Positions 1 through 63,561 of a stretch of DNA of 63,561 bases are shown piece after piece. Origin of the DNA: Guillardia theta CCMP2712 (lineage: Eukaryota; Protista; Cryptophyta); contig NW_005434657.1 of NCBI RefSeq assembly GCF_000315625.1, forward strand, positions 182,355-245,915. The letters are read 5' to 3'. A program made the translations under genes and the position numbers. Below the pieces are notes generated by a model that was not told the origin of the DNA, did no database searches, and saw only the letters and a program-made list of their open reading frames with translations. Positions within the stretch are counted from its first letter, which is position 1. Each line of letters begins with the position of its first letter.

Positions 1-2216
1 TCCGGCATGATGCGCGGGTACGCCATAGAGAACCTGCCATGGGGTGAGGTTGGGAAGGGAGGAGGAGGAGGAGGAGGAGGAGGAGGAGGAGGAGGAAGGG
101 ACGGAGAGAGAGGGGAAGGAATTCGACAGGGAGAGTAGACTAGACTAAACTAGACTAGAGTACAGTAGAGTAGAGTAGAGTAGAGTAGAGTAGAGCAGAC
201 TCGTGTGGTGTCGAGTCGAGTCGGGGAGGGGAGAGTAGAGTAGAGTAGAAGGGAGGAGAGATGGGAGAGGGGCAGGCAGGAGGAAGGAATCCTCCCTCCT
301 CCCTCACCTGCCCAGCAGTCTCTTCGCATTCGTCTGCAGCCTCCTCCTCCTCAGACCGCAGTTGAACGACTTCTTCCACTGACCGCTGTCGCCGTCAAAC
401 TTGTACATGTCCCCTGCCGAGCATGCTCGTCAGCCTCTGCTCCCCTCTCAGTCGCAACCCACCCGTCTGCGCATCGAGGAAGAGCTGGTCGTGTGCTGGC
501 CGCACTCGATTGAGGATCTCAACATTGCCCCCTGACATCCCCAATGTCACCATCATGACAAACACCACCCCGAAGACAAGAGCCAAGACATGGAGAGCAC
601 AATCATCGCCATCTCCCTCCCTCCCTCCCTCCCTCCCTCCCTCCCTCCCTCCCTCCCTCTCCTCCCTCCCTCCCCCCTCCCTCCCTCCTTCATCCATTTC
701 CCTCCTCCCCTACTTCCACCACCACCTCCTCTCCTCCATCACCCCGGTCTTCCACACCTTCAGGGTAAGAAGGATGAAGTCTGCCGATCTTCTCTACTAT
801 CCCTCTCGTGTTGATCGCACACAAGACGATCGCGGCAAAGGCTGAGGAGGCGAAGAAACATTTTCCAGTTTGCGCACACATCTGCATCAACCTGAAGACC
901 TGCGGGGAGTTCTGTCAACAAATACAAGGCTGGAAACAAACACGCAAGACAAGAAAACTTTGCATGATACATCTCCCTCTCCTCTCCTCTCCTCCCCTCC
1001 TCCTCCTCCTCCTCGCCCTTCCTCCCAGCACATCTCCAACACCCAATATCTCTTGCCTTGTCCACTTTCTGCGTCCACGGCCGCAGCTGAAGGTCACCGT
1101 CCACAAAGAAGAAATCTACTTTGTCAAACTGCCGAATCGCATCCACCTGCCCGCCCCCCGGTCATCGACCGCCGACACCCAACACCGCTGACTTCCAGCT
1201 GCCTGCTCACCTGCACGAAACCGTCCTTGTTCTCGTTCAGATAGTCTCCTGCATCCTCTCCATCAGCACGCGCCCTCTTCGCTCATCACAGGATCACCGA
1301 TGTCGTCGTACCGCCGCGTGTAGACGCTCTTCCCGTAAGGCCAGCTCAGGTCAAAGGCCTGGAGCACCGCAGGGTGTGAGGGGAAGGAGGAGGGGAGAGC
1401 TTGTTCTACCTTGAGCACTGAGTTGTAGAAGTTCTGGAAGCGCCTGCAGGTCATCAAGTCATCTTTCATGACAGCTTTCATAACTTTCATGTCAAATTTC
1501 ATAACTCTCATGTCAAGCAGTTCATGGTACCGATGACGTGCATGTCTGAACGTCTCACCTCCTGCTCTCGGGCGAGTCTCCGAACCCGTCGATCACCAGC
1601 ACGTGCATCTTTGTTCCGAGGGCTATAGCAACAATCTAGATCCTCCCCCAGATTGCTTCAGAGGAAATGCTCCAGGATGCAGTGAGAGTACAGTTCCTTC
1701 ACTTTCCCCCCACTTCCTGGTTTCAACTTCAGAACCGGAGACATCCGCATCCCTGTCTCAGGGAACAACCCAGTGTCTGGAGACAGCACAGATAAGGTGC
1801 TTTCTGCTGCACTAGGTCTTGACCGAGTATCATGCCAATCAGCCTCCTCGCTCTCATTCTTCTCCTCCCCCTTGTCAACCTCCTATTCGATCTGCTCGCC
1901 CTCTACCCTCAAATCGTTCATGCAAGCTACTGCACCTTCCTAGGATACTTTCCTGTTGCATCTAATCCAATTCTTCTCATCTCCTCACATCACAACATTC
2001 AATTTTGGTCCTGTACGCGCTCCTGCTCAAATTGTACCACTGCTTCGTGCTGCACTCGCACTTCCGATCTCTTGATCTGGACCTCATCGTCACACCCATC
2101 TTCGATCTGATCCCTCTCCTTCTCCTCCTGATCATATCACCCTGATCCTTCGCACGTTCCCCCTGCACCTGCTCCTTCTGCTCTTTCTGTTAAATCCTGC
2201 TCCATCTCCCCAGCAT
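1..2216 (-). CDS. Multi-exon hypothetical protein, running off the left edge
   Basis: Coding-like exons bounded by GT/AG on the minus strand, e.g. FQNFYNSVLKVEQALP...YDDIGDP, DAIRQFDKVDFFFVDGDLQLRPW, GDMYKFDGDSGQWKKSF, FSMAYPRIMP. No family recognised and the start is uncertain. Confidence 0.5.
135..250. repeat. (TAGAG/TAGAC)n pentanucleotide microsatellite, intronic
   Basis: Direct reading of the sequence. Confidence 0.85.
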
Positions 2217-2712
2217 GTTAGATCCGTTGGGTCCCGGTTGAAACAAACCTTTAAACCATAAAACTACATTAAAATTTATATTCTATAGTTTCAACACCCA
2301 ATGAAATACTCTCAACAATATTGCTGTATAAGAGCAAATTTATGTGGAATCAATATTCTCCCTAAGTTCCCAACTCTCGTTTATTGTAGCCCCCTGACCG
2401 ACATCACCCTTTGACCATCGCCTCCTAAACTCGATTATACCGGTACTTGATACGGGAAAAAGCACGGTAGGGGTACTAGTGTCACCCCTACCTAGTCCAT
2501 GTGAAATCAGGGGTGGAGTGGGTGATGGGGGCTATGGCAGGATCCTGGCGATGGCATGGGGAGGTGAGGGGGGAGGGAGGGGAGGGAGGGGAGGGAGGAC
2601 AAGGCACAGGATGAAGGAGAGGAGAGGAGAGATACAGGTTGAGCAAGAGCCTCAACTCATCTGAGCGTGTGGTGGTCTCATCGGTGCTTTCTTGACAGGA
2701 GGTGAGTTGACA

Positions 2713-4797
2713 TGAAGAGGAGGAGGACCAGCGTGACGCTCAAAGAACTTGTGAGAACATGCCGCCGATGGTAAGATGAAAAGTTGATATCACTAGATGT
2801 TAGCTGAGGACACTGTAGGGGTAGATCGGGGCCCTCTCTACTAATGGGGCGGAAGGTGAGGAGGGAGGGGCGGAAACTTCACGTGCGATTCGAGGCACGC
2901 GACGATGGAGGGAGAGCGAGGGATCGAGACAAGTTGCGCGACTTCGAGAAGTTTCTCTATCAAAACTTTGGCAATTCTCGCGTGTTTGTGCCCATGAAGA
3001 GTTTTGTCCTGAATTCGCTGAGGGCAACAGGCGTCATGTTGGTTCTGCCCGACAAACTGCTCTTCGCCATCGACGGTGAGCACGAGAATGACCCGACCGT
3101 CTTCTCCGTTGAGCCTCAGAAGGATTTTTCGAAAGTTTGTCTCGGATATGTCATGGGATCTGACAATTTGCCCGCCATGTCGGTGTGTATGAGGTCGTCG
3201 TGGAGGATTCCTGAAGAACTTCGAGAGTTTGGGAGCAACACTCGTTCCGAGCGATGCTGTGACAAGACGTCAATGTTGCGTCATCCTCACCTGCTGATCG
3301 TCTGGAGCTCCAAGAACTTTCAGTCTGAATTGCAAAGTTTTCTGGATGACAACGCGGAGGTGCGGATTGCTCGGGTGGCCGATGGGAATTGTCAGCGTCA
3401 AAGAATGGAAGCATGGTATCGAGCAAGCTCGCCTTTGCCGAGCACACGAGCGAGCTGCAGAGAAGCAGGTGGCGTGCAGGAGGAGGAAGTGATAGAGATC
3501 GACGACGACAGTGAGCATGAAGTGCAAGTTGAGAACAAGGACAACAAGAGGGTTCGACTGGTCTATCCTTCACGCAGTGCAAGGGAATCCGTCACTGTCA
3601 ATGAGACTGACGTGTTGACTTTGCGGGCACGGCAGTACCTCAACGACTCGATTATCGACTTCTATATGAAGTACGTCCAGCACGAGCTGAGCTCTCCAGT
3701 CCAGCAGTCGAGGTATCATGTCTTCGGCAGCTTCTTCTGGAAGCGCATGGAGCAGGAGAGCACCCTCGAGCAGAAGCATACCGCCGTCTGCCGCTGGTAC
3801 AAGTCCATCAACATCTTCGAGCGCGACTTCCTCTTCGTCCCAATCTGCCGGAGCTTGCACTGGACCGTCGCAGTTATCTGCTTCCCTTGCCCCGACAGCG
3901 CTCGTTGCCATCCGAGCCTGCGCGGGGAGAAAGAGGCACGTGACCAGGAGGGTGGAGCCGGGATCCGACAACGATGGAGTAAATATGAGCATACTTTGCT
4001 CTTCTTCGATCCTCTCGGTGGGATGTTGAGCGATGAGGTAAGGGGTGCTTGTCTGCTAGCCCGTCCGCCTTACTGCCTGCCTTACTGCCTCCCTCCCTGC
4101 CTTCCTGCCTCCCTCCCTGCCTTCCTGTCTGTCGTACTGCCAGTATTGATGCCTGCCTGTCTGCTATCTGTCTGGAACATGACAATGAAGGCCAGGGGAG
4201 CGTCTTGTCGGGATTCTTGTTCCACGAGTGGAATCGAAGAGAGGAAGCGCCTTGCTGCCTCCTGTTCCTCTTCCATGACGGGACCATGCAGGAAGCCTCA
4301 CGGGTCGACACCATCAGGGAGCTAAAACCGTACAACATCCCCGTGCCCACCCAGCGCAACTCTTACGACTGCGGTGAAGTGGAGGGAAAACTTGCCCTGC
4401 CCGTTGCTAACGTGGGTCAGGTCTTTTCATCATGGAGTACGTGAGAAAGTTCGTGGAGGACTTTGTTGCAGTCTCAGACGGTCCTTTGCCCCCCCTTCTT
4501 CGAATCTCTTTGCTTCCTCAATTTCTTCGCTCCTCTGGATTGTTCTCCTGCTCCTCTCTCATTCCCTCCCTCGTTGATCCTCTAGTCCTCCTCTTGACCT
4601 CGGTGATCGCAGAGACTTGCTCAGATGCTTACGTCAAGTTCTTCAAGTGGGGCAAGAACCCAGGGTCATGGTTCAGGTAATATGCCCAGAGCGTTGCTTC
4701 ATGACGTGCGTTCGGCAGTTCGGACAACCTGTCAGAAACTCGAAGACAACAAGTGAGGAGTCTGATTTTGAAGTTGAATAAACGACACAAGAAATGA
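2713..4797 (+). CDS. Ulp1/SENP-family SUMO protease (peptidase C48), multi-exon
   Basis: LVYP...DVLTL...YLNDSIIDFYMKY, HVFGSFFW, INIFERDFLFVPI..LHWTVAVI (His), LLFFDPL (Asp), VPTQRNSYDCG|VFIMEY (Gln/Cys). Start is approximate. Confidence 0.9.
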
Positions 4798-4908
4798 CAA
4801 CGGACATGTTCAATCAAGAAGTTTATTGCTGGTGCTACACAAGTCAATAAGCAACTCATTAATGTTACATGTAAACAACAATGCGATGTTACATGCACCA
4901 TCCCTGCT

Positions 4909-6198
4909 TCACTTGCTCCATTCGCCACTGTCGGACTTGTGGAGAGGAGGAGCCCTTAGGAGAGGGGGAGGGGGAGCGACGTACTGAGCTGTCTTCGACA
5001 CGTAGTTGCACATCTGCACTACATAATCCTTGGTGCCAAACTCGTTGAAGGTCCTTCCAGCAAGGTCGTATCCGTCCAGGGAGGCCGGGCAGACAGGACC
5101 AGCGATGCCAATGCGCGAATCTGCGTCCACATGCTCCACCGTCGTGAACTTGGCAGGACGGAAGACCTCGAGCACGCGAGCGATCAAGTGGTGGTAGCTG
5201 TCGCACGAGAAGTTGGTCTCGAAGGAGGCGTATGAGCAATGTGCCTCCGGGGTGATGTGAATCGTCCAGTACGAGCTGCCATCGGCCGCCTGCCCATTCA
5301 TCGAGTATCCACATGGCTCGAAGAGATGCGAGTGCACCACTTTGCCATCATGCTCCAACAGCGAAGAGATACCGCTGCGATCCGAGGCTTCGTCCCCAGT
5401 TGCACAAAACTCGCTTTGGTTGCCGAGCTCCTTCGTCTGTTCCTTCTCGACGTTGTTGGAGTCTGCAGAAAAATCTTCGAAGATGGAGGGGATGATCAAA
5501 GGATCTGCCTTCATGAAGTACTGTGCCACTTGGGGGTCGATTCCGTACATGTAGATGTTGAGCATCTGATCGCGATCAACGATCTTCCTGCTGCCGTCCG
5601 GGGTCTCTCGGCGGATGAAATCAGCAACAAAGAGGTACCAGTGATCGGAGCTGAGAGGGCCCATGATGAAGGGCCTTCCAGTAGGAAAATACTCGTGAAG
5701 GAAGTGAACTTCTTGGTCGAAGGATGTATGAGGGAAGCTCTGCTGTTCCGGGAACAAGAAGTTCTTGCGGGAGTACTGGAACCAGCAGACCTCGAGGCCT
5801 ACGTCAGCGCCGGCCTTCATGATGGCTGGAAGAGTCTTCAACAGCAAGGTGGTGCCACAAGTCAAGATGATCACTCTGTCGTTATAGACGAAGAGGGAGG
5901 ACTCGGAGATCAGGTAAGCGTCAAACTTCTCCTGGGGATCCGCCAGAAGGATAGTTCCATTGAGGATGGCCACAATGTCCGACCAGAACTCTCTGTTGTA
6001 TTGACGGAGGCCTCCGTTAATGTCGATGGTGTCAGTATCTCCACCATCCTGCAAGAATGTTAGATGGATTCCAACTCAAAAGAGAGAAAAACATACAATG
6101 GGCCTGAAGTCAATCTCCATTTTCTTCTCGGACCCTTCGAAGCAGAACAACTGGTTGGTCTCGATGATCTCGGGCATGTTGTTGAATTGGGATGGCAT
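4909..6198 (-). CDS. AMD1: S-adenosylmethionine decarboxylase proenzyme (eukaryotic class)
   Basis: Exon 1 MPSQFNN...FEGSEKKMEIDFRPI, intron GTATGT..TTGCAG, then AYLISE/SSLFV autocleavage site, ILTCGTT, QSFPHTSFDQEV, FEPCGYSMNG, TIHITPEAHCSYASFETN. Confidence 0.97.
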
Positions 6199-6860
6199 GT
6201 AAGTTTGAGGGGGAGGAAAGGGTTCTCTAAAAACAATGGCAATGAAAGATCAATAAAAAACCGCCCAACCTGGTCAAAAGAGTCAGTACAGGAGCACTGT
6301 AAGAGCAGGCAACTTCACCTATGCTAGGGAGGGCGGATGTAATGTCGGTTGAGCGGAGCCGTCGAAATCAGAAAGGCTCCAGCAACACTTCAACAATAGC
6401 CCTGGAAACAAAACTCATATGAGAATCCTCACAAGAACTCATCTGTGCGGCATACCTCACTCGGTGAGATGGCTATTGCCTGCTTGCTGGAAAATTTGCA
6501 AGTAGGACGAGGGGTATGAAAGAACGAGGCTCCTGGAAGAGCGAAGGCTCTGCGTGAAAATGGTAAGAATCAAACATCTTCGAATCCTTTCATCCTATCT
6601 TCCTCATGTCTCGTTCAAATACGGATCCCATCTTGTCCTGACTGACCTACGATTACACCAGTTCCTCTCTACCTATCCCCACACCCCAAGGGTGTACCCA
6701 ACTCTTCTGTACTCCGTTCTTCTCTCCTCCATGTCTCTCTACTCCTTCCTGCAAGAAAGTGTTTCTCTCTCTCTGTCTCTCTCTCTCGCATTCTAGCTCA
6801 TCCCTTCCCCCTCTCCCCGTCGCTTACATGGCCGATCTTCTTTCGCTTCCGCGCGTGTGT
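6199..6860 (-). promoter_or_regulatory. Putative spliced 5' leader of AdoMetDC with candidate uORFs
   Basis: Intron-like segments 6270-6318 (GTGAAG..TACTGAC..CAG), 6402-6455 (GTATG..TTTCCAG) and a donor GTAAGC at 6827. An ATG at 6829 overlaps that donor. Confidence 0.45.
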
Positions 6861-9135
6861 TGTTAAAAAAAAGTTCAGATTTGCAAATCTCAAGTGAAAA
6901 TTCAAAACAGTTTTCCCAAATTTATGGTGCCACCCCACTGACTGCTCGGATTCGGCACCTATACCCCACCTCTATCTTAAAAGTACCCTATTTATTCAAT
7001 GATTTATAGGACTTATCACCGGTGTTATTTTCACCTTACCCTACCTTGTCTCCCACCCACCATGAGGTGAGCGAATTTTGGAGTATTGTGAAATTTTCAA
7101 CTTACAACCTCAAAAACTCCTTTAGATGGTTTGGTACCCCCACCCTTTAAAGACACCCTCATTATTACTTCCACCCCTACTGAATATTCACTACCCCTTG
7201 TTTCCATTACATATAACCCCTATCTACAACATGAGGGTACCCCACCCTGTCCTTTACCTTCTAAACCTCTTCATCCACCCTCTACTTTTCAATTTTATGA
7301 TTCGATCTAGAACCTCCCACCACCCCTCTCAATCGTTCTATTACCACCCCGTCGGAAGCATGCTTACGGTACCCCACCTCCAAGCTACACTTTTGACCAC
7401 CTTTGATTTGACCCAAGCTTCTATCCACAAGAGGGGGTGATTCAAAGTACACTACCCCTCCTTTCCTCGCCACCCTTTGCGACTGCCTTATTTTCTACCC
7501 ACCTCCCTTTGTGATGCGCCCGACCACCTACCTAGGACCAGTCCTAGCACAAACACCCCCAATAGCACCCACCCATTCGTATCACAATATGACTTGCTAC
7601 AGGCACAAAGTACCCTTCTATTAAAATCGGATGAAAGCACCCCCTCCCCTTTTTTCCCGATCGTACCCCTACCTTGTTATTTCGCACCCCTTTGGATTTC
7701 AACTTCGTACCTGTGCAAAGTACCCGTTTTGTATATTCCCACCCTGGTGTAGGGCAACAGGACCCCTTATTAAGTACCCCCTACCACTCCTTTGAGGAAG
7801 TCCTACATCGAATTGGAGGCCGGTGGGAGGCCATCATTCAGGGGTAGTATGTGAGATTAGCCTGTTTGTTTCCCAGGGTGGGGTGGGCAAGAAATGGTAG
7901 GGTACTCAGAAGAATTGAGCGAGTGAGGGTTCCTCACGTATGAAAACTTGGGGTAGTACCACTTCATCGAGAAAAGGAAATGAAGGTGGGTCCTCCAAAT
8001 TGGGGGTGGTTATCTTACACCCCACCCCCTCGATGTTGGTCAGGTGCATCCTGATGGGTGCATTTCGCCCTTTGGAGGTCGGGAGGGGGTGCTGAAAGTC
8101 ATGGGGTCAGGTGACCCACATGACCCTCACCATGTACCGGTGGTTGAATGGGTCGAAAAAATAGGCAAGGGATTTGACAAGGTCATGGATGGAGCGGAGA
8201 GGGGTAGGGTAGAAAAGTTGCAAGTCGCAGCCTGGGTATACGCGAAGGGGGTGGGTGGGGGATCCGGAGATACGGGATTGTATCTAGCTAGCAAGAGGTC
8301 TGACGGGACTCCGTAGCAAGGGGTAGCTTTACACGAGAGGAGATTAGGGGGGTAGGGGTAGGGGTAGGGGTTGGCGAGAAATGCGGTATGAGCAGAAACG
8401 GCTACGTTACAGAAATGCAGAAGAGACATGACGTGAAACGCATGTAACGACAAATTCTCGTTACGTTGAATAACGGTCCGAACGGACCAACGGCCGGGCT
8501 GCCGGGACGGGACTATGGCGAGCGGCGACTTGGCCGAGCAGAGAGGGAGGGGAAGGAGGGCGAAGAAGAAGCGATGATGAGACGAGGGTAGCTGAGGTCC
8601 GAACAGCTGAGACGAGACCAGGGGAGAGGCGAGGCGGAGGATCTAGGTTCATAGTATGATAGTATGCGGGGCTGATGATAGAACGAACTTGAGGAGTGGA
8701 GTGCAGGTACAAGATGTTGCTGGCTACCTGAGGGAATGGGCTATGAGGGTGTCGAGCAACCGATAGAGGCAGAAGGATGAGAAGGCTGTTGGTAAGAGCA
8801 TGTGATGCCGGTTGTAGTCTAGGTACGTCAGTCCATGTCCTGGGATGAAGAGAACGGCACACCAGGCAACCTGGGTGCGCCATGAGGAGGGGGGGGGAGG
8901 AAGCCAAGTGATGAGACAGGATGGGAAGATGGTGTGAGGAAGGTCACTGACTCACTCCATGGGCAGATCTCCTGCAGCAACCTTGCGCATCGGTGAGATC
9001 GGATGAGAGAAGAACTTGCTGTGCAGTCAGCTGCGAATTGGATATGATGCAGCGGGGGTGCGAGCAGCTGAGGCCTCGATGGTGGCGTTGGAGAGGTCGG
9101 TGTGAGTGAAGAGAGCAGGGCGAGGGGCTCGAGGA

Positions 9136-11443
9136 TGACGTTCCTTCCCTCCCTCATGGACTACTCGCATGTCGACAAGACTCTCGGGCAGGCTAAGATC
9201 CCCGAGGACCTCCTGTGGAGGATCAGGTCAGTCGACACCTTCACCTCCTATGACTTCCAGCTGGACGGAGTGAAGGCCGTCATGGAGGATGGTTCTCACG
9301 CTGAGAACCCGGAGCCAGAGCAGCCCACGTTCGAGTGGAGGAGGTTTGCGACCCCCTCGGTGGGGCTCAGGTGGAAGAAGGTGAGGAGAGTGGAGGGGAG
9401 AGGGTGAGGTGCGATGACATGGTGTCCTCCTACCTGTACCCCTGCAGGTTCCCCTGCTGGATCCCTCGGAAGCTTACTACCACGAGCTCGACCCTGACAC
9501 CGTGAACATGCAGAAGCGGCTGACGATGAGGTGATGGCTGTCCGGGCTCGAGGGATCTCAGGTGCTGACATTGAGGGGGGGGGGGCCGGCAGAGCGTTCA
9601 AGGCGTACGGGGGGAGCGAGTTTCTGCAGGAAGAAGAGTTTCTGGTGTCAGACTCGAAGAAGCAGTCGATTCAGACGACTGCAGCTGAGAGGACGAGAGT
9701 GCCCAGGGAGTTCTCAGAGAAGGTGGAGGCGGTGAAGGAGATCCAGGCCTTGGTCAGGTGCGTCGTCAACCCTCCTCGTCCTCCCGAGCTCGCTCTCATC
9801 TGCTGCTGCTGTCCTTCAGGAGGTTCTTCTTGCTGCAGCTCTACCCCTGGTACTACATGGCTCGCCTCTCCCTCTATGCTCCCGTCGCGTCGACGCACAA
9901 GCGCATGAGCAGGTTGGAGCGGCAGTCGCACATGATCGCAAGTCAGAGCATCTCGTCCAACATCTCCATCCTGCCATGGTGAGAGAGGCGAACTTCCAGC
10001 TGAGCTGCGAGCTGAGGGAGGACAGGTGTATGTGCTGGAAGACCCTCGAGCCACAGTTCCACCTCGACAAGTCGAGCACGAGGCAGATGCGGAGGATCCT
10101 TCAAGACTTTTCAGCGGTGAACGTACGTCCTCCTGCTCTGCCCCTCTCAAGTTTCCCTCCAGGGCCACTACGAAGACTGTCTTCGAAGGGTCGACAACCT
10201 GATCCTGCGGCAACGGAGCGGCGCGCAGGACGAGAAGTGCCTAATCGAGCTGTCGGCTCTCTGCAACCGGTTCGGCATGTCTCTGTTCACGAGGGACGAG
10301 TTCGAGCGCGCACACGCGTTCTTCTCCAGGGTCCTGGACATGACCAACATCAAGAACAACTCCATGTACGCCGCCTCCTGCTCGCCTTGTGAAGCCTCGC
10401 TCATCCCCTCCCCCTCCGCAGAAAGTTCTCAGCCAAGTCAGAGATCTACGCTTGGACCTGCGACCTCGTCGCGTATTGCCTGTGGTGCCAGGAGAAGCAC
10501 GAGGTTCCTCGTCCTCGTCCTCGTCCTCATTCTCTGTCTCCGTGCTCTCTCCTACTCCTTCCCCCTTGCTGCGACGACGCTGACGTAGACCCCAGCAAGC
10601 GCTCTGGACGGTCTCGAGGGTCTCTCAGCAGGACATCCCCTTCAACGTCCGGGTGGTCAACCAGCTGCACGTGACCCAGCTCGCGCTCAAAGTCAACAAG
10701 ACAGGCAGAGGCGGCAGGGGAGGAGGAGAGACGCTCTGACGGCAGCCGCAGACATCGCCATCAAGTTGGGCTCCCGCGTCCTCATCGACCTCATGAAGTC
10801 AAAGTTCGACCACAAGGTCCTCGCGCGTAGGAGCGGCAGCCCGAGGAGCAGGGAGGCAAAGGTTCCTCCTCCTCCTCCTCCTCCTCCTCCTCCTCCTCCT
10901 CTTCCTCCTGCTCCTGCTCCTGCTCCTCCTCCGCCGCCATCCTTTGCCATCCTCCCCTCCTGCTCCTCCTCTTCACCTGACCCTCTGACAAGGCTCGCCA
11001 GGAGATCTTGCAGATAGTGGACCGGAAGGACGAAGCACAGGAGCCGAGCTCGCCCTCCTACGATGACCTGCTGGCCCATCAATCGCAGACGCTCTGCTTC
11101 GCGCTCGTCAAGGCTGGGAGGTGAGGACGGGGAGAGGTCGAGCCGCAGGGAGCTGAGGTGAGGGCCAGGCCGCAAGACGCCATCATCATCTCCAACGCGC
11201 TGAGGAGGAAGATGGAGGAAGGTGGGGATGTCAGCCCTGACATCGTCCGATGCAACCAAGAGTTTGTCAGCTGGGCGGAGGAGTATGAGGAAAGGAAGCA
11301 GGCGGCGGAGAGGAGCCATGCTGCCGCTCTCTCTCCTGGCTCTCGCTCCCGCTGGAGCTTGCGCGATCAACCTTGTTTCGAGCAGACCTCCAGCCGTTCG
11401 CCGTCGGGGACGAGCGAAAGAAGTTACAGCCAAGCGATCCTAA
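9136..11443 (+). CDS. Multi-exon hypothetical protein with a possible TPR-like helical region
   Basis: Consecutive coding exons, e.g. MDYSHVDKTLG...FEWRRF, RFFLLQLYPWYYM, LCNRFGMSLFTRDEFERAHAFFSRVL (TPR-like), IISNALRRKMEE. Confidence 0.55.
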
Positions 11444-11940
11444 GGTGAAGTTGGGAGAGGAGGAGGAAGAGGAGAGGAGGAGAGGAGGAGACAAGCAGGG
11501 GTGCGGGGAAGAGGCGGAGGACGAACTCAACGAGGGAGCAGGTCCACGCAGAAGCTCGGGAGGAGGGGGTTGTCACATGAGGAGTGCGGGCAACTGATGA
11601 AGCCGGACGACTACTTCATAGCAGCAGGAGCAGCTCAGTTCGAGCCGGGGAAGGAGATGTCATGGGCAGGGGTAAGAGCGAGAGAGTAACATGCTCGTGT
11701 TGCCTTACGAACCGCTGCAGAACTTCTTCGGAGACACTTACTGGCAGAGACATTCCTCCCTCCGTCCCTCTAAGGAGTATGAACGGAACAACTCCAACCT
11801 CCTCCTCACAAGGCCTCCCTTCAAGTAAAAACGTTTCCCAGCTTTTGTTCCTACTCCTACTCCCTCCTCTCCCCATTCCCTCTTCTCCCTCCTCCTCTTC
11901 TCCCTCCTCTTGAAGACTTTTGGCGAGCCGCCAGTTGGCT

Positions 11941-13290
11941 TCAATAATCTCCTTCCTGCTCTGTTCGTGCGTCTCGACGTCCGCTAGATCTGTGCGAGGG
12001 TTGGCCTCCCTTGTCTTGCTCGACCTTTGCTTGCTCCACGGGCTCATCCGCCTCCTCCTCCTGCCTCTGCATCTCCTCGCTCGCTCCGTTCAGCTTGTGC
12101 TCCCCGTTGAGAGACTCAACGGATGAGCGGAACTCGTGCCTGGCCGCATGAAGCAGCTCGCTGGGCACTGGACTTTCCATGTCATCCTTGGAGAATTCGA
12201 AGGACTGAGAGTCGACGCTGTTGTTGTCGAGGATGGTGTTGGTGCTGGACTGAGACACGAAGATCGACCACGCTCCGTTCCCCGTCACCACGTTCTTGCT
12301 GATGTTGGCAACGCTCTCCTCCACCACACAGATGCCTACCTGTCGATTCTGGAAGACCCTGTTGGAGGAGATGACGGCGCGGGAGCAGAAGCTCATGCAG
12401 ATCCCCGCGATGGCGTTGCGGGTGATGTTGTTGTCGTCGATGAGCGCCTGTGCTGACGTGTTGAGCATCACTCCGACCTGCGAGCAGAGGTCGATGTCGC
12501 ACCCCGACACCGTGCACTGAGATCCGAGATCCCCGACGAGGATACCGCAACCGCACTTGACAACGTGGCTCTTCTCCACTGTAGCACAGCCCTGCTTCGA
12601 CACGTAGATGCCATGGGCGTGACAATCCTGAACGTCACAAAAGCGCAGGAGGCAGGAGGCAGACTTGCTGATTCGGATCCCGGTCCGCCCTCCCTTGATC
12701 AAACACCCCTCCATAGTCAGGTCCCCGCACATGTTGTCCACTGCGCAGCTCTTCCTGCTCCCCACTATCGTTAGGTTGCACATTCGAACCTCAGACGCTT
12801 CCAGCAGCACAGTCGCCGAGCTCGCCGCCCCCCACACGAAGTCATCAGGCATCTCGATCACGACGTCCTGCACCTTCCCCACTCCGATCAGCTGCACTCG
12901 CTTCCGGACAGCGATCGCCTCCCTGTATCGCCCTGGCTCCACTCTGATCAGATCTCCGTCTCTCGCCGAGTCCAGCGCTTCTTGGATGGTCTTGTACTCC
13001 CCCGGCACCTGCAGGACACGCTTCTTGTGCGCCAACTTCACTGCCTGGATCCCCTTGTCCACGATGGCGAGAGATTCCGGCCGAACAAACTGCACCGCTC
13101 GTCCGAAGCTTCCATGGACTCCCTCCTCCAGCCTTGACTTGGAAGTCTCCGCATCCCAGTCGTACGCTCTCAGCTCACGGGACGCGATGCCGACGGCGCT
13201 GGTGGTGGGAAGCCCCCCCTCCCAGTCGTTCATCTTGAAGAAGTGCTGAAAGCTGCAGTCCCTCATCTCCTTCGATTCAAAGCACCCCAT
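11941..13290 (-). CDS. Right-handed parallel beta-helix (PbH1/NosD-like) protein with N-terminal MGC acylation motif
   Basis: 449-aa ORF. VPGEYKTIQEALDSARDGDLIRVEPGRYRE cap followed by repeated N.I..N...GI.V rungs; acidic tail. Confidence 0.85.
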   Translation of the reverse strand: MGCFESKEMRDCSFQHFFKMNDWEGGLPTTSAVGIASRELRAYDWDAETSKSRLEEGVHGSFGRAVQFVRPESLAIVDKGIQAVKLAHKKRVLQVPGEYKTIQEALDSARDGDLIRVEPGRYREAIAVRKRVQLIGVGKVQDVVIEMPDDFVWGAASSATVLLEASEVRMCNLTIVGSRKSCAVDNMCGDLTMEGCLIKGGRTGIRISKSASCLLRFCDVQDCHAHGIYVSKQGCATVEKSHVVKCGCGILVGDLGSQCTVSGCDIDLCSQVGVMLNTSAQALIDDNNITRNAIAGICMSFCSRAVISSNRVFQNRQVGICVVEESVANISKNVVTGNGAWSIFVSQSSTNTILDNNSVDSQSFEFSKDDMESPVPSELLHAARHEFRSSVESLNGEHKLNGASEEMQRQEEEADEPVEQAKVEQDKGGQPSHRSSGRRDARTEQEGDY

Positions 13291-13451
13291 GTCGATTGGT
13301 GCTCAGCGATATGAGGAAAGAATAACAACCAAAACACAAGACTATCAACGTCAGTAGCTCATCCCAGCTTATCGTGGGCTGGCAGTTGTCTCCTCAATTC
13401 CCTTCACTCAATGTTTTCAGTCTTCAAGTGCCTGCAAACAAAGATTATGAG

Positions 13452-13682
13452 TTGATGTGATGTGATGTGATGTGATGTGATGTGATGTGATGTGATGTGA
13501 TGTGATGTGATGTGATGTGATGTGATGTGATGTGATGTGATGTGAGAGATGTGATGTGAGAGGAGACGAGATGAGTTGAGAGGAGAAGAGATGAGATGAG
13601 AAGAGATGAGATGAGATGAGATGAGATGAGATGAGATGAGATGAGATGAGATGAGATGAGATGAGATGAGATGAGATGAGAT
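13452..13682. repeat. Compound microsatellite (TGATG)n-(AGATG)n
   Basis: Direct reading of the sequence. Confidence 0.95.
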
Positions 13683-15617
13683 GGAAATGATAGGGATGGC
13701 TCTCAACCAGGCTCAAAGCTCACTTGTGTGTAACTTCTTTCATTTACACGTCCCGGTCTGTAAATAACCGAATTCATCTTCTCGCTACATGATCGTGCCC
13801 CCCTATCCCATACATCTTCTCGCCATTGACCCTGCCACAAACTACGTGTCTCTTCTCCAGCCATACCTCGTGATCTGTCTCTCTCCTCTCCTCTCCATCT
13901 CTTCTTTTCCTTTCCCACCCTGCCTACGTGCATTCTCGCATCGTCGATACGATCCAACGATTCCAGGTGTGGGGTAGGGTAGTCTGATCAAGGGGGGTAG
14001 GGTCATTAAAGGGTGGGGTAGTATAGCCCAAATTGTTCTTTCCACCAAGTGGGGAAACAGCAATTGTTGTGGATGGAGGAGGTAGGGGTCATCAAACAGA
14101 GGGTTGTGGAGTTGATAGGCGGGGTCATCTAAAAAGGGGTGTCTCAAAATAGGAAGTTGAGTAACGATGGCAGGACTGTAGCCGGCGATCGATGGCTGAT
14201 GCAGTGAACGAGGGGCGGAGAGAGGGAGGGGAGGGAGGGGAGGGAGGGGAGGGGGCAGGAGAGATGAGAACAAGTTGCAGGAGACTGGTCACGGGGATCA
14301 GATGAAAGTCAGAGCCGCACCTGGAGCTGCAACTCTGCGACGAGAAATTTGCTGACGAGAATGTAGAGCATAGAAGCAATGAGCCCCTCTGTAAATTTTC
14401 GTAGATGATCTACAAGGTATTAGCGTTGTTTCCCTTACTTATAAACGGTTTATCCAAATGCTGCATCGCTCTCCTCTCCTCGCTTCTCCTTCGCTCTCCC
14501 TCCTAAGTACATACGCAAGTGTTCATCACCTTTTGATCTGCAACCATTCATTCACGTTCATTCTTTTTCTTGGGAAAGCACGAAGCTTGAGAGGTCCAGG
14601 TTTGGTCTTTTGCTACAGCATATCACGACGTCATGAGCGTGAGAGGTTTTTGTTTACTGTACAACAGAAGAAACAAGACAGAAATGGTACTAAATTACAG
14701 CTGCAGGCAAACAAGACAAAAGAAAGACGACAAGAACACTACAGGTTACAGCTTCAAATTTCAGTCGACATTGATTTTAGGTTTGCCCATCTGTCGGAAC
14801 TATTTCACCGCAATGAACACGTTTTCTCTTCTGTCGCATCCCTGTCTCGTGACTGCGTTGCTCGAGGCCTCGGAGCTGTCGAGCATGTAGCACGTTCAGC
14901 AGCAAAAAGCTTCCTTCCCCTGGAACAACACAAGTTTTTGGTTCGCGATCATCTTTCATGGTTGTTTTCATCGATGATTCCTTTACAACGCCCCCAGCAC
15001 TGTCCTCTTGCTTCTTCACGAACTGCTTCTGACTCGCGTCCAGCTCGAACCGCCTTCGTTTCGCATTCAGTTTTGGGACGAAGAAATCGATACATCTGGG
15101 GTCGGGCAGAGTGATGAAGAGAGGAGCATTCATGGTGGGCTGAGCCAAGAGTGACACGAGATCGGATTGGCAGCAGTTTGTGACGGTAGGTGCGGGGAGG
15201 ACCGGGAGGTGCAGAGCAGGTAATCACGTCACCTTTATCATGGATGCTTACTAAAAAGTGCTTATTGAGCATCATCAATATTTTACTACAGGGACAACGT
15301 CACGACCTTTTCCTTTGACCCCTTGACACCACGTTGAACTTTGCATAAATTACGTTCACCGGACTCGAACTCACATCCCACTTGACATCAAATGCTGTGG
15401 TGACCAACCTTGCGATGCTCTCTACATTTTCCGAATAACACTCTTGTTCGTAACTTTTGTCCGACATGTCAAAGATATGGAGTTGTGAAATTACATTTCA
15501 ATGTCTTCATCGTACCGGTTTAATCACGTGTGCATTTACAAGAAATTCATCCTACTTCATCGTTGAGGTGTCATAATACTATCGTGTACAGTGCTCTGAA
15601 CTTGGCGTTATTCCAGC

Positions 15618-16958
15618 TCATATCACATTGTGACTCTGATTCTTAGCGAGGATTGTCTGCGCGATCTTGATGATTGGCGTGTACATGGTTTCAAGTTCTT
15701 TCGCATACGCCCTTAGTCTTGTCTCCCCCTCCACCGTCTTCTGCATACCCAAAATCGTCTCGTCCTGGAGAGTCAACGAAACATCAGGCAAGCACGCAGA
15801 CGCTCTAAGGAGTACCGCGAACAAGTCAGTTTCGAAGCTCCTCATAAGCTCGTCGTAGGATCTTCCGTTGAGAGAGAGCCTTGAGAACTTAGACGCCTCG
15901 TTCCCAGACTTCATGGCATCTTCGAACTGATGCTTGTCCAGCTGCCAAACAGTAGATTGTCAAGGCGTTGGGCATTGACGCATCTAAAAGAGATAAGATC
16001 TAGATCAATCTACACTCACCGTAACGACGTATGACTTCATTGACCGAGACCGTCCCGTCCAATCCAGGTCTTGCTTCTGGATCAGGTGTACAATACAGCA
16101 CTCGCCCTCTGAGTTGGCTCCCAGCTTTCTGGACCGCGCGTACATGGAAAAAGTCTTGGTCGGATTCGTTGCAAACGACCAAATGCTATACATGACGTAG
16201 CTGAAGTAGGCGAATTCCGTAGACAGAAGGGGCAGTTCACGATTTGCGATTCTTGAAAGGATTTCTTCCACGTGGATTCCTATGCTCGAGCTCCACCCTT
16301 GTGATACATAGATATCTGCCCTCTTCCCAGTCTTGGGGTCCAAGTGGTGCTTCACGAACCCAACACTGGTTTCGTGTTCAAAGAAAACCCTCTCCACTTC
16401 CATCCCTCCAGAGGAGGCGTCTTCTTGATTCGACAGCACGTCGATCGGAGGCAGACTCTTTTGCTTCTCGACGTACAGGATTTCGATAGCATGCAAGGCT
16501 CGCAAGGTGATGGACTTGAGATAAGGTGGAAGGTTGACGAAGATGTTGATAATGGCCCTCGAGTCATAACCAAACTCACAGATTCGCGCCATCACCATGT
16601 TCGGCCAGCCCATCGACGTCATGGCCTCGCGCAGCTGAGACGGCCTGTCAAACCTTAGCGACCTCGTGTTGAAGGGGATGGGGCGCTCCACGTGATCCAT
16701 CCAGCTGTCGCGGAACAAGGATGATACATCATGGGCGAGGGGAGAGCGCGAGCCAGCGCACGATGCGATCCTCTTGGTGGCGATGTTGGATTTCATAGAC
16801 ACCTGCTCCTCATCTTCGACATCCAACGGCCTTTTGTGGGAGATCACGGTTGATACTATCATGCCCTCTGGCTCCTTCTTGCGTTCCAACATGAAAAAGT
16901 CTGAGCTTCTTGTTGAATGAAAATCGTCACCAAACACATCCAAGTTGACAAGAGCCAT
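15618..16958 (-). CDS. Two-exon hypothetical protein
   Basis: 317-aa ORF ends at a GTGAGT donor (~16019). A TTTGGCAG acceptor resumes in frame with LDKHQFEDAMKSGNE...NHVI-like tail to the stop at 15618. Confidence 0.65.
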
Positions 16959-18059
16959 TCTCGTCGACCAGACGCAAAGTTGGTGTCAACTGGGTGTCTG
17001 CAAATCGAGTAAGAATAAACAAGAATCAGAATATCATCACAGAGCAGCACAACAGCAAAAAATATTTTGGTTTGGCCTGGCCATCGGTTCCCACCTTTAT
17101 CTCTTCTTATCTCCACTCTGGCAAGCCCTTCATCTTCTCTCATCTTACATTCGCTCAAAAATCGTTTTCCTGCCCTCTGTTCTTGCCTGAACCTCTCCTT
17201 GCCCTCCAATTCTGTTCTTTCATTACTCAACAATTGCTTTGTAAATGACTTCTGCCCTGCCCTGCCCTGCTCTGGTCAGCTCAGCTCATTTCATGATCAA
17301 CATCCTCTGTTCTATTGTATCTTCACTGTTCTCCTGACTTGTTTGCTTCTCTCCTGTTTGTCTTGTCTGTCATTCTTCTACAAGCCTTTCCTCCCTCCCT
17401 ATCTCATGGCCAGCATTATTCTCCGCCTCCCAACAGCTCAAAATGTAATATAAAAACTACCTAAAATGACTGTTTAGTACCACATGAGTAAAAGCGCCAT
17501 CTCCCAAGATACGGGAAATCGTGCAAAAATGTTTTGAAAGTAATTTTCAGTACTGATATCTCATAAAATAATTATTAAAATTGAAATGGGTTTTAAAGTG
17601 TAAAAAAGAAACACGGACTCCTGGGACATTCGAGGCTCGTAACCTGTGAATGGGATATGGTGGGTAACGTGAGCATGCTGACATAATGTCTCTGAAAGGA
17701 TGTGTTTTGAAGTCGGGGATGCTCATTTTGCCTGTCAGCATGCTGACGTCCTGATCCGGCGACCCGTCCGTGGTCTTATCTTCTCCTCCTCCTCCTGCGG
17801 ATTTAAGCTCTACCCATCTGCTGTCCTCTTCCTCAACCGCCTGCTAAACGATCAGTCAGCCTTCCTCTCTGGCCGTTGTTTTGCTCCCTGTTCTCCTCTC
17901 CTCTGGTATTGATCCTCGTCCCAATCGTCACATCCTTCGCTCCGCTCCGATCGTCTTGGGGTTCTCCTTCTCGAACCCCTCTCCTGCCCTCTCCTGCACT
18001 TCCCCTTCCTTCATCCCTGCCTCTTCTCTTGCCGCCCTTCCCCGTCGCATGAGGAAGCG

Positions 18060-18296
18060 ATGCCTCTGAATATCCTCGTTCCAAGTGCTTATTACCTTCA
18101 ATGGCGGAGTTCGACAGGGGTACGCAAGTGCTCGTTCAAGCTCGATTACAATCAGAAGACATTTATGCGAAAGCAGAAGAAAGTCATGGTTGAAACCAAG
18201 TGGCAGGTGGACGGCAAGGAAAAGGCATCCAGCTGCTATGCGAACATACTGTCTGCTCGGCTAAAGAAGCTGAAATGCAAGGAGGAATCGTCATGA
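18060..18296 (+). CDS. Possible small basic hypothetical protein or exon
   Basis: 78-aa ORF with coding-like composition; no family recognised. Confidence 0.25.
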   Translation: MPLNILVPSAYYLQWRSSTGVRKCSFKLDYNQKTFMRKQKKVMVETKWQVDGKEKASSCYANILSARLKKLKCKEESS

Positions 18297-18969
18297 CGGA
18301 TGACAGAGCGCTATTACAATTTTTCACCGGTGAATCAGTTTTAATCAATAGAGAATTGCATACAAATCTTTACATCTCCTACCCAAAAGAACAAGTGAGG
18401 ATGAGATCTCTGATGCGATATTCACGGAGAATCAAAAGTATCTCGAAGCAACCGATGTTAGAATGATGTTTCAAGGTGTAGAAACGGCTGTAGCGAGTTT
18501 GGTAGGAAATTGCTACTTAGGGGAGGAGTCGATGAGAAGATGTTCAGGGAGAGAGCAGGCAGATCAGGAGGGAGGCAGGGAGGCAGGGAGGGGGGAGTGG
18601 GGAGGCATGTTCATTCAAGGCAAAGCTTCCTGCGAAGCAGCTCACTCGCCTCGCTGTCGAGCGAGTTGACCATCTCTGCGAAGACCTTGAAGTGAAGGTC
18701 AAGAGTCGAGAAGAGAACAAAAGGAGAAGAGAAAGAGAGAAGAGAAAGGGAAGAGATCAGAAAGAGAAGAGCAAGAGAAGGAGAGCTGAGCTGAGAAGGA
18801 AAAGAGGGGAGAGAAGAGAAGGAAAGGGAAGGGAAGAAGAAAGGAGAGGAGACGAAAAGAGAGGGGAGAAGAGAGAAGGAGAGAGAGGAAAGAGAGAATA
18901 AAATGCGAGCGGGAGAAGCGGGAAGAAGATAGATGAGAGGAGGAAGAGGACGACGTGGTGTGAATTAGC

Positions 18970-21429
18970 CGAGACAACAGAGGAGGACAAGGATGCTCGC
19001 AGAGAGAAGGAACATGATCGTGCTCACTCACCGTGTTTGTATCCCCGAGCAGCTCTCGTGGAGTCCCGTACTCGATGGCTCGCCCTGCGGGTTGAAATCA
19101 GGAAAGTAGGAGAGGACATGGCTGACATCGAGAGAGAGCCGAAGCAGGAGCAGGAGGATCTTGAGGGAGTAGAGATGAGGTGAACAGGAAGGGGGGAGTG
19201 GAAGAAAGGGTTGAGGGTTCAGGTTTACCTTTGTCCATAACCAAGACCTTGCTGCTTCCAACCAACGCTTGCAACCTGTGGGCCACCTGAACAAACTGTG
19301 AGAAAGAAGCGAGGGGAGGGGAGGAAGTGAAGGGTGAAGGAAGGAGACGGCGAAGCGACCGTGTGGAGATCCTTTACCTGGATAACGGTCGCTTGTGACG
19401 CAGACTTGGCAATCTCCTTGATGACCTGAAACAATTCTAAACACCAAGAATGATACTGGTAGTGATGGTGATGGAGGAGGAGGGCATATGGCATTATGAG
19501 GATGGTTCTTACTCTCATCTCAGACTCCAGGTCGAGAGAAGATGTAGCTTCGTCTAGCACCAGGATCTGAGGCAGGAGGGTAACACGTCAATCACCAACA
19601 GAGGGAAGTTGGATTGAGGGACATCGGAGGGCAAGGAGGAGAGAAAGAAGGAACGTCTCGTGGAAGGGAGGAAGCGAGGGAGGCAGGGAGGCAGGGATAG
19701 GGGGGAGGGAGGCAGGCAGGGAGGCAGGGATAGGGGGGAGGGAGAGGATCTTCTCATCTTACCTTCCGGTCTCTCAGAAGTGCTCGAGCTATGCAGATCA
19801 GCTGTCGCTGCCCGTGCGACAAGTTTTCTCCCAGGTCGGCGACCTGGCGAGTTTCAGTTTTGACGAACTCGTCGCGGCCCTCGCAGCAGTAAACCTCTGC
19901 TTCGAGCCCTCCCAGACTTTCAACTTTCTCCTTTAGCCCTGTCAACTGTGACCAGAGAGTGAGGGAGGAAGCGGGGAGCAGAGAGGAGTAGGAGAAGGAG
20001 ACGGAGTAGGAGGAGCAGGAGCAGGAGGTAAGATGGAGCAAGGGATATTCCGCACAAGAAGAAGCAACGGGAGGGAGAGCAGGACAGGACAAGGGAGGAG
20101 AGGAGGTTGTAGGCCATATGGCTTGATTTGAAACCTGTAAGATGTTCCAAAGGTGACTGTCAGAATCATGCTCGTTGTGGGGGTCAAGGTTCTTTCTGAG
20201 TGAGCCGGAGAAGATAATCGGGTCTTGACTGACGATCTGGCGCGTTGAAAACTCAGAGAACAGACATGTCACTTGCCTCATGATCTACCGAGATGGAAGA
20301 CCTCAATGTCGTCAGCCCCAACTTGCCGATGTCAACATTGTCGATCGTTATGCTGTTGGGCGTTGAGATGTGAACTGACAGGTCTCATCGCTCTTCTCCC
20401 CTCACCTTCCTTGCTCGCAGTCCACCAGACGCTGCACAGCAGAGAGAAAGAGCAGGTGAGAACTTTGGAACATTCCAGTCAATCGATCATTACGAGCAGC
20501 GCTGTGACGACAGAAGATTTCCCTGCTCCTGTTCTCCCAACAATCCCTGTCATAGCATCAACATCTCGGCCTCCTGCTGCTGTTCTTCGCTCTCACCCAT
20601 CTTCTCCCCCGCTGCAACGAACAGGGAAAGTCCGTTGATTGCTGGAGAACTCTAATGATAGGAAGCAGCATTCTTGTCATGGGCAGAATTTGCTGTAATC
20701 AAGAGAAGGAGCAGATAGGAGAAGATAGGAGAAGGAGAGAGAAGGAGAAGGAGAGAGGAGAAGGAGGAGAGAGGAGGAGAGAGGAGGAGAAGGAGGAGAG
20801 AGCAGAGAGCAGGAGAGTTGCTGATTGATGGCGACGAAGATGATGCCTTACTTGCGATGGATATCTCATGACGACTTGTCGAAATTCAACAGCACCTTCA
20901 TCCGTCATCACTGATCATCGGGAGTACTCAATAACCCCTCCTCACCGCTCCTGGGCCATTCAGGGTCAAGCTGATCCTCAAAATCCGTCCGACCAAGATT
21001 TTCTCTGCGTTGTTTGATCAATCTCAACAACATCGCACGAAGGCCGATCAGAAGGAGAAGACGAACGAGAGGCTGTATACAGGGACGGAAACAACTAGGG
21101 AGAAAGCGCTGGTCCTTACCTTGGTGTCTTCCGGCAGTACCTCAACAAACTTTCTCGGACTCTAGCAAGGTCCTGTTGATGACTGTCAGTACTCTCGAAA
21201 CATGTCCACGATAACGAACTGACCTGAAGGTCAAGCTTGCGAAGAACAAATGCATGCACGCAGAAAGAGCCAAAGCAAAGGTTGAGAATCATGAAAGCTG
21301 AAATTGAAAGATTACTGTGGTCATTACAACTATGATCATCGACAACAAAACAAAAACAACAACATCGTCATCGTCGTCGTCGTCGTCGTCGTCATCGTCG
21401 TCTTTATCATCATCATCACCTTCATCGCC

Positions 21430-21492
<63 letters not shown>

Positions 21493-24400
21493 TCCATCAT
21501 CTCCATCATTTCCATCATGATCACAAAAGCAGTCACCAGAGTTTGCAGGTGAGACAGCAAACGCGTTGGACGCAAGTCCATGTTTGGCGGTGTGGAGCAC
21601 AATCCCGACGGCAGTGACAGTGTAGAACAAGACAGAAAGAAGCATTGTCATCACCTGGAGAACAACACCATCAGCCTCTAAACTTTTTGTTCCTTTGAGT
21701 TTACGATACCATCAACCAAGAATCTGTCTTGCAAGACATCAGCGCGATCTGGGTATGAGCATCGAATCGTTTTCTGCAGGAGATATCCATCAGGATGGAA
21801 AGTTCGATTCTGTACACGCCCTCTCATCGTTCTCACTCAAACTCTTTCAGCATGATCTTCTGATGTCGGTAGGCCCTGATGGAAGGGAGTCCCTTCGGAA
21901 CGACTTTCAGGCAGGCCACCCGCGGGAGGTTGTAACGGCAGAGACCTCTAGAGTTGTTGAGAAGTGAGCGAGGATAGACGGACGGATCTTCTCGTGCAAG
22001 GTTTTCAACCCCTTGCAGGATTTGAACGTGTTGGAGACCTTGTGAGTAAAGACAAGTCAGAGGATACATGTCTAGGTCTGTACATCACTATCCACGTCAT
22101 GATATGAACTCACGATACTTGTCGTATATGTTCATACCATGACGTGCATCTTGACGCATCGTGATATCGTGTCAAGATCACTGGGAAACAAGACTTACAT
22201 TGTTGATGAGGAAGAGCGTGATGAGTGCGACTACTACCAACCAGTATACGTAGAAACAACACAGAACAGCAATGGCTGTTGAAAAACAATCAACGAGGAA
22301 AGAAAGTTCACATCATGGCATCTTGTACCAATGCCATAGCAGAAGCCGTAGAGAAAGAAATCAGATGCCATCAGGACCTGCAACATTTTTGTCATCCAGC
22401 CTGTTCCCCTTCCGAGCTTCCTCCTCACGGAAAGATCCAGTTGAGCGAGGGATTGAGCGAACAAATTCACAACCTTCCCGCTTTCGATCTGCAGACAGAA
22501 AAGTCAGCCCCTCTTTCACGATCATCAGAGGCTTCATCGTCATTCATTGATGCACTCATTCATTGAAATCTTGATCGTGTTGCTATCATCATGATTGTTG
22601 TTCCATCATGATTGTTATCATATTCATCTTCATTGTCATGTAATATCATCTTCTTCGCACCTGATCGAGGTGCGCGACGGGGCTGCCAAGAACGCTCTCC
22701 ACCAGCTCTCGATGCTGGTGGGCTACTGCCCGGGAGGTTCCGTAGATGTAAACGAAATTGCGAACCTGGAGACGAGACTCAAAAAGACTTTAGGACATTC
22801 TGATCTCCTACCGCACAGGCAAACAACTCGGCAATGACGCAAGCGGCGTAGAAAGGAAGATAATAACTATGAGATGCATCAGCTGGCCTGTCTTTACCTC
22901 TGCTCGCGCCATCACCCTATCTGACTCGTCGACTTCTCTGGATTCTTCAGACCTTCGTCCGCCCATCTGCATTGAGACAAGAAAAGAAGTCTCACTCCAC
23001 CAGACAAGAAACAATCAGCAAACATCATAAACTTCACATCGTCATTTGACAACTTGAGTTTACACATCAGTTCACATGTGACACAAGACACACAATCTGC
23101 CAACATCCTGAAGTTTCTCACCCAGCAAGAATGTAGACACCGAGCTCGACCATCCCTCCTTCAAAGGCGATGATGGAGACAGCGAGGAAAGCATACCAAT
23201 ACCCGCCAACACCTACCCGACGCATCATGTACAGGAGGAGGACGGAGAGCGAGTCAACAGACTAGACAAGAATGAGAACAGAGAGCTGGAGACAACCTCG
23301 AGCAAAGTTCTTGATGAATGTCAAGATCCCTTCTGGCACATCCTCATCATCATCAAACGTCTCCTCGACGCAGGGATCTATGATATTCATCTCTATGGCA
23401 TCAAATTCCTTGTCCTCCCCCGCTGACTTCTCCATCGCACCAACAGAGTTCTGTTTGTGCAGACTGTAGTAATCGCCAGACACCGTCAGCCTGCCTTGCT
23501 CGAGGTGAAGGAGCTTGTGGCAATCTTTGAGAACAAACTCATCATGAGACACTATCAGCCTTGTTGAATCCTTCATGATGCCACAGATGCAATGCTTCCA
23601 GACATGCAGCCTTACTTTCATGTCCAGCGCCTGTCAGAGACAGAAATGAGAAGGGAGAATAAGAATGAGGAGAGGAGCAAGAAGTCAGATGAAAATGATT
23701 CACCGCTAGGGGGTCGTCAAGAAGAACAAAGGGTGAATTGCCATAGGCTGCTCTTGCCAGGCTGAGACGTTGCTGCCAGACACGTCAGAACAGGAAATCC
23801 TTACTTCAGCGAAGAAAGAACACAAGACAAAGTTGAGAGGGCAGGGCAGGGCAGAGCAGGGCGGGGCAGGGCAGGGCGGGGCAGGGCGGGGCAGGGCGGG
23901 GCAGGGGAGGAGAGATCAGAAAGCAGGGATACAACGATGGACTTCAGCAACATTTTCCCTCCCACCTTACCTTCTGTCCCCCAGAGAGATTTACCCCTCT
24001 CTCTCCTATCCTGGTCAGATCTCCCTTGGGCAACAGGACCAGATCCTCGCTCAGCGCGCAAGCCTCGCACACCTGCCGGTACCTCTCTTCCTCCCACCTC
24101 CTCCCCAGCAGGATGTTTTCCCGCAGGCTTGCGTTGAAGATCCAGGGGTTCTGCGGGACCCAGGCAACGGCAACAGGAAGACGTCGCAGGCTCCTCATCG
24201 TCCCCCGAGCGGGAGAGATCTCTCCCATCAACGCGAGCAGGAGGCTGGTCTTGCCGCTTCCTACTTTCCCCTCGATCCCCACCAGACTCCCTGAGTCAAT
24301 CCTGACTGTCATCCCCTCAAGGAGGGGAGGGAGGGGAGGAGAGTTGGTCTCTTTGCCCCCCCTTAACTGAGAGGAAGGCGAAGTGGGATCCTGTCTTGCT

Positions 24401-26580
24401 GTCGTCGTTACCTCGCGCGCTGCTTGTCTGCTCGTTGTTCCATCCTCGTCCTCTCGCTCAGGATTCACATCCCATGCAAGGTCCACATCCTCCATCCAGA
24501 TGCCTTCCCGCAGAAAATCTTCGACATCCTCCTCCTCCTCCTCCTCCTCCTCCTCCTCCTGCTTGTTCTTCCTTTGCTCATTTGACCCTCGTCCGTCCTT
24601 GCTAGTAGCAAACTCTTCGATATCAAAGAAAGTCTCGAACCTCATCAAAGCTGCTGATCCCTGCGCCCAAGTCCGGACACTCTCAGGGAAGTGGAAAATC
24701 TTCCAACAAGGTGTAAGATCGAGATCGGAGAACAGAAAACCATCAAAAACAAATTCACAATGGCAATCACGATCATCGAAATTGCTCCGACAGCCAGCAA
24801 GGTTTGCATGTCCACATGGATAAAGTGACAGCGTAGAGACTTGCCTTCCCGTGGAGGAGGGCCAGCAGGACCCAGTAGGCCGCGAGGACAGCGGGAGTGA
24901 GCGGGTTACCCGCCGCTGCCGTGTAGAGAGCGACGATAGCGAGGGATATGACATCGACAGCAGGATTCGACGACACGTTGACCTGGTCACGTCCGAAGTC
25001 ACTCTCACCGCCCTTCTCTCTCTCCTGCAAGATCACCAGAGCAATCCACCTGCCCATGTGAGCCCAAAGTTGGAGCTCGTGAAGTTTGGAGTCAATTAAT
25101 TTGCGCTCAAACCTTGTAATAGGAAACGGATGTCATGCGCTGCATTGTCTCTGATGGGATAGTCGATGGCTCACCTCGACTCCCATGCGTTAAACTTGAT
25201 CGCTTTCATTGCGCTTACACACTCGTTCACCTACACTGGAGTTAGGTTGAGACATCCATCGAAATATGTGACAAGCTGCAACAAGACAGGACATCTCCTC
25301 CTCCATCACCACCAGCACCAGCACTAACAGCATCAGCATCAACACCATCGTCCTACTTCTCTTCCTTCCTCCCCTCCACTACCATCCACATACAAAGAGC
25401 TGCTCACCAACTGCGAATGCTCCTCAGCAGCATTAGCGCGCATGACCGAAACTTTCTCTAATTTCTTGCTGGCGAGCGAGGAAAAGAAGATCGACAGCAC
25501 CACCACCGCTATCCCCCCCACCGACGCCCACTCCACGAAGATGTAGAGGGTTGCGACCAGTGAGAGGATCTCGACCGGTTGCAAGCACAGGGTCAGAACA
25601 GCGCTCCAGTAGGAGAGGATCATGTCAGAGCTGCTGCTGCACAGCTCTGCGATCTGCCGCAAGTTCACCGAGTCACATGCTGGCGGCCGTCTTGTTCACG
25701 GCGACTTACCTTGCCGACATACCCCGAGAACGCGTCCGTCAGCGGCAGACGGAGGCACTTGCGGTACGTCACACCACTGAGAGCTGCTACCGTCCACAAT
25801 CCCATCACCTGCCATGTCGCATGTCAGTTTCACGTCCTCCCATCGTACAACTCAGTCTGTCACGTTGCAGCGATCCACGAAGTACTCCTTCGCCAACGAG
25901 CTCGACACGTTGCACAGCCCCAGCAGAGCTGCAAGGAGGAACCCCTGCCACTGTGGCGGATCTTCCTGCTCCATCCACTTGAGGAGGAAGTAGGCGACGA
26001 CTGGCATCCCGATGCTAAAAATGGTGTGCATAGCATACAGGACGACCGAAACCAGGATGTCCTTCCATAGGATCTGACGCAAGATTCTCCTCATTGTGAA
26101 CCCTTGCACGTTGCGCTTCAAATGCTTCTCGAGAACATCCGCTGCGCTCCACACCTGCCGGTGAAGGCGTCATCAGGGCCGGGGAGAGGACGAGGAGATA
26201 TCCAACCTTTAAGGACGCGTCGATGTCAAACAGCCGCGACTGGAGGCTCTTCACACTGAAGGAGAAGGAGGTGTCTGTCTTGTTTGCGAGCTCCTCCATG
26301 TTTGCTCCTGGAGATTTCCCTTGCTGCAGGAGAGAGGAGCGTGATGAAACGCCGCGGACAAACAGGACGTCATCACTCACCTTGAGAAATGCGTACGCTT
26401 CCGAGAACAGGGGATCCCATTTGTATGCGGGGCCATCGTGCAGTTCAGACATTTCGGCAACAACGAGCGAGTGCTCTGGTCCTTCACCCCCTGAGAGTCC
26501 CCTGCTTGCTACAAGTTGACCTGCCCTTGAATAACTGTAAACTAGCTCGAGCAGGTGTCGTTTTGAATCGCAGCGCAAAC
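18970..26580 (-). CDS. ABCC (MRP-like) full ABC transporter, many exons
   Basis: TMD1 exons; NBD1 GKVGSGKT, WVPQNPWIFNASLRENIL, IGERGVNLSGGQK, LLDDPL; TMD2; NBD2 GIVGRTGAGKSS, QDPIIFSGSLRKNLDP, NLSHGQRQLICIARALL, LDEATSSLD, VAHRL. Ends are approximate. Confidence 0.93.
21362..21510. repeat. (TCG/TCA)n trinucleotide microsatellite in an ABCC intron
   Basis: Direct reading of the sequence. Confidence 0.9.
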
Positions 26581-26984
26581 TGGGGCTGGGATACAGATTT
26601 CAGCTCTCAGCTCCTTGTACCTTGTGCGAAGAGAGCAGATTATTTTCTCATGGTGTTCACTCCCATCCCTTCAACTTCGCCATCTCCATCATCTCCGTCC
26701 ACATCGCCTCCGATCTTTATGCCATGCCACAAAGCACAGCATTGGATTGTGCAAATTATGCAGAATTATGGGAGAATAATCATAATTATAAACTCACGAT
26801 AGGTAATCTGTATAATTATGTATTTCCACTTCACATACAAGCAAAATCATAATCCCACAAAAATCGCTGGTTCCCTTCAGGAGGGGTACTAAATCCAGGA
26901 ATAATGGTGGGTGGGGGTACTGAAAGTTTGAGAGGGAGAAGTTTGGAGGTTCCTCCAAACTTTCCAAAGTTCCTTGCTGGCGCC

Positions 26985-28569
26985 ATGGCGGCTGGGGGGA
27001 AGCGAGGAGGAATGAAGCGGCTGCGGCAGGTGAGGGGGTGAAGGAGCAGAGGAGATGAAGGAGCAGAGGAGATGAAGGAGCAGAGGAGATGAAGGAGTAG
27101 AGGAGATGAAGGAGCAGAGGAGAGAGGCAAGGATACAGCAGTAGACACGAGCAGTGATGTAGGGAGAAGATGATGAAGGAGCTGGGATCATAGTTGAGAG
27201 CTCTTACCACAGCTGACATGCTCGTTGAAAGGAGCTTGAAAGGTTTCACAAGGAACCTCCAGACTATATCCAGGTGCAACGTACATGCTGTCTACACACA
27301 CACACACACCCTGCTGACTCTCAGAGGCCCAACCAGGTCGCAGTGAACGAGAAGAACATCTTCGAATGGCACTACCTGCTGGAGGGACCAAAAGAGACTC
27401 CCTACGACGGGGGTTGGTACCATGGGAAACTGATCTTCCCTCCGGAGTACCCCTTCGCTCCTCCTGGGTGAGCTGAAGACTTTGAGACAGTGGGGATTCG
27501 AAGGAGAAAGTTGGGGTGGTGGTTGGTGGGCCGGGTGGGTGAGGAGGAGGCAGAAGGGGTAGGGAGTGGGGAAGGAAAGAGAGTGGGATCTGATTCTTCA
27601 TCACAGTATAATGATGCATACCCCCAGCGGGAGGTTCGAGACGAACATGAGACTCTGTCTGTCAATGAGTGACTACCATCCTGAGTCATGGCAGCCATCG
27701 TGGTCCGTTGCCACGGTGCTCCAGGGGCTCCTATCGTTCATGACTGGAAAGGAGATGACAACAGGCAGGTTGGAGCGAAGTGGGAGAGGGAGGTGACGGA
27801 GGTTGCAGGAGCGATCGAAACTTCTGATGAGGAGAAGAAAGCGCTGGCTCTTCGGTCTATGGAGCATAACCTCCGGAACCCTGTTTTCATACGCATGTTT
27901 CCTGATGCAGAGGAGCGGGCAAAGGCGAGGAAACTGGGGATCGCGCTTCCTGCCAAGGGCTCAGCTACTCTTGCGACCGATGAGGACAACGAAGAGGAAG
28001 GGGGAGGATCGGATGAGACGACAAGAAAGGACGAGGGGGGGGAGCAAGTGGAAAAGCGTGCATCCGAGGAGACGGGAAGCAGTTTGGACTGTGATGGGGA
28101 GATCCACAATTCGATCGAGAAGATGCAAATCAAGCAAGAGGTTAGCGCGAGGAATGTGCAGGACGAGCAGGGAGGAGCAGGAGAGAAGAAGACGGTGAGT
28201 TGCTGTGTCGAAGGAACTCGCAGCACCTACCTGCTGAGCCTTTGATCGCAGGAGACATCTGAAGACGGGGAAGGCGAGGTGCTGTGCGGGGGGATCGAGA
28301 AAGGAGCGACTGTTTTCATCACCGGGCTGGTGAAGCAAGCTCATCTCAACGGCATCCGGTGAGAGGCAAGGGAACTCGCGAGAGCGTTGAAGTGACATGG
28401 CCGGATGCGGCAGGTGCAGGGTGGAAGGCGGAGGAAGCGGAGGGCGGCTGCGAGTGAGGATGATGGAGTGAGATGGGGAGCGGTGTGACTACCACGATGC
28501 TCCTGACTGATGTGAAGGCCTCCGGGGAAGGAGATTCTGCTGAACTTGACGAACATCGAGGTGGAGTGA
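26985..28569 (+). CDS. UBE2J2: Ubiquitin-conjugating enzyme E2, Ubc6/UBE2J type, with a C-terminal extension
   Basis: [15 protein letters not shown]|[14 protein letters not shown]|..[38 protein letters not shown]|[45 protein letters not shown]. Confidence 0.9.
27040..27123. repeat. 17-bp tandem repeat (GAAGGAGCAGAGGAGAT) x~5 in the first E2 intron
   Basis: Direct reading of the sequence. Confidence 0.85.
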
Positions 28570-28655
28570 AGAGACGCTTGACAGACAAGGAGAGGACGGA
28601 GCTCGAGCGTGCTGTAAAATTCTCATCTTGCACGATCGACCTAGATACATTATCT

Positions 28656-33522
<4,867 letters not shown>

Positions 33523-33645
33523 GTTACCCTGTTTCCCCGAAAGGAGGCCCACCTCCCCGCTCAGCACTGGTGGTTACGTGTGGGGATGTGGACAAGATAA
33601 CAAATTGACTAAACGTTTAGTGCGGGGGCTGTTACAAGGCGCCGC

Positions 33646-35410
33646 ATGGGGGGAGCGAAGCGGCTGCGGGGTAGGGGGAGCGGGAGAGAGGCTGCGGATC
33701 GGAGAATGGTCATGCTGCTGGCTGGGTTCATCGGGCTAGCTGCTGCCAGAAGCCCAAGCCATGATCCGACTCTGTCTGGAGTTTTCGGGTGAGTGAAGTT
33801 TTGATGGCGGCCTGCTGGTGCCAGTATGAAACCAGGCTGTTTTGGTTGTGTTTGCTTGTACATGTGTCTCATCACTCTCATGTTTCATTTCTCTCGTTCC
33901 TGCATTATTTGATATAGAGATTTTGTACCTCGTCGTGACTCGAATGCTCGATGAACGCTGCGAACGCTACTATTTGGCATCAAGTTGTGCTACCTCGAAC
34001 GGCTTGCTTTACGTTCGAACCTCGCTGACTTCAACCGATAGAACGGAGTCTTCTGGTTTCGTTACCTCCCCACTACCTAGACCTTTTGCTGGCCTCGAGC
34101 GCATAGGAAAAGGCGCCTCGAACGTCTGTAGGTACGCAGGTTGCTTTTGACATCTTGGCAGGGTCCTTAACCACTCGTGCAGGAAAGGTCATGGTGCTTT
34201 GCCGTGCAGAACATCGACAAGGAGCTGGAGCAGCAAGCATGATAGGGGCCGGCAGTTGAGTCCCAGTGCTTTTCTGCACCACGGTACAACTAGTGGTAAT
34301 CAAAAGCGCCAACAACGCGCGAGGGCTCTTTCCGTTCGCAAGACAGCCAACACAGTAATGAACAGCAAATTAAGCCCAGGAGAAATTGTAGAATCACTTC
34401 ATTCTCTGTGAATTTGTATGATTCTTGTGCAGGTGCAAGAAGACATTGCATGGGAAAGCCCATACGGAGTGTTGACCGTATACGAACGAAGAATTCGCAT
34501 GCAAGACGACGATGGGGGAGGAGGGGGCCCGGACGGAAACGGCGGAGGGGGCGGTGGAGGAAACTCTGACGATTATCCCCCACTCGTTGGAGGATTGAAG
34601 AAGGTGGGAAGCCTACTTACAACTTTTGCACGGAGCTGACATGTTCGAAACAGGAGGGCAAAGTTGTCAGGTGGCATGTGGTTGGATCTCCCTTGGGGAA
34701 TTTTAGCAGCGTTGTTGTGTTTCCATTTGATTCACGAACGAAGACTTGCTGGCTCATCAGGGAGGTATGTTCATGAATGTTCTTTCGTGAATCGAAATTC
34801 ACATTGCTGCCCTGTACGCTTTCTTGGAAACTTCAGTACTGCCCTGGAACGCATTCGGTGACTTTTCACTTGTCCCATGAAGGCTTGTTCACAAAAGCCA
34901 TTGCAGATACAAAGTGGGGTGCCTGGAGGACTGTTCGAAGAGAAAAAGCATAAGGACCTGCTGCAAGCTGTAACGACATGAAGTTCTTTGCTGTCGAAGT
35001 TTGATATTTTCACAGGCTCGAGATGAACTGAATGAGGAAGCCGGCTTGATGGGCGGAACCTGGATTGCTCTTGCTCCGGAAGGTCTGAAAATTTGTATGC
35101 TGCACCGTGTTGCTCATCTTAAAATGTGGACACTAGGGATACCACAGGACAAGTACTCGCGTAATCGTTTACACCCTTACCTTGTCATCGACTGCATGCG
35201 GGACCCAAATCCAAAACCTAAGGTATCTTTCAAGATTCTAAGAAGGAGAATGATTTGCTTGGACAGGATGATGATGAGATCATCGAAGTGGAGCAAGGAG
35301 TAGCCCTGGAAGAAGCCAGGAGGAGAGTGCTTGAAGGCGATATGCCTGCACCTGCAGCTATGGTGACTCTCCTAGCGATCGACAAACTTCGACAGCTAGG
35401 ACATATTTGA
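33646..35410 (+). CDS. Nudix hydrolase with a probable signal or bipartite targeting presequence
   Basis: Spliced Nudix box PGGLFEEKKHKDLLQA|ARDELNEEAGL; C-terminal DDDEIIEV..LEEARRRVLEGDM; hydrophobic N-terminal MVMLLAGFIGLAAA. Confidence 0.75.
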
Positions 35411-35633
35411 AGTTCCCCTGCTGCATTGCGCTGGAAACTTAGAACTTGTGTGAATATTTCAAACTAAGGATTTGTACGTTGGATGTAAATTGTGAACAGC
35501 AGTCAAACTATTCACGCGCTTGAAGGAATTCCATGTTGAGCAGTCTAGTTAGGGATCTTTGGATCTACATGCTTTCAATTGTTCGTTTGCATCTCAAACG
35601 GCTACTGGTCACTCGCTCCTTCGTCTATTTCAT

Positions 35634-35985
35634 TCATGCGCTGGCCACTTGCTGATCGTCGGCTGGAGCAGCGACCTCTACGGCGGCATCCAACGGCTTG
35701 TTGATAGTACAGAAATCATCGAGCTTGCCCGCTGGAAACCACCATCCGTCAACGTTGACACCGAGGTCCTACATGAGACGAGTCAGCAGGAGGAGGGTGC
35801 AATTTTTGACAAGTTGCGTACCTTCAGCTTGCCGTGTGTATCAGCCTGGTCAGCCTGATTGCATGTAGAGAGCACTTGCACGACCTGTCTCACATGCATG
35901 TCAGATGACGACGTGATGCCTCCATCGCTCAGAGGATCAGCGGAGGTTTCAGACTCTCACTCACCCTTCTCACGTCCGCGAACAT
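35634..35985 (-). CDS. Small three-exon hypothetical protein (~72 aa), not in the ORF track
   Basis: MFADVRR|VVQVLSTCNQADQADTHGKLK|DLGVNVDGWWFPAGKLDDFCTINKPLDAAVEVAAPADDQQVASA*. Donors GTGAGT and GTACGC with CTGAC branch points; frame is preserved. Confidence 0.6.
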
Positions 35986-36326
35986 GACAACGTCTCCTGT
36001 CTGGCTCGCCGCTTTTGGCAACACGGTTGGCCGTTACAAACAATGACTTCACGACGGTTACAGACCCGGGCCGCCGCCGCCCCTACTGCTCTTGGTGAAC
36101 TGAGCCTACTAGTGGATTGCGCTGCCTTATCCTTTCTCCGGTTGATTGGCTGAGGCGGATTCGTTTTGGGTATCTCTCTCCTTTTTCGCCAGTCCAATTC
36201 TTTTTTATAGTTTGAACTATAAACCTGACAGAAAACAAATGTGTAGTACATTGTGAATCGGGTGAATCCTACCTAGATCCCATAGCTCTAGCTATATAAT
36301 TCTCAACAAATTATCTTGTTGCTGCT

Positions 36327-38366
36327 ATGGCCAAGAGAGTTCGAGAGCTGGAGGAGGAGACGAGTTCAGCTGTAGAGCAAGAGGCTAGGGGGGTACAAAC
36401 AAAAGTCATCCAAACAGACCAAGCCATCACTGCTGCAGAGCAAGAGATCAAGGGAGTAGTGGAAAAGATCAAGGGAGTAGAGGAAAAGATCAATGGAGTC
36501 GAGGACGAGATCAAGGGAGTAGTGGAAAAGATCAATGGAGTCGAGGACGAGATCAAGGGAGTAGACCAAACCATGGCTGCTGTAGAGCAAGAGATCAGCC
36601 AGGCACAAGACCCCAATATGAAGCCTGTCTTGATCATGAAGCAAACGAAGCTTGCAGGTGAAAAGCAACAGCTTGCGGCCAGAGAGAAACGGCTTGGAGT
36701 TAGAGAGAGACAGCTTAGAGTTAGAGAGAGGCAGCTTCGAGATGACAAGGCAAAGCTTCAAGATAAAGAGGCAAAGCTTCGAGAGGAAATGAAGGAAAAG
36801 AAGCAGGCAGCCTTTACCTGGACAGAGTCAGAAGCTCGGCTTGACGGTATGGGGTTTTGCAAGGAGGAGAAATACTTCCGTCTAGATTGCTCTTACTTAT
36901 GGGGCACAAATGTAAACAGCGGAGAGCATCTTCTTCTCTACTGCCGAAAAGCATTCCTGGAGCAGTTCCGTTTCCTGCAAGAGCAAGTGCTAGAGCAAGG
37001 TGCTCTTGGATGGATACAAGGCTCTCCAGGAACAGGGAAGACAACAACAACGCTTTCGTTTTGTATGAAGCTGGATAGGAATGAGTGGAGCTTCAAATGC
37101 ATCAGGCTGAAGGCCAGAAGCAACACCTGTGTCGTGGAGGTGACAGGCAACAAGAGAAGAACATGCTCTGTCGCAAAGGAGTCTGAGGGGAAGCAGATGA
37201 CACTGTTGCTTGAAGGGTTGTCCGACGGCAAAAAGAGCCTCCTGGTGCTCGATGGCTACTTGACACACCAAGAATCTCACACGAGAGCTTTGGTAGCATG
37301 TATAGGATGGCGGGATGCTGACAGGCAGAATCGACGTCTTATAGTGGTGACGTCAATGGCTTCTCGAGGAAAGGTCTACGATGAAGAGGATCGAGAGATG
37401 GGGCTGAAGGTTCACATAGTGCCATCATGGAGGATCGATGAATATCTAGAGGCAGTGCAGTTTGACGAGTTTTACAACAAGGTGGGAGCCACCTTGGAGA
37501 TGAATGTGACAGGAGAGGCTTTGGGTTTCAAGATGACTACAGGGCCGAAATCGAAAGAAGAGCGAGTGAGACATAAGCATTACCTCGCAGGTGGGTCATG
37601 TCGGTACATGTTCGACATGACTGCGGCGGATGTCCTTCGGTCCTTGGATGTTGCGCTTCAAAGTGCTCCAAACTTACAAGATCTTTTTCGGGGCCATGTA
37701 GGCGCTTCCTCGGGGGATATGACGAACAGGCTGATTGCTACTATGGTAACTCAGGAGAAGGTGGTCTGGTTTCCTGTGAGCAAGTACGTAGCCAGCAATC
37801 TTGCGGCGTCCGTGGGTGCGGTTGACATACTGAGAAGAATGCTGACGGCCTTTAGGGGCCCGCGAGCCATGCATGGGTATCTTTTGGAGATGCTCTTTTT
37901 TGAGGAAGTGAGACGAGACCTGAGCATCACTTACCGTGGATCAAGCGAGCCTGAAGTTTTGAAAGCATGCAATCTCGTTGTAATCTTCGATCCGTCACAA
38001 GACACGGACTCTCTTCCCCACACGAGGGTGTGTCTCAAGCCAATCAGTGAATTTCAAGGTGGCTGGGACGCAATCATTGTAGATCAGGATGACAAGGTCG
38101 TGCAGTTTTTTCAGCTGACGGTTGCAAAGGATCACTCTCTCAAGCTCTCGTATTTCTTGACTGCTCTTGAGGCTCTGGGGGTTCCTGCAGGTGGGACATG
38201 GACGATAAGGATCGTTTTTGTCGTCCCGCCGGAGGATGGAATGTTGTTCCGAATAGCCTCTGTCAAGGATGAAGGAGCGCTAGAGCAGTACATGTGGAAG
38301 AAAGGGGAGGAGAGGTCGATGGTCCAGGTGGCGAGTATTGATTTCAATCGAGGGTTCGTTGGTTAG
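36327..38366 (+). CDS. Crinkler/RHS-type (CR) protein copy 1: coiled-coil header + P-loop NTPase + PD-(D/E)xK-like nuclease
   Basis: Intronless 679 aa. Walker A GSPGTGKT, Walker B LLVLDG, RRLIVVTS, AGGSCRYMF, GYLLEMLF, KPISEFQGGWDAIIV..FFQLTVAKDHSLK. Confidence 0.85.
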   Translation: MAKRVRELEEETSSAVEQEARGVQTKVIQTDQAITAAEQEIKGVVEKIKGVEEKINGVEDEIKGVVEKINGVEDEIKGVDQTMAAVEQEISQAQDPNMKPVLIMKQTKLAGEKQQLAAREKRLGVRERQLRVRERQLRDDKAKLQDKEAKLREEMKEKKQAAFTWTESEARLDGMGFCKEEKYFRLDCSYLWGTNVNSGEHLLLYCRKAFLEQFRFLQEQVLEQGALGWIQGSPGTGKTTTTLSFCMKLDRNEWSFKCIRLKARSNTCVVEVTGNKRRTCSVAKESEGKQMTLLLEGLSDGKKSLLVLDGYLTHQESHTRALVACIGWRDADRQNRRLIVVTSMASRGKVYDEEDREMGLKVHIVPSWRIDEYLEAVQFDEFYNKVGATLEMNVTGEALGFKMTTGPKSKEERVRHKHYLAGGSCRYMFDMTAADVLRSLDVALQSAPNLQDLFRGHVGASSGDMTNRLIATMVTQEKVVWFPVSKYVASNLAASVGAVDILRRMLTAFRGPRAMHGYLLEMLFFEEVRRDLSITYRGSSEPEVLKACNLVVIFDPSQDTDSLPHTRVCLKPISEFQGGWDAIIVDQDDKVVQFFQLTVAKDHSLKLSYFLTALEALGVPAGGTWTIRIVFVVPPEDGMLFRIASVKDEGALEQYMWKKGEERSMVQVASIDFNRGFVG

Positions 38367-39107
38367 TGAAGGGTGGCGAATGAAGATGCCAGGAACTGCT
38401 CAGATGGCTGAAGATGTGAAGGAAGTAGACCACTCATAGCATGCGCTGAGGCTGAGCCGTCATGCTCACGTACAAGGGGGGATGTGGATAATTTTACTCA
38501 CAAAACTAATATACAATCCATATTCACTCATGATTCATTTGTTTGGGTAGTACAGGTCATCACTGAAAACCATAACTTGACAGTAAAATGCGATCGCATC
38601 ACCAGCCTCGCCTCTGCTCTTCCTCTGGGTGATGGAGGCAGTGCAGGCGCGGCTGGGGCCTCTGAGTCTTCCGAAGGAGGGGCTGCAGGGGGCTCTGAGT
38701 CTTCCGAAGGAGGGGCTGCAGGGGGAACTGACTCCAAGGCTGACTCGCTGACTCGGGTGGGTAGAGATCTACTGCGTAGCTGCAGTGAGCCCGGGAAGAG
38801 CTTCCTGAGCCGGGGATAACTGCGCCCTGGTCAAGGGAAACTCTGCATGAACCGCCCTATGACTGAAGGCTTGGGGGGGATACAGGGAGGTCCGCCCGCG
38901 AGTTGAAAGAGAGCAGGCGATACGATCTCGCTGCTCAGACGTGCGCTATCAGCTCGCCGAGGTCCATATACTCCACGATCAACCCGGGCCTGATGCACCC
39001 GCAGCAAGGAAGCTGGTAGGGGAGGAAGGACCAGATCCGGCTCGTCCGCTTGACGGAGGGTCAGAGGAGGGTCGAGAATGTCCAGGTCTGCACACAGATC
39101 TTCAGTG

Positions 39108-39460
39108 GGGTCGATCGGCTCCTGAGCATGCATCCCGTACTCTCCCGAGGGGTCGAGCGGCTCCGGAGCATGCATCCCGTGCTCTCAGCACGCCTCCGCT
39201 CCCTCCAGCAGCACTCTGAAGACAAACTGCACCTGCAACGCCGGGTATACGGGGCCGGACGGAGGGAGCTGTACGGCATGCGCGGCAGGCAAGTACAAGA
39301 GCTCGAGCGGGCCAGCAGCCTGCAGCTCGTGCGACGCGATCATTGCTCACATGACTTCTCCCGTGGGGTCGACTAGCTCAGAAAACTGTATCTGCGGTGC
39401 TGGGTTTGAATATGTACGCGCACAGAAGGCAGTATGCGACCTCTCCTCCTCGTCGTCCGT
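39108..39460 (+). pseudogene. Cys-rich GCC2/GCC3 (ephrin-receptor-like) repeat gene fragment, copy 1
   Basis: CIPCSQHASAPSSSTLKTNCTCNAGYTGPDGGSCTACAAGKYKSSSGPAACSSC..TSPVGSTSSENCICGAGF, flanked by stops with no start. Confidence 0.75.
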
Positions 39461-40324
39461 GGTCACCTAAAGCCCGATGAGCTTCTGGGTTCACGTCATG
39501 CATACCGACTTCTCAAGCTCCTACGCCTACTTCCAAGTCGATGTGGAGCTCAGTGCAATCATGTACGTACCCTGGATGATCTCGATTGTGTGCGAAGGAA
39601 GTTTCATGTTGGCCAAACGGTGAAAGATGAACCGGGAAGTGAAATCACTGAATAAATCACCGCTGCTCCTTTTTCAATCACAAATTTTGAAAACTTGACT
39701 AAATTGTTCTTCTTCACTCAACGACTGCAATGTCTGCCAGGTCCTGGTCGTAGATATCTACCAATCCCCGGACTTTCGGAACACCGTTCAAGAAATTTGA
39801 CTCTTCTTTCATCATTTGTCTTATCAAGTTGAAAGGAAGCTGCTTGTCACCTTTGAAATAAAATCACTCAAACAGCAGTCTGTTCATAGCCTTCATCTCG
39901 CTCTCTCTGACTCACAGAGCAGACGCTCTTGTTGGCGGCACTGCACCAGCATTTGCGATCAAGCAATGCTCGCTCCTGACAAGGCACTCGTCTCACTGAG
40001 AACTCAAAGTTAGGCTGAGCAGCCGGTCTTCTACAGGCCCGGGGTCACGGAGGTTCGGTGGCACCGGGCCGAATTGACTGAGTGAAATCGACAGATGAAG
40101 ATCTCTTGGGAATGCTTGCAATGTGAGAACAGTGGTGAGGGGATGCGGCAGGGATGCGAGAGATGCGGGAGAGGGAGAGATGGACGAGGGAGGATGGGAC
40201 CGTGGGAGTGACAGAGGGAGGGAGGCAGACGAGATTCATATGGGGTCATGGTGAAGTATTCAACCATTTCATCTTTGGACCACTATCCAACCATCTATGT
40301 CTCACCAGAACTGATGCTGCCTCA

Positions 40325-41499
40325 ATGTCTGACGTCCTGCATAGCTGGCGCTATCCCCTGCTCCTCTCTTTGTTATCAGCCGCAGCTGCATTTGGTAGGA
40401 TGGGGAGGAATGATAACTTCCACTGAGATGTTACCTAGAAAATTGTTGGAAACTTGCACCATCGCATCGCTTCAGACGTTGCAATGTGCACAAAAGCTTA
40501 CAAGCCGCCATGAAGAGGAACGATGCTCTTTGATTCCCATCTCAACGTTCAGCTCTGGCTTACATCCTGGACAGGGAAACACTGGGAAATACCGTCACGA
40601 TGCAGTCTACCATCAGAGAAGTCAGAGCAAGAGAGATCCTAGACTCAAGTAAGGACTCAGAGTCTCTCCATCCCCAGCACAGGGTCACAAGTTCCTGTCG
40701 GCAGGAGGAAACCCTACGGTCGAAGTTGATCTGCAAACATCCCTAGGGACTTTCAGGTAAGAAACGTTTGCAGCTGACCAGTGGGATATGGCGGGGGTTG
40801 GTAAGGGAACAACCACGGCAGAGCCTCTGTGCCTAGCGGAGCTTCAACGGGGGAGTACGAGGCTGTGGAGTTGAGGGATCAAGATAGAAATCGGTAGAGA
40901 CGATCATGTGCTGGTCGTGCGAGGGACTGATGTGAGCGGTATGAAGGTTTGGAGGGAAAGGTGTTCTGAAGGCTGTGAAGAATGTCAACGAAATCATTCG
41001 ACCGGTAAGGAGTTAAAGAGGACGCGTTGTTGTTGTTGATATATGATGAGATGTGTCATGATCATGATCGTGATCAAGGCGCACCTGCGTTCCTCTTGAC
41101 CATTTTTCATCACAGGCTCTCGTTGGGGAGCAAGGCTCTTGTCAGATTCTCATCGATGACAAACTCATGTGACTCCTCCTCCTCCTCCTCCTCCTCCTCC
41201 TCCTCCTCCTCCTCCTCCTCCTGCTGCTGCTGCTGCTGCTGCTCCTCCTCCTCTTGCTCCTCCTGCTCCTCCTGCTCCTCCTCCTCCTCCTCCTCCTCCT
41301 CCTCCTCCTCCTCCTCCTCCTCTTGTTCTCGATGCTTCTACCACTGTTCCTTGCCCTCAAGCATTTTCTTCTTTCACTTCCCCTTTGTCCCACTATCTTT
41401 GAGAATCTGATTCCATCGGGAAGAGCTTTGGATGGAACGCAACAAAAAGAGACTTTAGGAGCCAATGCAATCTTAGCGGCCTCTCTTGCTGCCTGCAAG
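40325..41499 (+). pseudogene. ENO: Enolase 5' fragment, copy 1 (truncated in an intron)
   Basis: [13 protein letters not shown]|[10 protein letters not shown]|[19 protein letters not shown]|[15 protein letters not shown]|[24 protein letters not shown], then unrelated DNA. Confidence 0.9.
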
Positions 41500-41553
41500 G
41501 TGTGCACCACCCTCAAACTCACCTATCGGATTCCACAACCACAGCACTGTTCG

Positions 41554-43052
41554 GAATCTATTTGCTTTGCTATTTACCAGATGAACTGTCCCTGTTTCCA
41601 GGCAGATCACAATACAAGCGTTTCATGCAGGTTCTTTCAAAAATAATGATGCCACCGAATCAATCAGCAGCCCCGAGTCCCTCTGACACTGACGAGACCG
41701 CGGAAAGGCATGATGATCATAATGGTATGGATGCAGTGCAGACTGCAGTCACTGCCCATCTGCGTTCACTCGGTTTACAACCAGAGGATCTTGGAAGTCA
41801 CTCTATTAGGAAGGGGGCAGCAACTTATTGTTCATCCGGGAGTACTCACTGTCCATCGAGCAGTGCTGTGTCTGAGCGAGCAGGATGGTCCAATGGAGCA
41901 GTTTTCAACACGTATCTACGATATGAAGCAGCAGGTGATGCATTTGTTGGACGCACTATAACAGGGCCTCCCATCGACTCATCAGAGTTTGCGATTCTTC
42001 CGCCGCATTTCAAAGAAGCTGACTCGTCAGGGATGGTTACAAGTGCGATTGAGATGCTGTTCCCAACATTACCAATGTGCATGTATGGAGTTGCGGAGTT
42101 TGCACTCGCATCCGTGTTATACCATGCAGACTTCCTGAGAACGAATTTGCAGAGGAATCGTCCTCTTTGGAAGTCAACCTTGTTTCAGGACGAAGCTATG
42201 CTGAATACTTTGAAATCAAAGGTTGTTTGCTGCATGCCAAAGGAAGCAAGGGGCAGAATGGAAGCGACAGGCATTCCTCCACACGTTCATCAATATGTCC
42301 ACAATGACAAGGTTATTGCGTCCCTAGAAAAAATACAAAGAGAAGTTCTGGAGTTCAAGCAATCTAGCCGGGGCAACCAGGCATTGGCAGAAGGAGTTTC
42401 GGAGAGGCGACAAGTTGGTTTCGTACCAAATGAGTCTGGACAATCAGCAAAGGATTTCTTTCGCCAAGGCTTGCTAGAGAATCGAGATGAGTTCAAAGCT
42501 ATCATACGGGAGGTGATTATGGAGACGGGAGGGGAAGCAAGTGGATCACAGAGAGATGTTCAGCAAAGGGGCCCCCAGGCTTCGGGTCATAGTGTTGTTG
42601 AGTCTGGTCGCAGGAGTGAGGAGCTGGAAACCCCATTGTCGGCATGGAATTTGTGGTTCTGTGGAAACGAGAAAAAACAAATCCCCCCTTTGAGAAATGT
42701 TTCTGCGGGGGAGTTGAAGCCTGGACAAAGCAATACAAAGCGACGTTCAGACGTGAAGTTTCTCGTGAAATGTTTTGAGCAGCATATGAACAACGTGCTA
42801 GCTGACAAGGATACAGACGAGAGGGATACAGAACTAAGGAGGTTTGAAGAGTTGAAAAGAGCAACCGGAGTCAGGCGCATGCTCAGGGAATCGCAGGAGA
42901 TTTTTGTCAAGTATGAGTCGTCTTTCTACAGTTGGATCAATGTAGACTCGGGCTACACTTTCCGCAGAGGGCAATTGAAATGGAATACATTCGTGAAGAA
43001 GTTAAGGAAAAAATTCAAGAAGAACTCAGGCTCATCTGCATCAAGTCGTTGA
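41554..43052 (+). mobile_element. 5'-truncated Crypton-type tyrosine-recombinase element, copy 1 (block B extends to ~43431)
   Basis: EDLGSHSIRKGAATYCSSGST.CPS..AV..RAGWS.GAV.NTYLRYEAAGD.FVGRT.TG.P....FAILPPHF (H-x-x-R, W, Y of YR; CryptonS-like); later ATGIPPHV and AWNLWFCGN..IPPLR. Confidence 0.88.
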
Positions 43053-43571
43053 GAATAGTCAGGATGATGTTTTCTTTGAACATGGAATAAAAGTACTTGA
43101 ATACGCTGAACGATTGTCGATATTCAGCCATGATCATGGAAGTCAGTGCATTGTTTCCAGAATAACTTTTTGAATTGCTTCGATCAAACGTCCCATGCCA
43201 TGATCAGATGACTACAAGGTTCAGAACTAGCCTACGTCGTAGAGGTTTTCTTCCCTCAAGCCAGGTTCAATGCTGTTTGTTACTCTCATATTGCTTAATT
43301 AGAGAATACAAGGACAGACAATCGATGAAGGACATGATTTCCCTATGTTATGCATTATTTGGTTAGTCAGGAACAAACAGCATACTGAGAACAAGTGCGA
43401 TCTATCTTCCTTCCATCGCCACCGGCATGAATTTTCGCTCAGTCCAATTTATAGTTCAAACTATAAACCTGACAGAAAACAAATGTTTAGTACATTGAAT
43501 CCTACCTAGATCCCATAGCTCGAGCTATATAATTCTCAACAAATTATCTTGTTGCTGCCACTGCCGCTACT

Positions 43572-45677
43572 ATGGCCAAGAGAGTTCGAGAGCTGGAGGA
43601 GGAGGAGACGAGTTCAGCTGTAGAGCAAGAGGCTAGGGGGGTACAAACAAAAGTCATCCAAACAGACCAAGCCATCACTGCTGCAGAGCAAGAGATCAAG
43701 GGAGTAGAGGAAAAGATCAAGGGAGTAGAGGAAAAGATCAAGGGAGTCGAGGACGAGATCAAGGGAGTAGTGGAAAAGATCAATGGAGTCGAGGACGAGA
43801 TCAAGGGAGTAGTGGACGAGATCAAGGGAGTAGACCAAACCATGGCTGCTGTAGAGCAAGAGATCAGCCAGGCACAAGACCCCAATATGAAGCCTGTCTT
43901 GATCATGAAGCAAACGAAGCTTGAAGGTGAAAAGCAACAGCTTGCGGCCAGAGAGAAACGGCTTCGAGGTGACAAGAGACAGCTTGCGGCCAGAGAGAAA
44001 CGACTTGGAGTTAGAGAGAGACAGCTTAGAGTTAAAGAGAGACAGCTTCGAGATGAAGAGGCAAGGCTTCAAGATAAAGAGGCAAAGCTTCGAGAGGAAA
44101 TGAAGGAAAAGAAGCAGGCAGCCTTTACCTGGACAGAGTCAGAAGCTCGGCTTGACGGTATGGGGTTTTGCAAGGAGGAGAAATACTTCCGTCTAGATTG
44201 CTCTTACTTATGGGGCACAAATGTAAACAGCGGAGAGCATCTTCTTCTCTACTGCCGAAAAGCATTCCTGGAGCAGTTCCGTTTCCTGCAAGAGCAAGTG
44301 CTAGAGCATGGTGCTCTTGGATGGATACAAGGCTCTCCAGGAACAGGGAAGACAACAACAACGCTTTCGTTTTGTATGAAGCTGGATAGGAATGAGTGGA
44401 GCTTCAAATGCATCAGGCTGAAGGCCAGAAGCAACACCTGTGTCGTGGAGGTGACAGGCAACAAGAGAAGAACATGCTCTGTCGCAAAGGAGTCTGAGGG
44501 GAAGCAGATGACACTGTTGCTTGAAGGGTTGTCAGACGGCAAAAAGAGCCTCCTGGTGCTCGATGGCTACTTGACACACCAAGAATCTCACACGAGAGCT
44601 TTGGTAGCATGTATAGGATGGCGGGATGCTGACAGGCAGAATCGACGTCTTGTGGTGGTGACGTCAATGGCTTCTCGAGGAAAGGTCTACGATGAAGAGG
44701 ATCGAGAGATGAGGCTGAAGGTTCACATAGTGCCATCATGGAGGATCGATGAATATCTAGAGGCAGTGCAGTTTGACGAGTTTTACAACAAGGTGGGAGC
44801 CACCTTGGAGATGAATGTGACAGGAGAGGCTTTGGGTTTCAAGATGACTACAGGGCCGAGATCGAAAGAAGAGCGAGTGAGACATAAGCACTACCTCGCA
44901 GGTGGGTCATGTCGGTACATGTTCGACATGACTGCGGCGGATGTCCTTCGGTCCTTGGATCTTGCGCTTCAAAGTGCTCCAAACTTACAAGATCTTTTTC
45001 GGGGCCATGTAGGCGCTTCCTCGGGGGATATGACGAACAGGCTGATTGCTACTATGGTAACTCAGGAGAAGGTGGTCTGGTTTCCTGTGAGCAAGTACGT
45101 AGCCAGCAATCTTGCGGCGTCCGTGGGTGCGGTTGACATACTGAGAAGAATGCTGACGGCCTTTAGGGGCCCGCGAGCCATGCATGGGTATCTTTTGGAG
45201 ATGCTCTTTTTCGAGGAAGTGAGAAGAGACCTGAGCATCACTTACCGTGGATCAAGCGAGCCTGAAGTTTTGAAAGCATGCAATCTCGTTGTAATCTTCG
45301 ATCCGTCACAAGACACGGACTCTCTTCCCCACACGAGGGTGTGTCTCAAGCCAATCAGTGAATTTCAAGGTGGCTGGGACGCAATCATTGTAGATCAGGA
45401 TGACAAGGTCGTGCAGTTTTTTCAGCTGACGGTTGCAAAGGATCACTCTCTCAAGCTCTCGTATTTCTTGACTGCTCTTGAGGCTCTGGGGGTTCCTGCA
45501 GGTGGGACATGGACGATAAGGATCGTTTTTGTCGTCCTGCCGGAGGATGGAATGTTGTTCCGAATAGCCTCTGTCAAGGATGAAGGAGCGCTAGAGCAGT
45601 ACATGTGGAAGAAAGGGGAGGAGAGGTCGATGGTCCAGGTGGCGAGTATTGATTTCAATCGAGGGTTCGTTGGTTAG
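43572..45677 (+). CDS. Crinkler/RHS-type protein copy 2 (701 aa)
   Basis: Same motifs as copy 1, with more heptads in the header. Confidence 0.85.
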   Translation: MAKRVRELEEEETSSAVEQEARGVQTKVIQTDQAITAAEQEIKGVEEKIKGVEEKIKGVEDEIKGVVEKINGVEDEIKGVVDEIKGVDQTMAAVEQEISQAQDPNMKPVLIMKQTKLEGEKQQLAAREKRLRGDKRQLAAREKRLGVRERQLRVKERQLRDEEARLQDKEAKLREEMKEKKQAAFTWTESEARLDGMGFCKEEKYFRLDCSYLWGTNVNSGEHLLLYCRKAFLEQFRFLQEQVLEHGALGWIQGSPGTGKTTTTLSFCMKLDRNEWSFKCIRLKARSNTCVVEVTGNKRRTCSVAKESEGKQMTLLLEGLSDGKKSLLVLDGYLTHQESHTRALVACIGWRDADRQNRRLVVVTSMASRGKVYDEEDREMRLKVHIVPSWRIDEYLEAVQFDEFYNKVGATLEMNVTGEALGFKMTTGPRSKEERVRHKHYLAGGSCRYMFDMTAADVLRSLDLALQSAPNLQDLFRGHVGASSGDMTNRLIATMVTQEKVVWFPVSKYVASNLAASVGAVDILRRMLTAFRGPRAMHGYLLEMLFFEEVRRDLSITYRGSSEPEVLKACNLVVIFDPSQDTDSLPHTRVCLKPISEFQGGWDAIIVDQDDKVVQFFQLTVAKDHSLKLSYFLTALEALGVPAGGTWTIRIVFVVLPEDGMLFRIASVKDEGALEQYMWKKGEERSMVQVASIDFNRGFVG

Positions 45678-46416
45678 TGAAGGGTGGCGAATGAAGATGC
45701 CAGGAACTGCTCAGATGGCTGAAGATGTGAAGGAAGTAGACCACTCATAGCATGCGCTGAGGCTGAGCCGTCATGCACGTACAAGGGGGGGTGTGGATAA
45801 TTTTACTCACAAAACTAATATACAATCCATATTCACCCATGAATCATATGTTTGGGTAGTACAGGTCATCACTGAAAACCATAACTTGACAGTAAAATGC
45901 GATCGCATCACCAGCCTCGCCTCTGCTCTTCCTCTGGGTGATGGAGGCAGTGCAGGCGCGGCTGGGGCCTCTGAGTCTTCCGAAGGAGGGGCTGCAGGGG
46001 GCTCTGAGTCTTCCGAAGGAGGGGCTGCAGGGGGAACTGACTCCAAGGCTGACTCGCTGACTCGGGTGGGTAGAGATCTACTGCGTAGCTGCAGTGAGCC
46101 CGGGAAGAGCTTCCTGAGCCGGGGATAACTGCGCCCTGGTCAAGGGAAACTCTGCATGAACCGCCCTATGACTGAAGGCTTGGGGGGGATACAGGGAGGT
46201 CCGCCCGCGAGTTGAAAGAGAGCAGGCGATACGATCTCGCTGCTCAGACGTGCGCTATCAGCTCGCCGAGGTCCATATACTCCACGATCAACCCGGGCCT
46301 GATGCACCCGCAGCAAGGAAGCTGGTAGGGGAGGAAGGACCAGATCCGGCTCGTCCGCTTGACGGAGGGTCAGAGGAGGGTCGAGAATGTCCAGGTCTGC
46401 ACACAGATCTTCAGTG

Positions 46417-46769
46417 GGGTCGATCGGCTCCTGAGCATGCATCCCGTACTCTCCCGAGGGGTCGAGCGGCTCCGGAGCATGCATCCCGTGCTCTCAGCAC
46501 GCCTCCGCTCCCTCCAGCAGCACTCTGAAGACAAACTGCACCTGCAACGCCGGGTATACGGGGCCGGACGGAGGGAGCTGTACGGCATGCGCGGCAGGCA
46601 AGTACAAGAGCTCGAGCGGGCCAGCAGCCTGCAGCTCGTGCGACGCGATCATTGCTCACATGACTTCTCCCGTGGGGTCGACTAGCTCAGAAAACTGTAT
46701 CTGCGGTGCTGGGTTTGAATATGTACGCGCACAGAAGGCAGTATGCGACCTCTCCTCCTCGTCGTCCGT
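46417..46769 (+). pseudogene. GCC2/GCC3 Cys-rich fragment, copy 2
   Basis: Matches 39108-39460. Confidence 0.75.
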
Positions 46770-47633
46770 GGTCACCTAAAGCCCGATGAGCTTCTGGGTT
46801 CACGTCATGCATACCGACTTCTCAAGCTCCTACGCCTACTTCCAAGTCGATGTGGAGCTCAGTGCAATCATGTACGTACCCTGGATGATCTCGATTGTGT
46901 GCGAAGGAAGTTTCATGTTGGCCAAACGGTGAAAGATGAACCGGGAAGTGAAATCACTGAATAAATCACCGCTGCTCCTTTTTCAATCACAAATTTTGAA
47001 AACTTGACTAAATTGTTCTTCTTCACTCAACGACTGCAATGTCTGCCAAGTCCTGGTCGTAGATATCTACCAATCCCCGGACTTTCGGAACACCGTTCAA
47101 GAAATTTGACTCTTCTTTCATCATTTGTCTTATCAAGTTGAAAGGAAGCTGCTTGTCACCTTTGAAATAAAATCACTCAAACAGCAGTCTGTTCATAGCC
47201 TTCATCTCGCTCTCTCTGACTCACAGAGCAGACGCTCTTGTTGGCGGCACTGCACCAGCATTTGCGATCAAGCAATGCTCGCTCCTGACAAGGCACTCGT
47301 CTCACTGAGAACTCAAAGTTAGGCTGAGCAGCCGGTCTTCTACAGGCCCGGGGTCACGGAGGTTCGGTGGCACCGGGCCGAATTGACTGAGTGAAATCGA
47401 CAGATGAAGATCTCTTGGGAATGCTTGCAATGTGAGAACAGTGGTGAGGGGATGCGGCAGGGATGCGAGAGATGCGGGAGAGGGAGAGATGGACGAGGGA
47501 GGATGGGACCGTGGGAGTGACAGAGGGAGGGAGGCAGACGAGATTCATATGGGGTCATGGTGAAGTATTCAACCATTTCATCTTTGGACCACTATCCAAC
47601 CATCTATGTCTCACCAGAACTGATGCTGCCTCA

Positions 47634-48751
47634 ATGTCTGACGTCCTGCATAGCTGGCGATATCCCCTGCTCCTCTCTTTGTTATCAGCCGCAGCTGCAT
47701 TTGGTAGGATGGGGAGGAATGATAACTTCCACTGAGATGTTACCTAGAAAATTGTTGGAAACTTGCACCATCGCATCGCTTCAGACGTTGCAATGTGCAC
47801 AAAAGCTTACAAGCCGCCATGAAGAGGAACGATGCTCTTTGATTCCCATCTCAACGTTCAGCTCTGGCTTACATCCTGGACAGGGAAACACTGGGAAATA
47901 CCGTCACGATGCAGTCTACCATCAGAGAAGTCAGAGCAAGAGAGATCCTAGACTCAAGTAAGGACTCAGAGTCTCTCCATCCCCAGCACAGGGTCACAAG
48001 TTCCTGTCGGCAGGAGGAAACCCTACGGTCGAAGTTGATCTGCAAACATCCCTAGGGACTTTCAGGTAAGAAACGTTTGCAGCTGACCTGTGGGATATGG
48101 CGGGGGGTGGTAAGGGAACAACCACGGCAGAGCCTCTGTGCCTAGCGGAGCTTCAACGGGGGAGTACGAGGCTGTGGAGTTGAGGGATCAAGATAGAAAT
48201 CGGTAGAGACGATCAGGTGCTGGTCGTGCGAGGGACTGATGTGAGCGGTATGAAGGTTTGGAGGGAAAGGTGTTCTGAAGGCTGTGAAGAATGTCAACGA
48301 AATCATTCGACCTGTAAGGAGTTAAAGAGGATGCGTTGTTGTTGTTGATATATGATGAGATGTGTCATGATCATGATCGTGATCGAGGCGCAACTGCGTT
48401 CCTCTTGACCATTTTTCATCACAGGCTCTCGTTGGGGAACAATGCTCTTGTCAGATTCTCATCGATAACAAACTCATGTGACTCCTCCTCCTCCTCCTCC
48501 TCCTCCTCCTCCTCCTCCTCCTCCTCCTCCTCCTGCTCCTCGTCCTCGTCCTCCTCCTCCTCCTCCTCCTCCTCTTGTTCTCGATGCTTCTACCACTGTT
48601 CCTTGCCCTCAAGCATTTTCTTCTTTCACTTCCCCTTTCTCCCACTATCTTTGAGAATCTGATTCCATCGGGAAGAGCTTTGGATGGAACGCAACAAAAA
48701 GAGACTTTAGGAGCCAATGCAATCTTAGCGGCCTCTCTTGCTGCCTGCAAG
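47634..48751 (+). pseudogene. ENO: Enolase 5' fragment, copy 2
   Basis: As copy 1. Confidence 0.9.
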
Positions 48752-48805
48752 GTGTGCACCACCCTCAAACTCACCTATCGGATTCCACAACCACAGCACT
48801 GTTCG

Positions 48806-50658
48806 GAATCTATTTGCTTTGCTATTTACCAGATGAACTGTCCCTGTTTCCAGGCAGATCACAATACAAGCGTTTCATGCAGGTTCTTTCAAAAATAATG
48901 ATGCCACCGAATCAATCAGCAGCCCCGAGTCCCTCTGACACTGACGAGACCGCGGAAAGGCATGATGATCATAATGGTATGGATGCAGTGCAGACTGCAG
49001 TCACTGCCCATCTGCGTTCACTCGGTTTACAACCAGAGGATCTTGGAAGTCACTCTATTAGGAAGGGGGCAGCAACTTATTGTTCATCCGGGAGTACTCA
49101 CTGTCCATCGAGCAGTGCTGTGTCTGAGCGAGCAGGATGGTCCAATGGAGCAGTTTTCAACACGTATCTACGATATGAAGCAGCAGGTGATGCATTTGTT
49201 GGACGCACTATAACAGGGCCTCCCATCGACTCATCAGAGTTTGCGATTCTTCCGCCGCATTTCAAAGAAGCTGACTCGTCAGGGATGGTTACAAGTGCGA
49301 TTGAGATGCTGTTCCCAACATTACCAATGTGCATGTATGGAGTTGCGGAGTTTGCACTCGCATCCGTGTTATACCATGCAGACTTCCTGAGAACGAATTT
49401 GCAGAGGAATCGTCCTCTTTGGAAGTCAACCTTGTTTCAGGACGAAGCTATGCTGAATACTTTGAAATCAAAGGTTGTTTGCTGCATGCCAAAGGAAGCA
49501 AGGGGCAGAATGGAAGCGACAGGCATTCCTCCACACGTTCATCAATATGTCCACCATGACAAGGTTATTGCGTCCCTAGAAAAAATACAAAGAGAAGTTC
49601 TGGAGTTCAAGCAATCTAGCCGGGGCAACCAGGCATTGGCAGAAGGAGTTTCGGAGAGGCGACAAGTTGGTTTCGTACCAAATGAGTCTGGACAATCAGC
49701 AAAGGATTTCTTTCGCCAAGGCTTGCTAGAGAATCGAGATGAGTTCAAAGCTATCATACGGGAGGTGATTATGGAGACGGGAGGGGAAGCAAGTGGATCA
49801 CAGAGAGATGTTCAGCAAAGGGGCCCCCAGGCTTCAGGTCATAGTGTTGTTGAGACTGGTCGCAGGAGTGAGGAGCGCACCGTAATATCGCAGGAGTGAG
49901 GAGCGCACCGTAATAATGCTCCCACCGTCACAAATTGGAAGGAAGCCATGAGAGTTCTTCATTATCTCAATCAGACAAAAACCATGGGAATAACTTTTAA
50001 ACGGAATGGAAGTCTAAACTCACCATACCCTGGACTAATTGCATATAGCGATAGCGACTTTGGAGGAGACTCCTCAGATCGTCGCTCAACCATTGGCATC
50101 CTTCTGCAATACAATGGCGCTCCGGCAGACACTGTTGGAGGAAACGAGAGCAGAGACCCGGGTGGTTCTATTGATGAAGCAGCTGGGGAAAGCGCGTCGG
50201 CTCTGGAAGAAGTACTTTTGACAGAAGAGCTGGAAACCCCATTGTCGGCATGGAATTTGTGGTTCTGTGGAAACGAGAAAAAACAAATCCCCCCTTTGAG
50301 AAATGTTTCTGCAGGGGAGTTGAAGCCTGGACAAAGCAATACAAAGCGACGTTCAGACGTGAAGTTTCTCGTGAAATGTTTTGAGCAGCATATGAACAAC
50401 GTGCTAGCTGACAAGGATACAGACGAGAGGGATACAGAACTAAGGAGGTTTGAAGAGTTGAAAAGAGGAACCGGAGTCAGGCGCATGCTCAGGGAATCGC
50501 AGGAGATTTTTGTCAAGTATGAGTCGTCTTTCTACAGTTGGATCAATGTAGACTCGGGCTACAGTTTCCGCAGAGGGCAATTGAAATGGAATACATTCGT
50601 GAAGAAGTTAAGGAAAAAATTCAAGAAGAACTCAGGCTCATCTGCATCAAGTCGTTGA
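48806..50658 (+). mobile_element. Crypton-type YR fragment, copy 2, interrupted by a 354-bp insertion (block B' extends to ~51037)
   Basis: Matches copy 1 except for the insertion after ..GRRSEE. Confidence 0.88.
49877..50230 (+). mobile_element. Ty1/copia RT-RNase H junction fragment inserted in Crypton copy 2
   Basis: NAPTVTNWKEAMRVLHYLNQTKTMGITF...LIAYSDSDFGGDSSDRRSTIGILLQYNGAP; no LTRs. Confidence 0.85.
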
Positions 50659-51177
50659 GAATAGTCAGGATGATGTTTTCTTTGAACATGGAATAAAAGT
50701 ACTTGAATACGCTGAACGATTGTCGATATTCAGCCATGATCATGGAAGTCAGTGCATTGTTTCCAGAATAACTTTTTGAATTGCTTCGATCAAACGTCCC
50801 ATGCCATGATCAGATGACTACAAGGTTCAGAACTAGCCTACGTCGTAGAGGTTTTCTTCCCTCAAGCCAGGTTCAATGCTGTTTGTTACTCTCATATTGC
50901 TTAATTAGAGAATACAAGGACAGACAATCGATGAAGGACATGATTTCCCTATGTTATGCATTATTTGGTTAGTCAGGAACAAACAGCATACTGAGAACAA
51001 GTGCGATCTATCTTCCTTCCATCGCCACCGGCATGAATTTTCGCTCAGTCCAATTTATAGTTCAAACTATAAACCTGACAGAAAACAAATGTTTAGTACA
51101 TTGAATCCTACCTAGATCCCATAGCTCGAGCTATATAATTCTCAACAAATTATCTTGTTGCTGCCACTGCCGCTACT

Positions 51178-53262
51178 ATGGCCAAGAGAGTTCGAGAGCT
51201 GGAGGAGGAGGAGACGAGTTCAGCTGTAGAGCAAGAGGCTAGGGGGGTACAAACAAAAGTCATCCAAACAGACCAAGTCATCACTGCTGCAGAGCAAGAG
51301 ATCAAGGGAGTAGTGGACGAGATCAAGGGAGTAGTGGACGAGATCAAGGGAGTCGAGGACGAGATCAATGGAGTAGTGGAAAAGATCAATGGAGTCGAGG
51401 ACGAGATCAAGGGAGTAGTGGACGAGATCAAGGGAGTAGACCAAACCATGGCTGCTGTAGAGCAAGAGATCAGCCAGGCACAAGACCCCAATATGAAGCC
51501 TGTCTTGATCATGAAGCAAACGAAGCTTGAAGGTGAAAAGCAACAGCTTGCGGCCAGAGAGAAACGGCTTCGAGGTGACAAGAGACAGCTTGGAGTTAGA
51601 GAGAGACAGCTTAGAGTTAAAGAGAGACAGCTTCGAGATGACAAGGCAAAGCTTCGAGATAAAGAGGCAAAGCTTCGAGAGGAAATGAAGGAAAAGAAGC
51701 AGGCAGCCTTTACCTGGACAGAGTCAGAAGCTCGGCTTGACGGTATGGGGTTTTGCAAGGAGGAGAAATACTTCCGTCTAGATTGCTCTTACTTATGGGG
51801 CACAAATGTAAACAGCGGAGAGCATCTTCTTCTCTACTGCCGAAAAGCATTCCTGGAGCAGTTCCGTTTCCTGCAAGAGCAAGTGCTAGAGCATGGTGCT
51901 CTTGGATGGATACAAGGCTCTCCAGGAACAGGGAAGACAACAACAACGCTTTCGTTTTGTATGAAGCTGGATAGGAATGAGTGGAGCTTCAAATGCATCA
52001 GGCTGAAGGCCAGAAGCAACACTTGTGTCGTGGAGGTGACAGGCAACAAGAGAAGAACATGCTCATTCGCAAAGGAGTCTGAGGGGAAACAGATGACACT
52101 GTTGCTTGAAGGGTTGTCAGACGGCAAAAGGAGCCTCGTGGTACTCGATGGCTACTTGACACACCAAGAATCTCACATGAGAGCTTTGGTAGCTTGTATC
52201 AGATGGCGGGATGCTGACAGGCAGAATCGACGTCTTGTGGTGGTGACGTCAATGGCTTCTCGAGGAAAGGTCTACGATGAAGAGGATCGAGAGTTGAGGC
52301 TGAAGGAGCACATAGTCCCATCATGGAGGATCGATGAATATCTAGAGGCAGTGCAGTTTGACGAGTTTTACAATAAGGTGGCTCCCACCTTGGAGATGAA
52401 TGCGACAGGAGAGGCTTTGGGTTTCAAGATGACTACACGGCCGAGATCGAAAGAAGAGCGAGTGAGACATAAGCACTACCTCGCAGGTGGGTCATGTCGG
52501 TACATGTTCGACATGACTGCGGCGGAGGTCCTTCGGTCCTTGGATGTTGCGCTTCTATGTGCTCCAAACTTACAAGATCTTTTTCGGGGCCATGTAGGCG
52601 CTTCCTCGGGGGATATGACGAACAGGCTGATTGCTACTATGGTCACTCAGGAGAAGGTGGTCAGGTTTCCTGTGAGCAAGTACGTAGCCAGCAATCTTGC
52701 GGCGTCCGCGGGTGCGGTTGACATGCTGAGAAGAATGTTGACGGCCTTTAGAGGCCTGCGAGCCATGCATGGGTATCTTTTGGAGATGCTCTTTTTCGAG
52801 GAAGTGAGACGAGACCTGAGCATAACTTACCGTGGATCGAGTGAGCCTGAAGTTTTGAAAGCATGCAATCTCGTTGTAATCTTCGATCCGTCACAAGACA
52901 CGGACTCTCTTCCCCACACGAGGGTGTGTCTCAAGCCTATCAGTGAATTTCAAGGTGGCTGGGACGCAATCATTGTAGATCAGGATGACAAGGTCGTGCA
53001 GTTTTTTCAGCTGACGGTTGCGAAGGATCACTCTCTCAAGCTCTCGTATTTCTTGACTGCTCTTAAGGCTCTGGGGATTCCTGCAGGTGAGATATGGACG
53101 ATAAGGATCGTTTTTGTCGTCCCGCCGGAGGATGGAATGTTGTTCCGAATAGCCTCTGTCAAGGATGAAGGAGCGCTAGAGCAGTACATGTGGAAGAAAG
53201 GGGAGGAGCGGTCGATGGTCCAGGTGGCGAGTATTGATTTCAATCGAGGGTTCGTTGGTTAG
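51178..53262 (+). CDS. Crinkler/RHS-type protein copy 3 (694 aa, most divergent)
   Basis: Same motifs; many private substitutions. Confidence 0.85.
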   Translation: MAKRVRELEEEETSSAVEQEARGVQTKVIQTDQVITAAEQEIKGVVDEIKGVVDEIKGVEDEINGVVEKINGVEDEIKGVVDEIKGVDQTMAAVEQEISQAQDPNMKPVLIMKQTKLEGEKQQLAAREKRLRGDKRQLGVRERQLRVKERQLRDDKAKLRDKEAKLREEMKEKKQAAFTWTESEARLDGMGFCKEEKYFRLDCSYLWGTNVNSGEHLLLYCRKAFLEQFRFLQEQVLEHGALGWIQGSPGTGKTTTTLSFCMKLDRNEWSFKCIRLKARSNTCVVEVTGNKRRTCSFAKESEGKQMTLLLEGLSDGKRSLVVLDGYLTHQESHMRALVACIRWRDADRQNRRLVVVTSMASRGKVYDEEDRELRLKEHIVPSWRIDEYLEAVQFDEFYNKVAPTLEMNATGEALGFKMTTRPRSKEERVRHKHYLAGGSCRYMFDMTAAEVLRSLDVALLCAPNLQDLFRGHVGASSGDMTNRLIATMVTQEKVVRFPVSKYVASNLAASAGAVDMLRRMLTAFRGLRAMHGYLLEMLFFEEVRRDLSITYRGSSEPEVLKACNLVVIFDPSQDTDSLPHTRVCLKPISEFQGGWDAIIVDQDDKVVQFFQLTVAKDHSLKLSYFLTALKALGIPAGEIWTIRIVFVVPPEDGMLFRIASVKDEGALEQYMWKKGEERSMVQVASIDFNRGFVG

Positions 53263-53719
53263 TGAAGGGTGGCGAATGAAGATGCCAGGAACTGCTCAGA
53301 TGGCTGAAGATGTGAAGGAAGTAGACCACTCATAGCATGCGCTGAGGCTGAGCCGTCATGCTCACGTACAAGGGGGGATGTGGATAATTTTACTCACAAA
53401 ACTAGTATACAATCCAAATTCACCTATGATTCATATGTTCTGAGTAGTACAGGCCATCACTGAAAACCATAACTTGATAGTAAAATGCGATCGCATCACC
53501 AGCCTCGCCTCTGCTCTTCCTCTGGGTCATGAGGCAGTGCAGGCGCCGCTGGGGGCTCTGAGTCTTCCGAAGCAGGGGCTGCAGGGGGAACTGACTCCAA
53601 GGCTGACTCGCTGACTCGGGTGGGTAGAGATCTACTGCGTAGCTGCCGTGAGCCCGGGAAGAGCTTCCTGAGCCGGGGATAAGTGCGCCCTGGTCAAGGG
53701 AAACTCTGCATGAACCGCC

Positions 53720-54430
53720 CTATGACTGAAGGCTTGGGGGGGATACAGGGTGGCCCGCCCGCGAGTTGAAAGAGAGCAGGCGATACGATCTCGCTGCTCG
53801 GACGTGCGCTATCAGCTCGCCGAGGTCAATATACTCCACGATCAACCCGGGCCTGATGCACCCGCAGGAAGGAAGCTGGTAGGGGAGGAAGGACCAGATC
53901 CGGCTCGTCCGCGTGACGGAGGGTACCATCCAGCCGAGAGAACAGAGGAGGGGGCGAGAATGTCCAGGTCTGCACACAGGTAGATGAAGAAAGCAAACTC
54001 CAGTGGGGACAAAACTGAAGGGCTGGCCGAGCTCAGGTTGACGTCCGAGCCTCCGTCAGACAAGGGCAAGGTTTTTCGTCCTGAAGAACACTCTGATCGA
54101 AAGCGGCATATGCATCACTCACCATCTCAGGATCGCTGCCCCTTAAGAAGTACTGCAAATTGGGAGGTGAGTAGCACGGATAAGGTGTTTGCGTGCTTGT
54201 GGAGGTCATCGTCAAGAGCCGCGAGCTTTTCCTCAAGCCAGTTTCTGATGAAGCCCCTATAGCCCATAAGTATGCCTCCTTCTACGACCCCCTCCAGCTC
54301 GACTGAAGCTCCGCAAGTGCGCAAACTCTTTCAATCCACAAAAATGCACTCAGCGACTCCTGCACAGAAGTGCCGCGGGCTGCGCCGTTCAGTCACGGCA
54401 CTGTGGCAGGTCCATTCATCACTGATCACA
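53720..54430 (-). pseudogene. Degraded coding fragment of unknown family; its 3' part is also present in copies 1 and 2
   Basis: Coding-like pieces GYRGFIRNWLEEKLAALDDDLHKH, EFAFFIYLCADLDIL, PGLIVEYIDLGELIAHV, broken by stops and frameshifts. Confidence 0.35.
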
Positions 54431-54475
54431 TGCCGCTGGCCTAATCCTGCGCGTCAGTTCGACCCAGTCGAAGTC

Positions 54476-54688
54476 GTGAGTTAAGAACAGTACAAGCTGT
54501 GAGTTAAGAACAGTACAAGCTGTGAGTTAAGAACAGTACAAGCTGTGAGTTAAGAACAGTACAAGCTGTGAGTTAAGAACAGTACAAGCTGTGAGTTAAG
54601 AACAGTACAAGCTGTGAGTTAAGAACAGTACAAGCTGTGAGTTAAGAACAGTACAAGCTGTGAGTTAAGAACAGTACAAGCTGTGAGT
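54476..54688. repeat. Perfect 23-bp tandem array GTGAGTTAAGAACAGTACAAGCT x9 + partial
   Basis: Direct count; no spacers and no mismatches. Confidence 0.97.
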
Positions 54689-55190
54689 CACGGAACCCGC
54701 CTGAACTCTATTATGAACTCAAGGCGGGTCTGATATCGATCGTAGATTATGAACTCCCTGTACTTCTTCAGGAAGGCTCCAGGATGGGTCGCCTTGGTGA
54801 CTCCGATGACCGAGTTATACCCTGACGGCGCCAGTCTCTGTTGATTCATCGCGTTTAGAGCTTCATAAGGCCTCCCCAGCATAGCTCGGATCAGGAACAT
54901 GTAGCAAAGGCCAGTTGAGTTGGGCGTGCAGTACTCGTCACTCTTGCTAGAGTTCTCCGCCAGATAGATCCCCGCTCCAAACAAGCCATTCATATCGAAG
55001 CGTCGCTCGTCAAGTCCCTCAGCACTCACGATAGAGTCTATGTTGTTCTCCTTGGTGTCATGAAACAGCAAGTGGGTTCCCCCTGATAACCCTTGTGTGT
55101 CAGGTGCTTGTTGTCTCGCCCTTGCCCCATGTATTTCGGTTTACATGTCGACGACGTGAGCTCTTGCATCCTGTCTCTCTGATACAGGTG
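54688..55190 (-). pseudogene. PARP/tankyrase-like ADP-ribosyltransferase catalytic domain, probably disrupted
   Basis: LLFHDT...GLDER..MNGLFGAGIYLAENSSKSDEYC..MFLIRAMLG..APSGYNSVIG..YREFIIYDRYQ (H-Y-E triad). The upstream piece is in another frame. Confidence 0.85.
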
Positions 55191-55799
55191 TGACATCTCG
55201 CTATCTCGCTCTCCTCGCCGTTGTTCTCTCTCCTTGCGTTCCCGTTCCTCCTTCTCCTTGCTTTCCTTCTCACTTTTCCTCTCGCTTTTTCGACCTTTGA
55301 AATGACACAGCTCGGGAGTTTCAATCAAAGTCTGAGAGACAAGGTGCCCTTGGGGGGGATGAAAGGAGCTCCGAAAGACGTGGGGCGAAAGCATGCTGCT
55401 TGAAGAAAGCCTGAGGCAAATCAGAGCAGACGCTCTTGTTGGCGGCCGTCTGACAAGCTTCTCCTTGTCTTCTATAGGCCCGGGGTCACGGAGGTTTGGT
55501 GGCACCGGGCCGGATTCACTGAGTTAAAATGGTTAGCTAATAAAGATTTCACTGGACTGCCCGACAATGCTGGTCATGTGAGAACCGTGGTGAGGGGATG
55601 CGGCAAGGATGCGGGAGAGACAGAGAGGGGATCAATGCAGCAAGGGCTAGAGAGGGAGGGACGAGGGAGGATGGGACCGTGGGAGAGACAAAGGGAGGGA
55701 GGCAGACGAGATTCATACGGGATCATGGTGAAGTTTTCAACCAGTTCATCTTTGGATCACTATCCAACCATCTATATCTCACCAGAACTTATGTTGCCT

Positions 55800-57827
55800 C
55801 AGTGTCTGACGTCCTGCATAGCTGGCGCTATCCCCTGCTGCTCTCTTTGTTATCAGCCGCAGCTGCATTTGGTAGGATGGGGAGGAATGATAACTTCCAC
55901 TGAGATGTTACCTAGAAAATTGTTGGAACCTTGCACCATGGCATCGCTTCAGACGTTGCAATGTGCACAAAAGCTTACAAGCCGCCATGAAGAGGAACGA
56001 TGCTCTTTGATTCCCATCTCAACGTTCAGCTCTGGCTTACAACCTGGACAGGGGAACACTGGGAAACACCGTCACGATGCAGTCTACCATCAGAGAAGTC
56101 AGAGCAAGAGAGATCCTAGACTCAAGTAAGGATTCAGAGTCTCTGCATGCCCAGCACGGGTCACAAGTTCCTGTCGGCAGGAGGAAACCCTACGGTCGAA
56201 GTTGATCTGCAAACATCCCTAGGGACTTTCAGGTAAGAAAAGTTTGCAGCTGACCTGTGGAATATGGCGGGGGATGGTAAGGGAACACCCACGGCAGAGC
56301 CTCAGTGCCCAGCGGAGCTTCAACGGGGGAGTACGAGGCTGTGGAGTTGAGGGATCAAGATAGAAATCGGTAGAGACTATCAGGTGCTGGTCGTGCGAGG
56401 GACTGATGTGAGGGGTATGAAGGTTTGGAGGGAAAGGTGTTCTGAAGGCTGTGAAGAATGTCAACGAAATCATTCGGCCGGTAAGGAGTCAAAGAGGATG
56501 CGTTGATGTTGTTGATATATGATGAGATGTGTCATGCGTTGATGTTGTTGATATATGATGAGATGTGTCATGCGTTGTTGTTGTTGATATATGATGAGAT
56601 GTGTCATGATCATGATCGTGATCAAGGCGCACCTGCGTTCCTCTTGACCATTTTTCATCACAGGCTCTCGTTGGGGAACAATGCTCTTGTCAGATTCTCA
56701 TCGATAACAAACTCATGTGACTCCTCCTCCTCCTCCTCCTTCTCCTCCTCCTTCTCCTCCTCCTCCTCCTCCTCCTCCTCCTCCTCCTCCTCCTCCTCCT
56801 CCTCCTCTTTTTCTAGATGCTGCTACCTTGCATTTTCTTCTTTCACTTCCCCTTTCTCCCACTATCTTTGAGAATCTGATTCCATCGGGAAGAGCTTTGG
56901 ATGGAACGCAACAAAAAGAGACTTTAGGAGCCAATGCAATCTTAGCGGCCTCTCTTGCTGCCTGCAAGGTGTACATGGCCCCCTCCCTCAAACTCACCTA
57001 TCGGATTCCACAACCACAGCACTGTTCGATGACACTCTCATTCTCTAGATTCTTCACCACTCTACCTCCCTCTCCTCCCTCTCCTCCCTCTCCTCCCTCT
57101 CCTCCCTCTCCTTCCTCTCCTCCTTCCTCTCCTCTTCCTTCACCACCACCACATGCCCCCTCTACTTTTCTTCCTCACCCTTTCCCCTTCTCCACTAATT
57201 CGTGTTCTTCCTCCCCTTGATCGATCTCTCCCCTGTCGCTCATCACATGGAGAGCAGGCTGGAGCTGCTGCACATCAACTGGAATATTTCGAGTCAGCCC
57301 CTCACAATCAGCAGCTCACCCGCTGAAGTGCTGTATCAGGTACATCAGCCAGCTCGCAGGAACGAAGGAAATGGTTGAAAGTGTTCTACTTGCTCCTCCT
57401 CTCACTCCCTTTCAGTCTCTCCCCATTCCATGGATGAACGTGATAAATGGCGGGCAGCACGCTGGAAATCGTCTGCAGATGCAGGTGGGACTTGTTTTAC
57501 CTTGCAGAGTTTGCGCTTCCTCCTCATAGTCAGCTAGGAGTTTATGGTTGCCCCTGTTGGAGCTGAGAATTTCCAAGAGGCGATGAGGTGAATTCTTGCC
57601 TTGTCTTCTCCGTCTGTTCGAAAAGTTTCATCACGAAATCTGTCATGCAGGATGGGCTCGGAGGTCTACCACACGCTGAGGAAGATCATCATCGACAAAC
57701 ATGGGCCAGCCGCGGCTTCGATCGGTGAGATCCTGTGAGAGATGGGACAGTAGTTGAAGAAGTTGTTTGTTCACCATTCTTGACTTGATGAGCAGGTGAC
57801 GAGGGGGGTTTTGCTCCTGATGTCGAG
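55800..57827 (+). CDS. ENO: Enolase, continuing copy (3' end lost in the assembly gap at 58221)
   Basis: Same 5' exons plus [34 protein letters not shown]|[17 protein letters not shown]|[10 protein letters not shown]|GDEGGFAP. Confidence 0.92.
56498..56605. repeat. 36-bp tandem repeat x3 in an enolase intron (single unit in copies 1 and 2)
   Basis: ATGCGTTGATGTTGTTGATATATGATGAGATGTGTC. Confidence 0.9.
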
Positions 57828-58056
57828 GTGTGCTAGCTCAATCATACACTTATCAACAACAAGAATTGTTGGTCCAACCATGTTTCTTTTGAAGATCTTC
57901 TTCAAACTCTTCTTTTCTTCCCTCATTTAATGTTTGTCACGTCTTAGCTATCCTTCTCGCCTTCTCCTCGTCCTCCCCTTCGTCATCGTCTCCTGCTCCC
58001 ATTCTTTCTTTACCAAAAGAATCATCATCACGATATGCATCATCTGCTTCACATTA

Positions 58057-58200
<144 letters not shown>

Positions 58201-58339
58201 CCACTACCCCGACCACCCCANNNNNNNNNNNNNNNNNNNNNNNNNNNNNNNNNNNNNNNNNNNNNNNNNNNNNNNNNNNNNNNNNNNNNNNNNNNNNNNN
58301 NNNNNNNNNNNNNNNNNNNNGAGAGGAGGAGGAGGAGGA

Positions 58340-61300
58340 AACCTGAGGCCCGATGATGAGCTCCTTGACCTCATTGAGGGAGAGATGACGAGTCTCCACC
58401 TGCCCAGCCATGAGCAGCAAACGGAGGAAGGAAAGAGGGGGGGAGGAAATGAAGTGTTGGAGGAGGAGAAGAGGAGAAGTGGAGGACCAGAAGGGTAAGA
58501 GTAAAGATGGTGGAGATTATGGGAGAGGAGGAGAGGAGGTCAAGAACGAGTGGCAAGAGGGCGAGGAGAGTGAAAGGAGAGCGAAACGATGATCAAAGAG
58601 CATGAAAGGAGGAGGAAGCTCATCCTCTGACCTCGTTAACTGCACAAAGAGAGTCGCCAAGCTTCACCAGATCCGTCCTGACAAGAAACCAGATCAAAGG
58701 AGGATCGGAGAGCAGAAGAGGAGGGGAGGAAGGAAGCGGGGGAGAGTGGAAGGGAAGAAAGGTGAGAAACGAGACAGAAAGGAAGCAGAAAAAGAACAGG
58801 TAGAAGATCAGGGTAAGACATTGTATGAGAGTTTACCTCAATCTTCCATCATCTGCAGAGACGAGAGCTTGAATGTAGAGGACGGAGAAAGGAAAGTGTT
58901 CCTCTGACAAGAGAACATTCAGATGGTAGGGAGAGGAATGAAGGGATGATTAAGAGAAAAGATAACCTATCCTCATTCCAACTCCTTTCCAACTGCAAAG
59001 AGAAACATGGGTCATGTTCCTTCATGTCAAGTCCCATACCGCCAACCTCCTGCGAAGAGCGACGCTTGCTGACTGCACTTCCCGTAGTCTCCTCTCTGCT
59101 TCTGCAATCTTTTGTCGACAGTCAACCCCTCTTGTTTGCTGTCGAACAAAACATCGCCCTCACTTTGTTGTTGCCCATCATTGCTTCGTTCCTCATGTTG
59201 GCGATCTCCCGAGCAAGCGCAAGATCTGCAGTGAGCAAATCTTCCTGTGATGACAAAGGGGAGAGTGAGCTCAGACAGGCTGAAGGTGACGCTGCTACCG
59301 TCTTCCTTGCTACGAGATCGTTCTCGTTGTTCCTCAGGATCATCTCTTGCCTCTGTTCAGAATGTCTCATCTCAACATCAGTTGGAGGTGTAAGCAGCGG
59401 CAAACCTCGAGCTGTTTCCGAGACTGCAATGAAGTTTCCTTCTCCAGCCTTTTCCTCAACTCTGCATGAAGCCTTCAGTCAGACCTCCTACCACAAGAGC
59501 AGAATCACCTTCTGCCTCCGCCTTGCTCGCTCTCAGCTCCTCTTCTAGGGTCCTTCGTGCCTGCAACTGCCCGCGAGCAAAGAGGTCAGGAAGAGGTTGC
59601 CGCAAGAAAGCACAGAAATGCAACGAAGCATCAACGATTCGGGGGCAAACAAGAAGGATTGCTCGATGACAAGGAGCGATCACAAGTCAAGTCATGAGAA
59701 ACCAGAAGCAAGATGAAGAAGAGTTCTGCTTGCTGACCTCCAGCTCAGCTTGTCTCCCAGACTCCATCGCCATCTTCATAAGCCGCTCATTCTCATTTTC
59801 CATCTTCTGCTTCTCAAGCTTCTGCTCCTCCTCCATCCTAGTGATCCGGTCGGAAAGATCGTCGAAACGTTTCAATAGGGTGGACAGCATCTCCTCGTCA
59901 AACACAGTTCCAAGACACTGACTGGTCCCATCATGATACAACTTCCTTGCTGCCTCTACCTTGCCCGACATCAGAAGGTCATCAGCTTCTTGTACGAGAC
60001 CATCTAGCCACGACATCAATGATTCGCGAGCCTTTAGTTGCTCCTCCTCCTCGATCTGCCCCGCCAGCGCCTTCAGCTCCCTCTGCTTGTCTGCACCGGC
60101 CTTCTCGTACTCGCTCGTTGCCTGCCGTACAAGCTCCCGTGCTGCCTCTACCTCCCCTGACCCCAGCGCTGTCTCCGCCTTCTTCATCAGCTCGTCTCCC
60201 TCCTTCACAAGCGCCGCCCGCCTCCTCGCCTCCTCTGCCTCCTCGATCTGCCCCGCCAGCGCCTTCAGCTCCCTCTGCTTGTCTGCACCGGCCTTCTCGT
60301 ACTCGCTCGTTGCCTGCCGTACAAGCTCCCGTGCTGCCTCTACCTCCCCTGACCCCAGCGCTGTCTCCGCCTTCTTCATCAGCTCGTCTCCCTCCTTCAC
60401 AAGTGCCGCCCGCCTCCTCGCCTCCTCTGCCTCCTCGATCTGCCCCGCCAGCGCCTTCAGCTCCCTCTGCTTTGTCTGCACCGGCCTTCTCGTACTCGCT
60501 CGTTGCCTGCCGTACAAGCTCCCGTGCTGCCTCTACCTCCCCTGACCCCAGCGCTGTCTCCGCCTTCTTCATCAGCTCGTCTCCCTCCTTCACAAGCGCC
60601 GCCCGCCTCCTCGCCTCCTCTGCCTCCTCGATCTGCCCCGCCAGCGCCTTCAGCTCCCTCTGCTTGTCTGCACCGGCCTTCTCGTACTCGCTCGTTGCCT
60701 GTCGTACAAGCTCCCGTGCTGCCTCTACCTCCCCTGACCCCAGCGCTGTCTCCGCCTTCTTCATCAGCTCGTCTCCCTCCTTCACAAGCGCCGCCCGCCT
60801 CCTCGCCTCCTCTGCCTCCTCGATCTGCCCCGCCAGCGCCTTCAGCTCCCTCTGCTTGTCTGCACCGGCCTTCTCGTACTCGCTCGTTGCCTGTCGTACA
60901 AGCTCCCGTGNNNNNNNNNNNNNNNNNNNNNNNNNNNNNNNNNNNNNNNNNNNNNNNNNNNNNNNNNNNNNNNNNNNNNNNNNNNNNNNNNNNNNNNNNN
61001 NNNNNNNNNNNNNNNNNNNNNNNNNNNNNNNNNNCAGCTCCCTCTGCTTGTCTGCACCGGCCTTCTCGTACTCGCTCGTTGCCTGCCGTACAAGCTCCCG
61101 TGCTGCCTCTACCTCCCCTGACCCCAGCGCTGTCTCCGCCTTCTTCATCAGCTCGTCTCCCTCCTTCACAAGCGCCGCCCGCCTCCTCGCCTCCTCTGCC
61201 TCCTCGATCTGCCCCGCCAGCGCCTTCAGCTCCCTCTGCTTGTCTGCACCGGCCTTCTCGTACTCGCTCGTTGCCTGTCGTACAAGCTCCCGTGCTGCCT

Positions 61301-62234
61301 CTACCTCCCCTGACCCCAGCGCTGTCTCCGCCTTCTTCATCAGCTCGTCTCCCTCCTTCACAAGCGCCGCCCGCCTCCTCGCCTCCTCTGCCTCCTCGAT
61401 CTGCCCCGCCAGCGCCTTCAGCTCCCTCTGCTTGTCTGCACCGGCCTTCTCGTACTCGCTCGTTGCCTGCCGTACAAGCTCCCGTGCTGCCTCTACCTCC
61501 CCTGACCCCAGCGCTGTCTCCGCCTTCTTCATCAGCTCGTCTCCCTCCTTCACAAGCGCCGCCCGCCTCCTCGCCTCCTCTGCCTCCTCGATCTGCCCCG
61601 CCAGCGCCTTCAGCTCCCTCTGCTTGTCTGCACCGGCCTTCTCGTACTCGCTCGTTGCCTGCCGTACAAGCTCCCGTGCTTCTTCAAGTTGTTCATTCTG
61701 AAGTGCTACCTGTGCCTTGTTTACAAGTTTGTCTGCATTGGAGATCATTTCCATAGTTGCCATTTGTTCTTCTTTGGCCTTGAGATCATGCAGGAGCTGT
61801 TTGAAGGACAGCTGCAGCTCTTCAGAGTACTTGCCAAGGTTGTCTTCTTCCTTGTCGTAGATCTTCTGTGCCAACTTCAACTTCCCGCTATAAATGTGTT
61901 CCTGAGCAGCAGCGAGAGCTTGTTTGGCTGCCTTTTCCATCTGTTCCTGTTCACTGTCCTGCTTCTTCACAAATTCCATAGCTCGGTCTTTTGCATTCAC
62001 ATCAGATGTAAGAGATCCCAACTCTCTCATTCTCTCCTGTTTGGTGACGAGGTTCGAAGCTTCCTCTTCCGCTTGGAACTCGCTTGCCCTCTCCTTCGCC
62101 TTCACCGAGGAAGTGAGAGACTCTACTTCCGCCATGCGATCACTCTTGTTCTCATTCGCATCCTCTCCTTCTTCCTTCCGCCATTCCGAGCGCTTTGGCG
62201 CCCACTTTTTCCCCTTCTTTGAACTATCTGCCAT
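58340..62234 (-). CDS. Large helical protein with ~8-9 near-identical 64-aa repeats; multi-exon C-terminus; one frameshift at ~60471
   Basis: ORF 62234->60471 continues in the frame of the 59687 ORF; further exons to ~58340; N gap inside the array. Confidence 0.75.
60047..61680. repeat. 192-bp coding tandem repeat
   Basis: Motif CCGCCAGCGCCTTCAGCTCC recurs at 60061 and 60253 (period 192). Confidence 0.95.
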
Positions 62235-62691
62235 GTCGATTCGCTGGTATCCATTCAGCCCGCCTCAGTATGAAATATATGAAGCCATGATCCTGCGGGC
62301 AGGGGACTCCTCACTCACTCGGACAGTTTTATGACTTCAGTAATTTAGGCGGCCCGCCGCGCGGCGGGTGCCATGGACGGAGTCCGGGTCTGCCAGCGGC
62401 ACTGCGTGACGCTCTTTTGATTGTCCTCGCAATGATTTTTAACTTAACTTTGAGTAAAAGCCGATTCCACTGCCAGGCTGAGCAGGGCCGCCCGGCCGCC
62501 GCGCGCCCGGAAGTACCGTTCGTTACAGGAGTCCGGCGATCATCAATGATGCCATGACGGTGACCGTCAGACAAGTTACAGTACGGTACTCGCCGGGTCA
62601 ACTCTGGCAGCCGAGTCAATTTCATTCTGAAGTTCATCATGATCCGTCACTGAGTCACTCAGGCTTAGAGTTCACTCAGTCACTGGCACGC

Positions 62692-63300
62692 TCAGCTGCT
62701 CGGCGGCTTTTTGCCCCCTGATGCGCGGCTGGCACTCTCGATGCTCAAAGTACGTCGCGCCTCGGAGGCTTTCCGAGTCATGTCGATCTGGTGACTGACT
62801 CCGTGAAGACTATCTTTGGCGTCGAACAAAATGCCGTCGACCAGGGTCAACAGCACAGCCGAGGAGATCGCGATTGCCCCCAGCTCGAAGCCGTAACCCT
62901 CAACGATCAATCCGCTTATGCCGAGCAGTAGGACGACATTCACACACAGGAATGCACTGACCAGCACCATGAAGAGTAGGAGGGAAAGAGTTGCAAAACG
63001 AGCCGAACCTAGCCCATCCCGCAGAAATGACCCGGTCAAGATCACCGAGTAGATCTGAATGAATTGCAGAAAGTTTCCATCCGTCTTCTTATCCCCTGAT
63101 GAAAACTTCAGGCGTCCGAACTGCTCCTGGATTTCACTGATTCCATGGCCAGCTTGAAGTTTGCAAGACAAAGACGAGACCAAGGAGCTCAAGAAGCATC
63201 CACCGCAATAGGCTGAGAAGAGCAAAGCGAGGAGACGGATAGGCTTGTAAGGGAACCTCAGAAGAGGCATGGCGGATATCCTCGTGTCGCAGAGGGGTCT
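62692..63300 (-). CDS. Hypothetical multi-pass membrane protein (3' exon or exons)
   Basis: Several hydrophobic segments in the 240-aa ORF (LLALLFSAYCGGCFLSSLV, LSLLLFMVLVSAFLCVNVVLLLGI, AIAISSAVLLTLVDGILF). Confidence 0.55.
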   Translation of the reverse strand, partial: RPLCDTRISAMPLLRFPYKPIRLLALLFSAYCGGCFLSSLVSSLSCKLQAGHGISEIQEQFGRLKFSSGDKKTDGNFLQFIQIYSVILTGSFLRDGLGSARFATLSLLLFMVLVSAFLCVNVVLLLGISGLIVEGYGFELGAIAISSAVLLTLVDGILFDAKDSLHGVSHQIDMTRKASEARRTLSIESASRASGGKKPPSS

Positions 63301-63490
63301 ACACAGCAACGAATGTAAGTCTCGTTGTGTCAAGTCACGTGAGCCAATTGAATCATTTGGAATGCAACTAAACTGATGAAGACATCGAGCACACGAACAT
63401 GGAAAAAAATGCATGGAGGAGAAGATTAAGAGTACCGAGCAGGTGCGCTGTCAGGTGCAGGTTGCTGGTGCAAGTGCAAGAAAATTTGAG

Positions 63491-63560
<70 letters not shown>

Positions 63561-63561
63561 G
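63491..63561. repeat. (GTT)n microsatellite
   Basis: Direct reading of the sequence. Confidence 0.95.

Follow-up and report, generated by a model that had tools for sequence, protein, structure and literature searches.

The Crinkler (CRN) or CR effectors of oomycetes, built as NTPase + (HTH) + REase (Zhang et al. 2016, in PMC5289972), resemble the CR genes of the alga examined here, which form a large, fast-evolving and often tandem family; tandem CRN copies are also found in Phytophthora. The CryptonS elements of oomycetes and diatoms (Kojima and Jurka 2011, PMC3212892) have a single tyrosine recombinase (YR) gene and lack RT, TIRs and LTRs. They end in a short terminal core, with no target-site duplications, and their conserved C-terminal region has no GCR1_C. 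No Crypton transposition studies had been reported as of 2011 (PMC3212892). In free-living teleosts, a header-degenerate Crinkler-like family, AACRNL, lies beside hAT and mariner DNA transposons, an adjacency that was read as selfish propagation (PMC12957317). Tandem duplication followed by unequal crossing-over is characterized by one non-homologous founding junction, a hybrid next unit and stepwise divergence.

Crinkler-type genes and Crypton pieces are encountered together in a stretch of 63,561 nucleotides from Guillardia theta CCMP2712 (contig C17, hereafter the window). Three head-to-tail copies, with the same Crypton YR fragment at both internal junctions, had been proposed for it, and this layout was confirmed by self-BLAST and a repeat finder, which delimit an array at 36204-57028. 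Its units, 7.2-7.6 kb long with the third one partial, share 93.5-98.9% pairwise identity. Besides an intronless CR (Crinkler/RHS-type) gene, each contains a dispersed repeat, the opening exons of an enolase pseudogene and filler DNA, as listed below.

36204-43447: unit 1, 7244 bp
43448-51053: unit 2, 7606 bp
51054-57028: unit 3, partial
36327-38366, forward strand: CR copy 1, intact intronless ORF of 679 aa
43572-45677, forward strand: CR copy 2, intact ORF of 701 aa
51178-53262, forward strand: CR copy 3, intact ORF of 694 aa, older lineage
38682-39097, no strand assigned: dispersed repeat, with copies of about 75% identity on many contigs
53924-55467, no strand assigned: segment present in unit 3 only, substituting for 39061-40026 of units 1 and 2
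40811-41505, forward strand: 5' exons of the enolase pseudogene (Enolase_N HMM positions 28-57 and 93-119), transcribed and spliced
57028-57511, forward strand: right end of the array, where unit 3 passes the breakpoint unbroken into the remaining enolase pseudogene

The repeat at 38682-39097 closes a segment of about 3.1 kb (36013-39097) that is common to two dispersed paralogues, L004 (C17:170-180 kb) and L007 (C209). The first 190 bp of the unit-3-only segment are also found in L007, and unit 3 thus retains an older state. The enolase pseudogene has introns at 41004-41114 and 41500-41601. Every unit yields short Enolase_N matches only, and the start of Enolase_C (HMM positions 3-34) is met after unit 3, at 57416-57511. 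The array contains no N runs, the closest gaps lying at 58221-58320 and 60911-61034. Its copy number derives from one Sanger assembly; a contig of run X5, from data independent of this assembly, spans the junction between the duplicated block and the Crypton piece. Variants unique to unit 2 are absent from the contigs of an independent DNA run; such contigs lose rare variants.

The CR gene is intact in every copy, as originally predicted, and the differences in ORF length reflect the number of 21-bp (heptad) repeats. In copy 1, these repeats (36415-36735) correspond to a coiled-coil N-terminus. A P-loop NTPase comes next, with GSPGTGKT as Walker A and LLVLDG as Walker B, and the C-terminal domain is REase-like. 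Residues G232, P234, G235, G237 and K238 of Walker A and D309 of Walker B are invariant in the algal and Phytophthora sequences; alignment identifies a CR-type P-loop NTPase, the Pfam AAA_11 and AAA_16 matches being sub-threshold only. Three Phytophthora CRNs annotated as Crinklers (P0132-P0134, PF20147) match with E values of 1e-54 to 1e-58 and 32-34% identity over 69% of the query. As judged from these alignments, the CR gene is a homologue of the C-terminal NTPase/REase-like module of the Phytophthora Crinklers. The likeness to the oomycete effectors extends over about 70% of the protein and includes the Walker A and B motifs and the conserved C-terminal residues. The model of residues 432-679 (pLDDT 81) has R.BspD6I (Z 5.7), N.BspD6I (5.6), McrC (5.2), Bse634I (5.1), Card1, SdaI, FokI and HindIII as its best fold matches. 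The beta-rich matches are all REase-fold nucleases, although with modest scores (Z 4.6-5.7, Foldseek probability <=0.66). Residues E521, D581, Q596, T598 and H603 are conserved in this region. The best fit for the C-terminal domain is a REase-like, predicted nuclease, with modest Z scores and no clearly evident (D/E)xK lysine. The proposed identity of the gene, a Crinkler-type NTPase combined with a REase-like module, is in line with both the CRN matches and the fold matches.

The header domain of Crinklers (Ubl-like, LxLFLAK; PF20147) serves secretion and translocation. In contrast to the oomycete CRNs, the G. theta protein is headless: a Pfam search does not retrieve PF20147 even at E<=10, and the Phytophthora headers fail to align (alignment A2) with the algal N-termini, which consist of a heptad-repeat coiled coil. 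No secretion signal is evident in the CR protein, its host is a free-living alga, and its nuclease is a prediction. The gene appears weakly constrained, with dN/dS values of 0.45-0.87 and a significant synonymous excess (P 0.005 and 0.001); copy 3 is separated from copies 1 and 2 by a dS of 0.04-0.05. The CR gene of the array is transcribed. RNA-derived contigs cover the ORF, with coverage stopping near 45800, and over the copy 2 ORF region their scorable variant letters (44853-45624) are of the copy-3/L004 type, which assigns the RNA to this type and not to copy 2 specifically. The Crypton fragment is expressed solely as a chimeric, out-of-frame enolase-Crypton RNA, seen in contig set X2 as a spliced read-through over the block-to-Crypton junction. 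The Crypton-derived pieces and this junction are as follows.

41551-43521, forward strand: Crypton fragment Y1, the 3' 1.97 kb of a 3.5-kb element, up to the natural 3' terminus of the family
48803-51127, forward strand: Crypton fragment Y2, with the same truncation point as Y1 and an extra 228-bp segment (49894-50121)
36204-36292, forward strand: solo Crypton 3' tail of about 85 bp before CR copy 1, interrupted by an insertion of 10 bp
43445-43521, forward strand: Crypton 3' tail before CR copy 2, identical to the copy 3 tail (51051-51127)
41550-41551, no strand assigned: junction 1 between the block and the Crypton piece, with an enolase intron on one side, an internal Crypton site on the other and 1 nt (G) of microhomology

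Both fragments match the 3' portion of the 3.5-kb repeat family at 95-98% identity and each other at 98.9%, the same divergence as between units 1 and 2. The Y1 ORF (41502-43052, 516 aa) keeps the HSIRKG..GW..NTYLRY motifs; the Y2 reading frame is split into two ORFs (48754-49899 and 49948-50658). The junction ORF had been described as a Crypton-type YR fragment without its N-terminal catalytic Arg; this is the case, R108 being absent from both fragments, and the catalytic Lys K135 is missing as well. Any YR activity would thus have to come in trans, as had been supposed. Full-length copies on C50, C2 and C502 reveal a 3.54-kb element, whose only gene, consisting of an upstream exon and a 706-aa ORF, encodes the YR; there is no RT or DDE transposase, and no TIRs or LTRs. 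In the C50 copy, R108, K135, H247, R250, W276 and Y285, all conserved across 26 homologues, make up a complete R-K-H-R-(H/W)-Y set, and this Crypton is apparently intact. Five YR homologues match the Phage_int_SAM_4 N-terminal domain; a PDB profile search with the YR gave no match.

The terminal bases are the same in independent Crypton copies, and each of the two junctions has an AC|TTA(T) core. The best named relatives of the YR are oomycete and diatom proteins, from which the family is tentatively placed as CryptonS-like. It resembles CryptonS (PMC3212892) in its single YR gene, its short terminal core (AC|TTAT) without target-site duplications and its conserved C-terminal region lacking GCR1_C. 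It differs in its cryptophyte host, in termini that are not the CryptonS-typical TATGG, in leaving solo tails of about 75 bp and an 85-bp mini-derivative, and in being strongly linked by position to a single family of host genes. The left flank of the copy 1 tail (36013-36174) is common to L004 and L007. Copy 1 and L004 have a solo tail only; a full Crypton before copy 1 would therefore require its later deletion, failing which the Crypton piece would have been brought in from another locus.

This positional link extends well beyond the array. The terminal 75-80 bp or so of the Crypton are found 20-360 bp upstream of CR genes, in the same orientation, in at least four unrelated subfamilies, an adjacency expected by chance with P values of 4e-13 to 6e-9. 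The link is real at the scale of the genome, and other CR loci do lie beside Crypton sequence. The CR genes adjoining tails belong to subfamilies that are only 30-72% identical, and a search for a shared downstream boundary gave none. On C2, a CR-like ORF comes directly after a full-length Crypton. The 3' terminus is the same in the copies on C50 (two), C91 and C252, which lack a CR and have unrelated flanks; both arms are retained in a mini-element of 85 bp on C269. The contigs with other CR clusters (C84, C193, C19, C28, C132, C97 and C56) have no reported YR or Crypton-tail match, and in P. infestans a CRN homologue has undergone tandem duplication with no YR present. The most likely cause of the link is a preferential integration or retention of the Crypton, often followed by collapse to a solo tail of about 75 bp.

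The history of the units can be read from their junctions and variants. Junction 2 (48802/48803) is identical to junction 1, whereas unit 3 continues through the breakpoint. Since the truncation point and the enolase-intron junction with its 1-nt microhomology are shared, both Crypton pieces record a single illegitimate join. Three-way informative sites group units 1 and 2 over the whole body. The Crypton piece, tail and 5' UTR of unit 2 are those of unit 3, and the body of CR copy 2 is copy-1-like. The switch falls within an exchange interval at the 5' end of the CR gene (36289-36481), which includes the Crypton terminus (36290) and 190 bp of plain homology; it starts at the Crypton 3' terminus or 1-2 bp away, and spans the first 5% or so of the homologous block. 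A recombinase-mediated exchange at this terminus would give precisely the same interval. Gene conversion has blurred the history of the copies, and some sites are in conflict, 18 grouping unit 3 with L004 versus 26 grouping L004 with L007.

We consider it probable, with some reserve, that the array is a real tandem segmental duplication of three units in the nuclear genome, founded by an illegitimate join and extended by unequal exchange, and that the placement of the Crypton beside CR genes is non-random. Initially, a 3.5-kb CryptonS-like element would have lain before the CR gene, its 3' end some 55 bp ahead of the start codon, as at other CR loci. The two later steps are read from the sequence itself. 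A single illegitimate duplication, in which 1-nt microhomology connected the enolase intron with an internal site of the Crypton, produced two CR genes on either side of a dead Crypton piece. The middle unit was then added by unequal exchange between these two copies, at their 5' ends. The same dead fragment is seen at both junctions because the middle unit was added in this way, and its presence at each of them is trivial, since the duplicated unit already held one. Homology would be its only contribution to the array. As in plain tandem duplication with unequal crossing-over, there is one founding junction, a hybrid unit and stepwise divergence (1% and 5%); unlike in that process, the exchange point adjoins what may be a recombinase site, and unrelated family members have the transposon end as well.

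A further proposal goes beyond this duplication history and appears unlikely to us: the Crypton family, a young one, would be functionally tied to CR genes, through selective upstream integration or CR homing. The site of about 75 bp would then belong to the CR 5' region and at the same time allow a recombinase acting in trans to duplicate or move CR cassettes. A recombinase-driven amplification of the array, the original model in refined form, in which a YR from an intact Crypton would act on the tails of 75-80 bp, either by unequal sister-chromatid exchange or by circle excision and re-integration, to add units, is rather doubtful. Tails do precede all three CR copies in direct orientation, the exchange interval begins at the Crypton terminus, the tail is specifically tied to CR genes across the genome, and C50 could provide the enzyme. 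The predicted circle junction would carry inverted arms of 10-12 bp, as is typical of YR sites, and the mini-element on C269 has both of them. However, the block-to-Crypton boundary joins an enolase intron to an internal Crypton site through 1-nt microhomology, so that at least the first step was illegitimate, and only the other unit boundary coincides with the Crypton 3' terminus. The unit 2 tail is wholly unit-3-like, which excludes an exchange at its left (TTATAG) boundary. No circle or tail-tail junction was seen, and the read contigs, which cannot show rare forms, gave no circle back-joint. Ordinary homologous exchange covers the same data: unit 2 is the hybrid of units 3 and 1 that it predicts. 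The contigs of the other CR tandem clusters have no reported Crypton match. The "YR-associated amplification system" of the original prediction is borne out in part: two conditions that would have refuted it, the lack of any other CR locus near a Crypton and the lack of an intact Crypton, do not apply, since the genome-wide Crypton-CR association and an apparently intact Crypton are both present, whereas the YR as amplifier is not supported.

The duplication could also be smaller than assembled, with two true units (CR, Crypton piece, CR) and with unit 2 and Y2 being unit 1 and Y1 as they stand on the second haplotype, threaded in tandem during assembly. The divergence is about 1-1.5% between units 1 and 2, and 1.1%, with two indels in addition, between Y1 and Y2; a comparable difference of 0.6% between C502 and C147/C50 resembles a haplotig or an insertion polymorphism. 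Moreover, the unit-2-unique letters 45538 T and 45791 G are missing from the contigs of runs X1, X2 and X5. The array is nevertheless gap-free, and a false join requires reads that pair the Crypton tail with a unit-1-type body over less than 193 bp of identity. The summed contig depth of X1, an independent DNA run, is about 221 over regions to which three units align, against 147-163 where units 1 and 2 alone do; this ratio of about 1.4-1.5 fits the 1.5 of three equal copies and not the 2.0 of alleles, a weak argument as contig depth is not copy number. Such an artefact appears improbable. A two-gene cargo transposon formed by Crypton and CR, whose circular form would have integrated as a concatemer, is very improbable: some CryptonS elements do carry a second gene (PMC3212892) and the arrangement on C2 would suit it, but the CR-less Crypton copies, the divergent tail-adjacent CR genes without a common downstream boundary, and the local enolase exons, which continue beyond unit 3 and make the right end a local breakpoint and not an element terminus, all stand against it.

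The tandem duplication favoured above leaves the array mechanistically ordinary, which tempers the original claim of amplification, and local amplification is explained without transposition, in contrast to the teleost AACRNL genes (PMC12957317), where the effector is an ADP-ribosyltransferase instead of an NTPase-REase and the transposons are of DDE instead of YR type. Crinkler-type NTPase-nuclease genes are widespread outside pathogens. The genome of G. theta brings to light a statistically strong and oriented link between the end of one YR transposon and several unrelated members of the CR family. Given this link, an apparently intact recombinase and transcribed 5' regions, the choice of targets by a Crypton becomes testable in a culturable alga, as does a possible influence of transposon ends on how conflict genes expand or are expressed. 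If true, a functional relationship between Crypton and CR would represent a eukaryotic, integron-like amplification of conflict genes.

The assembly of the free-living cryptophyte alga Guillardia theta CCMP2712 that contains this stretch (C17:182355-245915) amounts to 87.1 Mb in 669 contigs. As had been predicted from the sequence, self-BLAST and a repeat finder both delimit three units joined head-to-tail, with no N run inside the array.

Features of the array (window positions; units delimited by repeat finder and self-BLAST)
36204-43447: unit 1, 7244 bp, head-to-tail
43448-51053: unit 2, 7606 bp, head-to-tail
51054-57028: unit 3, partial, head-to-tail
38682-39097: dispersed repeat of ~415 bp, duplicated as part of the unit
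57416-57511: beginning of the enolase C-terminal domain, which follows unit 3 alone

Identity reaches 97.1% between units 1 and 2, 96.3% between units 2 and 3 and 93.5% between units 1 and 3. Each unit holds a single long intact ORF (679, 701 and 694 aa), the other duplicated DNA being non-coding or fragmentary and including two short stretches of the enolase N-terminal domain; an enolase gene that looks complete is found elsewhere in the genome (C22:136857-138286). Upstream of the array, DEAD-box helicase exons with an SPRY-like segment (DDX1-like) are found on the minus strand at 30900-32400. On the other side, the minus-strand ORF 59982-62234 encodes a 750-aa coiled coil holding 192-bp tandem repeats (64-aa units) at 59895-61731, a region broken by the assembly gap 60911-61034.

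The 679-aa protein encoded by the intact ORF (hereafter CR) is one of a family that gave at least 72 matches across the Guillardia theta genome, many of them in tandem clusters (C84, C193, C19, C13, C28, C132 and C97). Its best protein matches include GUITHDRAFT_67655 of the same strain (94% identity), and the clearest named relatives beyond Guillardia and Hanusia are Phytophthora proteins annotated as Crinklers, which carry Pfam PF20147 (E values of 1e-54 to 1e-58, 32-34% identity across 69% of the query). Together with the Walker A (G-x-P-G-x-G-K) and Walker B (D309) motifs, invariant in the CR alignment, these matches bear out the original assignment to the Crinkler/RHS type. On sequence grounds, the protein shares ancestry with the NTPase-REase module of CR effectors, the comparison system used here (PMC5289972), and would be predicted to act alike. 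The header marks the translocated Crinklers, whereas no PF20147 match was found by Pfam in the CR N-terminus, and the Guillardia protein does not qualify as a translocated Crinkler by this mark. This N-terminus is instead a coiled coil built from 21-bp repeats, the number of which varies among copies. The alignment also reveals a conserved C-terminal set (E521, D581, Q596, T598 and H603). The AlphaFold model of residues 432-679 (mean pLDDT 81) supports a putative REase fold with, at most, a candidate active site; the fold is pointed to by the VIA-align ranking and not by Foldseek, since the latter gave no significant match at E ≤ 0.001. In the exhaustive structure search, all beta-rich matches are restriction-endonuclease-fold nucleases: R.BspD6I (Z = 5.7), N.BspD6I (5.6), McrC (5.2) and Bse634I (5.1), as well as Card1, SdaI, FokI and HindIII. 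Close CR copies display dN/dS values of 0.45-0.87, with significantly fewer replacement changes. RNA-derived contigs covering the CR ORF end near 45800 and contain letters of more than one copy.

The pieces found at both internal junctions (41551-43521 and 48803-51127) are 95-98% identical to the 3′ part of a repeat family, the full-length members of which, on C50, C2 and C502, define a 3.54-kb element in which a short exon precedes a 706-aa ORF. The tyrosine recombinase (YR) catalytic set R108, K135, H247, R250, W276 and Y285 is conserved in an alignment of 26 homologues, and five homologues match the phage-integrase N-terminal SAM-like domain; no Pfam match was obtained for the 516-aa and 706-aa YR proteins, nor any PDB sequence match at E ≤ 1 for the profile of the 26 homologues. 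The best named relatives come from oomycetes and one diatom, in agreement with the CryptonS group described by Kojima and Jurka (PMC3212892). Both window pieces start near YR residue 165 and consequently lack R108 and K135, in line with the predicted absence of the N-terminal catalytic Arg region. An intact copy, looked for as a check on the original prediction, appears to be present on C50; that on C2 carries a frameshift. The ends are the same in independent copies, each of the two junctions having a short AC|TTA(T) core. A circle junction predicted for the element would carry inverted arms of 10-12 bp (GAATCCTACC / GGGAGGATTC), both of which are kept in an 85-bp miniature Crypton on C269 (L039, G000:C269:40916-43946, ~1450-1535), made of the 5′ 45 bp joined to the 3′ 40 bp. 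This miniature element is apparently transcribed, as it matches the loose end of an RNA-derived contig, and is followed by a ~30-bp satellite array. Directly 3′ of the full-length C50 Crypton lies an AT-rich block (L001, G000:C50:476000-485999, 113-3065, minus strand), which resembles a virus-like (polinton-like?) insert. One of its ORFs has a Prim-Pol domain (PF09250, E 4e-11), and another, of 629 aa, has a C-terminus that is YR-like. Immediately 5′ of the C502 Crypton, 87 bp of this block recur, ending CATAATCTCTAC like the Crypton 3′ end.

Co-occurrence of Crypton ends and CR genes was assessed by searching the whole genome for the 110-bp element 5′ end and for the 80-96 bp tail. The terminal 80-96 bp gave 18-19 genome matches. 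Beyond the three units, five further CR ORFs are closely preceded by a tail that points the same way.

Crypton tails upstream of CR ORFs outside the array
C17:176531-176610: solo tail, upstream of an inverted CR paralogue, 6 kb upstream of the window
C174:16036-16194 (L029/L038, G000:C174:14536-17694): two solo tails in tandem; neighbouring CR gene 72% identical
C2:1202239-1202314: tail ending a full-length Crypton, then a truncated CR-like ORF, 37% identical
C372:8016-8078: solo tail; neighbouring gene a paralogue of that on C2
C45:101510-101577: solo tail; neighbouring CR gene 30% identical

The public C174 gene model GUITHDRAFT_120269 even starts inside the tail, its first residues being translated from tail sequence. 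At least four independent lineages among ~13 tail-bearing loci show this adjacency, and the tails are 85-92% alike versus 30-72% for the adjacent proteins. The probability of such an adjacency by chance ranges from 4e-13 to 6e-9 (for 65-300 CR genes and an upstream target of 400-1000 bp), so the expectation that CR genes lie near Cryptons more often than by chance holds genome-wide. No comparable CR link was detected among the genome-wide matches to the element 5′ end, and no common motif was found in the DNA flanking the CR-associated tails. Solo tails tend to start at TTTATAG, resembling the element 5′ terminus CTTATAGT, which suggests that they may derive from collapse through recombination between short terminal repeats. 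A young Crypton stands head-to-head with CR on C502, where the CR is that of C147 (99.4% over 1.2 kb); the latter has a divergent YR fragment 2.3 kb upstream. The 4.7-kb C502 contig, 99.4% identical to the C147 CR region and to the C50 Crypton, joins both head-to-head, and is either a haplotig in which a Crypton insertion is polymorphic or a duplicate of recent origin. In small samples outside Guillardia, no CR was found near Crypton homologues at two loci (P. nicotianae and Nitzschia) and no YR within 8 kb of Phytophthora CRN homologues at two loci. Texts retrieved by a full-text search on both terms gave no physical Crypton-Crinkler link; fish Crinkler-like genes are reported to spread with adjacent hAT and mariner elements (2026 paper, PMC12957317).

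Both block-to-Crypton junctions of the array are base-for-base identical, the enolase intron ...CACTGTTCG being followed by Crypton GAATCTATTTGC.... Since, in addition, unit 3 continues uninterrupted at the breakpoint into the remaining enolase pseudogene, and full-length Cryptons read ...GGCATTAG before GAATCT, these junctions trace to a single non-homologous join, made inside the Crypton with 1-nt microhomology and copied afterwards, and not to two recombinase events. The other side of each Crypton piece reaches the natural 3′ terminus of the family (...CATAGCTCTAC), which precedes the CR start codon by ~55 bp. At three-way informative sites, units 1 and 2 come out as sisters along the whole unit body, a derived replacement at 39061 being common to both while unit 3 retains the sequence shared with the C209 paralogue. 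The Crypton piece, tail and 5′ UTR of unit 2 are identical to those of unit 3, and the switch from unit-3-like to unit-1-like falls between 36289 and 36481. The two Crypton pieces differ by 1.1%, as do units 1 and 2, versus ~5% for the older split from unit 3; deeper copy relationships are blurred by gene conversion. The array is best explained by one illegitimate duplication, in which an enolase intron would have been joined to an internal Crypton site, and one unequal exchange between both CR copies of the resulting two-unit array; such an exchange would have generated the middle unit, because this copy resembles unit 3 at its 5′ end and unit 1 beyond. The presence of a Crypton at both junctions follows from these two events as a side effect.

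No recombinase is needed for the founding duplication. Ordinary homologous exchange suffices for the second step, but site-specific exchange at the Crypton terminus may have made it instead: the exchange interval starts at this terminus and extends over no more than the initial ~5% of the shared block, and the inverted arms of the predicted circle junction persist in the C269 derivative. Genome-wide searches reported no YR or tail match on the contigs of many other CR tandem clusters. The 8.2-kb tandem duplicate that holds the closest P. infestans Crinkler homologue (98.45% identity; L043, DS028151.1:1624015-1641883) also has no YR nearby. An assembly artefact, with units 1 and 2 being alleles, is improbable. 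Their 1-1.5% divergence is close enough for alleles, haplotig-like contigs exist in the assembly and unit-2-unique letters are absent from contigs, which drop rare variants; against this, the array is gap-free and a false join would require a Crypton tail to be linked to a unit-1-type body inside 193 bp. Summed contig depth from an independent DNA run, a weak measure, is also ~1.4-1.5x greater at the three-unit than at the two-unit alignment. A scenario in which the Crypton piece recombined with a resident solo tail, at a point within that tail, was rejected: in units 2 and 3 the tail runs on from the Crypton body without a break, and the C91 Crypton copy has the same tail variants.

The fragments between the CR genes are partly transcribed. 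RNA-derived contigs define GT..AG introns at 41004-41114 and 41500-41601, with transcribed enolase pseudogene exons, the last enolase donor being spliced to an acceptor within the Crypton piece (intron 41500-41601). An in-frame enolase-YR fusion protein was rejected, since this splice shifts the reading frame, that of enolase ends ~15 codons on and the YR frame has no upstream start; there is no basis for a functional product from this transcript.

The original proposal of a YR-associated amplification system stands for the array and the gene identities, but amplification driven by the YR is not supported. The association between the Crypton end and CR genes is specific and genome-wide. Because of this link, and because the exchange maps at the Crypton terminus, a recombinase may still have taken part in expanding the array.

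Follow-up and report, generated by a model that had tools for sequence, protein, structure and literature searches.

Tyrosine-recombinase sites such as loxP, FRT and dif consist of inverted arms of 11–13 bp around an asymmetric spacer of 6–8 bp. Template switching between short inverted repeats produces spacer inversions and multinucleotide changes (PMC8604942; PMC5453318). Among DNA transposons with a tyrosine recombinase (YR), the CryptonS elements have, in the relevant passages of their description, terminal direct repeats of 5–6 bp, mostly TATGG, and a recombinase with a conserved C-terminal region as their sole enzyme (PMC3212892; Kojima and Jurka, 2011). Those passages report only one non-autonomous Crypton family and contain no word built on 'palindrom'. 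Within the collection of papers that was searched, no description of Cryptons in Guillardia theta was found.

We analysed a window of 63,561 nucleotides from the cryptophyte G. theta CCMP2712 (contig NW_005434657.1), in which three palindromes head three tandem units of ~7.3–7.6 kb each. The first palindrome (w1; 36204..36223, + strand) reads TTTATAGTT-TG-AACTATAAA, that is, the 20-mer TTTATAGTTTGAACTATAAA, while the second (w2; 43448..43467, +) and third (w3; 51054..51073, +) read TTTATAGTT-CA-AACTATAAA, the 20-mer TTTATAGTTCAAACTATAAA; the central dinucleotides are exact reverse complements. With the two central bases left free and up to two mismatches allowed, these three are the only matches in the window, and 100 shuffles of the window gave none (≤2 mismatches). 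The 87-Mb nuclear genome contains 12 sites at ≤1 mismatch and none for a reversed control pattern. A metagenome scan for the palindrome returned unrelated TTTAAA-centred palindromes only.

An earlier note on this DNA had placed the 20-mer at these three positions with reverse-complement cores, ~20 bp inside the duplication boundary, and both observations are borne out: homology between unit 1 and units 2 and 3 begins ~17–21 bp upstream of the palindrome, at 36183–36186. The genome search that the note had proposed links the motif to mobile elements, as the 12 sites mark Crypton ends genome-wide. Its statement that the site directly follows the Crypton block in copies 2 and 3 is correct insofar as the palindrome follows a recombinase-derived block, but the palindrome lies inside the element, which continues for another 58 bp.

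The palindrome is a subterminal part of a CryptonS-like YR DNA transposon of G. theta. It sits within the last ~78 bp of the element, with 58 bp between its end and the 3′ terminus ...CCCATAGCTCTAC. The reference copy (C50b) is 3,537 bp long, carries one intact YR open reading frame (ORF) of 706 aa at L012:5415–7535 on the minus strand, and begins with ACTTATAGTAC... (ACTTATAGTACTTTGGGAGG...). The genomic palindromes are preceded by the 3′ portion of a repeat that codes for the recombinase (...catgaattttcgctcagtccaa) and followed by the 58 bp to the terminus, beyond which the loci diverge; the flanks on both sides of the palindrome are homologous across 12 or more loci. The 5′ end is defined by copies C50b, C502 and C269, which have the same end and unrelated left flanks, and the 3′ end is common to C2, C50a, C50b and others, with differing right flanks. 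The existence of copies with unrelated flanks implies that the element has been mobile.

The 58-bp tail could also have been a pre-existing target beside which Cryptons dock. This was dropped as the main reading, because pairwise divergence upstream of the palindrome is correlated with that downstream (r = 0.84) and because C2, C50a and C50b have variants in common on both sides of the centre while their right flanks differ. These observations indicate that the tail is part of the element and not its target.

From its homologs, conserved residues and predicted structure, the 706-aa product is identified as a predicted tyrosine recombinase. It has homologs in oomycetes, diatoms and cryptophytes, some of them named integrase or Ndc10-domain protein. 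In an alignment of 34 sequences R109, K136, H248, R251, W277 and Y286 are invariant or nearly so, in agreement with the catalytic set R..K..HxxR..[H/W]..Y of these enzymes. A Pfam search of the protein gave no hit. The top fold matches of its AlphaFold model (pLDDT 78) are Cre, Flp, XerH and Ndc10, with a probability of ~1 and E values of 0.015–0.03. The 3,537-bp reference copy contains neither a reverse transcriptase nor a DDE transposase, and other enzyme families were not detected in it. The element lacks long terminal repeats; TATAG occurs 3 nt in from the 5′ terminus and CATAG 6 nt in from the 3′ terminus, and the ends themselves have only AC or TAC in common. The genome shows no enrichment of ACTTATAGCTCTAC, a putative empty target, which was therefore dropped as a specific target. 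An 84-bp mini-copy with unique flanks is present in C269 (locus L018, about 4953–5036; 5′ motif at C269:42368–42395). Internally deleted, it has 42 bp of the 5′ end directly abutting the final 42 bp of the 3′ end, which helps to define the element ends, and it could be either a non-autonomous derivative or a deletion in place.

Within the window, two 5′-truncated Crypton copies lie between three tandem copies of a gene for a coiled-coil/P-loop NTPase. The first Crypton copy (41554..43524, +) and the second (48806..51130, +) both include the palindrome and the 3′ end, so that the terminus ...CCCATAGCTCTAC is found at 43524 and 51130. Both begin part-way through the recombinase gene, at residue ~165, lack the first catalytic arginine, and are dead fragments. 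They also differ by indels at the same spot (42618–42624 vs 49890–50122), with a 114-bp internal deletion in the first copy, as compared with the reference copy, and ~230 bp of extra internal sequence in the second. Their truncation point corresponds to the position at which unit 3 ceases to match units 1 and 2 (57028). The array seams were considered as look-alikes of the element ends and rejected, with no convincing similarity at 41553/41554 or 57028. Before gene copy 1 stands a solo 3′-terminal Crypton module of ~100 bp (36183..36291, +; ending in ...CATAGCTCTAG). It opens with ~17 bp similar to the last part of the element body, which are followed by the palindrome and by the 58-bp tail with an 11-bp insertion.

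The three genes are gene copy 1 (36327..38366, +; 679 aa), whose ATG lies 36 bp after the Crypton tail module, gene copy 2 (43572..45677, +; 701 aa) and gene copy 3 (51178..53262, +; 694 aa). Each ORF starts ~105–125 bp after its palindrome and encodes a long N-terminal coiled coil and a P-loop NTPase with a Walker-A P-loop. The closest database proteins are GUITHDRAFT hypothetical proteins of G. theta CCMP2712. The gene family has at least 60 genomic matches, and its proteins combine a coiled coil, a P-loop NTPase and a conserved C-terminal domain. A fold model of the gene product, of low confidence, consists of a coiled coil and an AAA+/STAND-like NTPase and resembles coiled-coil NLR/AAA+ proteins; a nuclease that might cut the palindrome was sought in this neighbouring gene, and the model yielded only these two parts, with its C-terminal domain left unassigned.

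The tandem units have exchanged sequence. Between units 2 and 3 there is no difference over 713 bp, of which 489 bp precede the palindrome start and 224 bp extend from it to the right. Informative sites reveal unit 2 as a mosaic, in which the first ~250 bp match unit 3 and the remainder matches unit 1, a signature of unequal crossing-over or gene conversion. The 5′ coding part contains 21-bp tandem units, corresponding to coiled-coil heptads, whose number differs among the gene copies (36415–36735, 43663–44025 and 51269–51631), and unit 2 switches from its unit 3-like part to its unit 1-like part within or close to these repeats. An inverted paralog just upstream of the window (C17up; C17:176.5 kb) has the left flank of unit 1 together with the 11-bp insertion of the tail, and has lost the left arm, while another paralog (C209), whose protein is 92% identical, has the same left flank and no recognisable tail module. 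Downstream of the gene array, 59895–61731 is made of tandem units of ~192 bp with strongly negative GC and AT skew.

Since the arms are symmetric, the orientation of the centre is meaningful only relative to the flanks, and all copies were oriented by the tail. As read from a single assembly, the centre is TG in 10 of the 12 near-exact copies (w1, C48, C91, C163, C252, C2, C45, C50a, C50b and C372) and CA in w2 and w3 only. The partial copies C216, C17up and C48b also have TG, as do all six copies of a sister subfamily, in which the homologous sequence, CA[T/A]TTATGTGGTGAACAATAAAAATGACAG, is non-palindromic. Judged from these sequences, TG is the ancestral state of the family, the orientation of w1, and CA a single derived event, an inverted centre inherited by copies 2 and 3. 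Because CA is confined to w2 and w3, which are perfectly identical over the 713 bp and thus identical by descent at this site, it counts as one inherited event.

A second case is suggested by C174, which has two tandem tail modules reading TTTATAGCTCAAAACTATAAA. Its palindrome, TTTATAG-CTCAAA(A)-CTATAAA, can be set beside TTTATAG-TTTGAG-CTATAAA of C372: the centres are reverse complements, the arm mismatch is on the opposite arm, and C174 has an extra A. The sister relation of the two is assumed from few characters, namely a common poly-A variant and an AGCTT change, and with this assumption C174 is suggestive of a second, apparently independent flip, of the kind that a six-base inversion predicts. 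Two flips were thus found in ~20 copies, with that in the window inherited and not recurrent.

The palindrome can be read in three ways: as perfect 9-bp arms with a 2-bp centre, as 7-bp arms around the 6-bp spacer TTTGAA, or as 13-bp arms, matching at 10 of 13 positions, around the 6-bp spacer (GTCCAATTTATAG-TTTGAA-CTATAAACCTGAC). As a hairpin it has an 8-bp stem and a 4-nt loop, and the TG and CA forms fold equally. In the lineage of copies 2 and 3, the centre has been replaced by its exact reverse complement between intact arms with the flanks unchanged, the pattern expected of a spacer inversion. We propose that the centre was TG first and that CA would have arisen once, in the common ancestor of the modules that precede gene copies 2 and 3, by template switching within the palindrome during replication, which would have turned the 4-nt loop from TTGA into TCAA. 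The flip would then be an inversion of the spacer, and neither a recombinase reaction nor two separate point mutations, and unequal crossing-over or gene conversion would have copied CA between units. Hairpin template switching is the most likely mechanism and accounts for both the window and the C174 cases. Against it stand the weakness of the hairpin (−3.4 kcal/mol), the additional 1-nt insertion needed for C174, and the possibility that a pair of neighbouring transitions (T>C, G>A) imitated an inversion. The perfect palindrome here, as compared with the quasi-palindrome of the sister subfamily, is also compatible with homogenisation of the arms by template switching. As a whole, we consider it rather probable that the locus is explained by a palindrome in a Crypton tail whose centre was flipped by template switching, with a role of the arms as binding half-sites as a lesser component.

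This lesser component, a role of the palindrome in recombinase binding or as an alternative terminus, is plausible from the sequence, although we would place it somewhat below an even chance. The arms would be putative recombinase-binding or terminus-like half-sites, which would explain why solo and truncated copies begin or end there. In the 3.5-kb element, the 7-mer TTATAGT occurs at the 5′ terminus, in the right arm of the palindrome and at one other internal position only; in C50b, the only intact copy, the left arm is TCTATAGTT, with an uncompensated T>C, and the exact 7-mer is missing from that arm. The solo tail modules C163, C45, C372 and C174, which belong to two sequence subgroups, start 0–3 nt before TTTATAG, and this offset is that of the boundary of the full element before CTTATAG; the solo modules C48 and w1 start 22 and 17 nt before TTTATAG. 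Element bodies without a tail break at −10 (C52/C564), −2 (C25) and +13 (C216), the last exactly after TTTATAG-TTTGAA, and tails without the left arm begin at ~+5 and +8/9. Since the probes used to collect the loci came from the 3′ end, a general series of 5′ truncations carries no weight, but the pile-up of breakpoints within ~35 bp of a 3.5-kb element is not accounted for by probe sampling. The match of TTATAGT to the 5′ terminus, the starts of the solo modules and the breaks of the tail-less bodies together suggest that the palindrome is more than a product of chance.

Other observations weigh against such a role. A core site would be expected at the junctions of the integrated element or at the circle junction, but the palindrome is separated from the 3′ end by 58 bp, a single half-site is all that the 5′ end has, and a junction of the 3′ and 5′ ends would not be palindromic. 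A conserved palindrome was sought in other Crypton subfamilies and not found: the sister subfamily, as read from pattern matches, has the homologous, non-palindromic sequence TTATGTGGTGAACAATAA in its place (G000:C5:165771, C46:22876, C60:116538, C147:2126, C318:15538 and C502:1783), no palindrome of this kind follows the ORF in the C34/C79 subfamily or in others, and another Crypton subfamily has a homologous 5′ end and an unrelated 3′ end without such a palindrome. At one locus of another subfamily (L025; G000:C34, about 5150–5250), an inverted copy of the 3′ terminal TGACTGTGCTGTG occurs in the flank, with a second, direct copy ~45 bp further on. The earlier note had left two readings side by side, a recombination site and a hairpin microinversion. 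The microinversion fits the distribution of centres best, with TG in 10 of 12 copies and CA as one event, while the recombination site draws indirect support from the arm motif at the 5′ terminus and from the breakpoints and is opposed by its distance from the end and the lack of a palindrome in related subfamilies.

The binding role can be taken further, in that the palindrome would be the recombinase's own recognition site, used as an alternative end. Its use would generate the 78-bp solo modules and the truncated copies, would repeatedly put them in front of coiled-coil NTPase genes and others, to which they would act as a portable 5′ module, and might be the origin of arrays of gene, Crypton and gene such as that in the window. 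We regard this fuller scenario as rather doubtful.

The position of the tail modules relative to genes raises a different explanation, in which the palindrome is chiefly the site of a dimeric transcription factor in a promoter module, which the Crypton tail would supply to downstream genes or have borrowed from them, with the orientation of the centre being neutral. In 12 of 17 loci, the module lies 46–334 bp upstream of a long ORF on the same strand (for example L017 at C17:818.7 kb, L006 at C91 and L008 at C252), and these are not NTPase genes alone. Coiled-coil NTPase genes follow it in 8 loci, where the paralogs can be as low as 32–37% identical in protein while the module stays 84–93% identical, and two modules of the sister subfamily (C147 and C502) also stand upstream of genes of the NTPase family. 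On sequence, this placement may reflect repeated insertion upstream of genes, or a portable 5′ region and promoter donation. However, only a small minority of the 60 or more family genes carry the module, C209 has none recognisable despite its 92% identical protein and the same left flank, and the module co-evolves with the Crypton body. A primarily regulatory role of the palindrome is accordingly unlikely. Just upstream of the ATG, two paralogs of the NTPase family, L029 (C502; 1430–1470) and L031 (C209; about 3880–3910), have the motif ccttgtttgctccggtttgcc, which bears a weak resemblance to ttttcgctcagtccaa, the 16 bp with which the Crypton body ends ahead of the palindrome.

Template switching is not the only process by which the centre could have been inverted. 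If the palindrome were an active core site of a tyrosine recombinase, symmetric sites could have synapsed in the wrong alignment, and mismatch repair of the resulting TG/CA heteroduplex would have flipped the centre. The family has an intact recombinase gene at C50b, the arms are symmetric and surround a 6-bp spacer in the 7-bp and 13-bp (10/13) layouts, pairing in the wrong alignment would be expected to leave only two G–T wobble mismatches, and homology breaks at +13, +8/9 and +5, in or beside the spacer. Yet a completed crossover swaps the flanks and cannot reverse the core with both flanks kept, so that the inverted centre is no evidence for recombinase action; the recombination-site reading draws on other evidence than that which the earlier note used. 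Further, head-to-head products (body, palindrome and inverted body) are absent among ~20 loci, and only two flips among ~20 copies, that in the window being inherited, do not suggest recurrent activity. We therefore judge an inversion by the recombinase to be distinctly unlikely.

Two independent, adjacent point substitutions could also imitate an inversion. Both changes are transitions and the copies differ elsewhere by ~2–3%, but outside the centre no more than two substitutions and one indel in ~76 bp set module 1 apart from module 2, and we estimate the chance that both bases change to the exact complement at ~1e-4 at that divergence. Intermediates with CG or TA centres are absent among the 12 genomic matches, and the switch of the arm mismatch between sides in C174 and C372 is not predicted by substitutions. 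Separate substitutions are thus very unlikely. A related candidate, the decay of a CpG whereby TG and CA would both derive from a CG centre, was dropped, as neither CG nor TA centres exist among those matches. An assembly or sequencing artefact that made one of the core states is scarcely credible: copies 2 and 3 do fall in a block of perfect identity in a tandem array that is hard to assemble, but ten other loci back TG, CA occurs twice in otherwise distinct units, and a base-calling error that gives an exact two-base reverse complement is improbable.

With an inversion by template switching as the preferred reading, the palindrome provides, from outside the model organisms, a clean example of a spacer inverted in a hairpin, a change open to confusion with the work of a recombinase. 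If this is a mere mutational curiosity in the tail of a dead transposon, the finding is an ordinary one. If the palindrome is a recognition site, it would be the first candidate cis site for any Crypton. A testable candidate is available, since the 20-bp palindrome with its 5′-terminal arm motif and the intact recombinase gene of C50b exist in the same genome, and natural variants (TG, CA, arm mutants and solo modules) could serve as substrates.

Among known systems, the Helitron 3′ subterminal hairpin is similar in being a short palindrome near the 3′ end, with many copies that have the same 3′ end. This comparison was rejected, as the element lacks a Rep/helicase gene, its hairpin stands 58 bp from the terminus as against about 10 bp, and that terminus is CTAC and not CTRR. 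Like loxP, FRT and dif, the palindrome has inverted arms, a short, nearly symmetric spacer with an asymmetric centre and an adjoining recombinase gene, and its extended layout appears close to the canonical recombinase geometry. Unlike them, this candidate site has perfect arms of 7–9 bp (13 bp only at 10/13), occurs once per element, 58 bp inside the end, and is not conserved in sister subfamilies.

The element itself is closest to CryptonS, as far as the consulted passages describe it (PMC3212892). In common are a single YR gene with a conserved C-terminal extension, the absence of a reverse transcriptase and of long terminal repeats, a low copy number, recombinase homologs in oomycetes and diatoms, and a short [T/C]ATAG motif near both ends, which recalls the 5–6-bp repeats. 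In contrast to CryptonS as described there, this element lives in a cryptophyte, its repeat-like motifs are set back from the mapped ends, and a perfect 9+9-bp palindrome lies 58 bp from the 3′ end, in a 78-bp tail that also occurs alone. The flip has its closest counterpart in published template-switch spacer inversions (PMC8604942; PMC5453318), with which it has in common near-perfect arms, an exact reverse-complement centre, the change of several bases in one event and, if C174 and C372 are sister copies, an arm mismatch that moves to the other arm. It differs from them in lying inside the end module of a transposon and in being deduced from paralogous copies, and not from an orthologous phylogeny or reads. 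What is new is thus a CryptonS-like element in G. theta and a spacer inversion within it, each of a kind that is already known.
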